Part shown: one piece after another, positions 1 through 64,000 of the stretch
How positions within the stretch are numbered: the first letter of the stretch is position 1
Layout: every line of letters begins with the position of its first letter
Assembly (NCBI GenBank): GCA_035221665.1
Contig: CM069139.1
Span: forward strand, 61,566,001-61,630,000
Direction: 5' to 3'
Origin: Okamejei kenojei
Taxonomy: Eukaryota
DNA: 64,000 nucleotides
Program-made: the position numbers and the translations under genes
The notes under the pieces: model-generated
Told to the model about the DNA's origin: nothing
The model's database searches: none
The model's input: the letters and a program-made list of their open reading frames with translations, nothing else

Positions 1-566
1 CACACCTGGAGTATTGCGTACAGTTTTGGTCTCCTAATCTGAGGAAAGACATTCTTGCCATAGAGGGAGTACAGAGAAGGTTCACCAGACTGATTCCTGG
101 GATGTCAGGACTTTCATATGAAGAAAGACTGGATAGACACGGCTTGTACTCGCTAGAATTTATAAGATTGAGGGGGGATCTTATAGAAACTTACAAAATT
201 CTTAAGGGGTTGGACAGGCTAGATGCAGGAAGATTGTTCCCGATGTTGGGGAAGTCCAGAACAAGGGGTCACAGTTTAAGGATAAGGGGGAAGTCTTTTA
301 GGACCGAGATGAGAAAAACATTTTTCACACAGAGAGTGGTGAATCTCTGGAATTATCTGCCACAGAAGGTAGTTGAGGCCAGTTCATTGGCTATATTTAA
401 GAGGGAGTTGGATATGGCCCTTGTGGCTAAGGGGATCAGGGGGTATGGAGAGAAGGCAGGTACGGGACACTGAGTTGAATGATCAGCCATGATCATATTG
501 AATGGCGGTGCAGGCTCGAAGGGCCGAATGGCCTACTCCTGCACCTATTTTCTATATTTCTATGTT
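1..566 (+). mobile_element. CR1 LINE 3' end
   Basis: ORF 102-473 encodes the CR1 ORF2 C-terminus (LRGDLIETYKIL...FFTQRVVNLWN), followed by the 3' UTR gaagggccgaatggcctactcctgcacc and a short tandem tail. Confidence 0.93.
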
Positions 567-574
567 AACCCATA

Positions 575-2156
575 TGAAAATGAAGGAAATTCACGTCAGG
601 AAATGTGTCGGGTAGACTGATGGGACTGAAAGCTGATAAATCCCCAGGGCCTGATGGTCTGTATCCCAGGGTACTCAAGGAGGTGGCTCTAGAAATTTGG
701 ACGCATTGGTGATCATTTTTCAATGTTCTATAGATTCTGGATCAGTTCCTGTGGATTGGAGGGTAGCTAATGTTATCCCACTTTTCAAGAAAGGTGGGAG
801 AGAGAAAGCAGGGAATTATAGACCAGTTAGCCTAACTCATTGGTGGGGAAGATGCTGGAGTCGATTATCAAATATGTAACAGGATCATAGCAGTAACATG
901 ATTGGTCCAAGTCAGCATGGATTTTCGAAGAGGAAATCATGCTTGGCAAATCTGAAATTTTTTGAGGATATAACATGTAAAATGTACAAGGGAGAGCCAG
1001 TGGCTGTAGTGCACCTGGACTTTCAGAAAGCCTTTGATAAGGTCCCACACAGGAGATTAGTGGGTGAAATTAGAGCACATGGTATTGGGGGTAGGGTATT
1101 GACATGGATTGAAAATTGGTTGGCAGACAGGAAACATTAACGGGTCACTTTCAGAATATCAGGCAGAGACTAGTGGGGTGCCGCAAAGCTCTGTGCTGGG
1201 ACCGCAGCTATTTACAATGTACATTAATGATTTAGATGAAGGAATTAAAAGTAACATTAGCAAATTTGCAGATGACACAAAGCTGGGTGGCAGTGTGAAC
1301 TGTGAAGAGAATGATATGAAGATGCAGAGTGACTTGGACAGGTTGGGTGAGTGGGCAAATGAATGGCAGATGCAGTATAGTGTGGATAAATGTGAAGTTA
1401 TCCACTTTGGTGACAAAACAAAAAGGCAGATTATTATCTGAATGGTGTCAGGTTAGGAAAAGGCAAAGTACAACAAGACCTGGGTGTCCTTGTACATGTC
1501 ACTGAAAGTAAGCATAAAAGGTACAACAGGCAGTGAAGAAAGCTTATGGCATGTTGGCCTTCATAACGAGAGGAGTTGAGTATAGGAGCAAAGAGGTCAT
1601 TCTGCAGTTGTACAAGGCCCTGGTGAGACCACACCTGGAGTATTGTGTGCAGATCTGGTCTCCTAATTTGAGGAAGGACATTCTTGCTATTGAGGGAGTG
1701 CAGTGTAGGTTCATGAGGTTAATTCCCAGGATGGCAGGTCTGACATATGATGAAAGAATGGCTTGTATTCACTGGAATTTAGAGGGATGTGAGGGGATCT
1801 TATAGAAACATATAAAATTATTAAGGGATTGGACACACAGATGCAGGAAACATGATCCTGATGTTGGGAGAGTCCAGAACTGGGGGGCAGTTTAAGAATA
1901 AGCGGTAGGCCATTTAGAACTGAGATGAGGTAAAAAGTTTTCACACAGAGAGTTGTGAATTTGTGGAATTCTCTGTCTCAGAAGGCAATGGAGGCCAATT
2001 CATTGGATCCATTGGCCAATTCAAAAGAGAGTTGGAGAGAAGGCAGGAACGGGGTACTGATTGTGGATGTTCAGCAATGATCACTTTGAATAGTGGTGCT
2101 GGCTCGAAGGGCCAAATGGCTTACTCCTGCACATATTGTCTATGTATCTATGTATC
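575..2156 (+). mobile_element. Degenerate 5'-truncated CR1 LINE
   Basis: Frameshifted RT pieces (NYRPVSLT, QHGF, LDFQKAFDKVPH, SGVPQ, FADDTK) and the same 3' UTR as the copy at 1-566. Confidence 0.93.
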
Positions 2157-3612
2157 AAAGCAGAGAAGAAGAACTCATTGAAATTTGCAATCCAACTATT
2201 GGGAGTACACAGAAGCCCTGCGTGTGCTTGAAGATGGGCATCAGCTCAACAACTACAAACCTGCCTACTTCATCAGAAGGGTTTGTGCTTCCTTCATCAG
2301 CCATCTTGGAACCCACAAACCCAGAATGGATGCAAGTCATTAAGTCAACTTTATTGTCATTTGCACAAGTACGGTGAGGTCCAGGTACAGTGAAAATCTT
2401 GTACAAATGAAAGTTTTCTTTGACCCGAAGGACTGCGCAAGATGACAAGTTTAGTGAAGTGCAGGACCAGGGCAGGAAAATTGATCTGACTGGATTGCTC
2501 TTATATATCATTGGTACAAATGTGATGGGCTTTCTACGTGATGGTTATTCCTGTTATCATGTATGTGTAATACAATGGATGGCTCGATTGTAATCATGTG
2601 CTGTCTTTCTGCTGACTGGACAGATGCAACTAAAGTGTACCTCAGTACATGTGGTGATAAGCTAAACTAAAACTATTCTGTGATGTACAAATCCCTTTGC
2701 TGTTAAACCATAACCCCAAAATATTCTCTGAAATAAACATTATTATACGTGGTTCTGAATATCAAAACATCTTTGCATCCTTTATGCCTTCTAGCACTAC
2801 CAGAGGTTCAGATGGCAGGAAAAGCACAAAAATATTTGTCATGACAAACTAAATATTCAAAAACAACTCGCAGACAATTCACTGCCTGCTGGTGAGATTC
2901 CACAGAAATAATTTCTTTCCATTCTAGGATTTTTTTTTTAATTTGACTGATACTTTAGGACAATAAATCATGTTATTAACAGGATCCTTCAGACACAAAT
3001 TACCTGCTGTAGCATTAGTGTGGTGAACTGGCATTGGCTAATCCAGCAAATCCACGACTAATTTAAATGACAGGTTTAGTCATGTTGAAATTTCTTGGTT
3101 TTGTTGGGGCTGGTGGCAGTGCCATAAATCATTAAATAACCCATTGATAATGAGAACACAGGTTGTATCCCCCCACCTCATAACAGATTTATAGGCAGAT
3201 AAAATTATAGTTCATCATTACTTTCCTGAATATTCTGGAACTTTATCAATTTCTTCAGTTATCAAATTATCTTTCTGTAATTCTGACCAAATTTAATTGA
3301 GGCACTAATTTATTTGAAACAGAAAAGACTAGACGCCTCAGGATTGAATCTGTTGTGTAACCTGAGGGCTATGTTACACTTTGTATTGGAAAATGTATTG
3401 TTGTGCTGCAGAATGAGTGTTGTGTTCATTTATGAACAACCAAATATAACTTCCAATGGGATAACCGTTTAAATATATTTCAAGCTACTGTTCCGAATTC
3501 TTGCTGAGTTTTAATCTCTTAATATGCCATTAGTAACATCTGTTTCATAAAAGTCTGTCATATTGAAACAAAGAATGACATTTCAAATTATGCTGAAGCT
3601 CATCTTGCAATT

Positions 3613-3925
3613 TTTAGTTTAGTTTAGCTTAGAGATACAACGTAGAAACAGGCCCTTTGGCCCACCGGGTCTGCGCCGACCAGGGATCCCCGCACATTAA
3701 CACTACCCTACACACACTAGGGACAATTTGCATTTATACCAAGCCAATTAACCTACAATCCTGAACGTCTTCGGAGTGTGGGAGGAAATCGAAAATCTCG
3801 GAGAAAACCCAAGTGGTCACGGGAAGAACGGAAAAAACGTTGTACAGACAGCACCCGTAGTCGGGATCGAACCCGGGTCTCCGACGCTGCATGCGCTGCG
3901 AGGCAGCAACTCTACCGCTGTGCGC
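3613..3925 (-). mobile_element. tRNA-derived V-SINE-type SINE (HE1-like)
   Basis: On the minus strand: tRNA-like head with a GGTTCGATCCC B-box, central ...ttcctcccacactccgaagac core, CR1-like tail and (TAAAC)n end. Confidence 0.85.
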
Positions 3926-6354
3926 CTCTCTTCTCCCTTTCATCATGTTGTGCAGTTTTCTACCTTTGCACATGTTTTCTGTATAGAATAATTCTGATAT
4001 CTATCTAATGCTCAAACATGAGTTCTCGTGAGAATGACTAGTTATGTAAATACAAAGAGTTTGGAGAACAAGATGTGGAATTGATCAAAAAGCTGGGGGA
4101 GGCCAGAGCAAGAATACATATATTTTATACATAAAGCCTAAAATGTAATTAAAAAAGAGGGCATAACCTGAAAAGAGTTATATTGTTCAGGGGAGATTGC
4201 AGGATTAGAGCAGAGTAACTGAACCCAACAAGATATAATTATAATATAATTATAATATCCCAATCACATTGATAATTCTGATTAAATATTTGGGTTTTGA
4301 TTGGGTTTGACTGTCATGCCAGTTCAGCTCAGTGTATGTTTGAATGTTTGGCTGAGTATTACCACAAGTAAATAACAGGTATATAGTGACGTTTACATGG
4401 GTTGTGTTGGGAGAAATAAGGAAAAACTCATTTGTAAAAAGGCCCTGTGCTGTAGTAACTCACAAGTCAGGCAGCATCTTTGGAGGACACAGATTGGCGA
4501 CGTTTCGGTCAGGACATTTCTTCTGTCTGATTGCAGTAGGTTGGAGTGGTGCTCAATCAGGTTTGGTTTTATTATGGCATGATAGGGTTGGGAGCAGGTG
4601 ATAGTTTTCTACCTCAGGAGCTCTCTAGTGAAAAGGCAGTTTTTTTTACATAATTTTTTAACATAAAATATAACAGAAATCTGAAACCTCACTCTCTGAA
4701 ATAGATGGTGATGCTTAAAGTAAGGTATTTTATATGCTCGAAATCTGAAATTAAACAAGGTTCTGGAAATACCTAACAAGTCAAGCAAAATTTATGGAGA
4801 GAAAACATTTCATATTAATGTATTTTTATCAGATTTTCTCATAACTTAGCAGCCTTACTTTTTAAGCATTTGAAGTATATTTAGGTGAGAGATTTAAGAG
4901 TTCTGAAAATGATAATTAGAGAAAGGGAGAGTGAACGCTGGCGCGTTTGGCTGCCGCTGTTCTCTCTTTGAATTGTGTCTTGTCCCTACTATTTTTGTTT
5001 TGTAATTTGTTTTATTCTGCTTATATGTTTTGTAATCTGCTTATTAAATTTTGTAAGGCGTCCTTGAGAGTCTTTGATAAGGCGCCCATAAGTATAATGT
5101 ATAAATAAATAAATAAAAAACAATAACCTCCATCATAAACCAAAAATAACTCAAAGGTGTCATTCAGAATTTGAATCATAGTTGAATCCAAATAAAAGGG
5201 TCGTTAGTTTGTCAAGAAGTATTTTGCTAAGATTATCCCTGATTAAACAAAAAGCACTCTTGTCATATATATACTTCAGCTTAATTACACACCAGGGCCT
5301 AAATTTACATATTGTACAAATATGATCCTTCACATAAGGCATTAGTGAATGAAAGATGATTTGGTGAAATAACCAAGTTTAACATGTTAAAAATAGCTAT
5401 ATGAAGTAACTTTACTGCCTTCAGAAAGCATGAGATTTGCTTAATAAAATGACTTTTAATTCAATGAAGCAATGGCAATCATCATTGTTAAGAAGACATC
5501 AGCATTGGTATGCTCACTTATCTAAGGCACTCCTGTATGTGTTCTTCAAAAGGTAACCAAACTAAAGCTACTAATCATTTAAACCAAAACAGATACTGTA
5601 TTGAAGCTCAAATTTGGTTTATCTGAAGCTTTAGATGTTTAGGAAGCTTTGGATGTTTAGAAAATAACTGTAATAATCTGGAAGTTATCCCATGAAATAA
5701 ATGGCATAAAATTAATATAAAGGTATTTTCGGCTAACTGATAATTAAATAAATGTACAAAGGAAATATAAATGGAGTTCAAGATGACGGCTCAAATTGGC
5801 TGGGTTAAGCCAGTAGTTCGGATTGTAATGTTTTAAACTATTTTCAAATTTTTACCTGTTTAATTAATGAGATTTGTTAAGCAATGCTCATAAGTTACTT
5901 CAATTTGAATAGTTTAAAAATTTCTTTGGATACCAAAGACTTTTGAAAGACACCACCTGAATGACTAATGAAGTTGATTTTATTCTTCCATCTCCTTTCC
6001 CTCTTTCAGTTTGCGGCCAATAGGCCAGGCAGCATCCGTGGAGGAAAATGTACAGAATATTAGTGCAAGTCGGTGCCTGATGCTCAGCACAGATTCAGTA
6101 ACTCAAAGGGCCTGTTTCTATATTGAATGAGTCTATGACAAATTGAAAGAGATGGTGTTACATACGTACACCACTTAAGACCCTTTTAAAAGTTGCACAT
6201 TATGTGATAACTTCTTTGAAACAAGCCTTTGAAAGCAAGTCCAAGCCTTCTATTGTGGTCTGTAACTTACCCAGAAATACAATCTGTCAACCAGAAACAA
6301 TATTGGATACAATTCACTGCTCACAAGGTTCCTTTTATCATAATCTGCTTTGCT

Positions 6355-7905
6355 AGGAACATAGAACAGTAGAGCACAGGAACAATCCCCTCAACCAACA
6401 ATGTTTGTGCAGAACATGACGACCAGCTGAATTGATCTCATCTGCTTGCAAGTGATCCATATCCCTCCCTTCTCTGCAAATCCATGTGCCTATCTAAAAG
6501 CTACTTAAATGCCACTATCGTATCTGCCTCCACCGGCATCCCTGCAATGTGTTCCCACCGCCCTCTGTGTAAAAAAACTTGCCCCGTACATCTCCATCAT
6601 ATTTTCCCTCTCTCACCTTATAGTTGTGCCCTCTAGAGTTCGGTATTTCCACCCTAGGAGAAGGTTCTGACTGTCTATCCTGTCTATGCCTCATAATTTT
6701 ATACACTTCTATCAAGTCTTCCCTCAACCTCCAATGTTCCAGAGAAAACAATCTGAGTCTATCCAAAGTCCCCCTGTAGCTGAAATCTTCTAATCCAGGC
6801 AGCATTCCGGTAAACTTCCTCTGTACCCTCTCCAAAGCTTCCACATCATTCCTGTCATGAGGTGACTGGAACTGCATGCAATACTCCAAATGCAGCCTAA
6901 CCAAAGTCCTGCAAAGCTGCATCAAGGCTTCTTGACCCTCATATTCAATGCCCCCAGCAATGAAGGCAAGTATACCTTATGTGGTATTTACTACCGTATC
7001 TACATGAACTTCGACTTCAAGATCCCTCTGCACATCAATGCTGTTAAGGGTCTTGCCATTAATTGTACACTCTCTCCTTATATTGAAACTCCTCAAGTGC
7101 AAACCTCATACTTGCTTGGGTTAAACTCCATTTGCCATTTTTCCACCCATTTCTGCAGCTGATCTATATCTCGCTGCATCTTCTGGCAGTATACCTCACT
7201 GTCTGTAACTCTTCCAAGTTTTGGTGTCAAACTTTTTCACCAACACATCTACATTTCTGTACAAGTCATTTATATATATCACAAACTGCAGAGGTCCCTG
7301 CGGAACTCCACCGGTCAAAGACCTCCAGCCAGATTATCTATCTTCCGCCACAACCCTCTGTCTTCTATGAATAAGCCAGTTTTGAATCTATACAACCAAG
7401 TCATCGTGAATCCCGTATATCTTAACCTTCTGGATCAGCCTACCATGAACGACCAAATTAAAAGCCTTTCTAAAATCCATGTATACAACATCCACCACGC
7501 TACCTTAATTGATCTCCTTTGTCACCTCCTCAAAAAACTCAATCAAGTTAGTGACCTGTCACGTACAAAGCTGTGCTGACTATCCCTAATTAGCCCATTC
7601 TCTTCCAAAGGGGAGTAAATCCTATCTTGAAGAATTATTTCCAATAGTTTCCCTACCACTGACGTCAGGTTCACAGGACTATAGTTCCCTGGATTTTCTC
7701 TACTTCCTTTCTTTAACAAAGGAACAACATTGGCCACTCTCCATTCCTCTAGGATCTAGCCTGTGACTAGAGAAGAAACAAAGGTGCTCGTTAAGGCTTC
7801 GGAATCTGCTCTCTTGCCTCCCTCAATAACCCTAGGATAGATCCTGTCAGACCCTGAGGACTTACCCACCTGAATGTTCTTCGAGAGCCTCAGCACCAAC
7901 TCGTT
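6355..7905 (-). mobile_element. Degenerate CR1 LINE
   Basis: Minus-strand ORFs 7543-7737 (NVVPLLKKGSRENPGNY) and 6515-6925 (LVRLHLEYC...LREDLIEVYKIM). Confidence 0.9.
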
Positions 7906-8034
7906 CCCGATCTTATATTAGGAGAAATATAATCATATGTGCTCAAATGCAAAAGATGTTGCAACTAAATGAGATTCCAAATTTTGCCAGTTCTTTATTA
8001 AGTAACATCACCCCCTTCAAGTTGTCAGTTATTC

Positions 8035-8295
8035 AATATGGAAACAGGCCCTTTGGACTACTGAATCTGCGCTGATCATCTGACCACTTGCACTAAAACA
8101 TTCTGATTACCATTTTACTTAAACTCACCTCACATTCCCATCTCCAGTGGCCAATCTTTAGAATGCGGGAGGAAAACTGGAACATCCAAAGGAAACCCAT
8201 GCAGTGTCAGAGAGGATATGCAAACACCTGCACAGATAGCCATCAAGGCTAGGATTAAGCCTATCGGCAGGAGATGTACTATTTAGCTTTACTGC
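8035..8295 (-). mobile_element. Old degenerate SINE, same superfamily
   Basis: ggaaacaggccctttgg tail and tctttagaatgcgggaggaaaactggaacatcc core remnants. Confidence 0.6.
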
Positions 8296-11200
8296 TCTTC
8301 TGGATAGTAATTTGTATTAATATCAAACAAATGCCTATGTTAAAGATGATCTGATTCCAACCCAATAAAACACATGGATGCACTTCAGTGCTAGAGATCA
8401 TGGCCATCAGCAGATGGAGCAGATTCACAGCACAGCTGCTAAATATCTCTAAGCTTTGGGTAAAATAAACATATTTTAATTTTGATTAGTCTACCCTGGT
8501 CCTTTTCTATATACTAGATGATTCCATTTACCTTATATAACATTTCATGACTTAGAAAAACTGGACCGAGGTGTGATTACAATTTAGAAACTACCAAAGC
8601 AACCTTTTGCTAGATGCTCCAATACTTAACAGAACATGTGGTAATGCTGCTCAGCATTGGATAGTACTGTGAACTATCTCTACATCTTTCTTGAATGCTT
8701 CCCATGCTCAGACACTAATTTACATGCTTCTTTTAATAACTATTTGTCAAATGACAACTGACCGAGTAAAATTGATTTTTCTCCATGCACTGTTCCATAA
8801 TTATGCAAAATCAAACTGCCTGAAAATCACTCCCGTTGATGCCATTTCCATCCAGCCCTGCTTGATTTCCGAAAGTCAAAAGCTTCCCCATAGTTTGTTG
8901 CGCTTACTAAAATACACCCTAGAATTAACTACTCTCTTTCTGGGCTTCAAGAATTTTGGATCCTCTACAATTATCCCTCGTGATTCAATGTTTAAGTTTC
9001 CAAATATTCTGCACCTGTGCTGTGACATTCTAGCCTCTGACGCTTCATATCAACCTGACATTTTGTCTTGGGTGATATGAAACTCCTGTCATAGGATTAC
9101 CCACCTGTTTTCCTTTCCTATCTAATCCACTTCATCAACATTTTCCTGACTCCCCTCTTGCACCTTATGCTGCAGAGCTGCCAATGGTGCCACAGACCTG
9201 GCTCTGGCTGGCCTCTCCAGAGGAACCCTTGTCCTCCACCTACTGGATGGATTAGAGAACACAACGCACATATTTCTTCTATATTTCTGGGTTTCCACAT
9301 ATATCTGGAATTCACCCTTTCCCGCTCAACCTGCAACCTTGAACGGCAGAGGGACATTGCCTATATATCTTCAGGATAAGCTTCTCTAGTTTCAAAATTC
9401 GGCACTCAAGCCTTCAGATCCATCATACACAGCAAGTGCATTGAATGAATTTAGTGCCTTTTAATTAAAAAAATAAACAAAATTGAATGAAAAGAAAACC
9501 ATTCCCCAGCTACTTACCAATCAGTTCCATCTCTTGCATTGACGACACCTGAGATTCTTTCGCCTCTCCTTGATTGCGGTGTTCACTTCAAACCTTCAAT
9601 TACTTGATTGACTTAAAGTTATAGGTTGATCACTCACTTCTCTCACCAATGCCTGCCTGCTCACCAATTACCTGGTAGCTTTTATTTCTCCTTCCTGCTC
9701 ACAGATGCTCACTGGCTACTATTTATGTTCAAGGTTCATCTGTTGCACTCTGCCCTGCCTCTTTTCATCTCACATAATTCAATACAGCAGGCTAATCATT
9801 TCCTTTTGCTCTCTCCTCTCATGCTCAATTTCTCTGATATTTTCTGTTACTTTTGAAAAACATTCTCTGTTTTCTTTGTTCCTTTAATTTAGAAAGCCTC
9901 TGATTTTTCTCAAGCTTCAACCTCTGTGAGATATTTTTGTGCATTGAAGGGATTAAAATCAAAATCTAATTGGTTAAGAAACTGTTCCAATAAATGTTTT
10001 TGCTTCATCCAATCAGGAGGTGGATCATTGAAGTTTACAGTTTACAGTTTTCCAGTGATAAGACACATTTCGTATGCATTTCTCTGCATGATTAGCCAGA
10101 GCAAATACAAAGAACAAAATAGGCTGACTCATTCACGAGCGGGTAAGTAAACTTGCAGGCAGTACTCCAAGAATTAACAAAATGCCCACAGAACACAGTT
10201 AATACCTCTTCCCATTTAATTACTGAATTTAGTACCATGCAAGAAATCCCAATTGACCAAGCAGTAATAGTTCAGAACGGTTGCAACTTCTTCCAGACCT
10301 GTTTTTCTAAGTGGTGAATTTTATATTTATCTGCTACAGGATGTTTCTTTAACAAAAACTTCAGCATGTTTTTTTCACCCTCTGCTTTGGTTACTGAACA
10401 AAAAAGTTTCACGTTGACATCCCACTTTTGCGTAATTGTTTTTCAGTAGATCCACCCATTTACTTTCCAGTATCTCAAATATAGCAGTCAGAAACATCTG
10501 GCAAATAATAATGGCAATGTAGAAAGCCTATTGTTATGGAAAATAAATTCCTCGTGTACATGTTCAATTCCCAAACTAATACAATCAAGTGCTGACATTT
10601 TCACATTGTCGCTTCACCATGTTTCTGAACAAAGTATGCACACTTGCAACGGTAAATGGAAACTGGCTGTGAACAGAAAAAATGGTGCACAAAGAAGCTT
10701 GGGTAGTAACTGGATTGTCGATTTGTGGCATTAGGGGGCAGCATTAAGAAGGAAAAACAAAACAGCTTAAAGAAAACAAACTTCCCAATTTATTCTGCAA
10801 CTAACCATTAATCAACAAACAAGATGCCAAACGAATCATTCCCACAACATACAGTACTCACCCGTTATCCCCTAACCTCATTAATAAGCTTATACTTGAC
10901 CCAATTGAGTTTACTTTATGAAGTGAAAGAAGACATGGTCCTGGCAAAGAACAATGAATGTGAATGTGCTGTGAGGTGTTTTTAAAAAAAATATTCAAGT
11001 GATAAGAAAGGTGAAGATGCATAATTTAGTCTTTCACAAATTTGGGACAGTAAAATTAAGTAGAAAAAATATCACCATTATCATTGTGATATTACTAATT
11101 ACAAGGAATACATACTATGACAAGGAAAACAAGATAAATGTATTATTATAAGAAACTGCAACTTAAAATAGGAATTTTAGCTTCTTACTGTCATTCAGTG

Positions 11201-12086
11201 AACTGTCATTCTCATTTGAAATATGATATTTTGTTCAATATTGCATAAGTAAGTAAGCTTTATATTTGCTTTCCATTTTAAATTAATTAAGCGATGCTAA
11301 GTTTCTGCTACTTATTGCCCATCCCTGTTCCTTTAGGTGGTGGTAATTCGCATTTCATAATCATGCTGATTTTTTTAGGTAATTCTAGTGACCATAATAA
11401 TGAAATGGCAAATAGATATGCCAGGTTAGTATATGATTCAGAAATGTACATGGATGTGTTCATTCATGCCTATTACTTCTCTCCTTTCAGATTGCGGAGA
11501 CTGGAAGGCTGAGGGGATGTTGTCAAAGACAACTGGACAAATTATAGACTATCCCCAGCTGACAAATTAGCTCCCTTATTATTGATGCCCAGATCAATTT
11601 TGTTCATAAGTTGAAAAGTACACAAAAAAAATTCAGTTAACCACACATCTGGATTATTCAATATTCAAATATTCATATAATCTCACATCTGGAAACCGAC
11701 TCTCAAACCAATATTTGGAATATGGCCGGAATTAGGTCTGGTCCCAAATGACCCTTACATCACAGTGCGATAATATGTGACAACACATGACAACACCTTC
11801 ATAACCTTTCTGATAATTATCACATTGACTTTGCACTATTTTGTGGCTAGGACATAGGCTATATTTTGTAGACACAATATATCAAGGCAATTTTCCATGT
11901 TGTTGTGTAGATCTCATTGTTATAAGAATTGAAGTAAATGAGGCCTCCCACTCATTGGATCAGAGCCCCTTAATTTCCTCTATTGTTTTAATGCAAGAAT
12001 ATATTCTGGGAATGTTGAGGAAAACCCACCCCTTTTTACAACATTTTCAAAATCTCGGTACTACAGGCAATTTTCTGGAACTTTAT

Positions 12087-12390
12087 AGCCCTGTCCCACG
12101 GTACGAGTTCATTCCAAGAGCTCACCCGAGTTTAAAAAAAATCAAACTCGTGGTAAGCACGGAGAATGAATGTAGCAGGTACGTCGGAGCTCGGGGACGT
12201 CTCTTAGCGGTTCGTAACGCTAACGGCAGGTACTCGGGAAGACTCGTTAACGGCAGGCAAGCACGGGAAGACTCGTGAAGATTTTTCAACGTTGAAAAAT
12301 GTTCACGAGAGCCCCGAGTACCGACGAGTGGTCATTACTGTAAATCTCCGAGTTAGAATCAGGGCAAACTCGGGAGAATCAGGGCAAACT
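12087..12390. mobile_element. Partial non-autonomous DNA transposon (one CCTGTCCCAC-type end)
   Basis: Starts tatagccctgtcccacgg, the same terminal motif as the MITEs at 14582, 28334 and 56806. CpG-rich interior. No clear second end. Confidence 0.55.
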
Positions 12391-13034
12391 TTATAGTTAA
12401 ACATCAACGTTCTTCTCTTATCTCACCACCACTCTCTCCGCCAGCACTGAACCTCTGAAAATTTGTTTAATTCCTAGTGCTGAGATATATTTGAGATGTG
12501 TAAAACTGTGCTCACAAATTATCCTTTTGGAAAAAATAAATAAGCTATTTACCTATCGCTAGGTGCACAATTACTGATAAAGGCAGGCAGGGATGAATTT
12601 CTGTAAGGTTTGTTCCAAGTCCATTACGTCGTTACTGTTACTTCCTAATTGTTGGTATGAAACCACACCAATGATCAACACAAAGTTCTGGAATAATAGC
12701 CCTGTCAAAAAGTGAACACATGGTGCTGGAGTTACACAAAGACGCAGCAGAAATTTGGAAACGTCACCCCGTCACCCATTCCTTCTCTCCAGAGATGCTG
12801 CCTGGCTGCTGAGTCAAAGAGTGCCCATGGTAGACTCACGAGTCACTAAGGTAAACTCACAGGCCACTACGTTATTACAACGAGTTTAAATGTTTCAATT
12901 TTTAACTAGAACAGTAAATTTGACTCGTGGAAAACCTCAAACATGTTTGAATTTTTTCAAGAGTTAACAAGTTTCACGGGTACCTGCTGGAAATGCTGCA
13001 GGACCCTCTGGGTTACTCCAGCACTACTTTAGAG

Positions 13035-13343
13035 TCTTTACTTTAGAGATACAGGGCGGAAACAAGTCCTTCAGCCCACCAAGCCCATGCTGTCCAGTGA
13101 TCACCCCGTACACTCGCACTATCCTGCATACCAGGGACAATTTACAATTTTAACCAAAGTCAATTAACTTACACACCTGTACATCTTTGGAGTGTGGGAG
13201 GAAACCAGAGCACCTGGAGAAAACTCACACGGTCGCGGGGAGAATATATGAACTCCGTACAGACAACACCCGTATTCAGGATCGAACCCGAGTCTCTGGT
13301 GCCGTAAGGTAGCAACTCTACCGCTGCGTCACTGTGCCACCCT
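13035..13343 (-). mobile_element. V-SINE-type SINE
   Basis: Collinear with the copy at 3613-3925. Confidence 0.85.
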
Positions 13344-14331
13344 CTTTTATTTGGATAACTGTACCTGCAGTTTCTTGTGTCTGATTACACATTTGGAAGA
13401 GTAGCCTTAAGGAATTACCATAAGGGCAATTCTATTGAGTTGAAGTGAATGAAAAAGATTCAGATTCACCCAGGCCCCTGCTGCAAATCCCTTGAAGCCA
13501 CCCACCTAAATATGTGCAATCAGCACGTTTGCACGCCGACTGTGAGGAAATAGTCACAACGGGTTTAAGAGGCAATTTTCATAAAGTCATCTCATCAGCC
13601 CTAATCAATTTTCCTTCTACCATCAACTTCATAACCTTTAGACTTCCCAATAATGGATCCGGTTGCTGCTTAAAAACAGTAAACATATTTTGTTTCAAAG
13701 TCCTGCTTTGTCCTTTTTAGGGTTATGTTCTGCCTGGCTTCAGATGAGGTATCAAAACAAAAACAGTACAGGCAGCTCCATGAAAAACCTTAAGACAGTT
13801 AACCATGTTTCAATAATTCAAATAGCATGAGCATTCTAAACAATGTTTCACGATGGAGTCTTTGCTCAGTGCTGCTATTCTCAATAGCCAAATACAGATC
13901 AATCGCAAACCATTCACCACCTTTTTTGTTTAAAATCTCTTTTTCTCTGGAACAAAGCATGAAAAACCTTAATTTCAGTTTCACAAAAATGGAACAACAA
14001 CAACAACAAAGGGATATGGCTAAGCAGGGCCGGCCTTAAGCCGATTGGACCGATCGCTCCCAATTGGGCTCCGCGCTAGAGTAATCCAAAGCTCCACTCT
14101 AGGATCTTTGGAGTAATCTACTCTTGGCTCAAGGTAGATCTACCCCGGGTGGAGGGGGGAGAGAGGGGTGGAGAGAGAGTATGGGGTGGCGGGGGAAGGA
14201 AGGAGTAGATGGGGAGGGGGGTGCGAGGGGGAATGGAGAAGGGGGAGAGGGGGAGGTCCTTGGCCTCAGCTCACACGCGTTCGCCAGGATCCCGGCATCC
14301 GCTCCCGCCGCCAGCCCTCTCCCTCCCTTCT

Positions 14332-14519
14332 NNNNNNNNNNNNNNNNNNNNNNNNNNNNNNNNNNNNNNNNNNNNNNNNNNNNNNNNNNNNNNNNNNNNN
14401 NNNNNNNNNNNNNNNNNNNNNNNNNNNNNNNNNNNNNNNNNNNNNNNNNNNNNNNNNNNNNNNNNNNNNNNNNNNNNNNNNNNNNNNNNNNNNNNNNNNN
14501 NNNNNNNNNNNNNNNNNNN
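14332..14519. other. Assembly gap (N run)
   Basis: Run of n characters. Confidence 1.
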
Positions 14520-14581
14520 CAGGATCTACTTAATTAAGTTACTTTTTATCATTTCAGTCACTAAAACAAGTGGTATTGTAA

Positions 14582-15251
14582 AGGGCCTGTCCCACTTACG
14601 CGTCCTTGGCTCGCAAGTTACGCGACCTCATGGTTGCTTGAGGCATACGGGCACCGTATGGCCGCATGGGGCCGGACCCACTGAGAAGCACGGCGAGGTA
14701 TGTAGTGACATCGTGCGGGGCTCCGAAATTCTTGCAGTAAACAAAATCTTCTCGCGCCAACGGCCTGTCGCGGAACTGACGGCCAAAGTGGGACAGGCCC
14801 AAGACTCTGGCGCGACGCAACGTCTCACCTTCAACAGCAGCTGAAGCAGGCAAACGATCGCTGAACTCGGCCTGGGGCTCATGGCCATTGCGGTCCGGAT
14901 CCGCCCCCACTTCTATTCCCAGAGCGGGGCCAAGAAAATTGAAGATAGACACAAAATGCAGGAGTAACTCAGCGGGACCGGCAGCATCTCTGGAGAGAAG
15001 CAATGGGTGGTGTTTCGGGTCAAGACCCTTCTTTTCACACTGAAGAAGAGTCTCGAAACGAAACATCACCCATTGCTTCTCTCCAGAGATGCAGCTGGTC
15101 CCGCTGAGTTACTGCAGCTTTGTGTCCATCTTCAAATGACGTCACGCGCTCCAGACGGCTGTGCGTACGCATGTAATCGTGCCCGACCTTCGCTCGACCG
15201 TACCGTATCGCGTAATTTGCGTGCCAAGGACACATAAGTGGGACAGGCCCT
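14582..15251. mobile_element. PIF/Harbinger-like MITE with an internal Penelope-derived palindrome
   Basis: TIRs AGGGCCTGTCCCACTTA...TAAGTGGGACAGGCCCT, flanked by TAA on both sides. Internal inverted repeat at about 14941-15133. Confidence 0.85.
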
Positions 15252-16414
15252 TAACTATGTACTTCTCAGAGGTCATCTACACATTTTGTTCGTTACTTGT
15301 CGGCTTACATGTATGCAATTTTATATTAAATTGTAGCTTAGATCTATTTGGTCAATAACTCACAGGCACTTTTTAAGCGCACATTTTGAATACTTTCCAT
15401 TCCACCATAGAGATATAAAGTCTATAATAGACTTTATTTGTATTTCTATGATTCTACAGACCTTGGCTGGGAACCTAGGGCTCACCAAAATTGTTCTCAA
15501 TTGGGCCCCGCACCTCCTAAGGCCGGCCCTGTGGCTAAGAGCTGAAGGGAGGCAATTCACCAGCGAGAGGAAGGCTGTTCAGAAATTGATCCATACAAGT
15601 AAATGGGATAAATTATTTTTAAATAATTATTATCTGGACAAAATTCAAAAAAAGTTACAGTGAGGTATGAATAATAATCTACATGCACTGTAAGAGAACA
15701 AAGACACATTATACAATAAAAAGGTTATCAGATTTAATGTAAACTTAAAATATCGGAATATATGGTGGACAAAAATGCTGGAGAAACTCAGCGGGTGAGG
15801 CCGAATCTATGGAGCGAAGGAATTGGTGACGTTTCAGGTCGAGACCCTTCTTCAGATATATGGTATATTCCACAGACTATTTGCATTGACCAGGGTCTTG
15901 GATGTTACAGCCTGTCATTAACTGTGACATGCCCCAACCAGTAGCTGAGTTGAATGTGCAGTGAAGCACATTAATAGGTATCTGTATAGCTTTGGTAGGT
16001 TTCGTGAAGACAAATATTTTTGTGAGAGGAGGGCATTTAAATCACCATAATGAATTTCCAAGATGTGCAAATGCAAAACAGGATGGCTTTCATTGTGTTG
16101 TAGTTTTTAATTTGATTGTTTCAGAAAATGGACACTACCACTTCTTAATTCTCACCAACCTCCTTGTCCTTACCACCCACACTCCTGCACCCCCAAAACA
16201 GTATCCACACAGCATATTGCCTTTACCCCCAACACAATATTCCCTCTATAATGTTGCATGTAAATGGTGGGTACAGTTTGGAATAAAATGATATTATGAT
16301 TGGAATATGTGCAGGAATGCAAATAATGCCAGAAACACCACTTGCAGTTAAAGATTTGTTTTTACATACCTACATTATAAGATATACAATGAACAAAACG
16401 ACTTAAGTACTCAC

Positions 16415-16457
16415 TGGCTCTCAGGATGTTTTCCTTGCTGCTGCAACGAGACTGGAC
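16415..16457 (-). CDS. GPHN: Gephyrin constitutive 43-nt linker exon ([14 protein letters not shown] + 1 nt)
   Basis: Minus strand reads ctccttgcag|GTCCAGTCTCGTTGCAGCAGCAAGGAAAACATCCTGAGAGCCA|gtgagt, with canonical splice sites. The peptide matches the gephyrin linker segment ...[23 protein letters not shown]... as I recall it. Confidence 0.95.
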
Positions 16458-16883
16458 CTGCAAGGAGAATGGACAGTATTTATAAAATTTACACAATGCA
16501 TTGAAAGTTCAAACATACATACATGCAGTGAGTTGCACACAATAGATCATGATGAACAAAGCTGGATCACCACCATGAAATGACTAGTTTGTGCAAGAAT
16601 GCTACAATGGGAAAGCTTATGATTCTTCATCCTAGAAATATTAAAATGTAAATGAGTGAAATCTGGAAAACCCATCAAAATGGAGGCAAAACGTTATTCG
16701 ACAGAACATAGTAGCTCAAAATAAGTTTGCTTCAGATCTGCTGAGCACAAGTAGCCATGAAAACTGCATGAAGGAATAAAAGGTTGTCAGAAATGAATGT
16801 GACATGTTGCAGTAAACTAATCCATGTAGAAGGGCTTGTGTGTTCTGGATCTAGCAATTGCCTTTCGAAATAAATGTATAGAC

Positions 16884-16929
16884 ACATGTGCACACATGCG
16901 TGCACGCACACACACACGCACACACACAC
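16884..16929. repeat. (CA)n-type microsatellite between C4d and the VQSR exon
   Basis: Imperfect cacacacac tract, which reads (UG)n in the GPHN pre-mRNA. Confidence 0.85.
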
Positions 16930-17163
16930 TAGACACAAAACAGTAAGAATTACACCATAAATTAAATAGAAAGGTCTAAATGTGGAAATGATAACTGAAA
17001 CATTCTAAGACAAATGTTAAAGGCACAGACTAGTGGACAGTGTTAAGGTGGGAAAAACAAACAATCAAGAATCTTCACATAGATAGAATAGCAAGGAGCT
17101 AGAACTCATAGCGCAAAGCAGAGTTTGCGAATGGTAGCAGCTCCTTTGATCAGTAATAGTTAC

Positions 17164-17226
17164 TCGTGAGTTGTATCCTCTATGCCTTCTGAGTTCATCT
17201 TTAAGCCCTTCCAACCTATGGTGGAG
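17164..17226 (-). CDS. GPHN: Gephyrin alternative cassette exon, C4d-like, 63 nt (LHHRLEGLKDELRRHRGYNSR)
   Basis: ttttgtttttgtttacacattag|CTC CAC CAT AGG...TCA CGA|gtaact. Phase 0-0, 21 codons, no stop. Resembles the 21-aa mammalian cassette (LHxRLEGLKDEL...) and lies just upstream of the VQSR exon. Confidence 0.88.
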
Positions 17227-20200
17227 CTAATGTGTAAACAAAAACAAAAGATTTATAATGAACAGAGAAGCTCAGAAATCTAAGATTTTTTTTGAAAGAT
17301 GAACTACGTAAACAAAAGAACTAATGAGAGGTATATTATATGTTTGGCCTTTTTACAATTTTCAAACACACTTGCTACCAACACACGAGAAAACATGCAA
17401 ATTGTGGAACCACCAGCATTAACCCACACACAAGACAGGAAAAAACAGGCAGGATCTGCTTGGCAATTCAAGCAAAATAAGAGCATGAAGCACAGAGGAA
17501 ATTAAAAGAACAAACATAAAACAAGTATCAATTTTACTGCATGCCACGTTCCCCACTATAACCCTAAATCATTATACGTTTGCACAATACTTTCAGAAAT
17601 TAAAACCTGAACATGCCTTGTCCCCGTAGGTTAGTGTCCCTCTCACTTTCTTTAGAAGAGTGTTTTTTAAAAAACGTTTACACCACCCCTATCTTCTGAC
17701 CTATCGGTATAAAGAGAATGACAGATCTGCACAGTTACTTCTGTGCAGGTTGGAATGAATCAAAACTGAAGTCTCCTTAAGAGACAACAATAAAACGTTT
17801 TTAGGTGTATGATTGGGATTAACTGAGTTGCCAGAACTATACATTTTTACAAGGCTATAAACATACTATGGAAGATTCTTTCAGTTACATGAAAAGAAGA
17901 ACAAAGGAGAGAAAAAGAATGCTGACTGAATGAAGCAATCCAATTGCTTTGTCATCTGTTGTTGACATTTAGCTAGGGTGCGAGTAGTGAACATCAGCAC
18001 AACCGATTTACAACACAAAGAAAACATAAGCTTTTAATGAGCCGATGAAATGGATATAATGAACTAGCAACATATGTATTTGCCCTTTTATCTTTTATTA
18101 TTGTCATTAAATGCGTTAACTAGTCCACCTGTCAGTAAGCTGGATAATGAAAAGCAAATTTAGACAAGAAAAAATTAATGATGCAAGAAAAGGAACAAGA
18201 GAAGTCCAATACAAAGGTAGTGAGACATGATAAATTAAAGTAGAGAAATGTACAACTCATCTCAAATAATGAAATAACATGTCTCAATTTGTGTTAAAGT
18301 ACAATGTTGTGCTGAAAGTAAATACTTGACCACATGATCACACTCAATTAGTTGTCAGCTAAATCAGCGATATGAATGCCAGCCTGAACAATATTTTTCA
18401 GATACACCTATGCAGGTATGTTCATTGACAAATGAGACTTAAAGTAATGTTGATAATTATTCATGCTTTTGATCCGTTAAACATCATACTTTAAACCACG
18501 TTAACAATACTTGGTCTACCATTACTTGGAAGGATAAATGATTTAATTGCAAATCGTCATAATGAAGATCAGGGATTTAGACAGCCACAACAGTATCATA
18601 GCAACACTAACAAATTTCCATTCTAAAAATGTGCACAGGATTTAGCCAATTATTTTCTTTATCTGCTGCTGCTGCTTTCTTGAATATATATTTTTGTCTG
18701 TTGTATGTTTTGATATGTCGTTTCTTCATACCAGTAAATCCTTATATAATTATTTTTTTATAAAATAACTTCTGGAAGTCCACCTTTGTCAATAGTTGAC
18801 AATAAATTAATGTTACATTGGATGAGCATCAGTGAAAAACCCTATTGCTGTTTTTAAACAAGAGTGAGCAGATGAATCCTCATAAAACAGCAGGGATTAT
18901 AGTTTGTTCTAATTGTAATCTTGCACTACATCCACTGAATTTATATTTAACTTCAAAATGGAATATGCACATCATAGGTAAGGCCAATATTTATTGCCTG
19001 TACATAACTATCCAGACGAAGGTGATAATTCACCTTTTCCAACAGCAGCATCCTGCATGATAGAGGCACATTCACAATACTGGATAGGAAAGTTCCACTT
19101 TATTGATTCAGCAATGTATTCCTGTGGCAGATGATTTGGAAGGGGGAGCGAGAGGGGATGGAGGTGGGGGAATTTTCAAGATAGTGATGTACGTTGTCGC
19201 TGTTCATCTTATTGGTAGAGGTCATGAGATGAACTGACAAGGAATCTTGGCGAATTGTTGCACAACATTTAATTGGTGGTAAAACTGCGGGTATACAACA
19301 CTGTTGATGGAATGAGTGAAGTTTTAAGGTTGTGAATGGTGAGACAATGGAGAAATTATCTCATTACATCCTTGTCATGCTCTGAAGGGGTTTCAGGAGG
19401 TTTGCCATTCACCTCGTAAACTCAAAGCCTCTACCAACATTAAGAACAAAGGCGGCAGGCCCAGGGAAATACTAACTGTTAGTTCCCTCCACATCACATA
19501 CCATGCTGACTTGCAAATATATTATTCATTCATTGTTGATAGGTCTAAATGCATTGCGCGAATAAGGGTGGCAGTGATTCAAGCAGATGGCTTATGATTC
19601 TTTTCTTAAGGACAATAAATGTTCGTGTTTCCAGTGACACATTATCCTGAAAAAAGAATAAACTGATAACAAATGGCTGGTCCAATTAAGTTTCTGATCA
19701 ACGATGATTGTACCGGCACGGTACTGAATGGGGATTGAACAATAGATTAAGACTTTGGACATCATAGGAAGAAAGAGTTTGGATGCTACTATACAAGTAC
19801 CAGCCAATTTACACCCTTGTTGGGCAGATATTGCCTGGTACTGGTAATGGACACACATTGTCTTCTCTTGATCAGTCCAAGCCTGAATGTTAATCTTGCT
19901 GCATGCTAACAAAGAATGTTTCATTATCTGTTTTTGAGAATTGCTGTCTGAGATCAATAGTCTCCAGTTAACAATACTTAGTTATGTGTGTAACAACCTT
20001 CTTAGAAAAAGCTGTGCCACAGTTAAAATGCAAAAACAGCAACAATATAAAACCTACTGAACAGTTTCTTGTGCATGATATTGTAGTCTTTCAACCTTTT
20101 TTGGGAGAAGAAAATAAATTGCATCAAGAGGTGGAAGGTTTATGAAGTAAACGCACAAGTTAAGTATTTATACCTGTGTAATGGGAGTGGTACCAGTGAT

Positions 20201-22399
20201 ACTTTGTGCTAAAAATAATACCTTTAAAACAGTGAACCCCAGCCACAAATTCCTAGAAATTTTAGGCAATTGAGATACAATTCCAAAGGAAAGTACATTC
20301 ACAGGACAGAAACCTAATACTGCATTGGGTTTGTAGGTACATCACTGGGCCTCAAATTGTATTGTATGATGACAGGTCGCAACCTGCTGTTGATAGATGC
20401 CTTAAACTCAAAGATGAAAGGACTGCACCAAAATGGCACAAAGCCTGCATATCATGGAAATAAGGTGAGAAGTGATGCAAAAATGATTTTGAGGGTTAAC
20501 ATGCTTTCACCTGATGGAAAGGATGAAACAATCCTGATTCCTTTCAGTACCTAAATAAGATAATTATTTGTCTTTGAGGAAAATATTTATTGCAGTTTCA
20601 TGTACTTTGCACCATTCTCGGCTATACAGACAATTTAAAGAAGGAACCATACCAATTCTGCTCTTAAAGTTGCATATAGAGCAGAAATTAGAAGAGATGA
20701 TAAATTTATCATCATGGAACAGTTGTCTTACTGCTCCCTGATGCAGTTATTTCTAGGGTAAAAATTTCAACTGGTATTATACATACAAATACTACAAAAT
20801 TTAAAAGATGAATATTCCTTACAAATGGTATCATGACAAATGCATTGTGAATCCACTAACCATTCATAATGTAAATTTTATCCAGTGAAAGATTTGATCT
20901 CTTAGTTCCTCTTACCTATCAAAATGCTGTTTGCAAGTCTTCATACTGATATTAGCAATGGTTTATTATTGTCAAAATACAGTGATAAACTTTGTTTTGC
21001 TTGTTATCCATCAAACCATACAAACATAAACACGTCAGGTAGTGTAAAAAACAAAATAAAGTGAAGAATATAGTGTTACAGCTACAGAGGAAGTGCAGAT
21101 TTTAAAAAGTGTAAGGGTGGCAATGAGAAGAATTAGAAGATTGAGATCTTCACCCCTAACACACGAGAAGTTCTATTTAGAAACAGAATGACAATTTTAT
21201 GATTAGGGTCAAAATATAAATGTCAACTATTTCCAACAACATAAGCATACTGAAAGTATATTAGAATAATATCAAGGTATTCTGACAATTGAATATCTAA
21301 AAAGGTTCCACCCATGATTAGATACAAATAATTTGATCTTTAACCTGTTCCCCTAAAGTACTGTTTGTTAGTTTGACAGTTCAAAGCATACCATATTGAT
21401 TTTCTTATTCTTCATAGGTGAATGGAGTTTTGTAATAATTCAGAAGGGAGGCAAGATAGATTTAGCTATAGAATATCCAACAAAATTAGCACTGGAGTAA
21501 GCTTCCGATGCAGCAGTCTTAATTGTCTGGCATGCAAAAGTTTCTAATTTGGAACTGGCTCCCAAAGGGCATTAAACCAAATACATGCTGTTTTACAACT
21601 ATTTTAGTTAAGATTAAGTGTTATGCACAGGGTATTAAAAGAAATGGAGTAAAAGCAGTATACTTCTAAAACCTTGCCTTTTCTGATGTTGGATTAAGTA
21701 AATGGCAAACAAATCTGAAGAAGTGTTTCGGCCCGAAACGTTGCCTATCTCCTTCGCTCCATAGATGCTGCTGCACCCGCTGAGTTTCTCCAGCATTTTG
21801 TGTACCCTCGATTTTCCAGCATCTGTAGTTCCTTCTTTAAAACAAATCTGTAACACCGACTATCTTCAGATGATCAATGTGAACTGGAACACTGCAAGGA
21901 CAGTCAATTATGCCAGCAGTGGAGTGTGAACAACTGCAAAGGAAACTAATTTGTTGCTGAGGTCAATGTTATACTTGATATTTTAGAAAACAGATCTGTG
22001 AATTTTGAGATTTGATGATGCATGAAATATTATAAAAGATGCATAGTTATAAAATATGCAAAAAAGATTAAACAATGCACACTCAAAAGCATAAGGAGTT
22101 CATGGTTAATCCGAATTAAAGACACATATGCTCAAATGGAACTTACAGATATATCACAAAAAACTAACATTAAAAAACACTCTACAGTTTTTCAATCCTT
22201 TCAGTACTGGTAGTAAATTATTTTTGCATGGGGACTTCGAATGAACAGAAGGATATACATGTAGTCTTTCAAATTGTGAAAGCCAATTCCAAACCAGAAA
22301 GTGAAATAAACCAGTTTTGATTGAACCAAGTCAAATGTGAGAAATTATCCAAAGAAAAATTGGAAGACATGTCTATAAATCAAGGCACTACAAGATTAG

Positions 22400-23015
22400 A
22401 CTTTAGGCTTTAGAGATACAGTGCAGAGATAGGCCCTTTAGCCCACCGAGTCCATGCTGACCAGTGATCACCCCATACACTAGCACTATCCCACACATGG
22501 GGGACAGTTAACAACTTTACTGAAGCCAATTAACCTACAAACTTGTACATCTTTGGAGTGTGGGAGGAACCCGGAGCACCTGAAGAAATGTGGTCACAGG
22601 GAGAACATACAAACTCCATACAGATAGCACCCATAGCCAGGATCAAACCTGGCTCTCTGGCGCTGTAAGGCTGCAACTCTACCGCTGTGCCGTCCACTAA
22701 AAATAACCTTTGCATCAGAAGTTTAGATTAGTTTATTAGTTTAGGGATACAGGGTGGAAGCAGGCCCACCGAGTCCACACTGACCAGTGATCACTTGTAC
22801 ATTAGATATATCCTGCACTCTAGGGACCATTTACAGAAGCCAATTTACCTACAAACCTGCAGGTCTTTGGAATGTGGGACAAAACATGAGCACCCGGAGA
22901 AAACCAACATGGCCACAAGGAGAAGGTACAAACTCCATACAGACAGCACAGTTAGTCAGATCGAATCGGGTTTCTATCACTGTACAGCATGAATTCTACC
23001 ACTGCGTCACAACGC
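22400..23015 (-). mobile_element. Two tandem V-SINE-type SINEs (about 22400-22695 and 22720-23015)
   Basis: Each has the ttagagataca...ggcccaccgagtcc tail and the tctttggartgtggga core. Confidence 0.82.
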
Positions 23016-23279
23016 CTAAACCCTCTGGGAGGAGGGGAAAAAGGGGGAGAATATGTAATTAATCCACGCCTGGTCGTTTCCTGTGGAGAACATGCATGAA
23101 AATAGCTTGATTGCTAATTACCCTGATATCATCTATACAAAAAATGCCATAAATGTTCAGCAGCTCGGGCAGCTTCTGCAAAGAGGGAAACAGAGTTAAT
23201 GTTTCAGGTCGAATATCAGACTTTCACCATGATTTCAGTGCTCAAACAGCACATAATTCATTGTTGATCACCTCAGAGA

Positions 23280-23915
23280 TGTTGGGAGGTTTTTTCTGAA
23301 TGGTGAGTTTAAAACTAGGTGCCTTGGTAAAGATTGGAGTTGATTGTTTACGATGGAAATGAAAATAAATATCAATGGGTTGTAAATCTTTTGAGTTCCC
23401 CAACACAAAGCTCAGTCATTGGGGATTGAGTATTTGACAAGGTGCTGCATCAAAAGATTGGTGTATAAATTAAAAGCCCAAAGACTAGAGGAAGTGTACT
23501 AAAATAGATTGAAAACTGGCTGTCTCATAGAAAACTGTTGAAATGTTTTTCAGACTGGAAAGAGGAAATTTGGGATCAGTTCTTGCCAGAATAATTCATT
23601 ATTTAACATTAAAGATCTGGAGAAGGGAACAGCTGAAAGGTTTTGAAACTTGCCAATGATTCTAAAATTGTTGCAGTCATTTTGTAGTAAGGATACAGTG
23701 ACTGCAACTCTGCACAGAATGAACCGTCAGGGGTGGTAGTGGAGGCAGTTACGATAGAAGCATTTAAGAGGCTTTTAGATTGAAACATAGATTTGTAGGG
23801 TACGGTGGGATATGGATTTTGGTGCGGATGGGAGGAGATTAGTTCAACTTTGCATCATGCTCGGCAATAGCATTGTGTGCCGAAATGCCTGCCTGTGCTG
23901 TACTGTTCTTTGTTC
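23280..23915 (+). mobile_element. Old CR1 fragments
   Basis: Degenerate tttgacaaggtgctgcat (FDKV.H) and a CR1 3' UTR (ccgaaatgcctgcctgtgctgtactgttct). Confidence 0.65.
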
Positions 23916-24920
23916 TTATATATTGTTGCCTTGAATATTAAATTAGTATATTTGTGACACAAAACAGGATGCTGAACATCAAATCTTAATGGTATGCAAA
24001 TGCTCACCGACGTCTGACATTGTGGATACTTCTGGGAGGTTTAATAACTAATGCACTAAAAGCCCAAATACTTTTGAGTGAAACCGATATCAGAATTCCA
24101 ATTTATCTTGTCATCGACTATTGAACAAATAACTTAAATCTGCTTGTTTGTCTGCTGAGTGGTTTTCTGTAGGCATTAAGATTGATTCCTCTATGTTATC
24201 GGGCAAAGTACAGGGAATTATAAATATTAATCAAATACCAGTCACTATTTTTTCCAAACTTCCGGATTAGAAATTGTAGATGAGATAAATTTAGCATAAA
24301 ACCATTGTTATGCATCTGTTTGGAGATCTGATTCAATAATTTTTTTCAAGAGAAGCACCAGCAAAATGTTATTGAGTACTTCTGCATATATAGAAGTGCA
24401 TGCTAAATTAAAAATACTTTTCAATAAAACTCAAGAAACCTAGGCAAATGAACAGCTCAATTTTAAGCTGCTTGTCTTAAGTTGAGGAAAAAGTAAAAGC
24501 AAGTCTTGCAGTTTTAGTTGCACTTCATTAGTTGTTCTACCATTCTGAAAAAAAGCTGACATACTTCAGGAATTAAAAAACATACAAAATGTTTGTGATG
24601 TCCACAATGTTGCCATTAACGTCCATTTTAATTGGAGTAAAAAGACTATTAACCTAAATAAAGGTATTTTCTGAACTAGAATTCATTTAAATCATTTTGA
24701 TTATTTTATTTGAAGATTTCAGTCTCATTCAAGCATTTGGAACCAAAATGATGCACCCCAGCAATAGCCACGAGATACCTTAGCTCTTGCTACAATACTT
24801 TCACTAGTTCATGCAACAGTGGAAGATTCTCCATTATCTCTCCAGCATTTGTTGCTAATAGTGAATCCTCCCTAACACAATTTCAGTTCCGCATGTGTTA
24901 GCTGACCTCGACTCATCATT

Positions 24921-25226
24921 GGGCAGCATGGCAACATAACGGTATAGTTGTTGCCTTACAGCGCCAGAGACCCGGGTTCTATCCCGACTATGGGCGCTGT
25001 CTGTACGGAGTTTGTACGTTTTCCCCGTGACTTGCGTGGGTTTTCTCCTGGTGCTCTGGTTTGCTCCCACACTCCAAAGATGTACACATTTGTAGGCAAA
25101 TTGGTTTGGTAAAATTGTAAATTGTCCCTAGTATGTGTAGGATAGTGTTAGTGTGTGGGGATCGCTGGTTAGCGAGGTCTCGATGGGCTGAAGCACCTGT
25201 TTTCGCTCCGTATCTCTAAACTAAAC
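24921..25226 (+). mobile_element. V-SINE-type SINE, full length
   Basis: tRNA-like head (gacccgggttctatcccgact), central core (cggagtttgtacgttttccccgtgacttgcgtggg), and tail gatgggctgaagcacctgtttt...tctctaaactaaac. Confidence 0.88.
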
Positions 25227-25602
25227 AAGTCATCACTTTGCAACTTCGCAACGTCCAGATGGTGATCAATAAGGTTGTCACTGATTGGCTGCTTAGTTTG
25301 ACAAATAAGCTCTCTGCAAATGAAATTCAAATGTTTTGTCAGTAGAAGAGTGATTACATGAGATTTGGAAAGAAAAGGAAAGCCAAGTTAGTGCTCAAAT
25401 TAACAGCTGTGAAGACTGCAGTGCATGACGATCACTTAACAAAATGAAATCTAGGTTTATCAGGGTTTTGCTTCACTGGTAGTTGATGCAGGTACTATCG
25501 CAACGTTTAAGAAAAATTCGACAGGTACATGGATAGGATAGGTCTAGAGGGATATGGGCCAAAAGCAGGCAGCTGGGACCAGTGTAGATGGGGCATGTTG
25601 GT

Positions 25603-26318
25603 CTCCACCGGTTGGTACCAGCAATGGCTGCCTCGCCAGCAGTCCGTTTTTATTATTTTAAGTATGTCTTCAATGTGTGTTTCAATGTTTCTAGGTTAGT
25701 TTATGTGGGGGGAGCGGGGAGAAATAGGGAGGAAACTTTTTTTCAGTCTCTCACCTTGTCGGAGATGAGACTTTCTCCATGTCTCATCTCCCTCTCCCCC
25801 CTCCCTGCAGCCCAACAACTGGATTAGTGGCCTTTCCTGGAGACCGGCCTGGAGCTTCAAGCCGCATGCGCGGAGCAGTCTTTAACATTGCGGAGCTGCG
25901 ATCCTTTGCTGTGGACCACCAGAAGAAGTGCTCCTGATCGCGAGGCCTGTGGACTTTTAACATTGTGAAGCCATGGTCTACAGTAAGAAACGGCCGACTC
26001 GGGAACTCCTTGCTGTGGAGTGTTCCGATGCGTCCCGATGTCGGAGTTTCGATCATCCAGACGAGAGGGCCAGAACATTGGACCATCTGTAGCGGCAAAC
26101 TGCGGAGGGTTCAAAGGCCCCGACCTTGGGTGAACAAAGGAAGAAGATGACTGAACTTTATTGCCTTCCATCACAGTGAGAAATGTTGATTCCACTGTGG
26201 TGGATGTTTATGTAAAATTTTATTTTATGAGTGTATTGTGTTCTTTCCACTTAGTATGGCAACACAAATTTCACTGTATCTTAAATGGTTAAGTGACAAT
26301 AAATGCAAACTTGAACTT
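25603..26318 (+). mobile_element. Unclassified non-autonomous retroposon-like repeat, inserted in a CR1 3' fragment
   Basis: Homologous to 48685-49263 (shared gcctcgcca..cagtc start and tgaactttattg...cactgta.cttaa.tggt...gtgacaa tail). Interrupts CR1 3' sequence at about 25475-25602 and 26320-26370. Confidence 0.65.
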
Positions 26319-26683
26319 CATCCATGTGGGCAATTTGGGCTGAAGTGCTGTTTCTACACTGTATGACTCATTAAACTATGAAATATAAATACACATCTCT
26401 AATAGGAGAAATGAGTGATAACTATCTAGTCCTCTGTCATATTAGTCTCCAGGATGGGCTGAAAGAAACATCAGAGCTGCTGAATGGAGTCTTTGGGCCC
26501 ATTATGTTGTAACATGAGAATAAATAGAAGCATAAACACAAAGCAAGAAAGCGTGCTGTGACTGCAGAAAGTGCACCTGAAGGTTGTTTCTCATTCACAT
26601 TCTACCAAAAGGACCTTGTCTTACTTTGCACATGGCAGACTGTATAACTTCAGTGCTGCTATCAGGTGTGAACTGAAACTTAA

Positions 26684-27312
26684 AGGGCCTGTTCATTCGA
26701 GCACCATTTATGCGATCTGCTAGCGTGTGGGTAGCGTGTGGGTAGCGTGGGACGGGCGCATGGAGTGGTGTGGTGGAGTGTGGAGTGGCGTGGAGGAGTG
26801 TGGACTTCGTCCTGCACAAAATCTTCCCGCGCCACCGGACTGTCGCATAACTGACGGCCAAAGTGGGACAGGCCCAAGACCCTGGCGTGGCGCGGCGCAA
26901 CGTCTCACCTCCAACAGCAGCAGAAGCAGGCAAACGATCCCCGAGCTCGGCGTGGAGCTCACGGCCATTGCGGATCCGGATCCGCCCCCACTTCTACGCC
27001 AAGAGCGGGGCCAAGACGATTGGAGATAGACACAAAATGCAGGACTAACTCAGCGGGACCGGCAGCATCTCTGGAGAGAAGCAATGGGTGACATTGAGTC
27101 GAGACCCTTCTTCAGACTGAAGAATAGTCTCGACCCGAAACATCTCCAGAGATGCTGCCTGTCCCGCTGAGTTACTCCTGCATTTTGTGTCTATCGTCAA
27201 ATGACATCATGCGCTCCAGACGGCTGTGCGGATGCATGATGACACGCGCGACCGTCACGTGTCAGTCACTACCGGCCTGTTGCGTAAATGACGGCCATGT
27301 GGGACAGGCCCT
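26684..27312. mobile_element. Second copy of the Harbinger-like MITE family with the internal palindrome
   Basis: Ends TAA-AGGGCCTGT... and ...GTGGGACAGGCCCT. Interior collinear with 14582-15251, including the palindrome at about 27025-27195. Confidence 0.82.
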
Positions 27313-28332
27313 TCAGGGTATTAGAGAATAAATAACTGGTGCTACAGTTTTCAATGTCCCATTGACAAAACTTTTCCTGTTGCTTCTCTGATCTTCTTAG
27401 TCAACATGCTGTTTGCACTGTGAGGTTACACCAAGCATGGTTAAGAACTACATTTATTTGTGCACTGTCAACTGTCTTCCTGTTAATTAAATTGATCCAT
27501 AATAGAGCACAGGCTTTGTACTGAGGTGTCCAAAAAATAACAGACAACAGAAATTATCTTCTACACAGTTATAATGTGGTCAATCAGAAGGCCAATTAAT
27601 CAATCAGTTTTCTTTTGGAAAACCTACGAGCAAACTTAAATATGCTCTCGACAAACAGCTCATCTTGTTGATGGAGACATAAAAAGCCATTTCTTTTCCA
27701 AGCCCCACATAAAATGGGTGCATTTGAAGACTTAAAACAGGTGAAATCCATGAATGTCTTGCAGGCAAAAACAATCCCCTCAATACAAAAGACTCGGTTT
27801 CTTTTTCACTTCAAAGCAGAGTTTGAAAATAATTGCAGATGCTGGAATTCTGAAATAAAACTGATGGTGGCTCTTTCATTTGAAACATTCACTCTGTTTT
27901 CCTTTCCAAATATGCTGCCGAACTTACTGAGTGCTTCCAGTTTTTTCAGTTGTTATTTCAAAGCATATTTTGCTGGATCCAGCCTGATTTTAGCATTTGC
28001 ATTGTTCAAGTGAAAGTACATACAGTGGGGTTATGAAAGGTGCCATTATCCAAACCAGCATTTGGGAAGCCAAAGGATTTAGCATGCCCGTTACTTTATT
28101 TTAACACAGCCATTGTATTAATGTTTAATATCTTGAGAAATTGAGAAGCTATGATGACTGTGCATGTGAATCAGATCCTATTTCACTATGTAAAGCGGCA
28201 TTACAGGTAATGACCCTTCCTGGATTCTGGAGCTGGAACTAAGATGAAGGGAAGTGTCATTGTGCTAAATCAAAGGTTTGATCTCATGCTGGAGATTCTG
28301 AAGGCATATCTGGAGATAATCTGATAATCTAA

Positions 28333-28640
28333 AGGGCCTGTCCCACAGGCTATTTTTTAGGCGACTACAGGCGACTAGGCTGTCGCCACATGGACGCTGG
28401 GCTGTCACCTGTATGCTCGTCAGTAGTCTCCTCAGTCGCCCAGTCGTAACGTCTTTCTGGTCGCCGCTAGATTTTCAACATGTTGAAAAATGTTTGGAGA
28501 CAGTCGGCGACAGTGGGTTTGACGCCAATGAGCGTAGCTTGACTTCTCCTGACGTAGGTGCTGTCGTAGTTGTCGCCAGGTTAACGTAGGCTATCGCCAG
28601 GTGACATAGGTTGTCGCCGGTGCTGACTGTTTTTTTTTTG
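28333..28640. mobile_element. Partial Harbinger-like MITE
   Basis: Begins taa-agggcctgtcccac and has repeated gtcgcc/ggcgac subterminal motifs. No right TIR seen. Confidence 0.6.
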
Positions 28641-29114
28641 TCATCGAGGGCTTGCATACTTTATAAATACCACCTTGAATAGAGACATGAAATCCTAGCC
28701 TTGAGCATCATTGCTTCACCAGTATTGCATGCGAGGGATAATGGAGAGTGTGTTCATGAAATGGGGCACTGCTCAACATGCTTATTTTTCTAATCCAATG
28801 TCACAACATCAATAGGTGTCTTTATGGCTAAGTCTGGAAGGTTGAAGATGAAGCTCACAGGTTGTAAACTACCAGAGGACAGAGGCAGGAGCATCTCAGT
28901 ATACAAGCCAATCATACAAGCAGATTGGCTCTATTCTGCAAGACCTACACTGGTTACACTACATACAATTGCTGGAAAGAGGAAAAATAAAAACTGCTAA
29001 TTGCATATGGCAATGCATCTGGGTTTTGGTCTTTCACATAATGTTAAAAATGTAAATGTTATATTTTAACATTAGATAAACATTATTTTTTACACCACAA
29101 TTTATTATTGTACA

Positions 29115-29640
29115 GTTTTGGTCACAGATGTCTTTTAAATGTTTCGATAGTACCTTTCTTAATTACCTCCTTTGGCAACTTTCCATATATCCACCAGCCT
29201 CTGACTGAACAAATTGCCCCGCTGGTTCTTATTAAATCTTTCCCCTCTCACCTCAAACCTACATCCCCTGGTTCTTGATTCTCCTACTCTAGGCAAAAGA
29301 TTCATTGCACTTACCTAGTCTATTCACACCATGATCTCAAACACCTATATAAGATCACCTTTCATCCTACTGTACTCCATACTGTAAAGGAGAAAGTCCC
29401 AGCCTGCCCAACCTCTCTCACCCTCATGGCAATAACCTTGTATATATTCTTTGGACTCTTGTCAACATCTTTTCTGTAGAAGGGCGACCAAAACTGAACA
29501 TAAAATATTTACGAGGTTGTTGCCATGAGGGCGTGAGCTGTAGAGAGAGGTTGGGCAGGCTAGGACTTTCTTCTTTAGAGTACAGTAGGATGAAAAGTGA
29601 TCTTATAAAGGTGTTTGAAATCATAAGGTGTATTGGTGAA
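29115..29640. mobile_element. CR1 3' fragments in opposite orientations
   Basis: About 29115-29505 is CR1 on the minus strand. About 29510-29640 is the overlapping CR1 segment on the plus strand. Confidence 0.7.
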
Positions 29641-29869
29641 CATAGAATAGTCCAAATAAATAGAATAAAAAGTTAGTAATGTCTAGACACTGAACAATGG
29701 AAGTTCCGGATGGTTGTTACAAGACTTGCCTGTACGATGGAAAGAAGGGGGATGGAGCAGGAAACTGGCTTTTGCATTCAGATGTCTGTTAAGTTCCATG
29801 TGAACCTCAGTGGTGACAGATTGCTGACCAGAAATGTATGCCATTATTGTTGCATTAGCAGCACCATAT

Positions 29870-29922
29870 TCCTCCTCCTCCTCCTCCTCCTCCTCCTCCT
29901 CCTCCTCCTCCTCCTCCTCCTC
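29870..29922. repeat. (CCT)n microsatellite
   Basis: Pure cct tract of about 17 units. Confidence 0.97.
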
Positions 29923-32839
29923 ATAGTCACTCTCTATTCTGCTTATGTATGGTACACAAAGTAATTTTTGCAGATCCAATTGTGGGTTGCCTCTGGGTGC
30001 TCTGGTTTCCTCCCACATCCCAAAGGATAGGTGGGTGCATAGACTAATTGGTCTCTGTACAATTGTAGGGAGTAAATGTGAAAGTATGGTTACATAAAAC
30101 TAGTGTGACGGGTGATCAATGGTTGGCATGGAGTTGATGGGCCTGTTTCCATGTTGTAGATAAGATGATAAGGTCAGGGCCAATAGTGAACGGGGTGAGA
30201 GAGGAGGTGAATACCGAAGTCAAAGTGTTGTATATGATTGCGCGAAGTATAAGCAATAAAGTGAACAAGCTTGAGGCTCAGTTCGAAATTAGCAAGTATG
30301 ATGTTGTGGGAATTACAGATACATGGCTGCAAGAAGGCCAGGGCTGGGAACTGAATATGCAAGGGTATACATCCTTTCGAAAAGACAGACAGGTGGGCAG
30401 AGGGGGAGAGGTAGTTCTGTTGGTGACGAATGAAATTCAGTCCCATGCAAGGGGTGACATTGAAACAGAAGATGTGGAGTCAGTATGGATAGAACTAAGG
30501 AATTGTAAGGGTAAAAAGACCCTAACAGGATTTATCTACAGGCCCCCAAATAGTAGCCTGGATATAGGGTGCAAGTTGAATTAGAAGTTAAAATTGGCAC
30601 GTCATAAAGGTAATGCTACGGTTGTTATGGGAGATTTCAACATGCAAGTAGACTGGGAAAATCAGGTTGGTACTGGACCCTAAGAAAGGGAGTTTGTGGA
30701 GTGCCTCCGTGATGGATTCTTAGAGCAGCTTGTACTGGATTTAGTGTTGTGTAATGAACCGGATTTGATAAGGGAACTTGAGGTTAAGTAGCCATTAGGA
30801 GGTAGTGACCATTTTACTTCGGAGTCACGTGAGTGACTTCGTGAAGACCCCACCAGCACGCATGCGCGACATATCGTCGCTCGCATTTGCAGTCAACAGA
30901 GACTTGTTTGCTTACAGAAACGATGGACAGGAAGTCCAGAATGAAGGCATCGAAGCATGCCTCCAAGGACTGCGGGACTTCGGACAGGAGTCAGCGGCCG
31001 CAATCCCCGGAGCTGCTCCTCCACCGGCAGCACCCGCACCGCGGGCCTGGAAAAGAACGCGGAAGTCGGGGAGACCTGTTCAGTCGGCAGGACCCGACTG
31101 TCCACCACAGCAGGCCAGGGAGCTGCACATTGGTAGGAGGCCCGCGCGGGAGCAGGGTAGGCAAGACCCTGACTCCCTACCGCTTTCACCCGAACAACAC
31201 CGGGCCAGCGGGAAAAAGGTGCGTAAACCCGTGCCTCCTTCAACGGCACGTTCCATTTCCCCTCTATTACAGGTCACCAGAGGGCGGACCAGGGGAAAAA
31301 CCGCACCGAAGTCGAGTAGCCCCGCTGCAGCGGCCGGCACCGACTCACCACCGGCACAGTCCGCCAGATCGCGGGCCAGTGGTAGTACATAAAGGTCGTG
31401 TGGCCCCGCAGTAGCCGCTGGCAGCGACTTTGCGTCGCATCAGTCCCATATGACTGGGACTGGCGGCAACCCCGCGCGGATGTCGGGGAGCCCCGATGAG
31501 GCGGCTGGCACCGACTCACCACCGCTGCTGTCGTACCAGACAGGCGGACCGCTTCAGTCCGGAAGACTGAAGTCCGGAATAACTAGCGGCAAATCCGCGC
31601 GGGAGTCGTGTAACCCGCAGGAGCGGCAGGCAGCGACTACCTACCTAGGTTCCCGAGACATCACTTCGACGCAGATAGCCGCGGCGGTCGCATGGCTCGT
31701 ATGGAGCGTATGGTGGAGCAGCTGCTCAAACGGGACCTTCTCCAACAAGAGCGGGTGTCCCTAGGATCTAGGAGACACACAGCAGGACCACTAAGTATCT
31801 CTCCCTCGTCAATAGGGAGTGCCAGAAGTCAGCCATTAGCTGACTTTGAAGAGGGGTTGGCACAAGAACCGGTGTTGCCAGAGATGCCTGAAGAGGAACT
31901 ACTGGAGGTAGTATAAAAATTCGCCCAACCAGGACAATCTGGGCAACCTCTTCAGCCCAAACTAGCGGCCAGCATCAATTACTTAACCACACACCAGCTG
32001 CGGGAACAGGTGTTTACGGAGGCTATAAACAAGTACAAAGCTCCGGGTAATTGTGTCGCTCAATGTCCCGACCGTCAACACACCCATCTGGGGTAACATG
32101 AGTCCCGGGATCAGGGCCCATGAATTGAAAATTCAGAAAATCCTGAAATTGTTGACCTTTGCCAGGTCCATAGACGGGACGGACATGACGGAGGAGCAAC
32201 AGGATGCACTAGCGTTGCTGTGCAATACACAGTATGAAATCAACTGTTTTCGCAAGAAGAGCTACCAAAACATTATTCGAGAAACTAGGATTTGTCATCA
32301 ATCCAGACAAATCTAAGTTCAACCCTTCTGTGGTTATGGACTTTCTGGGATACACAATTAACACCAATCTTATGATTGTCACTATCCCAGGGGGCAAAGC
32401 AACAGACATAATAGAGGCATGTAACAGCCTTGCTTGCGCCAAGAAATCGACTATTAGACATGCTGCTGAGGTGATTGGGAAGCTTGTAGCTACATTTCCA
32501 GCTGCACAATTTGGCCAATTACACTATCAAAACTTGCAAAGAGCAAAAATCTCAGCATTAAAAGCAAATGCTGGACATTTTGACAGGCCTATGCAGCTGC
32601 CAAACAAGGCGCAAATTGAGCTACAATGGTGGATTAGCAATGTTTGTGATTGTTTTAATCCCATCATTATATCAAACCCATCAGTCGTGTTACAAACCAA
32701 CTTCCAGTTGTGGCGGCAGGTGGGATTTGCATGAGTCTACTCTTCTTCAATCACAAGGTATAAACTATTTGGAATGCTGGGAGCATTTCACGGGCTGCGG
32801 GCTTACTGCACTAATCTGCATCATACGCATGTCCGTCTT

Positions 32840-33261
32840 AACCATATATAACCATATAACAATTACAGCACGGAAACAGGCCCTCTCGGCCCTTCCAGTC
32901 CGTGACGGCCATTTGTTTTCCCCTAGTCCCATCTACCTGCACTCAGACCATTCCCCTCCATTCCCTTCCCGTCCATATACCTATCCACTTTACTTTTAAA
33001 TGTTAAAATCGATCCTGCCTCCACCACTTCTGCTGGAAGCTTATTCCACACAGCCACAACCCTCTGAGTAAAGAGGTTTCCCCTCACATTACCCCTAAAC
33101 TTCTGTCCCTTAATTCTCATGTCATGCCCTCTTGTTTGAATCTTCCCTACCCTCAATGGGAAAAGCTTATCCACGCCAACTCTGTCTATCCCTTTCATCA
33201 TTTTAAAGACCTCAATCAAGTCCCCCCTTAACCTTCTGCGCTCCAAAGAACAAAGACCTAA
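32840..33261 (-). mobile_element. Short young CR1 3' end inserted in the DIRS RNase H
   Basis: TSD CGTCTT at 32834-32839 and 33262-33267. Removing the insert restores CAT GTC CGT CTT CAA ATA GAT AAT (HVRLQIDN). Highly similar to 37436-37858. Confidence 0.93.
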
Positions 33262-33421
33262 CGTCTTCAAATAGATAATACCACTGTGGTCGCGTATTTA
33301 AACCATATGGGTGGTATCAAGTCAATATCTTGTGATGAATTAGCAAATTTAATTTGGCTCTGGTGTATTGAAATAAATATTTGGATATCAGCTACGTACC
33401 TTCCGGGTAAAGCTCAATACA

Positions 33422-33877
33422 GTGGCGGACACCAGGTCACGAGTATTTAATGACAACATCGAGTGGATGTTGAACCCCCAAATATTTGCTAAAATTATAG
33501 CCAAATATGGAACACCAGATATCAACCTCTTTGCGTCCAGGTTGAACCATCAGATACCAACATATGTCTTTTGGGAACCAGATCCTGGGGCAATGGCGAT
33601 GGACGCATTCTCGCTACATTGGGGGAAATGGTTTTTCTATGCATTTCCCCCATTCTGCCTCATCAGTTGGGTATTGCAGAAAATTCAACTAGATTCTGCA
33701 ACAGGTATACTGATAATACCTGACTGGCCCACACAATCATGGTACCCGGTGGTCCTCAACATGATAAAAGAAACATGGGCACAGGTTACCAAATGCCCGA
33801 ATTTGGTGACCAATCCCATAACAGGGGAAAATCATCCGTGCCATGGTCATCTGAACCTGTTGGCTTGCAGGTTCTGA
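33422..33877 (+). pseudogene. DIRS DAM-like methyltransferase domain (C-terminus of a broken pol ORF)
   Basis: EWML...INLFASRLN...DAFSLHW...YAFPPF...IIPDWPTQSWYP, typical of DIRS1 methyltransferase domains. Confidence 0.85.
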
Positions 33878-33915
33878 GGAGGCCACTACTGTAATTCGGG
33901 CTGTCATCAAGAACC

Positions 33916-34830
33916 ATGGACATCGTTACAGCATCGTGCAGAGAGTCCACAAGGAAACAGTACCTCACCCACATCAGGAAACGGGAGGCCTTCTGTAGTC
34001 GGACCAAGACCACCTACAACTCTGCTACGATCACCAATGTGCTGGAATTTCTCGCGGGCCTTCATTATGATGAGGGCCTCAGTTACAGTGCCATAAACAG
34101 TGCCAGGAGTGCGCTGTCATCCTATCTCAACATTGGAGTGGGATCTCACCAGCTGGTATCCAAACTAATGAGGGGTATATTCAATTCCAACCCTCTCCGA
34201 CCACGATATAATATTACCTGGGATTTTAGGGTGGTGTTGACCCTACTCAGGAGCCGTTCGCTTATGACGGGATTACCACTGGACAAACTCACCTTGAAAG
34301 TGGTGTTGTTAATGGCACTGACCACTGCACAACGGGTCCAGACTCTACAGAAACTAAAACTGGATAGAATGGTCTCGACTCCCAATAAAGTGACTTTCTT
34401 TATAGATGAGTTGCTTAAACACAGACCTGGGACTACAGGACGGAAATTGGAATTCCTAGCATATCCCGTTGATGTAAGACTCTGTATAGCCACCCATATC
34501 CGACATTATATTAATGTCACACACACCATCAGGAAAATGGAGACGAGTCTGTTTATCAGCCATAAGAACCCACATCACAGGGTGACGGTGCAGACTATCT
34601 CCAGGTGGCTCAGGGTGGTATTGGGTGCAGCAGGTATGGACACTAACATTTTTAAATCTCATTCCACCAGGGCTGCATCCACATCAGCGGCGAGAACCAT
34701 GGAGGTACCCATGGATCATGTCCTCGCAACAGCGGGCTGGGCCAGTGAAACTACATTTCAGCAGCTTTATAATAAGCCTGTGGCCGCTCCCGCAACGTTT
34801 GTGGAATCAGTTTTAAGTGCTGTTCCCTAA
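33916..34830 (+). CDS. DIRS tyrosine recombinase, open 304-aa frame
   Basis: Catalytic set R (TAQRV), HxxR (HSTR), W (AGW) and Y (LYNKP), preceded by an N-terminal core-binding domain. Confidence 0.9.
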   Translation: MDIVTASCRESTRKQYLTHIRKREAFCSRTKTTYNSATITNVLEFLAGLHYDEGLSYSAINSARSALSSYLNIGVGSHQLVSKLMRGIFNSNPLRPRYNITWDFRVVLTLLRSRSLMTGLPLDKLTLKVVLLMALTTAQRVQTLQKLKLDRMVSTPNKVTFFIDELLKHRPGTTGRKLEFLAYPVDVRLCIATHIRHYINVTHTIRKMETSLFISHKNPHHRVTVQTISRWLRVVLGAAGMDTNIFKSHSTRAASTSAARTMEVPMDHVLATAGWASETTFQQLYNKPVAAPATFVESVLSAVP

Positions 34831-35435
34831 ATGTTTATCCCCGAGTTAGGGGTTTATTGTTTGTATTAATAAATACGTTATTATTTTTCAGCTTGTTCAA
34901 GTCTGAAATACGTTAACTTACTTCCTCCATCAGTAATTAGGCAGTGTGAGCATGGACGTGGTCCAGGGCATGGAATCACAGAGCTTTGAAATCTTCACGA
35001 AGTCACTCACGTGACTCCGAAGTAAAATAGTAGGATTAAACGAGAACTTACCAGTTTGAAGTTTGATCCTTATTTTATGAGGCGTTACGATGAGGGATTT
35101 CGTGCCCTCCGCTCCCAACCCTCTATTATAAGGTCAACTGGTATATAGAGTCTCTTAAATCTTACTATCTTCAGTCATTGTTGTTATCTGTGATTTCACA
35201 CCGCTGCTTCCCTCATCGTAACTCCTCATAAAATAAGGATCAAACTTCAAACTGGTAAATTCTTGTTTAATCTTACTATTATATGTTAAGTTTTAATCTA
35301 CAATTTGAGAGGGATAAGGGTAAATCGGAGGTGTCAGTATTACAGTTGAACAAAGGGGACTATGGAGCCATGAGGGAGGAGCTGGCCAAAGTTGACTGGA
35401 AAGATACCCTAGCAGGGATGACAGTGGAACAACAA

Positions 35436-37858
35436 AGTGTTGTTTGGAGTTTGTAAAATGTGTGCAGGATAGTTTTTTGCAGCAGTACATAGAGGTATCG
35501 ACCAGAGAAGGGGCAGTGCTGGACCTCCTGTTAGGAAATGAGGCAGGTCAGGTGACGGAGGTATGCGTTGGTGAGCACTTCGGGACCAGTGATCACAATA
35601 CCATTAGTTTCAATATAATTATGGAGAGAGTCAGAACTGGACCTAGGGTGGAGATTTTTGATTGGAGAAAGGCTAACTTTGAGGGAATGCGTAAGGATTT
35701 TAAAGGAGTGAATTGGGACACTTTGTTTCATGGGAAGGATGTAGAAGAGAAATGGAGGACATTTAAAGGGGAAATTGTAAGAGTACAGAATCTTTATGTC
35801 CCTATTAGGTTGAAAGGAAATAGTAAAAATTGGAAAGAGCCATGGTTTTCAAGGGAAATTGGACACTTGTTTCGAAAAAAGAGAGATATCTACAATATTT
35901 ATAGGAGGCATGGAGTAAATGAGGTGCTAGAGGAGTATAAAGAATGTCAAAAGAATCTTAAGAAAGAAATTAGGAAGGCTAAAAGAAGATATGAGGTTGC
36001 TTTGGCAAGAAAGGTGAAAGTAAACCCAAAGGGTTTCTACAGCTATATTAATAGCAAAAGGATAACGAGGGATAAAATTGGACCATTAGAGAACCAGAAT
36101 GGACAGCTATCTGCAGAGCCAAAAGAGATGGGGGAGATATTGAACAATTTCTTTTCTTCGGTATTCACCAAGGAGAAGGATATTGAACTCTGTGAGTTAA
36201 GGGGAAAAAGTAGTAGCTATGGAAACTATGAGATTCAAAGAGGAGGAAGTACTGACACTTTTGAAAAATATAAAAGTGGATAAGTCTCCAGGTCCAGACA
36301 GGATATTCCCTAGGACATTGAGGGAAGTTAGTGTAGAAATAGCAGGAGCTATGACAGAAATATTTCAAATGTCATTAGAAACGGGAATAGTGCCGGAGGA
36401 TTGGCGTACTGCGCATGTTGTTCCATTGTTTAAAAAGGGTTCAAAGAATAAACCTAGCAATTATAGACCTATTAGTTTGACCTCAGTGGTGGGCAAATTA
36501 ATGGAAAGGATACTTAGAGATAATATATATAAGCATCTGGATAAACAGGGTCTGATCAGGAACAGTCAACATGGATTTGTGCCTGGAAGGTCATGTTTGA
36601 CAAACCTTCTTGAATTTTTTGAAGCGGTAACTAGGGAAATTGATGAGGGTAAAGCAGTGGATGTTGTCTATATGGATTTCAGTAAGGCCTTTGACAAGGT
36701 TCCCCATGGAAGGTTGGTTAAGAAGGTTCAATCTTTGGGTGTTAATGGCGGAGTAGCAAGATGGATTCAACAGTGGCTGAATGGGAGATGTCAGAGAGTA
36801 ATGGTGGATGGCTGTTTGTCAGGTTGGAAGCCAGTGACCAGTGGGGTGCCTCAGGGATCTGTGTTGGGTCCACTGTTGTTTGTCATGTACATCAATGATC
36901 TGGATGATGGGGTGGAAAATTGGATAAGTAAGTATGCAGATGATACTAAGATAGGTGGTGTTGTGGATAATGAAGTAGATTTTCAAAGTCTACAGAGAGA
37001 TTTGGGCCATTTGGAAAAGTGGGCTGAAAGATGGCAGATGGAGTTTAATGCTGATAAGTGTGAAGTGCTACATCTTGGCAGGACAAATCAAAATAGGACG
37101 TACATGGTAAATGGTAGGGAATTGAGGAATGCTGTGGAACAGAGGGATCTAGGAATAACTGTGCATAGTTCCCTGAAGGTGGAATCGCATGTAGATAGGG
37201 TGGTAAAGAAAGCCTTTGGTGTGCTGGCCTTTATAAATCAGAGCATTGAATATAGGAGTAGGGAAGTAATGTTAAAATTGTACAAGGCATTGGTAAGACC
37301 AATTCTGGAGTATGGTGTACAATTTTGGTCGCCTAGTTATAGGAAGGATGTCAACAAAATAGAGAGAGTACAGAGGAGATTTACTAGAATGTTGCCAGGG
37401 TTCCAGCAACTATGTTACAGAGAAAGGTTGAACAAGTTAGGTATTTATTCTTTGGAGCGCAGAAGGTTAAGGGGGGACTTGATTGAGGTCTTTAAAATGA
37501 TGAAAGGGATAGACAGAGTTGACGTGGATACGTTTTTCCCATTGAGGGTAGGGAAGATTCAAACAAGAGGACATGACATGAGAATTAAGGGACAGAGGTT
37601 TCGGGGTAACGTGAGGGGGAACTTCTTTACTCAGAGGGTGGTGGCTGTGTGGAATGAGCTTCCAGCAGAAGTGGTGGAGGCAGGATCGATTTTAACATTT
37701 AAGAGTAAAGTGGATAGGTATATGGACGTGAAGGGAATGGAGGGGTATGGTCTGAGTGCAGGTAGATGGGACTAGGGGAAAACAAATGGTCGGCACGGAC
37801 TGGAAGGGCCGAGAGGGCCTGTTTCCGTGCTGTAATTGTTATATGGTTATATGGTTAT
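35436..37858 (+). mobile_element. Young 5'-truncated CR1 LINE, ORF2 with a single frameshift
   Basis: ORFs 35444-36283 and 36219-37775 (518 aa, complete RT with YADD). Tail (ggttatat)n. TSD AACAA at 35431-35435 and 37859-37863. Confidence 0.95.
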
Positions 37859-38760
37859 AACAATGGCAGGTATTTCTGGGAATAATACAGAAGATGCAGG
37901 ATCAGTTCATTCGAAAGAGGAAGAAAGATTCCAACGGGAGTAAGGGGAGCTAGACGGAGCTCTTAAAGATAACGGAGTCAGGGGATATGGGGAGAAGGCA
38001 GGAACGGGGTACTGATTGTGGATGATCAGCCATGATCACATTGAATGGCGGTGCTGGCTCGAAGGGCCGAATGGCCTACTCCTGCACCTATTGTCTGTAC
38101 TAAATTGACCACAAACACCATCATGATAGCATAAATCAGTCTGACGAATGGTTCCTACCTGAAATGGCCATTCTCTTCACAGAGAGAATTCTCTACTTTC
38201 TCCATTCTCTACTTATTCTCATTTGTTTAATGGTGGTAGATGCATGGAACAAGCTGCCAGGGGAGGTAATTGAGGCAGGGATTATCCTTACATTTAAGAG
38301 GCAGTTAGACAAGCACATGGACAGGACAGGTTCGGAGAGATATGGACCAAATACTAGCAGGTGGAACTAATGTAGCTGGGACATGTTGGCTGGTGTGGGC
38401 ATTTTGGGCCGAAGGGCTTGTTTCCACACTGTATCACTCTAATCTTTGGAGAAAAGGAATAGGTGACGTTTCGGGTCGAGATCCTTCTCCAGAGATGTTG
38501 CCTGACCCGCTGAGTTACTGCAGCATTTTGTGTGTATGCCCGTTGATGATGGTGCTTGGCTTTCACCGGCACCAAGGGAGTTAACCGACAGCCACTGGAT
38601 AAGGCGAGAGGTGCAGCTGACTGTTCCCAGCCCTTCAGGGAACGGATTCCCCGGGAGTTGAAGCAGAGTTGAGCTAGAGTTAGTGCTTCTTCTCCACGCT
38701 GGCTGTAAGCCTGGGGCCGCCACTGCTCCCGACAGGTGTCCCGTCAGTCCAAGGTCACCC

Positions 38761-39110
38761 CAAACATCTCCGGCCGCCCCGGACAAGGATGGGACACTCT
38801 GGAGGGGACGGGGATGGAAGTGAGACTCCGCTCATAAATCTGCCTCCTGGGGTTATGCAGGAGGGGTGCATGGTTCGCCCTTGTATAATAACCCTGATTA
38901 ACTAAGGAGGGCAGCCTGAGTGTGAATGGAACCCATACACCCAGGCTGAAGGGGACCGGACCATGATACATTAGATTGTTACTGCTGAGATTGTCCTCTC
39001 ACACGCACCCCTCTCCTGCATTACCCCAGGAGGCAGATTTATGTGCGGAGCCTGACTTCCGTCCCCTCCAGAGTGTCCCATCCTTGTCCGGGGGCGGCCG
39101 GAGATGTCTG
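38761..39110. repeat. Foldback element with inverted arms of about 105 bp
   Basis: 38763-38870 is the reverse complement of about 39003-39107 (acatctccggccgccccggacaaggatgggacactctggaggggacgg...). Confidence 0.85.
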
Positions 39111-41744
39111 CATGGACCAGTGGAGAAGGGAGAAATAGTGTCGCTAATTCCTGTAGCACTTCAACAGCGCTTGCAGCGCCGGAGACTCGGTTCAATCCTG
39201 ACCATGAATGAAAGGCAGGTCTGTAAACATGCAGCAGGTCAGCTGCCGAGAATGTTTTTCTCAAGTGACCTATGACCTGGGCATGAGTAGTCGGAATACC
39301 GAACTCGCTTACTGAAGACTCGAATTACAGCAAATAGTTCATGCAAACTTAATATGATAGTTTGTATAACTTACAAGTTAATAGTATCTGAACTATTATG
39401 TTATTTCATGAATGAGAAACCCATTCCTACAAAGATTTATCTCCCGGGCTTGTGCTCTTCCATGTCATTACATTAACATCTTGTGTAGTTACTCAGCAAA
39501 TTTATTTAAAAAATGTGCAATATCCGTTTCATAACAAAACACTCCAGCCAATCATTATAATAACAAAACTCTGGTGTACCCTCGAGAATCAAAACATTTT
39601 AAAATATAAAATCAAACAATTCAAAATTTTTCGCAGCAGGAGAGGAAATACCAGTTCAACAATGGTAGTGATAAGCCCCAACTGATGGCAGGAATGGTGG
39701 ACCCAATGGGGCAACATAATGATGGGGGCAGAGGGGCCAGTTTGATTAAGAGAGTTGCAGGGCCAAATATATGGTGGGAGGGGAGGGGCCATTCCAATAA
39801 CAGGAGTAGAGACGTTAGTGCTGTGGTAAGAATGGAGGGGGCGGTAATGGGTGAAAGAGGAACTGACATCTAAATAACACGATGGGCATTTGTGGCCTTG
39901 GAAGATGTTGAGACCCATTGCTTTGCAAGGCTTTCTAATGTACATGTCCTGTATATAAATCTATCTCCAACCCACCATACATTTTAATCTTTCCAAAAAA
40001 TTTGAAAACCAAATTAAATTCTGGATTTTACAGTCATTTAATTTTCATTTCTTCTTACTTTTGGACAATTGTGACAATGTAGTTTTAATTGCTTACCCCT
40101 AATTTCTGGGAGAGCACTGTGGGCCACTGAGGAATGTGTGAAGAATATTTACGACATAAGCAGGGGTGCCAATCCCTTTGCTGAAGATATTAAGGAACTA
40201 ATTGGAGTTTTACAATGGAAAAATGACTAACGGTCATGTATCATGTCACTAAATTATGTTACCAGATTTAATATATCAATTTTATATTTTGTACCTATAG
40301 GATCTTACTTCATAATTTAAGTTGCTAGCACATTAACCATTACAGCATTTCCTGGATATTTTAAAATAAACTCTAATAGGCATGCCTTGGACATGAAACC
40401 ACGCTGATAATTTGTTAAGAGTGTGTGGTTTATCTTGGAGTTCATTAAACAATGTTTTCCTTAATGCCACATCATGGAACAAGCTGTGGAACCTTCATGG
40501 CAAACCGTTTCCAAATGTTCCACATCATTTAATGAGGATAACCAGTAAGATTTTGTTGGTGTAAATGTTCCACAATATAGTTTTTGAATTTTGCGAATAA
40601 TTTGTTGAATGATTTGTCTGAATCTGCTCAGTTGCAAAATTAGTTCACATTGATCATAATGATGTTGGCACATTTAAAATAGTTTAACCATCTAGAAGCG
40701 TAACAAACCAAACATTTTTTTTTTACAAATTTAGCAGAACTGTCATCATATATCTTAACAGAAAATATTTAAAAGGCCATTTACAAACAAGTGCAACAAA
40801 ATATTCTGTAGCTTTGCAAAACTTAAGAGATATCCATTGAATATGAATAAACTGTGCACAACCTCTTCAATATGAGCTACATGTCAAGATAATGTATTCA
40901 TTTTGAATGTCACCTTGGACCCGAATTTTGCCAATGCAACACTACACCACATGACTCTTAATTAGGAGACTCTGTTTTGAATCCTTTCCTTGACCACAAT
41001 AAGCTCTTTAATTTAGATTTAATTTTGATGCAGATATCTAAATTTCAACAACAATTATAACATTTGAGACAAGTGAGTAAGATAAATACAATACTTGAAA
41101 GCGACAAAGTAATGGATTTGAAGGAATGTCCAGACAATAATCAGCAACTGCATATCAAAACGTGGAGGGTTTCAGCAATAGCTGAAAGTAGAGCATTCAT
41201 GAAAGGGCATGTGCATATTTTAATCTGTAGCAAGTAAATTCAATGCGGATTAATTTGCAATAGAATGTAATTCCATCCAGAATCAATATTAAACAGTGTT
41301 GGAATAATAAAATATATTGTAATCAGAGAAAAGATCTTTATCTCTCCTGTGCCGAACATAACTTCAAACCAATCTTGAAAATCTTCTTTTACTAAGACTT
41401 CTTAAGTGAGGTTATTACCTACCAAACTCATGTATGTGGATATGCTGCAAGGATGTTGTTAATCAGAAATCAAATTCTTGAAGGAGAGGAGAAACAAATG
41501 GATGGCACAAAACGTATGAAGAACATTCTCCAATGGAAAATCTATGTTTGAAATCATTACTTTGTGATTACTTGTGAATCATGTTTTTATGCCAATGACA
41601 CTTATGAAGAGAAACAACCACCAAAAAACAAATGTATTCTATTATGCACTGGGCCCAGTTAGAATACAATCAAGGTAAAAATAGTTTATATTAGTCTGAC
41701 TCAGTGAGTTCTTCCAATTTATTATTTGTATTCTCAATCATGTT

Positions 41745-42090
41745 CAACTCATATTTTGTTTGGGCAGCTTACAATAGTGGTATGAATATTGATTTCTCTA
41801 ACTTCAAGTAACCCCTGCATTCCCTCTCCCTCCATCCCTCCCACACCCAAGTTACACCAGCTTTTCGTTTTCACCGAGCTACAGCTAACAATGTTTCCCG
41901 TTTCCTTTATTGTTGTTACTTTTTTTGCATATCTTTCATTCATTTGTTCTATATCTCTCTACATCATCGTCTATATCTCTGGTTTCCCTTTCCCGTGACT
42001 TTCAGTCTGAAGAAGGGTCTCGACCCGAAACGTCACCCATTCCTTCTCTCCAGAGATGCTGCCTGTCCCGCTGAGTTACTCCAGCATGTT
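41745..42090 (+). mobile_element. Penelope-like element 3' terminal fragment
   Basis: Homologous to 56308-56567 (ctcatattt...ttggg.agcttaca...tatgaa.attga.ttctc) and ends in the CTGAAGA...GAAACGTC motif. Confidence 0.8.
42007..42034 (+). ncRNA. Minimal hammerhead-ribozyme-like core
   Basis: CUGAAGA-A-GGGUC-uc-GACCC-GAAAC-GUC: conserved core boxes, a stem II hairpin and a palindromic ACGU stem III region. Stem I is only about 2 bp. Confidence 0.6.
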
Positions 42091-44921
42091 GAGTCCTTCC
42101 CTGATGCGCAGTGGCTGCACTGCGGACTTGCTATAAAATACATAGCAGTCATTTATCCATCCTGCTCTGACAATAGCCTAATAAATCTACAACGTTTATA
42201 ATAAAGACAAGGGCAGCAGGTGGAGGCAAACACCGCCTGCTGCCTCTCCAAGTTGCTCATATTCCTGAGTTGGAAATATGTTGCCACTCCATCCTCACTG
42301 GGTCTAAATCCTGGAACTTCCAATCAAATAGCATCACGAGTGTACCTGCTTCCCTGCTTTTATTCACTCTAAGACACCTAACTATTCCAATGCTTCCCTA
42401 CTTGGCTTCTTGTCTTCGAAACTCCATAAAATTAATTCCATATTCCCTTAAGTCATTCAGCCCACCGAGTTTATGCTGGCACACACAACAATCCCATTTG
42501 CCTGCTAATTTTCTTTGTAAACTATTCTTCTCACATGCTCAAAATGTGGAACAATCTACAATGGTTGAATAACCTGCCAAATCTGCAAGTCTCTGAGTTG
42601 TGGGAGGAAATTGGAATCCCAGGGAAACCTTGCAGTCACATTGAGAAAGTGCAAACTGCACAAGGATAGCACCAGAGGTTGATATCAAAACCAAGTCACT
42701 GGAGCTGTGACGCCCTGTCAGCTGAAACTGTTGTCTTATCCTATTTTCCATGTAAAATGTTTTGAAAGCCTAGAATTGCCTCCGTTTTTCAGATTCTACC
42801 GTACAAATTTCTCTAGGGCTACTTCTATAGTCTCCCCGGTCCTCCAAGACCTCTGCATTCCTTCAATTGTGAAACGTATGACTCAGATTTTAATTACCTT
42901 ATTCCCTCATAGCTGGCTGTACTTTCAGCTCTGGAATTACTTCTTCAAGTCACTCACAAGAATCATTTTGGGTCATTTAATTTGGTGAAATAAATCTTTA
43001 CAAATGCAAGTTGTTGTCTTGCTCTCCATGTGTAATGCCTAAACTAATTAGTATTTTCATCGTTTCTCTTTTATCACAACAGTATAGCATTAGATTTTCA
43101 ATGAATACCACAAAGTTACTGCATGCAATTACAAAAGCCAACCTTAGCTATAACATTTGTACTGTTTAAATCCAGCAAATTAATAATCTAACAGGCATAC
43201 AAACTAAACAATTACGCATCTGTGCAAAAGTCAACTTTTAATTTTTTGACTTTTAAAAACATTTAAAACTACTTAAAACTTAAAAATATTTAATAAAACC
43301 ATTACTCTTCTAAAGCTTCATCTGACAAGATTATTCTACTTCCTCATTTCAATCACAGCAAACAGCAAACAATACCAAAGCATTTTTGATTAACTCGCAT
43401 TATTAGATAATGTAAATGTTGTATCATTCATTGGTAATGAGATTCTCAAATAATTGATCAATTTGATAGCAAGGTAAGCTTTAAAGAGTAATAATCATTC
43501 TTTGTATATTCTACATTATATTCTACATTATCAACGAACCAATTAAAAACTGTCCTTCATCACGTTTTGAGCTGCGACCGAAACAATCTACTATTTTTAC
43601 TCCATGAATTTCTGATTACAACATCCTTTCAGCAGAAAATTCTGCATTGAGGCCATTCAAATCCCAGTTTGATTGCGACAAAGGTGGGGGGGAAAAATGA
43701 ACCATTCAGTTACACAAAAATCTCTCTCTGCATAGAATAAATTATTTTTTTAATTCTTCTGTGAAAATGATCTAATTCTTTGGTCTATTACATTTTCCAC
43801 CATTCTTACAGACACAGGGCAGGCTCCCAATGAGCACCTTAAGACAGATGTAAGGAAACAAAGGTAAATTATTTTTGAAGTATTTTGAATGCCATTCAGC
43901 ACACTGAGAAATAATAGCATGGCTGACCCTGTTGATTAGCACCAGAGGGGCAACTGTTTCACCATTATTTTTTTATAATTCCTGAATGAAGATGAACTCA
44001 TATTTCAATTCATTAAATAGAGGCTGGTGATGGAATGATCTAAATGACTTCATTAAGCAGAATGGAAATCTAGATGAGGGAACGAGTTTGGAACAGCATC
44101 TTCAGATCCTACAGAAAGTCTTCTTTTGATAGAATACTGACAAACCAGGCTATCAACATTCTTGACAAGTAAACCATTTGCAGTAGTTCTTACCCACTGA
44201 AAACGTACAAGGTTAATAAATATACTTTTGGATAATAACAGGATCATAACTCAGGATTAGGATTTAGCATGATGGGAAAATACATACACATTTCTATTTT
44301 TAAGTTGTTCAGGTGTTTCCAGTACTTTTATAACAGAATTCAGCAAGGTGAATAGTGTTGAATTTCATTCCCACTACCCATCTTTGAATTTTGTGCCGTT
44401 AGAATTGGAATGTCAATTTTGACGCTATAGCAATTAGAAAGTGAGAGGAACTCTTCTACCCATGCTTTTTCTGCGTGACTAGAAACGACAATGAAATTCG
44501 GAAATGTTATCATATACATTTCCCTGCACTCACTCAAAAGTAGAAAAGGAAAGTCAATAAGCCAGTGCAAAGTCAGAAGTAAAAACAATCCCTCCTCGCA
44601 ATTTGCATACTTACCAGACTTACATTAGAGTTGGCCACATTTTGCAGTGTTCATTTGTATTTTAACAGCTTTTAAGATTAACACTGGCATTTTAAGAAAA
44701 ATGTTAGTTAAACCCAAATATGTTATACACCTGGAGATAAAAAACCCTATACTTTCTTTCTTCCTCCTACACCCTTACGTGTTTACCACATTGTTTATTT
44801 TTATTTCAGTTCAGAAACATACCATCAAAAGTAACATGCAGAATTGTAAATACTGTGTTCACAAGAGCAGGGCGCAAAGCAACACAGTAGTGCTAATGAT
44901 GCAAGAACACGTGCAGTGTAC

Positions 44922-44963
44922 CTCTGTAGCACAATAAGAAGGTGTGCATGAAGAGAGCTCAGC
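44922..44963 (-). CDS. GPHN: Gephyrin alternative cassette exon, C4c-like, 42 nt (AELSSCTPSYCATE)
   Basis: ttttcttttcccttgctgcacaaccag|GCT GAG CTC...ACA GAG|gtacac. 14 codons, phase 0-0. Aligns without gaps to the recalled mammalian cassette ARLPSCSSTYSVSE (A, L, S, C, Y, E shared). Confidence 0.8.
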
Positions 44964-45962
44964 CTGGTTGTGCAGCAAGGGAAAAGAAAACACTGTTAAT
45001 GAGAGTGCGCCAAAAAAAGGTCTGAAGAGGTTCTCTGCATAGGAGGTTCCAGTTCTGAGGCAGAAGGCAGGGGTTTCATTGATCCATCCTTCTTTTGAAG
45101 TTGGGATAGTTTTGGTAGATTATACAAGATTTGACATTTAACATCAGGAGCTGATGCCAACACAAAGTAACCTGTATCATTTTTGTTGGCATTTATTTCA
45201 GACAACTTTTAAAAATGTTCTTGTAACATCTTTACAACAATTACACCATGTGGCTGATTATAGGTTATCAAAGTTTTGTCCAAGACCTTATTTCTGAAAT
45301 CTTTCAAGATCAAGTAAGAAACATATACTAGCTTAGATTCTATTCACCTTGAGGTGCTGACATTATGTTATCTCCAACAAAGGTCAAGGGGAACTCTATA
45401 CTACCAGGAATATCAACAATTATATTTCTCCAGCACCTTTATCTACCTTTGATTTTGCAGCATTTGCAGTTCCTTCTTAAAACACTTTGTCTACCCCACT
45501 GCAAAATCTCCTCAAGGAATGCCAACTTTGAAGAAGTTCTCTTCCTCCCTCCGAAGACAGTTTTACAACCTCCTCTCTAACTGCTCTCCCTCTGTGGCTT
45601 CTCCCCCCCCCCCCCCCCCCCCACCCTACATCAGTCTGAAGAAGGGTTTCGGCACAAAACGTTTCCTATTTCCTTCGCTCCGTAGATGCTGCTGCACCCG
45701 CTGAGTTTCTCCAGCACTTTTGTCTATCTGTAATACAGATTTCTTCTTAAGTTCTCTAATATTAGCGTTTAGAGCAACAAAATGGATACCATTTCATTTG
45801 ATGCAGGGAATGGTTATTTAAAGTGTATTGTAAGCTATTCTTCAGCCTCAATCTAATGAAACCCTTGTTGTTGTGGAAAAGGAGCAAAGAAGTATGAAAG
45901 TAAATCATTTGAGCCACTATTATCGACCTCCAGAAGAGTAACATCACCAGGTAAAATTAAAT

Positions 45963-46034
45963 ATTTACTTTGAATGAGACTCCTTTCACATTTCCTTCCA
46001 GCTAATCTTTGAGTTCATTCAGCTTTTGATGGTA
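45963..46034 (-). pseudogene. GPHN: Gephyrin C4b-like cassette with in-frame stop (YHQKLNELKD*LEGNVKGVSFKVN)
   Basis: tatatgtag|TAC CAT CAA AAG CTG AAT GAA CTC AAA GAT TAG CTG GAA GGA AAT GTG AAA GGA... Aligns to the recalled mammalian LHRKLEELRDxLEGNVKGYSLRVN. TAG at 46004-46002. No GT after codon 24, but AAA|gtaaat follows codon 22. Confidence 0.82.
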
Positions 46035-47823
46035 CTACATATAAACATCAGATTTAAATAGCCTGTCATTTGACCTTTGGAAGAAATTTAATTCCAAAAC
46101 AAGCATAATTTACATCTTAATGTGTCTTTCACAGGAGTTTTCTGAATCAAAGCTTAAAGCTGCAATAAATTACAGTGCATACTTTGTACAGTTTTGCCAA
46201 TTTACTCAGCTATTAGAAGGAATTTTAGAAAAAAAAATACAAATTAAGGAATGATGTTAAGTTAGGATTTGGAAGAGTTTTGTGCATGAGTAATTTTCAG
46301 TCTGAAGCAGAAGGTAGAGGTTTCACTTGACCTAATATACTTGACCTAATAATATATAAGTTGAATTGAACTTGGTCAAGGTTCACTCAAGGAACCATCA
46401 ACTTTAGTGGATAACTCAGAAGCGTAAAAAATGTTTATATGCATTACATTGTACCAGGCATAAACCTACAAGAACTACATCCAACTGTGCAATGGTAAAG
46501 TGATTTTGACTTCATGTTCTCGCCTTGGCCCAACCTCCCCTACTTAATTCCAAAGTAAATGCAGTGACAATTATAGCGGTGATTGCCCAATGCATTACCT
46601 GTTGCTGTGGTTTAAACACATATTAATGCTGTACAATATTTGTTCAAGATAATTACACTTGCAATGATACCACTGGCGACTGATAGCTGATACTTGACAG
46701 TTTTAACAAACAAAGCACAAATGTCAATTCACGGTGTTTGGCAGATTGCGATAGAATCATTCAATCAGTATCTTAAACAAAATATACTTTAGCAGAAGAG
46801 CTAAATTAAGCTGAATAACAATGGAAATTTGTGAGCACCAAAATGATTGATGAGCTGGGATTAAGCAAAATTAATATTCAATAAAATGTTAACAGCCATA
46901 TGAATAAAATATAAGAGAGCAAGTCTATGATTGATGACAAGGCACCAATGTATCTTAAAAACCTGAAAAATAACTGGGAAAGGGGAGGACGTTTGTGTTC
47001 TGCAGGAAAATGTTGATGGATTGGCCAAGTCAGCAGAAAGTACCCATGTGAAATTCAATTTAAGGACGTCTAAGGCAGATGGTAAACAAGAAAAAGCAAA
47101 TGTAAAATGCAGGATATTTAAAGGAGAGGAATGAAAGACCATTGCAGTATGTTCACAGGACAGGATCATTAGGTGGATAAGTGCAGGTTACTTTATGGCC
47201 GATGCCTAGAAGAGCTGGCAGGTCATGCCAGATTTGTATAAATCACATCTGGATTACCAAGTATCCGGTCGCAACATTATAGGAAGGATGTAATAACACT
47301 ATAATTTAGCTGCATGCCACAATTGGCTATGCTGGCCATTTCTATTTATGTAAAGCCATTAACATAAAAATATCCTCAAGTATTTCATAGGAATATTAAT
47401 AAATAAAAATAGATGCGGAGCCACATAATGATTGAAAAGTTGACCGGAAGTGAATAAGGTAGATTTACAACATTGTTTAATAAAAAGTGAGGCAGAGACA
47501 TGAAGTGAGAATATTCAAAGGTTTGTGACCTGGGCACCTGAAAGCATGGTTGTGAAAAATGTAAATCTACAATCCGGCAGTATAAAACTCTAGAACTTGA
47601 GGGGATATATTTTTTTAATGAGTGCAGAAGAGATCAGCTACTGTTTCATGGCTGGGAATTTTAGCTGCATTTCCACAATTGGCTAAGATGGCTTGCTTGG
47701 AACAGTAAAGACTGAGGCAAGACATAATTGGAATATATAAAATAACAAAGGGACTAAATGAAGTGAATAAGAATTATCTATTGTACAAATAAAGAGTGCT
47801 TGAAATATACAAAAGATCTAGTG

Positions 47824-48534
47824 CAGGGGTCGGCAATCTGCATCGGGGCCAGGACCCATGTCTGTTAATAAATTGAGATAATAATAGTCATAGTTTTGTT
47901 TCGAAGGTGCTGTACTTACAGGACGGAGAGGGAGCCTGGTTAACGGCAGCCTCCCCGTGTCCACCGAGCCTTGGATGCCCCCAGTGAGGGAGGGCGAGGC
48001 GGGGGAGGCAGGGGCCAGGAGGGTGGCTGCCTGCTCGGAGTGCCGGGACTACCGGCGTCGTGTCGCCCACTGCTGCTGCTCCCCATCGAGGTGCCCACTC
48101 GGTGGACATGAGTGACCGGTCTGAGCGGGGCTAGCATCTGGGCTACAAGGCAGAGGCCCAACTCCTCCCTGTCCCGTCCACCAGGTCCCCCCCCACGCCC
48201 ACTGCCTGGACCCCCCCCCCCGGAGAGGCCAGTCGCGACAGCAAGGCGGAGGCCGATTTGTCTGACGGGGTCAACGAGAGCCCGGACAGCACGCCCAACT
48301 CCAACGAGGCCATCAACTGCAGCACGGACTCCTCGTCCCCGAGCAGCCTGCCCGAGGCACCCGCACACCTACCTGTGGGAAACACATCACAGCTGGGACT
48401 CCCCCACCATCAACAATGACGTCTTCCAGCGACAGCAGTACTGCATCGAGCTAAAAAAAAATACGCCTGCGGACCCAGGTGATTTCGGGTTATGAGACTA
48501 ATCCGGCCCGTGGGCCTTAGGCTGCCGACCCCTG
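47824..48534. mobile_element. Non-autonomous hAT (Charlie-like) element with a GC-rich coding-like interior
   Basis: TIRs CAGGGGTCGGCA...TGCCGACCCCTG. 8-bp flanks ATCTAGTG and GTCAAGTG (6/8 match). Confidence 0.8.
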
Positions 48535-48684
48535 GTCAAGTGGCTAGGCCATTCTGTATGACTGTAGTGTGAAAAGGCTGCTATGAATGTAATGTCAAAA
48601 CATATTCAAAGGTATCTCAAAATAGGTAGAGATAGATTTGTTATTCTTTAGGATTTATCGGTATTTTATGCTGTATATCCACTG

Positions 48685-49263
48685 GGTGTCGCCTCGCCAA
48701 CAGTCTGTCTGTCCCTTCCTTTTTGATTTTTTAGTTAAATGTACTCTTTAGTGTTCTTTAATTTGTTTTATGTGGTGGGTGGGGAGTTGGGGGAAACTTT
48801 GTTTAATCCCTTACCTTGACGAAATGCGTTTTTTTCCGTATCGTATCTCCGTCCGCACTGCGGACTAACATCGAGGAGATGGCGGAGTTTGCTGGAGACC
48901 GACTACGGGAGCTCCAACCGCGGGAGCCTGCGGACTTTAACATCGTGGGGCTTGCGGTCCCTGGTTAGAGATAGATTTCGAGAGCTCCAAGCTGCGGGAG
49001 CTTCGACCACCCCGACGCGGGGGATTCGATTGCCTCGACTGCAGACGGTTCGACTACTCTGACCGCGGGTGAATAAGGAGGAAGGAGATTGAACTTTATT
49101 GTCTTCCATTACAATGAGGAATGTGGGGAATCCGTTGTGGTAGATGTTTATGTTAACTTTTATGTAGTTGAGTGCCTTGTTGCTTTTTTTTTTAGTATGG
49201 CTGTATGGTAATTCGAGTTTCACTGTACCTTAATTGGTACGTGACAAACTGACCTTTGAACCT
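48685..49263 (+). mobile_element. Second copy of the unclassified repeat at 25603-26318
   Basis: Shared 5' and 3' blocks with a divergent middle. Confidence 0.65.
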
Positions 49264-51875
49264 TGGTATTCAGTTTTTAAGATTATCTCAAATATAAATG
49301 ACACAGTAATAAGCTCAGTTTTCCCTCAAGACTTTTCTGATTAGTACTAAGCCGATTCTGTTGAAATTATTATTGATGCATGTATGGGTAATGTGAATTG
49401 TAAAAAAAATATTTTAATTAGCTATGCACATTCTTTTTGGTATTTTAACTTACCTGAGATTTAGGATAAAAGGATATAACACCATAGAAAGAAGCCTGTA
49501 CCTGATTATTGATAGAGCTATCAAATTTCTCCAAACTCCCTGCTGTTTGGTGATAGATGTGCCTTAAATTAATAAATGTACAGCTCGTAAATAAACAGCA
49601 ATGCTTTCTTTAGTTTAACTGTGTTAAATTCTCAGTGCAGCATACATTTCTCAAATAACTCAATTACCACCAATTATCAAGTAATGTAAACTAATAAATT
49701 AAACGTACACCTGTGTTCTCTGTGTTGCCACCTCATAATCTGTTTTGATGCCTTGTACTGGCATTTCTTTGGATATTCTTGTAATCCTATGTGATTTTAC
49801 CCAATTCCTTCCATTTGCTAAGATTTTAAGATCCACTTACTTGTATGTCTCACAATCCATACTTCCACATTATTTCAGCACTACCCATATCCTTGGAAAA
49901 TTCCTGTAGTCCATGATCCCTAATAAGCACCGATATAATCTGTCGGGTTCATTCAAATTTATTTTATGAAATAACTTTTACCTTAGTAACAAAAAGCAGC
50001 AATTTTGAGTGGTGTGATTCCCCAATCTCCTGTGCGTCAGCGTGCTAAGGACAAATTGAACGCCAACACCACTTCTTAGCTGAGATCAGTGAACCCAACA
50101 GAGGTCAGAAAATAGAAAGCTCTGCGCTGCAGTACTTAGTTCCATATCAAGCAATGCAATGATTCACTGTGCCATGAGTGGTGAGCAGCTAAGTATAATG
50201 GGGATCGTGAAAACAATTTAATTTCATTACAATATTTGAGTTGGTTGCTTTGACTGTTTGGATATGAGCCTGATGTGACCATTGGTTTAGCATTATTCAT
50301 CTTAAAATGGGATTGAAATTATTGGTTTAGCAAAATTCACCTTAAAATGGGATAACTAAACTTAATGCCCTACCATTACCGCAATTTTGTTGCCGACTAC
50401 AATGTAGCATCCTTGTATTTTTATGAGGGATTTGGGGCTAGATGGTTTTAAGGCATAAATACCTTAAATAGATTTCAGACAGACATTTTTACATGCCAAC
50501 AGCTCAGAACTCATGTTAGGAATTCTCATATCTGTCTCATGGCAAAAGAGCTGGAGAGGCACTTAGAAAGATATGTATTGAATTATCTCTTTGGGTTAGA
50601 AACCATCCAGGCTAGCTAAAATAATCCAATGCTCCCCATATTCCCATTTTTGCCAAACATTTGTAGAACAGAACTCATTATACAATGATATAATGTCTGA
50701 GCATTTTCATTTTGGTACAATCATAAAGCAGTTCATTGGTCAAGCATAGTTAATATGCAAATCATTAACATCAAAACGTTAATTTATTTTGGATACCAAA
50801 AGGCTTTCACAGATGAAACAAACATATTTAAGTTATTATAATCTTCACATTTGGGGACTAAGGAGCATTATGTCAAGTTGCTAAAACCAACACCAAAAAA
50901 TAACACAGCAAGCTGTCTTTCTTTTGACTTAAATAAATAATCTATTGGTGTGGTTATACATAAAGGACTACTTTAAAAATAACTTCCTTCATATTCATTT
51001 AGTAAAAAAGCTGCAACATAAAATTAGTAAAGGTGAAGGAAAGGAGTGTCCTTTTAACTATGAAACAGTAAATAGGATGGAAAGGCAGAGAAGACACTGA
51101 ACACAGAAGTAGAAATATCCCCCTCTGGTCCAATCCCTCCCTACCTATCTCCAAGCCACCTCACAGGCACTTCCTCTCTTCCATTTTCCAGGCCCCCACT
51201 CCCTCATCTTTACTACGGATGTCTAGACACTCTACCACTCCACCCCCAACAAGGAAGGTCTTAAAGCCCTCCGTTTCTTACTTGACCGCAGAACCAGCAA
51301 ATTTCCGTCTACTAACTCTCTCCTCCGTTGTTACAGGCCCTTACCTGTAACAACTTCTTCAACTCCTCCCACTTCCTCCAAATCCAAGGCGTAGTTATGG
51401 GCTCTCGCATGGGCCCAAGCTATGGCTGCCTCTTTGTAGGGAATGTCGAACAATCACTGTTCCAGGCGTACACTGGCCCTATCCCCAAATTCTACCTCAG
51501 CTACATTGACAACTACATCAGTGCTACCTCCTTTCACCCATGCAGAACTCACTGACTTCATCAACTTCACCACTAATTTCCATCCTACACTCAAATTCAC
51601 TTGGACCATTTCCGACATCTCCTTATCGTTTCTAGATCTCACCGTCTCTATCACAAGAGAGACTATTGACTGACATCAATTACAAATCCACTGACTCCCA
51701 TAGCTATCTAGACTACACTTCCTTTCTCCCTGCATCCTGTAAAGACTCTATCCCCCTACTCCCAATTCCTCCGTCTAAACCGCATTTGTGCGCAGGATAA
51801 TGTTTTCCATGCTAGGTAGGATGATGTTTTCCATGAGATATCCTCATTCCTTAGGGAACGGGGGATTCCCCCTTC

Positions 51876-52176
51876 CTGGAGCGGAAAACCCATGGGGGGC
51901 CAAAGGGGACACGTCCCCTCCATGTTTTGAGAGGTGGGGGACATCCCCCCTCAAGTTTTTGTAATCCGGATTTTAAAATCTCCGCTTTCTGCGAGACAGT
52001 GGAGGTGGGACTGCTGATCGAGGGCGCCGATTGGACAAGAGAGACGTCGGTCAGCGGGCAATGAGGGCGGGACATGATGTGGGTGAGCATGTGCATGTGT
52101 GGGTGAGTGCGCGCATGGCCACCAAAAATTTGTGTCCCCCGTCCCCTCCATGTTTTTATAGTGAGTTCCGCTCTTG
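51876..52176. mobile_element. hAT MITE
   Basis: 8-bp TSD CCCCCTTC at 51868-51875 and 52177-52184. Imperfect TIRs CTGGAGCGGAA and TTCCGCTCTTG. Subterminal direct repeat gtcccctccatgtttt. Confidence 0.8.
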
Positions 52177-52433
52177 CCCCCTTCCATTATAGATGAGACT
52201 CTTACTAAGGTCTCCTCGACATCCCGCAGCTGCGCTCTTGCTCCCCCTCCCCCCATTGGTAACAATGACAAAGTCCCCCCTGTCTTCACCCTCCACCCCA
52301 TCAGCCATCGCACACAACATATAATCCTCCAACATTTTCGCCACCTACAACGGGATCCCACCACTGGCCACATCTTCCCATCTCCACCCCTTTCTGCTTT
52401 CCGTGGAGACCATTTCCTCCACAACTCCCTGGA

Positions 52434-55400
52434 TGTAGAGTAGGTACACGGACACCTTAAGGTCTTCACTACTTTATTAATCATACATCATATAGCCCTA
52501 GCTGTACGTGGTCTGTCACGATCACCAGAGAGAGAGCTAGGGGCGTGTGGGTTACAATTATACTAACTGGTGGGGGGGGGGGTTGGTAGCATGGACATCG
52601 TCAATATCAATTAAAGGTGTATACACATCATCTACATCCTTCCTCTACCAAAACAAACAGTGAGTGACAGGGCGACCACGTCTCATGTGCTAGGGTAAAT
52701 GCAAACAGTAAAGCACGGGAAAACAGAATCACATGTAATCGCCGTAACAGACCGGCGGCCTGACCAGGCGACCAGACCGGATCCGCACCTCGCCATCACC
52801 TCCTTCCCCGACGGGAACAAGCGGGGACACCGGGGCATGGTGGGGGTTACGGACAGGAGAACCCCTGGGTGACGAAGGCATTGGGGGGGACGGCGAAGAG
52901 AAGGGTGAGGAAGCCGGAGAAAGCCGGACAGCAGCCGGGAGGAGGACAGGAGGAGGACGAGTGGGGGGGTTGGCCCCAGAGGAACGGGCAAAGCACTGGG
53001 CCGCGACAGTGGCAGCAGGGGGGCATACGGAGCCGCCGGGGGACGGAGAGGCTCGTTCACGAGCCGGAGATGCTGACGGGACCGGCGGTACACCCTTCCA
53101 TCGTGGTTGACAAGGTACGAACGAGGGGAACCGGCAGAACCGACGACCATGGCCAGCTTGGAACGGCCAGAAGTGGACCTCATACAGACGACCTGGCCGG
53201 GGAGAAGAGAGCGGAGGACGCGGCAGGACCTGTCGTGGGAACGCTTCTGTATACCGTGTTTTTGGGCAATGCGTTTCCGGACCAAGGCAGGTTTAAAGAC
53301 GGAGGGGGACAGAGACTGCTGAGACACCGGGACCGTGGGCCTCATGACTCAGGACATGAGTCGCTGAGCCGGGGAGCCCAGGGCATGGTCGCGGGAGATG
53401 TTGCGGAGGTTCAGCAGGGCCAGGTAGATGTCGGAGCGGGATAGGCGGCAACGTTCCAACAATCCTTTAGCACTGCGGACCGCGTGCTCGGCCAGTCTGT
53501 TGCTCTGCGGGTATTCCGGGCTGCTGGTGTAATGACGAAAGTTCCATCGTTCGGCAAAAGCGCGGAACTCGGCACTGGTGAACTGGCTGCCGTTGTCCGA
53601 CTGCAGGCTGGCCGGTGGGCACGAAGTTAACGTTTAGGACTATCAGATCAGACGTCTCGTATGGATGCCGGGTTGTGGATGAGAGAGGCGCCCGAGACAG
53701 CAACAAACATGTGAAAGTGAAGCGTTGTAGCTGGAGCATCATGCGCTGGAGCCGGGAGGAGGCCATGTGTATCGGCTTGTTGAGGATGGTGACCAGAGGT
53801 TTGTGGTCCGTCTCGACAGTGAAGCAGTTGCCCAGGATATAGTCTTTGAATTTGGAGCAGGCAAAGTCAACAGCCAGTAGCTCCTTCTCAATCTGGGCAT
53901 AGTGTTGTTCAGCGGTCGTCATTGTGCGGGATGCGTAGGACACAGGCAGTTGCACCCCGTCATGGATCTGCAGGCAGGCGGAGGAAGCGATACCTGCCGA
54001 AGGGCGTTCTGAAGGTCGTCAGGTGCGAGGATCGCTCGTCTAGAGGTATCTGCCAGAACGAACTCTTGGCATCAAGAACCGAGAACACGGTGGCAGGGCC
54101 GACCTGTGCAGCAACATCCTCCACCGTCCGCATGGGATAGTGCGGGCACCTGATGGCCAAGTTCAAGTCCTTAGGGTTGATGCAGATCCGTATTTCGCTC
54201 GTCTTTCTTCGCAGCGACAACCATAGTAGAAACCCACCGGGTGGAGTCCGTTACTGGCTTCAGAATGCCCGTGGCCACCATCTCGCGAAGAGCAGACTCG
54301 ACCTTGCCCCTCATGGCGAAGGACACACGGTGCGAGGCACAGATGACCGGCGTGATTGAGGGCAATCCTGTAGCTGCAGGGCAACTTCCCCAGCTTCAAG
54401 TCAAGCCGGTCAGGGAATTCGGCCAGCGGATTCAGGGGTGCCTCTACCAGGTGGACATCACTGTGGAAGCTCACCACTCCGAGGTCCTGGCAGGCCTCCA
54501 CGCCGAGCAGGGGGTCACATTTACCGTCCAGCAGGGAGGGGCCGAGAGGTCTTCAGCACCTTGCAGTGGAGAGTGGCCATCCCCACAGGAACAAGTACGC
54601 ACCCCCATAGGCATGCAAAACAGCACTGTCTGTGGAAACGGGCTCATTATTTCTTATCTTCCTGAACAGGCTTGTTAACATAACATTAGCAGCAGCCCCC
54701 GTATCCACCTTAGCAGAGAAGGCCATGCCATTCGGACGGTCGGGTCCGTTATCAGAGCAGCTGCACCTCGCAAGGAAAACACACTCAGCTCGCTTTGAGA
54801 CGAGTCAGGGTCAGACGGGGGGAGATCATCGTGCTGGAGATGGGAACCAGACGCTGTATCATCACGTGTCAGGTAGCGAGACGGTTTCTGCTGTGGCTGT
54901 GCAGGGTTCCCACGGGAACGGCATGCTGCCGAGAAGTGGTTGGGCTATTTGCAGAAATTACAGGTTTTCCCTAACGCTGGGCACACATTAGAACGGTGTG
55001 AAACAAAGTTACAATTTGGACTTCGTTGAGGCGGTCTGAAGCCCCGCAGTGGGCTTGCCCTCTGTCGCCGGGGAGCATTGTACAGCGAGACTGACTGCGT
55101 GGACCACCGGGTCAGGTACAGCGGAGGAGACAGCCTCAGCTAAACGAGAGGCATTGAATGTCAGATCAGGCTTACGCAGCAGCTCAGAGCGCAGCTTATC
55201 ATCCCGTAGACCAAAAACCAAGATGTCACGGGTCAAAGTATCAGGGGTCAGAACATGCAGGTCACATCGGCGAGCCAGTTGGCGCAGCGCGGCCACGAAA
55301 TTGTCAATAGATTTCCCAGGGTTTTGACGTCGGGAGAACAATTTGAAACGCTCTAAGATGTGGTTAGTGGGAAGGTCACACATCGCCGTAAATTTAACAA

Positions 55401-55942
55401 GCAGACATACCGGGTCCTGGACACTCTCACCCTGTCCACAGATGAATGACTCCGAACGCTCGAGCACTTCGGGACCAGCTACATTGAGCAGCAGGGAAGC
55501 CTTGACTGCGGGGGCCACAGCAGGGTGAGCGATTGTAACATAATGCTCAAAGTCATGTCGGAACACACACCAGCGATGAGTGATGTCTGCATCGAAGACT
55601 AGGATGTCAGGTTTACGACAGGCAGAAGCCATCACGGCACAGGGACTAAAAAAATAAAACGCGATAGACTAGAGACGCAGAAAGAAGCACTTCCGACTGG
55701 AGGCGTGGGTTCGTATCCCACTTCTGACACCATGTAGAGAAAGTACACGGACACCTTAAGGTCTTCACTACTTTATTAATCATACATCATATAGCCCTAG
55801 CTGTACGTGGTCTGTCACGATCACCAGAGAGGGAGCTAGGGGCATGTGGGTTACAATTATACTAACTGTTGGGGGGGGGGGGGGGGTGGTTAGCATGGAC
55901 ATCGTCACTATCAATTAAAGGTGTATACACATATCATCTACA
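52434..55942 (-). mobile_element. Gypsy/Ty3 LTR retrotransposon A (Mag-like), internally deleted
   Basis: TG..CA LTRs at 52434-52636 and 55733-55942, TSD CTGGA, tRNA-Leu PBS and PPT AGAGGAAGGA. Gag ORF 55009-55635, plus fragments of RT (VLDAKSSFWQ), RNase H (YAQIEKELLA) and integrase. Confidence 0.95.
55698..55732 (+). other. Extended PBS: 35-nt copy of the tRNA-Leu 3' half including CCA
   Basis: TGGAGGCGTGGGTTCGTATCCCACTTCTGACACCA abuts the 5' LTR. Vertebrate tRNA-Leu(CAA/CAG) ends TGGAGGCGTGGGTTCGAATCCCACTTCTGACACCA as I recall it. Confidence 0.88.
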
Positions 55943-56800
55943 CTGGACAACTCGTCCTTTCCCACCAAAACCACCCCCTCCCCAGGCACCTTCCCCTGCA
56001 ACGGCAAGAGATACAACACCTGTCCCTTTACCTTCCCCCTCGACTCCATCCAAGGACCCCAACAGTCTTCCAAGCTCTTCCAACCTCATCTACTGTATCT
56101 GCTGTTCCAGGTGTCAACTCCTGTATATCGGCGACACCAAGCGCAGGCTCGGCGATCATTTCGCTAAACATCTCTGCTCAGTCTTAACCTACCCGATCTC
56201 CCGGTTGCTCAACACTTTAACTCCCCCTCCCATTCCCAATCTGACCTTTCTGTCCTGGGCCTCCTCCATTGTCAGAGTGAGGCCCAGCACAAATTGGAGG
56301 AACAGCACCTCATATTTTGCTTGGGTAGCTTACACCCCAGCGGTATGAACATTGACTTCTCCCATTTCAAATAGCACTTGCTTTCCCTCTCTCTCCATCC
56401 CCTCCCCCTTCGCAGTTCTCCCACCAGTCTTACTGTCTCCGACTACATTCTATCTCTGTCCCATCGATTCCCCTGACACCAGTCTGAAGAAGGATCACGA
56501 CCCGAAACGTCACACATTCCTTCTCTCCAGAAATAATGCCTGAATTACTCCAGCATTTTGCGTCTACCAGTAGAAATAACATTTTCTTCAAATTCTGAAC
56601 CTGAATAAATAACACTAAAGTCAATATGAAAACATATATAGGGTTCAATTGCAAAATAGTTTTAAAAAAGCAACTGAAGCTGAAAACTGCAGGTTTTGGA
56701 AAAATGGGAGGCAATAGAGAAAGTAGGTACAAAATGATAAAGCAGAATTTGGGAGTGAACTGTGTAAACAAACTTGCAAAAAGTTTGTGAACATATTTAC

Positions 56801-57054
56801 TTTAATGCCCCTGTCCCACTTAGGAAACCTGAACGGAAACCTCTGGAGACTTTGTGCCCCACCCAAGGTTTCCGTGCGGTTCCCGGAGGTTTTTGTCAGT
56901 TTCGATCTTTAGGGAGACTGACAAAAACTTCCGGGAACCGCACGGAAACCTTGGGTGGGGCGCAAAGTCTCCAGACGTTTCCTAAGTGGAACAGGGGCAT
57001 TAGGGATCCGCCTCTACTAGCAATTCCTTTCGCTTCATCTGCACTTCAAAGTTG
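56801..57054 (-). pseudogene. GPHN: Gephyrin C4a-like cassette remnant (QL*SADEAKGIASRGGSLK), split by a MITE
   Basis: 57054-57000 translates as QL*SADEAKGIASRGGSL. Removing the MITE at 56806-56999 and one 3-bp flank restores ...GGA TCC CTA AAA|gtaaat. 12 of 19 residues match the recalled mammalian QIRRPDESKGVASRVGSLK. The acceptor reads taa instead of tag. Confidence 0.85.
56806..56999. mobile_element. Palindromic Harbinger-like MITE inside the GPHN C4a exon
   Basis: TIRs TGCCCCTGTCCCACTTAGGAAAC...GTTTCCTAAGTGGAACAGGGGCA. Nearly the whole element is a hairpin. Flanked by TAA and TTA. Confidence 0.88.
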
Positions 57055-57347
57055 TTACAATGGGAGGGGTAAGTGTTAAGACAGAAGAATGAAGAAATGT
57101 GAACTTAAAAAACAAATTAGATATTTATTCACAATATGCAAGACATTTCATGTAATATTTCAGCTGTTACACCAAATATTACCATGAAAGGTTGCCAAAC
57201 ACTCATACCATTCTTTACAGACAAGGTAATTTTGAATAAAAGATCAATATTATGTCTGTTTAATCACCATTAGCCACACTTCAGTTAACTTTATCATGGA
57301 CTAGTAAAGCTTGCAGAATCCTGTCAATCAGTCAACATTGCAGCCAA

Positions 57348-57697
57348 TCAATTCAATTCAATTCAATTCAACTTTAATGTCATTGCACAGATACAAGTAT
57401 GGGTACAACGAAATGCAGTTTAACGTCAGTTCGTAATAATAGCAATATATAAATAGATACAGAATGCAGACAATATGGACGGAGAGACTGGAGAAATCTA
57501 TCGGTGGGACTCCGAGTTCAGCAGTGATGGTGTTGTTATAGAAGCTGTTCCTCATCCTACTAGTGCGGGACCTGAGGCTCCTGTACCGCCTCCCTGATGG
57601 TAGGAGGGCAAACAGTCCATGGTTAGGGTGGGAGGGGTCTTTGATGATCTTCCCGGCGCGTCTCAGACACCGTTTTCGGTGGAGGGCATCCATGTCA
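57348..57697 (-). mobile_element. Rex1/Babar-type non-LTR element 3' end
   Basis: RAGKIIKDPSHPNHGLFALLPSGRRYRSLRSRTSRMRNSFY followed by aataa-type sequence and a (TTGAA)n tail. Confidence 0.82.
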
Positions 57698-58213
57698 GAT
57701 GACAACAGTCTTCATCAATATTCCCAATATCTCACTTCAACACTTCTGTGTCCATATACATAATAAAAACCTGTTATTCCAGTCCCCCAGAAAAATAAAG
57801 GGACTGCCCCATTGACTGCAGCCCAATGGCTCTAACATTGGTTATAATCAAGTGTTTTGAAAGGTTGGTAGTTGATGCCATCTCTCTTGCACTACATTTA
57901 GTCTGTGATCACCTTGACAGCAAGGACATCTGTCAGAATGTGGTCAATGTTGTTCATTGACCACAATTCAGCCTTCAACACATAAGCTCATCTCTAAAGA
58001 ATACAATTTGATTTAGTTTTTGAAGACTATATACCTTTTTTCAAAATAAGGTGACTGCAAAAATAAAACCTCAAAACAAATTCCTTTGTATCAATGGGTT
58101 TTGCCTGCATAAGCTGTAATACGAGTTTCTGGAAGGTCCAGTACACATGTGACAAGGCCAGTAAAACTCATTATTTTCTCCACCAAGGCTGGCTTAAATG
58201 CAATAAGGGAAAC

Positions 58214-61200
58214 TGTAAAGAGCTTAAACTCATACAGGTTGAAAAACAAGCATCTTTATTATTCAGGTCATGATCTTGCAAGCAGGTCATTACACGTTCA
58301 CACTGCTACAGTTACTGGCAGGCAGTGGGCGAGTCTTTACACTATGAATGTTATAGTTAGGCGGAGTTATAATTACTAGGCATTCTAATTGGCTAAGATG
58401 CAATAGCCAATCTACATCTCTTCTCGTATAAATGAAAAACGAATAAAGCATTACTACTGCAACAAGTAAATAAAATGTTAAATCGCCACATCTAATAATA
58501 ATGGGGTTAAACATAATCACTATATCTAACAGGTGGCTTGCTAACTAACCCACCCGGTCCTCGTACGGTATGGAACTGCCTCATCAACCTTTTCCTCCGT
58601 TCAGTGAGCCCGACGGTCTATGGGGGGATACCGTAGGGGAACCAATGGAAGACTGTCGCGGGGAAACCGGAGAACCGGATACAAAAGGTGGCATGGGGGC
58701 AGACCGACGCGGGGGGTGGATGGGACTGGCAGCGGCAGATGCTGGAACAGCAATCACTTTAAAAGTTGAGCGGTGGGGCATCAGGACCCTGGAGCGCCGG
58801 ACGCCGTTCCTTCACAGGAAGGAGGTGTTGACGGTTGCGTCTATAGATGGTGCCGCCGACATCGACCAGGTAGGAATGCGGTTCCTGTGAGGGTCCATAA
58901 ATGTACCCCAGTTTGGTATGTCCTTTGTCTGTTTGTAGTCGGAACTTAAATGAGAGGCTTAAGTGGTCTGCTGGTATTGTTATAACTCCGTTTCTGCGCG
59001 TCACGTTTAGACTGTACTCGTTCTTGAACTACAGTGGGGGTGACAACTTTAGGTTTTAGTTGATCTTGGGCGACGGACAACGGGGGTCGCGTTCGGCAGA
59101 ACATCAGGCGCTGGGCTGGAGAACTGAGAATGTTCTCATATCTCTAGCAATATTTCGCAGGTTCAACATCAGATTTAGCTAGGTAGGAGCGCTCCATGAG
59201 TTGATTGGCGCTCCGAACAGCACGCTCGGCAAGTCCATTGGACTGTGGATATTCTGGGCTGCTGGTCACATGTCGAAAGTTCCATCGCTTTGCAAAGTCT
59301 TTGAACTTTTGACTAGTGAATTGGGTCCCATTGTCAGTCTGGAGATAAGCTGGAATTCCATGTGCAGCAAAATGGATCCTGAGCTTTTGGATGACTATCT
59401 CTGAGGAGATGGTTGGCAGAAAGTAAATTTCAAACCAGTTAGAGTACGAGTCCACAAACACGAGATAGTGCTTCCCGTGCCAGTCAAGGATATCGGCAGC
59501 CACCAATGACCAGGGTAGAGGGGGAGCCGGTTGAGACAGCAGGAGTTGTTTTTGCTGGAGTGGTACCTGTCTGTTACAGATCGTGCATGATTCTGATTTC
59601 TCCCGAATGTACTTGGTCATTCTGGGCCAATAAATCATTTATTTTGCAAGCTGTAAGGTAGCCTCCATGCCTGGATGACCACCGTGGATGACCGTCTTGT
59701 GACCCTTGACAATCCTGTACTCCATCCTGTAGTACTAGTTCGTCACGCACCAGGAAGTATGGTCGTAATTCAGCGGGAAGTGCTAGATTGTTTGTTTGGC
59801 CACCCACCTTTGATGATGGAAGTCAGCAGTTGGGAGGTTTTGCCTGCGGTGTATTCAGCGAGGCGGCGCAAGTGGTTGGTGGGAACAAATGAGACTTTCA
59901 GAATGGAGAATTTGTCCTGTTCAAATGGGTGTTGTTCGCTGGTGGTGCGTTGAGCTCTAGTTAGAGGGTTTGCGATGTGCATGTCTTTACCTTTTTTGTA
60001 GACAATGCGAAAATCGAACTGTTGTAGCTGCATCATCATACGTTGGAGCCTGGCTGGGGCAGCATGAATCAGTTTCCTCAGGGTGGTGACGTGGTTAATG
60101 ATCAGTCTCAACTGTGAAGGTTTTGCCAAAAAAGAATGTCTCTGAATTTGGAACAGCCAAAAACCACGGCAAGCAGTTCTTTCTCTATATATGCGTACCG
60201 TTGTTCAGTATCAGTTAGGGTGCGCGATGCGTAGGGCACGTAGGTCGCCGTTGAAAGAAGTTTGCAGACATGCAGCGCCTGTTCCGTACTGGGATGCATC
60301 GCAGGTGAGTGTGACAGGCAGATTGATGTTGAAATATGCCAGGGTTGGTGCACTGGCGAGCTGTAATTTTAAAGTCGCAAAGAATCGATGTGATGGGTAC
60401 CAGGGCCAGGTGTTGTCTTTGTGGGTCAATTGACATCGTGGGGCTGACAATTCACTGAGATTGGGGATGAATTTACCCAAGTAATTGACCATACCCAAAA
60501 ATCGTTGAAGGCTGGTGACGTCGGTTGGTACTGGCAGCTCGTTAATTGCTGGAGTCTTCAATGGGTCAGGTTTTAACCCGTTGCTGGTGAATACGTGACC
60601 GACGTAGGTGACTTCTGGAACTCTGAACTTGCATTTCAGAGGGTTGAGTTTTAGATTAATATCTCTGGCACGGTTCAACATCCTTCGTAGGTTGGCATCG
60701 TGTTCGGTTTCGTATCTGCCGTTTACGAGGATATCGTCAACAATGATGGCACAAGGAAATTCGGCGAACAGCTGTTCCATTGTGCGCTGGAAGACTTCGC
60801 TGTCAGAGTTGATACCAAAAGGCATTCTTAGAAATCGGTAGCGGCCGAATGGGGTGGAGAAAGTTGTGAGAGCGGATGACGCAGGATCTAACAGGGTTTG
60901 CCAAAAGGAGTTCTTAGCATCTAAAACTGAGACGATAGTTGTGTTACCAATCTTTGCCGCTACATCTTCAATGGTTCTCATCGGGTAGTGTTGGCGTTTG
61001 ATTGCCGTGTTCAAATCTTTGGGATTGATGCAGATGCGAAATTCCTTCTTGACTTTCTTGGTGGTGATGACTATGTTGGAGACCCAATCGAAGGGTTCGC
61101 TGACCTCGGCAATGATTCCGATAGAGACCATTTATGACTCCGATAGAGACGTTTTAGTTCATCGTGTACTTTCTCTCGCATGCCGTGGGGGACGCGGTGA

Positions 61201-62902
61201 GGTGCACGAATAATCGGGGTGACTGTGTGGTCAACAGAGATTTTGTATATTGTTGGTAGCTTGCCGGGTTTGTCGTCAAACAAGTCCTTGTAGTTGGATA
61301 GCATATGTTGTGCTGGTCCTTCCGTCAAACAGAGTTTGTGGACAGCACGCCCAAAATAAACCAGACCCAAGTCATGGCAGGCATTGATGCCAAGCAGGGT
61401 TTCCGAGCTTGGTTGGACAATGTAAAAAAGTAAGTTCTTTGTCTGCTCATTGATGATCAGCTTTACCCAACGGAAGAAGAATTTCCCCTCCGTAAGCATG
61501 TAAGGTGGAGGAGTCTTTTTTCATGAGCTCAGTGGTTCTTATCTTGTTGAACGCTTTGAGTGACATGACGTTTACCCTGGCGCCGGTCATGACTTTGACG
61601 ATCAGAGGTTTGTTACTGATTATCATGGTCACCGCAGGATCAGTTACTACGTTTGAGGTTCGCAGGTTTAGGGAAAGTACGGTCTGAGCATCTGAGTTAT
61701 CAGAGTTGACTCAGCGTCTGAGTTATCAGAGTTGTTCCCGTGGGAAGATTTGTCCTGTCCATGGGAATCAGAATCGGACGCGTCTTGTTGAATCAGGTGC
61801 AGCTTCGTCCTTGAAGCTGTACTCCTACTAGATCGACAACAATTAGCAAAGTGGTTGAGTTTCTTGCACTTATGACATACTTTCCCATGGGCTACACAAA
61901 ACTGGCGCCCCCCTCCGGTGGAAATAGTTACAGCTAGAGCAACTCGTGGCAGGCACTTTCTGATCTTTGCAAGATGCATTGAGAAATCTTTGTGGAGAAT
62001 AGCTAGCCAGATTCACTTTAAGTTGTTGATTAAGGTTACCACTATCAAAGTCAGCAAGTGGTGTTACAGTCTCAGCCATTCGACAAGCATGAATTGCTTG
62101 CTCCAGAGTCAGATCAGCATTCCGCAGCAATTCGGCTCATAATTCGGCGGTGGCTCATTCCTCCCACAATTTTATCACGTACTAGCTTATTTGTCAACTC
62201 AACAAATCTGCAATGAGAGCTGATATGTCTCAGATCACTGATGAATCGTTCCACAGGCTCATTAGCCTGTATCATACGGCAAAGAATCTCGTTCTCTCGA
62301 GGATGCTGTTAAATGGCAGATCACATGGTTCTCTGAACTTCCTCAGCAGAACCATAGAGTTGTCAATACTTTCAGCCGGCACCACTACCAGACCATTCCC
62401 GTCTAGTTGAGCTGGTGCGAAATCAAAAGAGTCAGCGCGGATCATAGCCTCTGGACCCGCTATATTCAGCAACAACGAAGCTTTCAAATTATCGGGATCA
62501 TTTTGGTGAATGATGCGGATATAATGAGAGTAGTCCTTCTCAAACATTTGCCAACGCTCAGCAATATCGGAATGAAACACGAGCGGGCTGGGTTTCCGAC
62601 AAGAGTTAGCCATGTCGTCAAAATCACACAAATAAAAACTGATAAACAAAATAAATCGCGATAGATAGACGCGGGCTAGACACGATTTTCTGACACCATG
62701 TAAAGAGCTCAAACTCACACAGGTTGAAACACAAGCATCTTTATTATTCAGGTCATAATCTTGCAAGCAGGTCATTACACGTTCACGCTGCTACAGTTAC
62801 TGGCAGGCAGTGGGCGAGTCTTTACACTATGAATGTTATAGTTAGGCGGAGTTATAATTACTAGGCATTCTAAATTGGCTAACATGCAATAGCCAATCTA
62901 CA
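58214..62902 (-). mobile_element. Gypsy/Ty3 LTR retrotransposon B (Mag-like), near full length but frameshifted
   Basis: LTRs at 58214-58416 and 62699-62902 (I count 6 substitutions and 1 indel). TSD GAAAC/GAAGC, short PBS TGGTGTCAGAA, gag with a CHKCKKLNHFANCC knuckle, RT 60211-61131 (IVDD), RNase H, and integrase 59144-59638. Confidence 0.96.
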
Positions 62903-64000
62903 GAAGCCATATGTACAAGTTGACATTATATACTACTTTCACTAATCATGTTTACATTTTCTAAGCACAAATACCCACTCTGTTGGCTTATTAATTGAAA
63001 TGTTGTGGGGTTTTTTAATCCACCCATTGGATGGAAGTAGCCAAAATTGTCTTTTGAAATGTTACTGCCTGTCACTGCTGACTTCCATTGGATACTTTGG
63101 TATAACTGAATACAAACCCAAAAGATGAAAGAATACCAAGGAAAGCCAGCTCCATGGTGATTTACTAAAATGCTGAATAATTATTATTCCCACAAGGACA
63201 ATAAAATTATTTCAAGATTAAAACATTCTATTTTGTGTATATGGAAAATCCATCTCTACATATATATAAGCAAAATCATTCAGCAATGATTCTTCAGAGA
63301 CTGTTTTCCATGGATTGAAACAATGTTCAATAATACTGTTCAATGCTACATTATAAAGACATTTATCTAATTTACACTTGAAACTATTTACTTTTTCTGT
63401 GTGCCAAATTCAACACTGAGCATTAATTGCATAAATCTGGAAATTGCTGAATGTCCATTGAGCAATCCAATTCAATTTTCCTGTTGGTGTTATTGAATTC
63501 TGTCCTGCTCCAATATCTCAGGTGAGTGATGGGGCAATGAGTATCATAGGGAATTTTTAGTAAGGCATGGTTGATAATAAATTTGTCAACTAATGAGCAT
63601 GCTACTAATAGCATTCCATGTAATGTTTACAGCACATGGCATTATATATCCCTCCTTCTATTTCATATGATACCGGAAGATAGCCAGTTCTTTAAAATAT
63701 CATGAAAGGACATTTATAAAATAACTTATGTCATACAAAGCAGCATTTCTTACCGTGGTACTATCTGACAGTTGCTACTGTGGAATATTATTTCAACAAT
63801 GTTAAGAGCCACATCATATGATGCTTACTGACCAATACTTCACATGATAACGTGATTTAAATTTGGGCACAACTAGCCACATTTTTCAATTTGGAATGTC
63901 TGTCAAAGTACAATCTCACTCTGGAATTTCAAGCACAAAATTCAAGTTGCCATTCCAGTATAATACCGAGTAAGTGCTTCATTGAACTATCTTTTGTATG

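Follow-up and report, generated by a model that had tools for sequence, protein, structure and literature searches.

Does the gephyrin gene (GPHN) of Okamejei kenojei keep the whole cluster of C4 cassettes in the region that codes for the linker, and can all four cassettes still contribute to the protein? An earlier note on the 64,000-nt stretch of DNA analysed here (the window, contig CM069139.1) had placed five minus-strand exons in it and held two of the four cassettes to be dead. Our analysis indicated, with a probability of roughly 0.85, that the window is part of a working gephyrin gene carrying the C4 cluster and the next constitutive exon. As judged from the sequence, C4a and C4b would be skipped and decaying pseudo-exons without selection at the protein level, while C4c and C4d would still be optional in-frame inserts.

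Results

Placement of the exons

C4d was first seen as an open 63-nt exon (17226–17164) by splice-site enumeration, and a protein search with C4d and its read-through returned 45 candidates, 43 of them named gephyrins, 42 of which came from cartilaginous fish; the two unnamed matches were excluded from every count. An ungapped six-frame scan of the window, queried with the cassette peptides of named shark RefSeq proteins, placed each of the five exons uniquely: C4a at 57054 (score 69 versus 25 for the next best position), C4b at 46034 (72 versus 30, the runner-up being C4d), C4c at 44963 (76 versus 32), C4d at 17226 (115 versus 28) and the VQSR exon at 16457 (68 versus 23). The transcript order C4a, C4b, C4c, C4d, VQSR exon on the minus strand, which the earlier note had proposed, was thereby confirmed; it agrees with the order of the cassettes in the gephyrin protein, and the introns separating the five exons measure 10.8, 1.0, 27.7 and 0.7 kb in the same direction. 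The peptides proved homologous to linker inserts annotated in GPHN, and the suspected origin from a cartilaginous fish was supported by C4c, identical at 14/14 residues to shark, ray and chimaera and at 6/14 to bichir. The name micro-exon had to be given up, since the exons are 42–66 nt long and microexons are defined as 3–27 nt. Neither the preceding nor the following GPHN exons were found within the 64-kb window by the six-frame scan and other searches, and an Rfam scan of the window gave no matches. An assembly gap of 188 N lies at 14332–14519, downstream of the VQSR exon.

Intact exons and their flanks

C4c (44922–44963, minus strand, 42 nt, CAG/GTACAC) and C4d (17164–17226, minus strand, 63 nt, TAG/GTAACT) are both open and of phase 0-0, and the constitutive VQSR exon of the linker (16415–16457, minus strand, 43 nt, CAG/GTGAGT, phase 0-1) is intact as well. 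No residue differed from shark in C4c (0/14), C4d (0/21) or the VQSR exon (0/14; 0/49 in total), and the three peptides are identical to those of shark and ray RefSeq gephyrins wherever these contain them. Both cassettes thus passed the coding test of AG/GT borders, phase 0-0, open frame and conserved peptide, in keeping with what had been claimed for them, and they appear to remain under strict selection. The VQSR peptide matched a gephyrin chain of solved structure weakly (E=0.018), as expected for 14 residues. It also resembles the microtubule-binding repeat of tau, a likeness reportedly noted in gephyrin before.

Conservation at C4d extends into the introns. Read-through translation of the 3′ flank (17107–17163, minus strand) equals a chimaera gene model over 19 residues, the first 9 of which also resemble models from bear and turtle, and that of the 5′ flank (about 17242–17265, minus strand) equals chimaera models over 8 residues. 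The UniRef models that match these flanks seem to read into the intron by error, and the downstream flank is a probable splicing-regulatory element. The motif TGCATG, which we take to be an Rbfox site, occurred 3 times in the six 250-nt flanks of C4c, C4d and the VQSR exon, against a background of 0.082 per flank, and not once in the four flanks of C4a and C4b; YCAY counts around the cassettes were at or below background. Upstream of the VQSR exon, a 250-nt stretch (16458–16707) held 11 YCAY where 4.7 were expected, together with a TGCATG and a 102-nt stretch free of AG.

Lesions of C4a

The whole span of C4a, 57054–56801 on the minus strand, includes an insert. Its 5′ 54 nt (57001–57054) begin behind TAA in place of a YAG acceptor, the closest upstream AG being 49 nt off, and carry TGA at codon 3 and two missense changes, so that 3/18 residues differ from shark, the TGA included. 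A hairpin transposon of about 200 bp and MITE-like structure (56803–57002 including its flanks, unstranded) occupies the 3′ end of the exon; the last exonic bases and the old donor GTAAAT (56795–56802, minus strand, GT at 56800–56799) follow a few bases beyond it. C4a thus bears lesions of three kinds, a lost acceptor, a stop and an insertion, and failed the coding test of AG/GT borders, phase 0-0 and open frame. The stop had been claimed before; the AA acceptor and the transposon are damage beyond that claim. Seven AGs lie inside the old exon, none of them in phase 0, and the insert closes each of the three reading frames with stops.

The insert is short, non-coding and built of terminal inverted repeats, as in MITEs, with 26-nt arms 96% complementary and inner 69-nt arms 94% complementary, and only one full copy of it is present in the window. 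Its arms mismatch at 5/95 positions, whereas pN in the C4a exon is at least 0.07, which hints, weakly, that the transposon came in after the exon had died. The superfamily is presumably PIF/Harbinger. The insert shares with such MITEs its small size, lack of coding sequence, terminal inverted repeats and T/A-rich 3-bp flanks; it differs in that the flanks, TAA and TTA, are imperfect and unlike each other.

Several other elements lie in the window. The element at 14575–15258 has terminal inverted repeats, a clean TAA duplication and a terminal core in common with the C4a insert. The C4c–C4d intron contains a probable DIRS-type retrotransposon remnant (30799–34830, plus strand) whose tyrosine-recombinase ORF matched Phage_integrase (E=4e-8), and a LINE-type element at 35396–37775 (plus strand, antisense to gephyrin) has a reverse-transcriptase frame of 524 residues that matched RVT_1 (E=5e-36). 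Broken LTR-retrotransposon remnants with reverse transcriptase, RNase H and integrase flank C4a on both sides (52400–62900, minus strand).

Lesions of C4b

C4b (45969–46034, minus strand, 66 nt) retains its splice sites, TAG/GTAAAT. Its acceptor is weak, with a pyrimidine fraction of 0.55 versus 0.70–0.75 in the other exons, and no branch-like motif was found between −60 and −15. The claimed stop is present as TAG at codon 11 and is accompanied by six missense changes, giving 7/22 residues changed from shark with the stop included; at least 9/66 bases have changed, two of them within the first codon, and the exon failed the coding test for open frame and conserved peptide. We assigned the label C4b to the peptide by elimination. 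Its length is 22 residues in sharks, and bony vertebrates have two more, 24 in all. These two extra residues are VN, which is also what the donor GTAAAT present here (45963–45969, minus strand) would give on translation; this suggests that the C4b donor slid by 6 nt in one lineage.

Decay of dead and live cassettes compared

Taken together, the two dead cassettes had 10/40 residues changed versus 0/35 in the two live ones (Fisher p=0.0012; p=0.0054 when the stops were not counted). None of the 10 changed residues occurs in the intact peptides compared, 7 distinct ones for C4a and 8 for C4b, which range from sharks to mammals. The excess decay of C4b over C4a (pN 0.17 versus 0.07) was not significant (p=0.22) and lends no support to separate death dates for the two exons.

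Distribution among vertebrates

The chondrichthyan sample consisted of 56 named isoforms (23 shark, 26 batoid and 7 chimaera), which are cluster representatives chosen with a bias from the query words, so that absence of a cassette from these models is weak evidence. Intact C4a was present in 17/23 shark, 12/26 batoid and 0/7 chimaera isoforms, the batoid carriers being the stingrays Hemitrygon and Hypanus and the electric ray Narcine, and C4b in 5/23, 0/26 and 0/7, respectively. The skate Rhinoraja had C4a and C4b in 0/9 isoforms, and neither cassette appeared in those of two catsharks (0/6), Mobula (0/3) or Pristis (0/1). RefSeq gephyrins of the sharks Stegostoma, Chiloscyllium and Rhincodon carry the cassettes intact, C4b among them, in contrast to the decayed state of C4b here, and C4a is intact in the same three and in Hemitrygon, Hypanus and Narcine, again in contrast to the window. 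The presence of intact C4a in stingrays and the electric ray indicates that its loss is lineage-restricted. The lineage concerned would be the skates, whose repeat families the interspersed repeats of the window resemble. Inclusion of the cassettes varies among the RefSeq models of related species.

Among the best 120 of 1088 matches, 116 were bony-vertebrate entries, all of them with C4a and C4b by query design, and 64 of these 116 contained all four cassettes, the carriers including bichir, reedfish, lungfish, birds, a lizard and mammals. Since sharks and bony vertebrates share the four-cassette set, the cluster dates back at least to the origin of jawed vertebrates. The proposed origin in the jawed-vertebrate ancestor is to that extent upheld, as a minimum age only. 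C4b and C4c never occurred together in the 23 shark isoforms, a small and biased sample, and often do so in bony vertebrates.

Relationship of C4b and C4d

The C4b and C4d peptides were more similar than their shuffled versions (p=0.0002 in shark, 0.0026 in bichir), and the DNA of the two exons including flanks was more similar than random window segments (p=0.003). C4a, C4b and C4d share the donor GTAA(A/C)TAT, for which the minus strand of the window has no more than 6 sites; the three remaining ones are not exon ends. Homologous sequence, equal phase and similar splice flanks, as expected of tandem exon duplicates, were thus all found, and the two exons are probably tandem duplicates, of which C4d has survived and C4b has not. 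Searches of the window by blastn and with an HMM built from 16 distinct peptides detected no further C4b- or C4d-like exon. The similarity of the C4a and C4b peptides was weak (p=0.006 in shark and 0.036 in bichir, uncorrected for six pairs) and found no support in the DNA (p=0.17, 5′ part only).

Discussion

Proposed course of the loss

An optional in-frame cassette exon can be lost by being skipped and then decaying. C4a is unspliceable at its old borders, with its AG gone and its donor displaced by the transposon, and any inclusion of C4b would bring a premature stop into the transcript and probably expose it to nonsense-mediated decay. Both would have decayed after their inclusion had stopped mattering, and C4c and C4d would remain as optional inserts of 14 and 21 residues in the linker, which is disordered. 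Because the cassettes are optional and of phase 0-0, skipping spares the main isoform and the loss would be tolerated; redundancy with C4d may be the reason for the loss of C4b. Skipping in vivo and neutrality of both losses are what we infer from this arrangement. According to PMC9831149, the isoform P1, without cassettes, makes up about 60% of gephyrin transcripts in mouse neurons, and the C4 isoforms are mostly redundant in scaffolding. Against easy neutrality, the same paper describes C4a as the commonest C4 cassette in these neurons, at 19–21% of transcripts. Of the two exons, C4b would have died before C4a. A wider scheme, in which the C4 cluster is a family built by exon duplication that rays and skates pruned step by step, C4b going first and C4a later, is tentative, and we consider it somewhat less probable than its opposite.

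Other explanations

C4b may have acquired another use. Its remnant could be a regulated poison exon, included occasionally so that its stop triggers nonsense-mediated decay and tunes the dose of gephyrin at inhibitory synapses, a role that would need no conservation of the protein sequence and would agree with the retained AG and GTAAAT, the length still in frame and an intron read-through 3′ of C4b weakly like a turtle model. We regard this as improbable, given the weak acceptor, the lack of a branch-like motif and of a nearby TGCATG, and the at least 9/66 changed bases with two in the first codon; at such divergence, chance alone would be expected to preserve the four bases of the splice sites. 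Even less probable is a C4a that lives on in changed form through cryptic splice sites in the exon or the transposon. The seven internal AGs and the many GTs of the insert would offer such sites, but 0/7 of these AGs are in phase 0, the insert has stops in all three frames, and no insert of this kind occurs in the 9 Rhinoraja isoforms.

The damage might also concern the locus or the assembly rather than the two exons. If the linker region of GPHN had undergone segmental duplication and the window were the non-functional copy, with an intact locus elsewhere, the absence of flanking GPHN exons from it and the N gap at 14332–14519 would be accounted for. A dead copy would decay evenly, however, and here three exons have 0/49 residues changed and conserved intron flanks while two have decayed, which makes a duplicate very unlikely. 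Errors of assembly or sequencing are a scarcely credible source of the stops, since they would have to produce ten substitutions, the loss of an acceptor and a 200-bp insert with terminal inverted repeats in two exons and spare three neighbours. The preferred reading thus remains that of two skipped, decaying pseudo-exons in a working gene.

Meaning of the loss

The four-cassette set in sharks, bichirs, lungfish and amniotes is already public in RefSeq, and the loss alone seems to be new; the cassettes of cartilaginous fish, presented earlier as a discovery, do not count as one, given that RefSeq shark isoforms carry them intact. A search of titles and abstract openings, which included few subscription journals, found nothing on C4 cassettes of cartilaginous fish, on their loss or on a C4b/C4d duplication. 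Alternative splicing of zebrafish gephyrin was reportedly treated by Ogino in 2011. The accessible parts of PMC4925712, PMC8373072 and PMC11282723 contain nothing on C4 evolution, and GPHN is absent from the main text of PMC8373072.

According to PMC9831149, deletion of individual cassettes is needed to settle the functions of C4. A lineage without C4a and C4b is a natural double knock-out and suggests that both are dispensable, and the loss of one of the pair C4b and C4d would find a simple explanation in their duplication. The reach of the finding is limited to optional exons of one gene, with no linked phenotype and with an ancient conservation already annotated. The suggestion that half of the isoform repertoire was lost is right for the C4 cassettes themselves, of which two out of four have been lost, and overstated in that other cassettes exist. 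C4b, moreover, has not been seen in mouse brain either: it went undetected in the brain long reads of PMC9206673, and its peptide had no match in the supplements of that paper as far as these were available.

Comparison with known cassette systems

The cluster corresponds to mammalian C4a, C4b, C4c and C4d in its place before the VQSR exon, its order, its phase 0-0 and its homologous peptides, and the lengths of mammalian C4a, C4c and C4d, 19, 14 and 21 residues, equal those of this cluster (PMC9831149). In mouse, a different 14-residue insert lies between C4a and C4c/C4d (PMC9206673, file 5 of the supplement); no motif match to it was found in the window or in the gephyrin proteins compared. 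The difference from the mammalian cassettes lies in C4a and C4b, both decayed here. Compared with known lineage-specific losses of cassette exons, the present case involves two exons in one cluster, whose cassettes are otherwise near-invariant across jawed vertebrates.

Follow-up and report, generated by a model that had tools for sequence, protein, structure and literature searches.

Over-extension into the primer tRNA has been treated in older retrovirus and Ty1 work. In two further papers, the plus-strand strong-stop products P2-P5 are set by m1A58, m5U54, Psi55, and the modified base 37, and over-extended products are stated to be unable to complete transfer or to integrate (PMC8599865, PMC13191261). 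Hardy et al. describe 44 defective HIV-1 proviruses with tRNA(Lys3) inserts of 7-54 nt from delayed second-strand transfer; 5 of the 44 are changed at position 58, which is treated as mutation, and their GenBank query contained the unchanged base (PMC12657518). Arrest and misincorporation by RT at m1A are established (PMC4787781). In humans, every Leu isodecoder is listed with m1A58, m1G37, and m2,2G26, and Leu-CAG with m3C47d as well (PMC5066629). The zebrafish data give m1A58 for almost every cluster and place variable-loop m3C in Leu-CAG and Ser (PMC11417395). Steamer, one of the C-clade Ty3-Gypsy elements, has a 12-nt tRNA-Leu primer site, LTRs near 200 bp, and a length of about 4.5 kb (PMC8905726).

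Here we describe a Gypsy copy of a skate genome in which the primer site is continued by an overlong copy of the primer tRNA. As in the strong-stop studies, the main stop of its family lies at 18 nt and minor longer products end before position 37; contrary to them, the over-extended DNA was integrated with normal target duplications and inherited (PMC8599865, PMC13191261). With the HIV-1 proviruses it shares a primer tRNA copied past position 58, an insert that marks the junction, usually with a deletion, and a change in the same direction (5/44 in HIV-1; PMC12657518).

RESULTS

A Gypsy copy carries 41 nt of its primer tRNA

The window (the whole stretch of DNA analyzed, 64 kb, G000:C9:61566001-61630000) lies within a 2.76-Gb genome and has repeats that would fit a cartilaginous fish. 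On its minus strand it contains element A, a Gypsy copy of 3509 bp with a CTGGA target-site duplication. Comparison with the genome's own tRNA-Leu(CAA) gene (L014/L171) identified 55692-55732 as a 41-nt match to the spliced, CCA-added tRNA. The features are as follows.

55692-55732, minus strand: tRNA-Leu(CAA) copy, complement of mature tRNA positions 76→46 including CCA, adjoining the 5' LTR
55714, plus strand: tRNA position 58, T in place of A; dA on the sense strand of the element, facing the presumed m1A58
55688-55693, minus strand: landing junction, where the over-extended end rejoins the primer site of element A itself by 2-nt microhomology
55733-55942, minus strand: 5' LTR of element A (TG...CA), paired
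52434-52636, minus strand: 3' LTR of element A, paired
52429-52433, no strand: left copy of the target-site duplication CTGGA, 5 bp
55943-55947, no strand: right copy of the target-site duplication CTGGA, 5 bp
52637-52649, minus strand: polypurine tract (PPT) before the 3' LTR, read from sequence
55009-55668, minus strand: stop-to-stop reading frame of 219 aa in the place of gag, without Pfam match
53467-54018, minus strand: frame of element A with an RT RNase H-like domain
58214-62902, minus strand: element B, a second tRNA-Leu-primed Gypsy family, with frames for RT, RNase H, and integrase
62688-62698, minus strand: primer site of element B, 11 nt, tRNA-Leu; LTRs at about 62699-62902 and 58214-58416

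The sequence-only reading had put the tRNA identity at 35 nt, with 55692 as a possible longer limit. The longer limit proved right and the 35 nt too short, while the sole mismatch at position 58 (55714, A→T) was borne out by the match to the gene. The first 14 nt of the copy are the native primer-binding site (PBS) of the family, and the remainder is read-through. No tRNA gene was detected by Rfam or ARAGORN at 55692-55732 or anywhere in the window.

Compared with native sisters, the landing of element A amounts to a net insertion of 31 nt, and its junction occurs once genome-wide. The native form was seen as a "skips 31" joint in contigs of the public runs X1 and X4. A contig of X1 (record 5), an independent public run that may be the assembly's own sample, covers 55642-55727 across the junction with one other letter, its place unlisted. 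Contigs of public runs aligned to the window show no other letter at 55714, an uninformative result because repeat contigs break at such bubbles. Compared with the sister copy L155, element A has deletions of ~540 bp in RT and ~550 bp further 3'. The window copy has no internal deletion running from the junction like those of the HIV-1 cases; it lands again on its own PBS. If the window is considered by itself, the mismatch carries little weight, being 1 position of 41 in an element whose 5' and 3' LTRs differ by 8 substitutions in 203 aligned sites; the genome-wide counts given below make it strong.

Element A has the TG...CA LTRs, target-site duplication, PBS, and PPT of a Ty3/Gypsy LTR retrotransposon. 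RT-RNase H precedes integrase; RNase H is present in the window copy, and the order was taken from the frames of sister copy L152 and Gypsy-type hits. The nearest named RT matches are a skate protein (75%) and teleost K02A2.6-like proteins (about 70%). As to a single gag-pol ORF, the copies examined are frameshifted, and many homologs have the form of one protein of about 1350 aa. The first 12 nt of the native site of the family are identical to the published Steamer site; the likeness to Steamer consists of this 12-nt site, the LTR length, and the ~4.5 kb, and is a comparison of features (PMC8905726).

The leader of element B resembles that of element A. The 11-nt match of element B, which the sequence-only reading had offered as an internal control, is present, but element B belongs to another family; the appropriate comparison is with element A's native sisters (22/91, see below). 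Elsewhere in the window, frames with tyrosine-recombinase (PF00589) and RT (PF00078) at 33377-37775 on the plus strand mark a DIRS-like retrotransposon.

The tRNA-Leu genes found carry A58

A 5'-half pattern yielded 15 loci, comprising 8 complete Leu(CAA) genes, one interrupted gene, and 6 Leu(CAG) genes; a further CAA gene was found separately. All 15 tRNA-Leu genes having a 3' half carry A58, and none with T58 was found, in line with the expectation of the sequence-only reading. A genome search for non-A58 sequences without CCA, which also misses genes with C in the second trailer place, returned 4 matches, all of them 3' fragments lacking a 5' half and none a gene. Exact-match patterns such as those used here favor young copies and may miss divergent or unassembled tRNA genes. 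Each complete Leu(CAA) gene found (9 in all) has an intron behind position 37. At G000:C13:63172614-63196636 (L173-L180), eight tRNA-Leu(CAA) genes with introns lie together; two of them have G57→A, and one is split by a repeat insertion.

Position 58 is changed in most of the read-through copies examined

Read-through junctions were collected with a genome pattern that left positions 53-62 free and required CCA, and at least 481 were obtained. This N-run pattern replaced an earlier 2-mismatch search (729 total), which gave perfect matches only; A58-only loci of the earlier search were used only where they were also in the N-run list. The first 100 of the 481 matches (C1-C3 plus two on C4) were fetched and aligned. 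Position 58 was A in 36, T in 45, G in 11, and C in 8 of them, so that 64/100 were changed, whereas A59 was changed in 0/100 (Fisher p 2e-26). The CpG positions C56 and G57 were changed in 6/100 and 11/100 and the other free, non-CpG positions in 9/700. Loop positions 54, 55, 59, and 60 were almost invariant. Mixed T, G, and C at position 58 across sister copies is what the sequence-only reading had predicted for recurrent misincorporation.

The 100 junctions fall into 26 LTR groups and 94 landing clusters, and one copy per landing cluster still gives T41/A35/G11/C7 at position 58. Ten of the 100 share a landing site with another copy (4 clusters), indicating that some inheritance or duplication occurs. 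Three LTR families were listed in full, with A/T/G/C at position 58, counted by eye, of 10/19/5/9 (43 copies), 16/19/3/1 (39 copies, the family of the window), and 32/50/3/11 (96 copies). Their base-58 spectra did not differ significantly (chi-square p 0.06). In LTR trees, made from short alignments and with few supported branches, base 58 was not clustered in the largest group (35 rows; 16 changes versus 14.2 shuffled) or in the window's family (31 rows; 11 changes versus 12.0 shuffled). A 17-row subsample of the latter did show clustering (4 changes versus 6.8 shuffled, 2 of 200), which vanished with 31 rows.

The template was mature tRNA, and two further positions are marked

A pattern across the exon junction gave 10 matches. 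All 10 are LTR-linked and end in CCA beside an LTR-like end. Since the genes have introns, these CCA-ended copies across the spliced exon junction show that the template was mature tRNA. In 7/10 of them G37 is replaced by T, and 7/10 end at positions 27-28, beside G26. U38 is reached by 20 of the 100 aligned copies, and all 20 end within 6 nt of it.

The second marked place is a C in the variable loop, which precedes the last U of the loop and is 47d by consecutive count. Of 61 copies that reach well beyond it, 45 are changed there, 37 to T, 6 to A, and 2 to G. The change is seen with either isodecoder (variable-loop G or A), and 9/9 genes have C at that place. Changes at position 58 and at this C are independent (Fisher p 0.54). 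A pile-up of ends before the variable-loop C (13/100 at 35 nt) was not counted, because the scoring merges two positions there. Changes are thus concentrated at positions 58 and 37 and at one C of the variable loop, with no other such site in the vicinity.

This pattern resembles the DM-tRNA-seq and mim-tRNAseq signals, with arrest, mixed misincorporation at m1A58, m1G37, and m3C47d, and a stop at m2,2G26 (PMC4787781, PMC5066629, PMC11417395). It differs in that the RT of a retrotransposon made it in vivo and the genome has preserved it. At position 58, the position-specific mixed-base change is combined with arrest one base before it, as in the RT signature of m1A58 (39/91 family copies end at 18 nt). 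From known tRNA biology, m1A58, m1G37, and m2,2G26 would be assigned to this species as well. The variable-loop signal lies on Leu(CAA), whereas the excerpts give variable-loop m3C for Leu-CAG and Ser only (PMC5066629, PMC11417395); m3C in the Leu(CAA) variable loop is put forward as a prediction.

Leader classes and landing sites in the family of element A

An LTR-PBS junction pattern had 217 genome matches, and 91 copies were examined, namely 90 loci (L061-L150) and the window. Classified by inspection, 22/91 have a native leader with a 10-14-nt site. In 39/91, exactly 18 nt of tRNA are followed by a jump, 18/91 have read-through of 23-49 nt (10 with A58 and 8 with T58, the window copy counted), and 12/91 are intermediate. 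From these classes the native primer site is 13-14 nt long. The sequence-only reading had assumed a PBS capped at 18 nt; this does not hold for the family, in which the extra tRNA is a per-copy strand-transfer accident and not a functional long PBS.

Almost all of the 18-nt copies (37/39) go on in antisense, with a stretch of the element's interior turned round. With few exceptions, the inverted stretches come from three places inside the element that have 5-6 nt in common with the strong-stop end. Six of the 18-nt copies, read at length, differ in what follows. Among the read-through copies of the family, 11/18 map back into the element and 7 are unmapped. Five sisters (L157, L158, L160, L162, and L167) land further inside, and the leader or more is lost as a deletion from the junction. 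Several sister copies have matching 5-bp target duplications and therefore integrated normally.

Two further kinds of arrangement were noted. L043/L044/L074 (G000:C2:8644904-8645022) and the metagenome locus L282 consist of tandem units of LTR end plus tRNA read-through, in which the over-extended end is back in the LTR and the tRNA is copied twice. L027, L218, L219, and L221 (and L046 and L138) belong to different LTR families but share one landing place, antisense in integrase. This recurrent hot spot has a few bases in common with the tRNA variable arm.

Read-through in other hosts

In metagenome contigs, tRNA-Leu read-through gave 23 matches at 13 distinct loci, 12 with A58 and 1 with T58. 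With loci that are not independent of host, the difference between the skate (64/100 changed at 58) and the metagenome (1/13) has p 1e-4. The 12/13 loci with A58 show that read-through does not always leave a change. Read-through is thus widespread in tRNA-Leu-primed elements, with an error rate that depends on host or enzyme. The metagenome loci (L279-L301) have animal hosts; many end at U38, one crosses the anticodon, and most are unchanged at 58. Contigs of four further public runs (organisms A, B, C, and E) contain many tRNA read-through pieces and loose ends.

DISCUSSION

We conclude, with a probability of roughly 0.86, that the 41-nt stretch was copied into DNA from mature primer tRNA-Leu(CAA) by plus-strand strong-stop synthesis past a methylated A58, with dA in place of dT, and is a by-product of faulty reverse transcription. 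Copy orientation, CCA, the splice junction, site-specific mixed changes, copy-specific junctions, and normal integration are all observed directly. As in delayed second-strand transfer, the complement of the primer tRNA prolongs the PBS past 18 nt on the sense strand, the template is mature, and the junctions are copy-specific. A template switch to the tRNA during minus-strand synthesis was considered and rejected, as it would give the opposite orientation. The proposal of the sequence-only reading, a fossil of RT reading through a modified primer tRNA, is supported by the mixed base 58 together with the A58-only genes; m1A itself we infer.

Plus-strand synthesis from the PPT would copy the attached primer up to m1A58, that is, 18 nt. 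With a primer site of 13-14 nt, shorter than the 18-nt strong stop, the plus strand would have an unpaired tail at second-strand transfer. The unpaired end would often pair elsewhere by microhomology, at 18 nt (39/91) or after read-through (18/91). RT presumably passes position 58 in a fifth of copies, often miscoding, and its later stop would mostly come by 37. Element A would have landed on its own primer site and integrated normally in the germline (5-bp duplication), with the plus-strand version becoming fixed. This mismatch between primer site and strong stop is the likely reason why most copies are rearranged (native leader in 22/91).

Three other readings have to be weighed. An ordinary mutation after insertion could have produced T58, since LTRs that differ at 8/203 sites make a stray change in 41 nt not rare, or one ancestral change could have been amplified in a subfamily with a long primer site, as the clustering in the 17-row subsample tree would allow. 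Neither accounts for 64/100 changes at 58 against 0/100 at 59, for 94 distinct landing sites and a unique junction in the window, or for mixed bases within three families. This reading is largely refuted and very improbable, and could stand for the single window copy alone. No more probable is faithful copying from tRNA-Leu genes whose base 58 is T, G, or C and which have died out or are absent from the assembly. The gene searches were exact-match searches, the assembly may be incomplete, and the copies do preserve two genuine isodecoders, which differ by G/A in the variable loop. Such copying would nevertheless need separate genes for three bases at 58 times three at the variable-loop C, plus T at 37; 0/15 of the genes found carry any such variant, and a change at 58 occurs irrespective of one at the loop C (Fisher p 0.54).

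The read-through may also be real and the error at 58 due to pausing at the strong stop or to T-loop structure, with an untemplated dA that is then extended, and not to the methyl group. At all three places (58, 37, and the variable-loop C) the base is most often changed to T (dA), and many 18-nt copies continue with A, although the A following an 18-nt end also has a template in the landing site. Of the changes at 58, 19/64 are to G or C, loop positions 54, 55, 59, and 60 are almost invariant, and the three hot positions coincide with places where Leu-type tRNAs are known to be methylated on the Watson-Crick face (PMC5066629). The pause itself is ascribed to m1A58 (PMC8599865). We regard pausing or structure as an unlikely cause, if a less remote one than mutation or missing genes, and retain miscoding at a methylated A58.

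The HIV-1 proviruses are 44 somatic cases, whereas the skate has at least 481 germline-fixed Gypsy copies (PMC12657518). Differing from the HIV-1 data, the skate copies have all three other bases at 58 (64/100 changed), signals at 37 and in the variable loop, proof of a spliced tRNA, and a native primer site shorter than 18 nt (PMC12657518). The comparison suggests that the HIV-1 changes at 58 (5/44) may be misincorporations too. In a literature search that covered subscription journals and older virology poorly, no report of modification footprints in genomic retrotransposon copies was found. Read-through with a change at 58 is thus a known accident of reverse transcription, and the germline-fixed, multi-site signature in hundreds of copies appears to be new.

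The overlong tRNA copy probably has no function of its own; its value would lie in being a record of primer modifications, with m1A58, likely m1G37, the predicted m3C in the variable loop, and a likely stop at m2,2G26. On balance, we favor the view that error-prone Gypsy families have recorded, in hundreds of insertions that can be dated, which bases of their primer tRNA are modified in the germline (m1A58, m1G37, m2,2G26, and a variable-loop m3C so far unreported for Leu-CAA). Assemblies would then contain the equivalent of a misincorporation tRNA-seq experiment performed by nature in vivo, and the modification status of the tRNA as well as the fidelity of RT could be deduced from DNA without any RNA. 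The copies show that over-extended DNA does integrate, and they are heritable in vivo evidence that RT both stops at and miscodes the presumably modified primer bases. The m3C in the Leu-CAA variable loop is a concrete prediction. If the view is true, modification and fidelity could be compared across hosts (64/100 versus 1/13) and traced in time by LTR age, and ordinary assemblies would become a source of tRNA-modification data for species and times without RNA.

Follow-up and report, generated by a model that had tools for sequence, protein, structure and literature searches.

RESULTS

Gephyrin cassettes in the window

The window, by which we mean the whole 64,000-nucleotide stretch of DNA analyzed here, carries on its minus strand four gephyrin cassettes and the next gephyrin exon, ordered 57054, 46034, 44963, 17226, and 16457; the exon preceding this C4 cluster lies outside the window. 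When six cartilaginous fish proteins were aligned back to the window, the four cassettes were placed in the order found in shark isoforms. The pairing of the C4 names with the window sequences is partly our assumption, and we take the 22-codon cassette at 46034-45969 to be C4b. A protein search with the cassette at 17226 gave 45 candidates, 43 of which were named gephyrin, and 42 of those came from cartilaginous fishes. The names C4a, C4c, and C4d follow PMC9831149, according to which C4a has 19 residues.

The exon after the cluster (16415 to 16457, minus strand) matches gephyrin isoform 5 (PDB entry 9s3f, residues 305-322, E = 0.0069) and shares 15 of 15 residues with shark isoforms. In the same PDB search, one tau entry ranked ahead of gephyrin, and 14 of the 16 matches were tau repeats. 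The exon resembles a tau microtubule-binding repeat, a likeness that has been noted previously.

Judged against shark and ray references, C4c (44922 to 44963, minus strand) is identical at 14/14 residues and C4d (17164 to 17226, minus strand) at 21/21, and both are intact, with AG and GT in place. The intron beside C4d is highly conserved as well (17104 to 17268, minus strand). Downstream of the cassette, 20 codons' worth of sequence translates to exactly the residues given by elephant shark gene models whose reading frame runs on into the intron. The exon and downstream intron together agree with these models at 41/41 positions, the match also extends upstream, and part of it recurs in a bear model and in two unnamed proteins. 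This conserved intronic sequence is likely to serve in splicing control.

C4b (45969 to 46034, minus strand) is decayed: AG and GT are intact, codon 11 is TAG, and 15 of 22 residues match bamboo shark. C4b is thereby a better prospect than C4a as an exon that contains a stop yet may still be spliceable in the window species. The minimum number of nonsynonymous changes is 3 over 37.3 sites for C4a, 9 over 50.7 for C4b, and 0 over 80.6 for C4c and C4d combined (Fisher P = 0.00036). The idea that C4b decayed before C4a was rejected, as the two rates (0.178 versus 0.080) do not differ significantly (P = 0.23). C4b and C4d, taken with their surroundings (45955-46054 and 17150-17246, both minus strand), align with each other, splice sites included, at a local score of 60 versus 19 to 35 for the five other cassette pairs (scores compared with no shuffle control). 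In sharks, the last five residues of C4a are identical to those of C4b. On the basis of such likenesses, the C4 cluster may have arisen by exon duplication.

Several other features of the window can be recorded here. On the plus strand, opposite to the gene, a tyrosine-recombinase open reading frame (ORF; PF00589, E = 3.7e-08) lies behind two ORFs without a Pfam match at 32213-34830; by its look, we take this to be a DIRS-type retroelement. Also on the plus strand, 35396-37775 holds a LINE-type reverse transcriptase ORF of 524 amino acids (PF00078, E = 4.7e-36) and an adjacent ORF of 295 amino acids. Fragmented LTR-retrotransposon-like stretches with matches to RNase H, integrase, and reverse transcriptase lie on either side of the C4a remnant (53467-55668 and 59144-62790, minus strand). 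Four long inverted repeats, at 27020-27200, 29322-29633, 35023-35283, and 38761-39110, are probably further hairpin elements or inverted repeat pairs, and an assembly gap of 188 N occupies 14332-14519.

The C4a remnant and its lesions

By homology, the first cassette in the cluster is the gephyrin C4a exon of a cartilaginous fish, in a decayed state. The cassette identities place the organism among the cartilaginous fishes, and its repeat sequences and the Rhinoraja records make it probably a skate. As expected of a C4a orthologue, the remnant lies within the gephyrin gene and precedes both the other C4 cassettes and the exon after the cluster. Its frame begins at 57054 on the minus strand, and codons 1 to 17 plus the first base of codon 18 survive at 57003-57054. 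The next three bases (57000-57002) read TAA and form the upstream copy of a target duplication, differing from the target at the middle base. A 194-bp hairpin MITE follows at 56806-56999, and beyond it the downstream copy (56803-56805) reads TTA, the original target, which would end Leu18 and start Lys19. Once the insertion is removed from the frame, 56801-56802 are the final two bases of the former exon, and the donor GTAAAT survives at 56795-56800. If the insertion is disregarded, the remnant is identical to C4a of the stingray Hemitrygon akajei at 16 of 19 residues. The first 17 residues alone match at 14/17, versus 7/17 at the next best of 127,894 six-frame window positions, which bears out the C4a homology proposed in an earlier note made from the letters of this DNA.

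Upstream of the exon, the polypyrimidine tract of the former acceptor (57057-57079, minus strand) has pyrimidines at 16 of the 21 positions from -25 to -5 and is comparable to those of the intact C4c and C4d acceptors. The acceptor itself is dead, with AA for AG at 57055-57056. Within the exon, codon 3 is an in-frame TGA (57046-57048), codon 4 has changed from Arg to Ser (AGT, 57043-57045), and codon 11 has changed from Val to Ile (ATT, 57022-57024). Among 271 proteins, 219 fit the C4a pattern, and Arg3, Arg4, and Val11 are invariant in 219/219 of these, although the set consists of isoform records, mostly from birds and mammals, and not of independent species; the window is altered at all three positions. 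We infer CGA as the parent of the codon-3 TGA. The earlier note had placed the AA (57056-57055), the TGA at codon 3, the 194-bp element, and GTAAAT from 56800 correctly throughout; Arg4>Ser and Val11>Ile are lesions additional to its list.

Like the C4a of other jawed vertebrates, then, the remnant stands first in its cluster, corresponds to a symmetric exon of 57 nucleotides (nt), is identical at the 16 residues noted above, and keeps its donor. Unlike a live C4a, it lacks AG, carries the TGA, both substitutions, and an insertion of 197 nt, and cannot encode the cassette. It thus fails as a functional C4a exon, for which AG, GT, and an open frame were sought. Rescue by another acceptor was considered and rejected: none of the 10 nearby AGs (7 lying in the exon itself and 3 in the 150 nt upstream of it) yields an open in-frame exon. 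A PDB search with the broken exon gave no matches at E values up to 10.

Comparison with relatives

Four relatives were compared with the window organism (A) over 56580-57350 at 80% likeness, one run per organism: X6 (organism B), X9 (C), X20 (F), and X22 (H). They belong to a set of 24 runs from 13 studies, none recorded as RNA; the other 20 comprise runs of organisms A, D, E, and G, one unlabeled run, and additional runs of B, C, F, and H. In X9 (depth, 26.4) and X20 (depth, 20.1), a single contig bridges the site and skips 197 nt at the joint 56804>57002, with 225 and 227 letters, respectively, on its shorter side. The joint retains the downstream TTA copy, and both organisms show T>C at 57055 (plus strand), i.e., an intact AG. 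Neither differs from the window at 57043-57048 among the 40/49 difference rows listed. Tallied by kind of change, the unlisted rows of X9 comprise C>G, T>A, and three T>C, and those of X20 comprise the same changes plus one G>C. Since no unlisted change starts from A, codon 3 begins with T in both organisms and codon 4 cannot encode Arg. The same five unlisted kinds occur in X22, whose cover does not include these codons, so that they most likely sit in the pile of MITE copies. The TGA of X9 and X20 is thus read from a missing difference together with the tally, and an unlikely split of the tally would allow TGG, TGT, or TCA. Val11>Ile is undated, because in X9 and X20 the alignment stops 23 nt away from it and differences so close to an edge may go unlisted.

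The other two relatives carry the MITE. In X6, contigs enter it from both sides (56580-56826 and 56977-57350), the AA acceptor and the codon-3 stop are as in the window, and there is an extra Gly15>Asp (57011). In X22, a contig enters the MITE from the donor side, and cover ends at 57021, short of the acceptor. Flank sites, counted with the acceptor site and four gap-edge columns omitted, give seven patterns that join A and B against C and F and none for either of the other two pairings. In the donor flank, H differs from B at 2 sites, from C at 7, and from F at 6. The midpoint root falls just 1.5 changes into the internal branch and is weak; rooting rests mainly on AG being ancestral, and because AG must be ancestral, A and B form a group.

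Two observations concern the window organism itself. It has 7 private substitutions in the roughly 225 nt of flank at 56580-56804, where B and H differ at only 2 sites; these reflect a long branch or a local rise in rate. Across both C4a flanks, its private changes number 10. A second sample of the window organism (X5) contains 0.75 of the words, compared with 0.83 to 0.92 in the first sample, which reflects lower cover or polymorphism at the locus; word shares near 0.2 in other runs may reflect MITE words only.

Because X9 and X20 lack the MITE and keep AG, yet share the stop and Arg4>Ser with the window, the stop came first. On this evidence, the codon-3 TGA appears to be the oldest lesion that can be dated, and Arg4>Ser would likewise predate the MITE. 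Loss of the acceptor is no older than the branch with the MITE, as the MITE-free relatives keep AG. The earlier note had proposed that relatives without the MITE be examined for both the TGA and the AA, their presence counting against the MITE as cause; the TGA is already there, but the AA is not.

The MITE and its family

The element is non-coding and PIF/Harbinger-like (Tourist-like), and its family is very abundant. It ends five bases before the intact GT, and its 16-bp terminal inverted repeats (TIRs) match at 15 of 16 positions. A 200-nt segment that includes the flanking triplets folds at -162.8 kcal/mol, whereas shuffled versions average -62.45 (z = -22.3) and none of 200 folds as well. 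The TAA and TTA flanks pair with each other in this structure, whose stem stops two bases short of GT. A hairpin MITE in the last codons, as the earlier note described it, is thus upheld. The window holds one full copy. Between 8,627 and 20,114 contigs per run aligned to the compared region, nearly all of them on the MITE part, and the family is abundant also in the runs that lack the MITE at C4a.

A 57-nt exon ending in Ser-Leu-Lys is obtained only when 197 nt are removed, i.e., the 194-bp element plus a 3-bp target, and this is the length that the empty sites of X9 and X20 skip. A Tc1/mariner (Stowaway-like) insertion with a 2-bp TA duplication would require a 196-bp element and a skip of 198 nt; the 197-nt skip therefore rules out a TA duplication, and the preference of the earlier note for a 3-bp TWA holds, with the caveat that the two copies differ. 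The empty site in the relatives is TTA, the copies at C4a are TAA and TTA, and the duplication is imperfect at its middle base. According to PMC4561436 and PMC9179366, PIF/Harbinger elements make 3-bp duplications with T or A in the middle.

Family copies elsewhere in the four runs bear such flanks. Copies matching through TAA (loose ends at 56803) occur in 233, 343, 315, and 209 contigs, and those with loose ends at 56805 and a consensus ending in TT, which we read as TTA, occur in 147, 185, 191, and 138 contigs; these counts are among the loose ends listed (with 578 rows besides), and consensus agreement at 56805 is only 0.32 to 0.37. TAA-ending copies exceed TTA-ending ones, where perfect duplications predict equal numbers; alignment bias is a possible reason. 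In X6, X9, X20, and X22, the loose ends before the target triplet (56803-56805) often finish in AGAC or GAC, which hints at a preferred insertion context wider than three bases. Within the window, an element with a related terminus at 14582-15251 has TAA on both sides, and another at 26684-27312 has TAA and TCA flanks; the two are 85% alike over 441 nt, and both contain internal hairpins. Related termini also occur from 12086 onward and from 28333 onward, with a single end found for each and TAA, TTA, or variant flanks.

The sequence features fit a Tourist-like MITE of the PIF/Harbinger superfamily, of which the element is a putative member. An autonomous element of this kind would encode a Harbinger DDE transposase and a second DNA-binding protein; neither family was detected in the 10 ORFs scanned of the 21 long ORFs in the window. 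The Harbinger-type insertion proposed in the earlier note is nevertheless supported by the 197-nt empty site, by the hundreds of TAA- or TTA-flanked copies, and by the TAA...TAA element in the window. A microRNA precursor or other structured RNA was considered as well and rejected: all seven Rfam matches fall below their gathering scores (best, 68.1 versus 117 bits), and the sub-threshold microRNA-precursor matches are due to the hairpin. Like rice mPing and other Tourist-like MITEs, the element is under 500 bp and non-coding, with TIRs, a 3-bp TWA target, and very many copies; unlike them, nearly the entire element is one hairpin, and its target copies are mismatched. Its TIRs, of 16 bp or slightly more, are shorter than the 25 to 50 bp quoted for fish Harbingers. 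In PMC9179366, no Harbingers were found in the elephant shark, and analysis of further cartilaginous fishes is said to be needed; an abundant TWA-flanked family bears on the question so raised.

C4a in other cartilaginous fishes

Among 69 cartilaginous fish isoform records, which were obtained through a C4d query and attributed according to their first displayed name, C4a is present in Stegostoma (9/9), Chiloscyllium punctatum (8/8), Chiloscyllium plagiosum (3/3), Rhincodon (1/1), and Hemitrygon (4/5). It occurs in none of the records from Rhinoraja (12), Scyliorhinus canicula (14), Scyliorhinus torazame (5), Mobula (4), Callorhinchus (7), and Pristis (1). Two of the S. torazame records are shared with Stegostoma, which accordingly also has forms without C4a. 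C4b occurs in this sample only in four carpet sharks, and in the skate Rhinoraja longicauda, 0 of 12 isoforms contain either C4a or C4b. Region searches with C4a words found no further cartilaginous species among the matches listed (120 of 162 and 120 of 178), and a second look-up of protein clusters yielded none either. The isoform records hint that catsharks, a devil ray, and the elephant shark also lack C4a, which would mean repeated loss; this is a lead only, because absence from predicted isoforms is not loss and the sample is incomplete.

DISCUSSION

Order of events

The reading that best accounts for these data, to which we assign a probability of about 85%, is that a stop arose in C4a first, that the MITE and the loss of the acceptor came later on one branch, and that the exon is now a decayed cassette that is skipped. 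The initial step would have been a C>T change in codon 3, most simply CGA>TGA, which together with Arg4>Ser would predate the split of the A/B lineage from the C/F lineage. From then on, the exon would have been unable to add its 19 residues. Later, on the stem shared by A and B (and probably H), the acceptor would have changed from AG to AA, and a Harbinger-type MITE would have entered the TTA spanning codons 18 and 19, with duplication of three bases. These two events on the shared branch may have occurred in either order, and nothing ranks one order above the other. With no coding value left in the exon, the MITE could become fixed as a passenger. With the acceptor gone, the exon would then always be skipped, and since the 57-nt C4a cassette is symmetric, the reading frame survives its skipping; the products would be ordinary isoforms with C4c, C4d, or neither. 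The neighboring 22-codon cassette would have died likewise, by a nonsense change, while C4c and C4d remained under full constraint.

Loss of such an exon may well be tolerable. According to PMC9831149, mouse neurons use C4a more than any other C4 cassette, with about 19% of hippocampal and 21% of cortical gephyrin transcripts carrying it; how it affects clustering is disputed, and the cassette-free form makes up about 64% of hippocampal transcripts. That most hippocampal transcripts in the mouse are without a cassette makes tolerance of C4a loss plausible.

Alternative histories

The earlier note had left two courses open, in which the MITE either killed a conserved exon or landed in one already dead. 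The second is favored, as both MITE-free relatives lack Arg codons at positions 3 and 4, and the MITE probably did not end the coding role of C4a. For the first course to apply, the MITE would have had to insert into a live exon, with the lesions following, and then to have left by precise excision in the lineage ancestral to C and F. Here, the behavior of the superfamily provides a loophole: precise excision without a footprint is the general rule for PIF/Pong/Harbinger elements, and mPing flanked by TAA and TTA was repaired fairly precisely in yeast (both from PMC4561436), so loss without a scar can also produce an empty site, at the price of one more event. The family is, moreover, abundant in C and F. 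This course nonetheless requires that the MITE was gained and its loss then fixed, where a single gain would do; losing it would have brought no benefit after the stop; and MITE presence tracks the same split as AG>AA and 7/7 informative flank sites. We consider it very improbable. Even further down the scale, and scarcely credible, is that chance likeness or assembly error underlies the lesions or the C4a match. The window organism's own reads were left out of the comparison, which leaves some room for error in the assembly, but a different organism (X6) has all three lesions, the remnant comes first in the expected a-b-c-d order ahead of the following gephyrin exon on a single strand, and the 14/17 match stands against 7/17 at the next-best position.

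Two further histories accept the priority of the stop and differ in what the exon did afterward. One is a refinement compatible with our preferred reading, in which C4a died in two stages: the stop ended coding, a decay-inducing exon was still spliced until the MITE blocked its recognition, and the acceptor then decayed, so that the MITE would have caused the loss of splicing though not of coding. The MITE and AA do share a branch, A and X6 having both and X9 and X20 lacking both; the MITE stem reaches donor position -3; and C and F retain AG beside the stop. A third carrier of the MITE, X22, has no cover at the acceptor, however, and the two events are unordered; AG>AA in a neutral exon needs no trigger, and A has many private flank changes. 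We hold this sequence of events to be possible but unlikely. More doubtful still is that the single nonsense change converted C4a into a regulated poison exon that tuned gephyrin output, lowering it when included. Such an exon may still be kept and spliceable in the C/F lineages and would have been shut down in the window lineage by the MITE and the acceptor change, with C4b perhaps a second case in the window species. Consistent with this, the acceptor is retained in C and F, and none of their listed differences from A falls in the 57-nt exon, where 3.3 and 2.9 differences are expected (P of none at flank rates, 0.038 for C and 0.056 for F); C4b has intact splice sites around its stop; and YCAY motifs near C4a are as frequent as near the live C4d (5 upstream and 5 downstream in 300 nt). 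Once up to 3 unlisted differences in X9 and 1 in X20 are allowed, though, P rises to 0.585 and 0.218, and residual constraint on the C4a exon in C and F is not significant. Five YCAY per 300 nt is about what base composition predicts (an estimate, with no shuffle), nothing suggests that A and B compensated for losing the acceptor, and C4b combines its 9 nonsynonymous changes with a weak tract (12/21 pyrimidines). Like the poison exons of SR-protein genes (PMC13228269), the C/F exon pairs an intact acceptor with an in-frame stop; unlike them, the window copy has no acceptor, and ultraconservation and regulated inclusion are features of the SR-protein exons.

Significance

Lineage-specific loss of alternative exons is known to leave remnants that later gather transposons. 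The decay described here is of the ordinary kind that befalls optional exons, but the order of its steps is unusually clear. As in known cases, an optional, frame-preserving exon decays while its neighbors stay constrained; beyond them, relatives date the lesions with respect to one another, and two cassettes of one cluster have been hit by nonsense changes. The locus is also a clean example of the rule that a transposon within a dead conserved exon need not be its killer, and the MITE and AG>AA are usable as clade markers. We found no paper on gephyrin cassettes in cartilaginous fishes in a search that left most subscription papers and all supplements outside; the accessible parts of PMC3351755 and PMC9206673 contain nothing on this subject.

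C4a is otherwise kept from sharks to mammals, yet it is optional. The authors of PMC9831149 call for deletions of single cassettes. Fishes with a dead C4a would be natural knockouts of this kind, and the window species would be one for C4b as well. Loss of C4a and C4b beside unchanged C4c and C4d suggests that the four cassettes are not equally needed.
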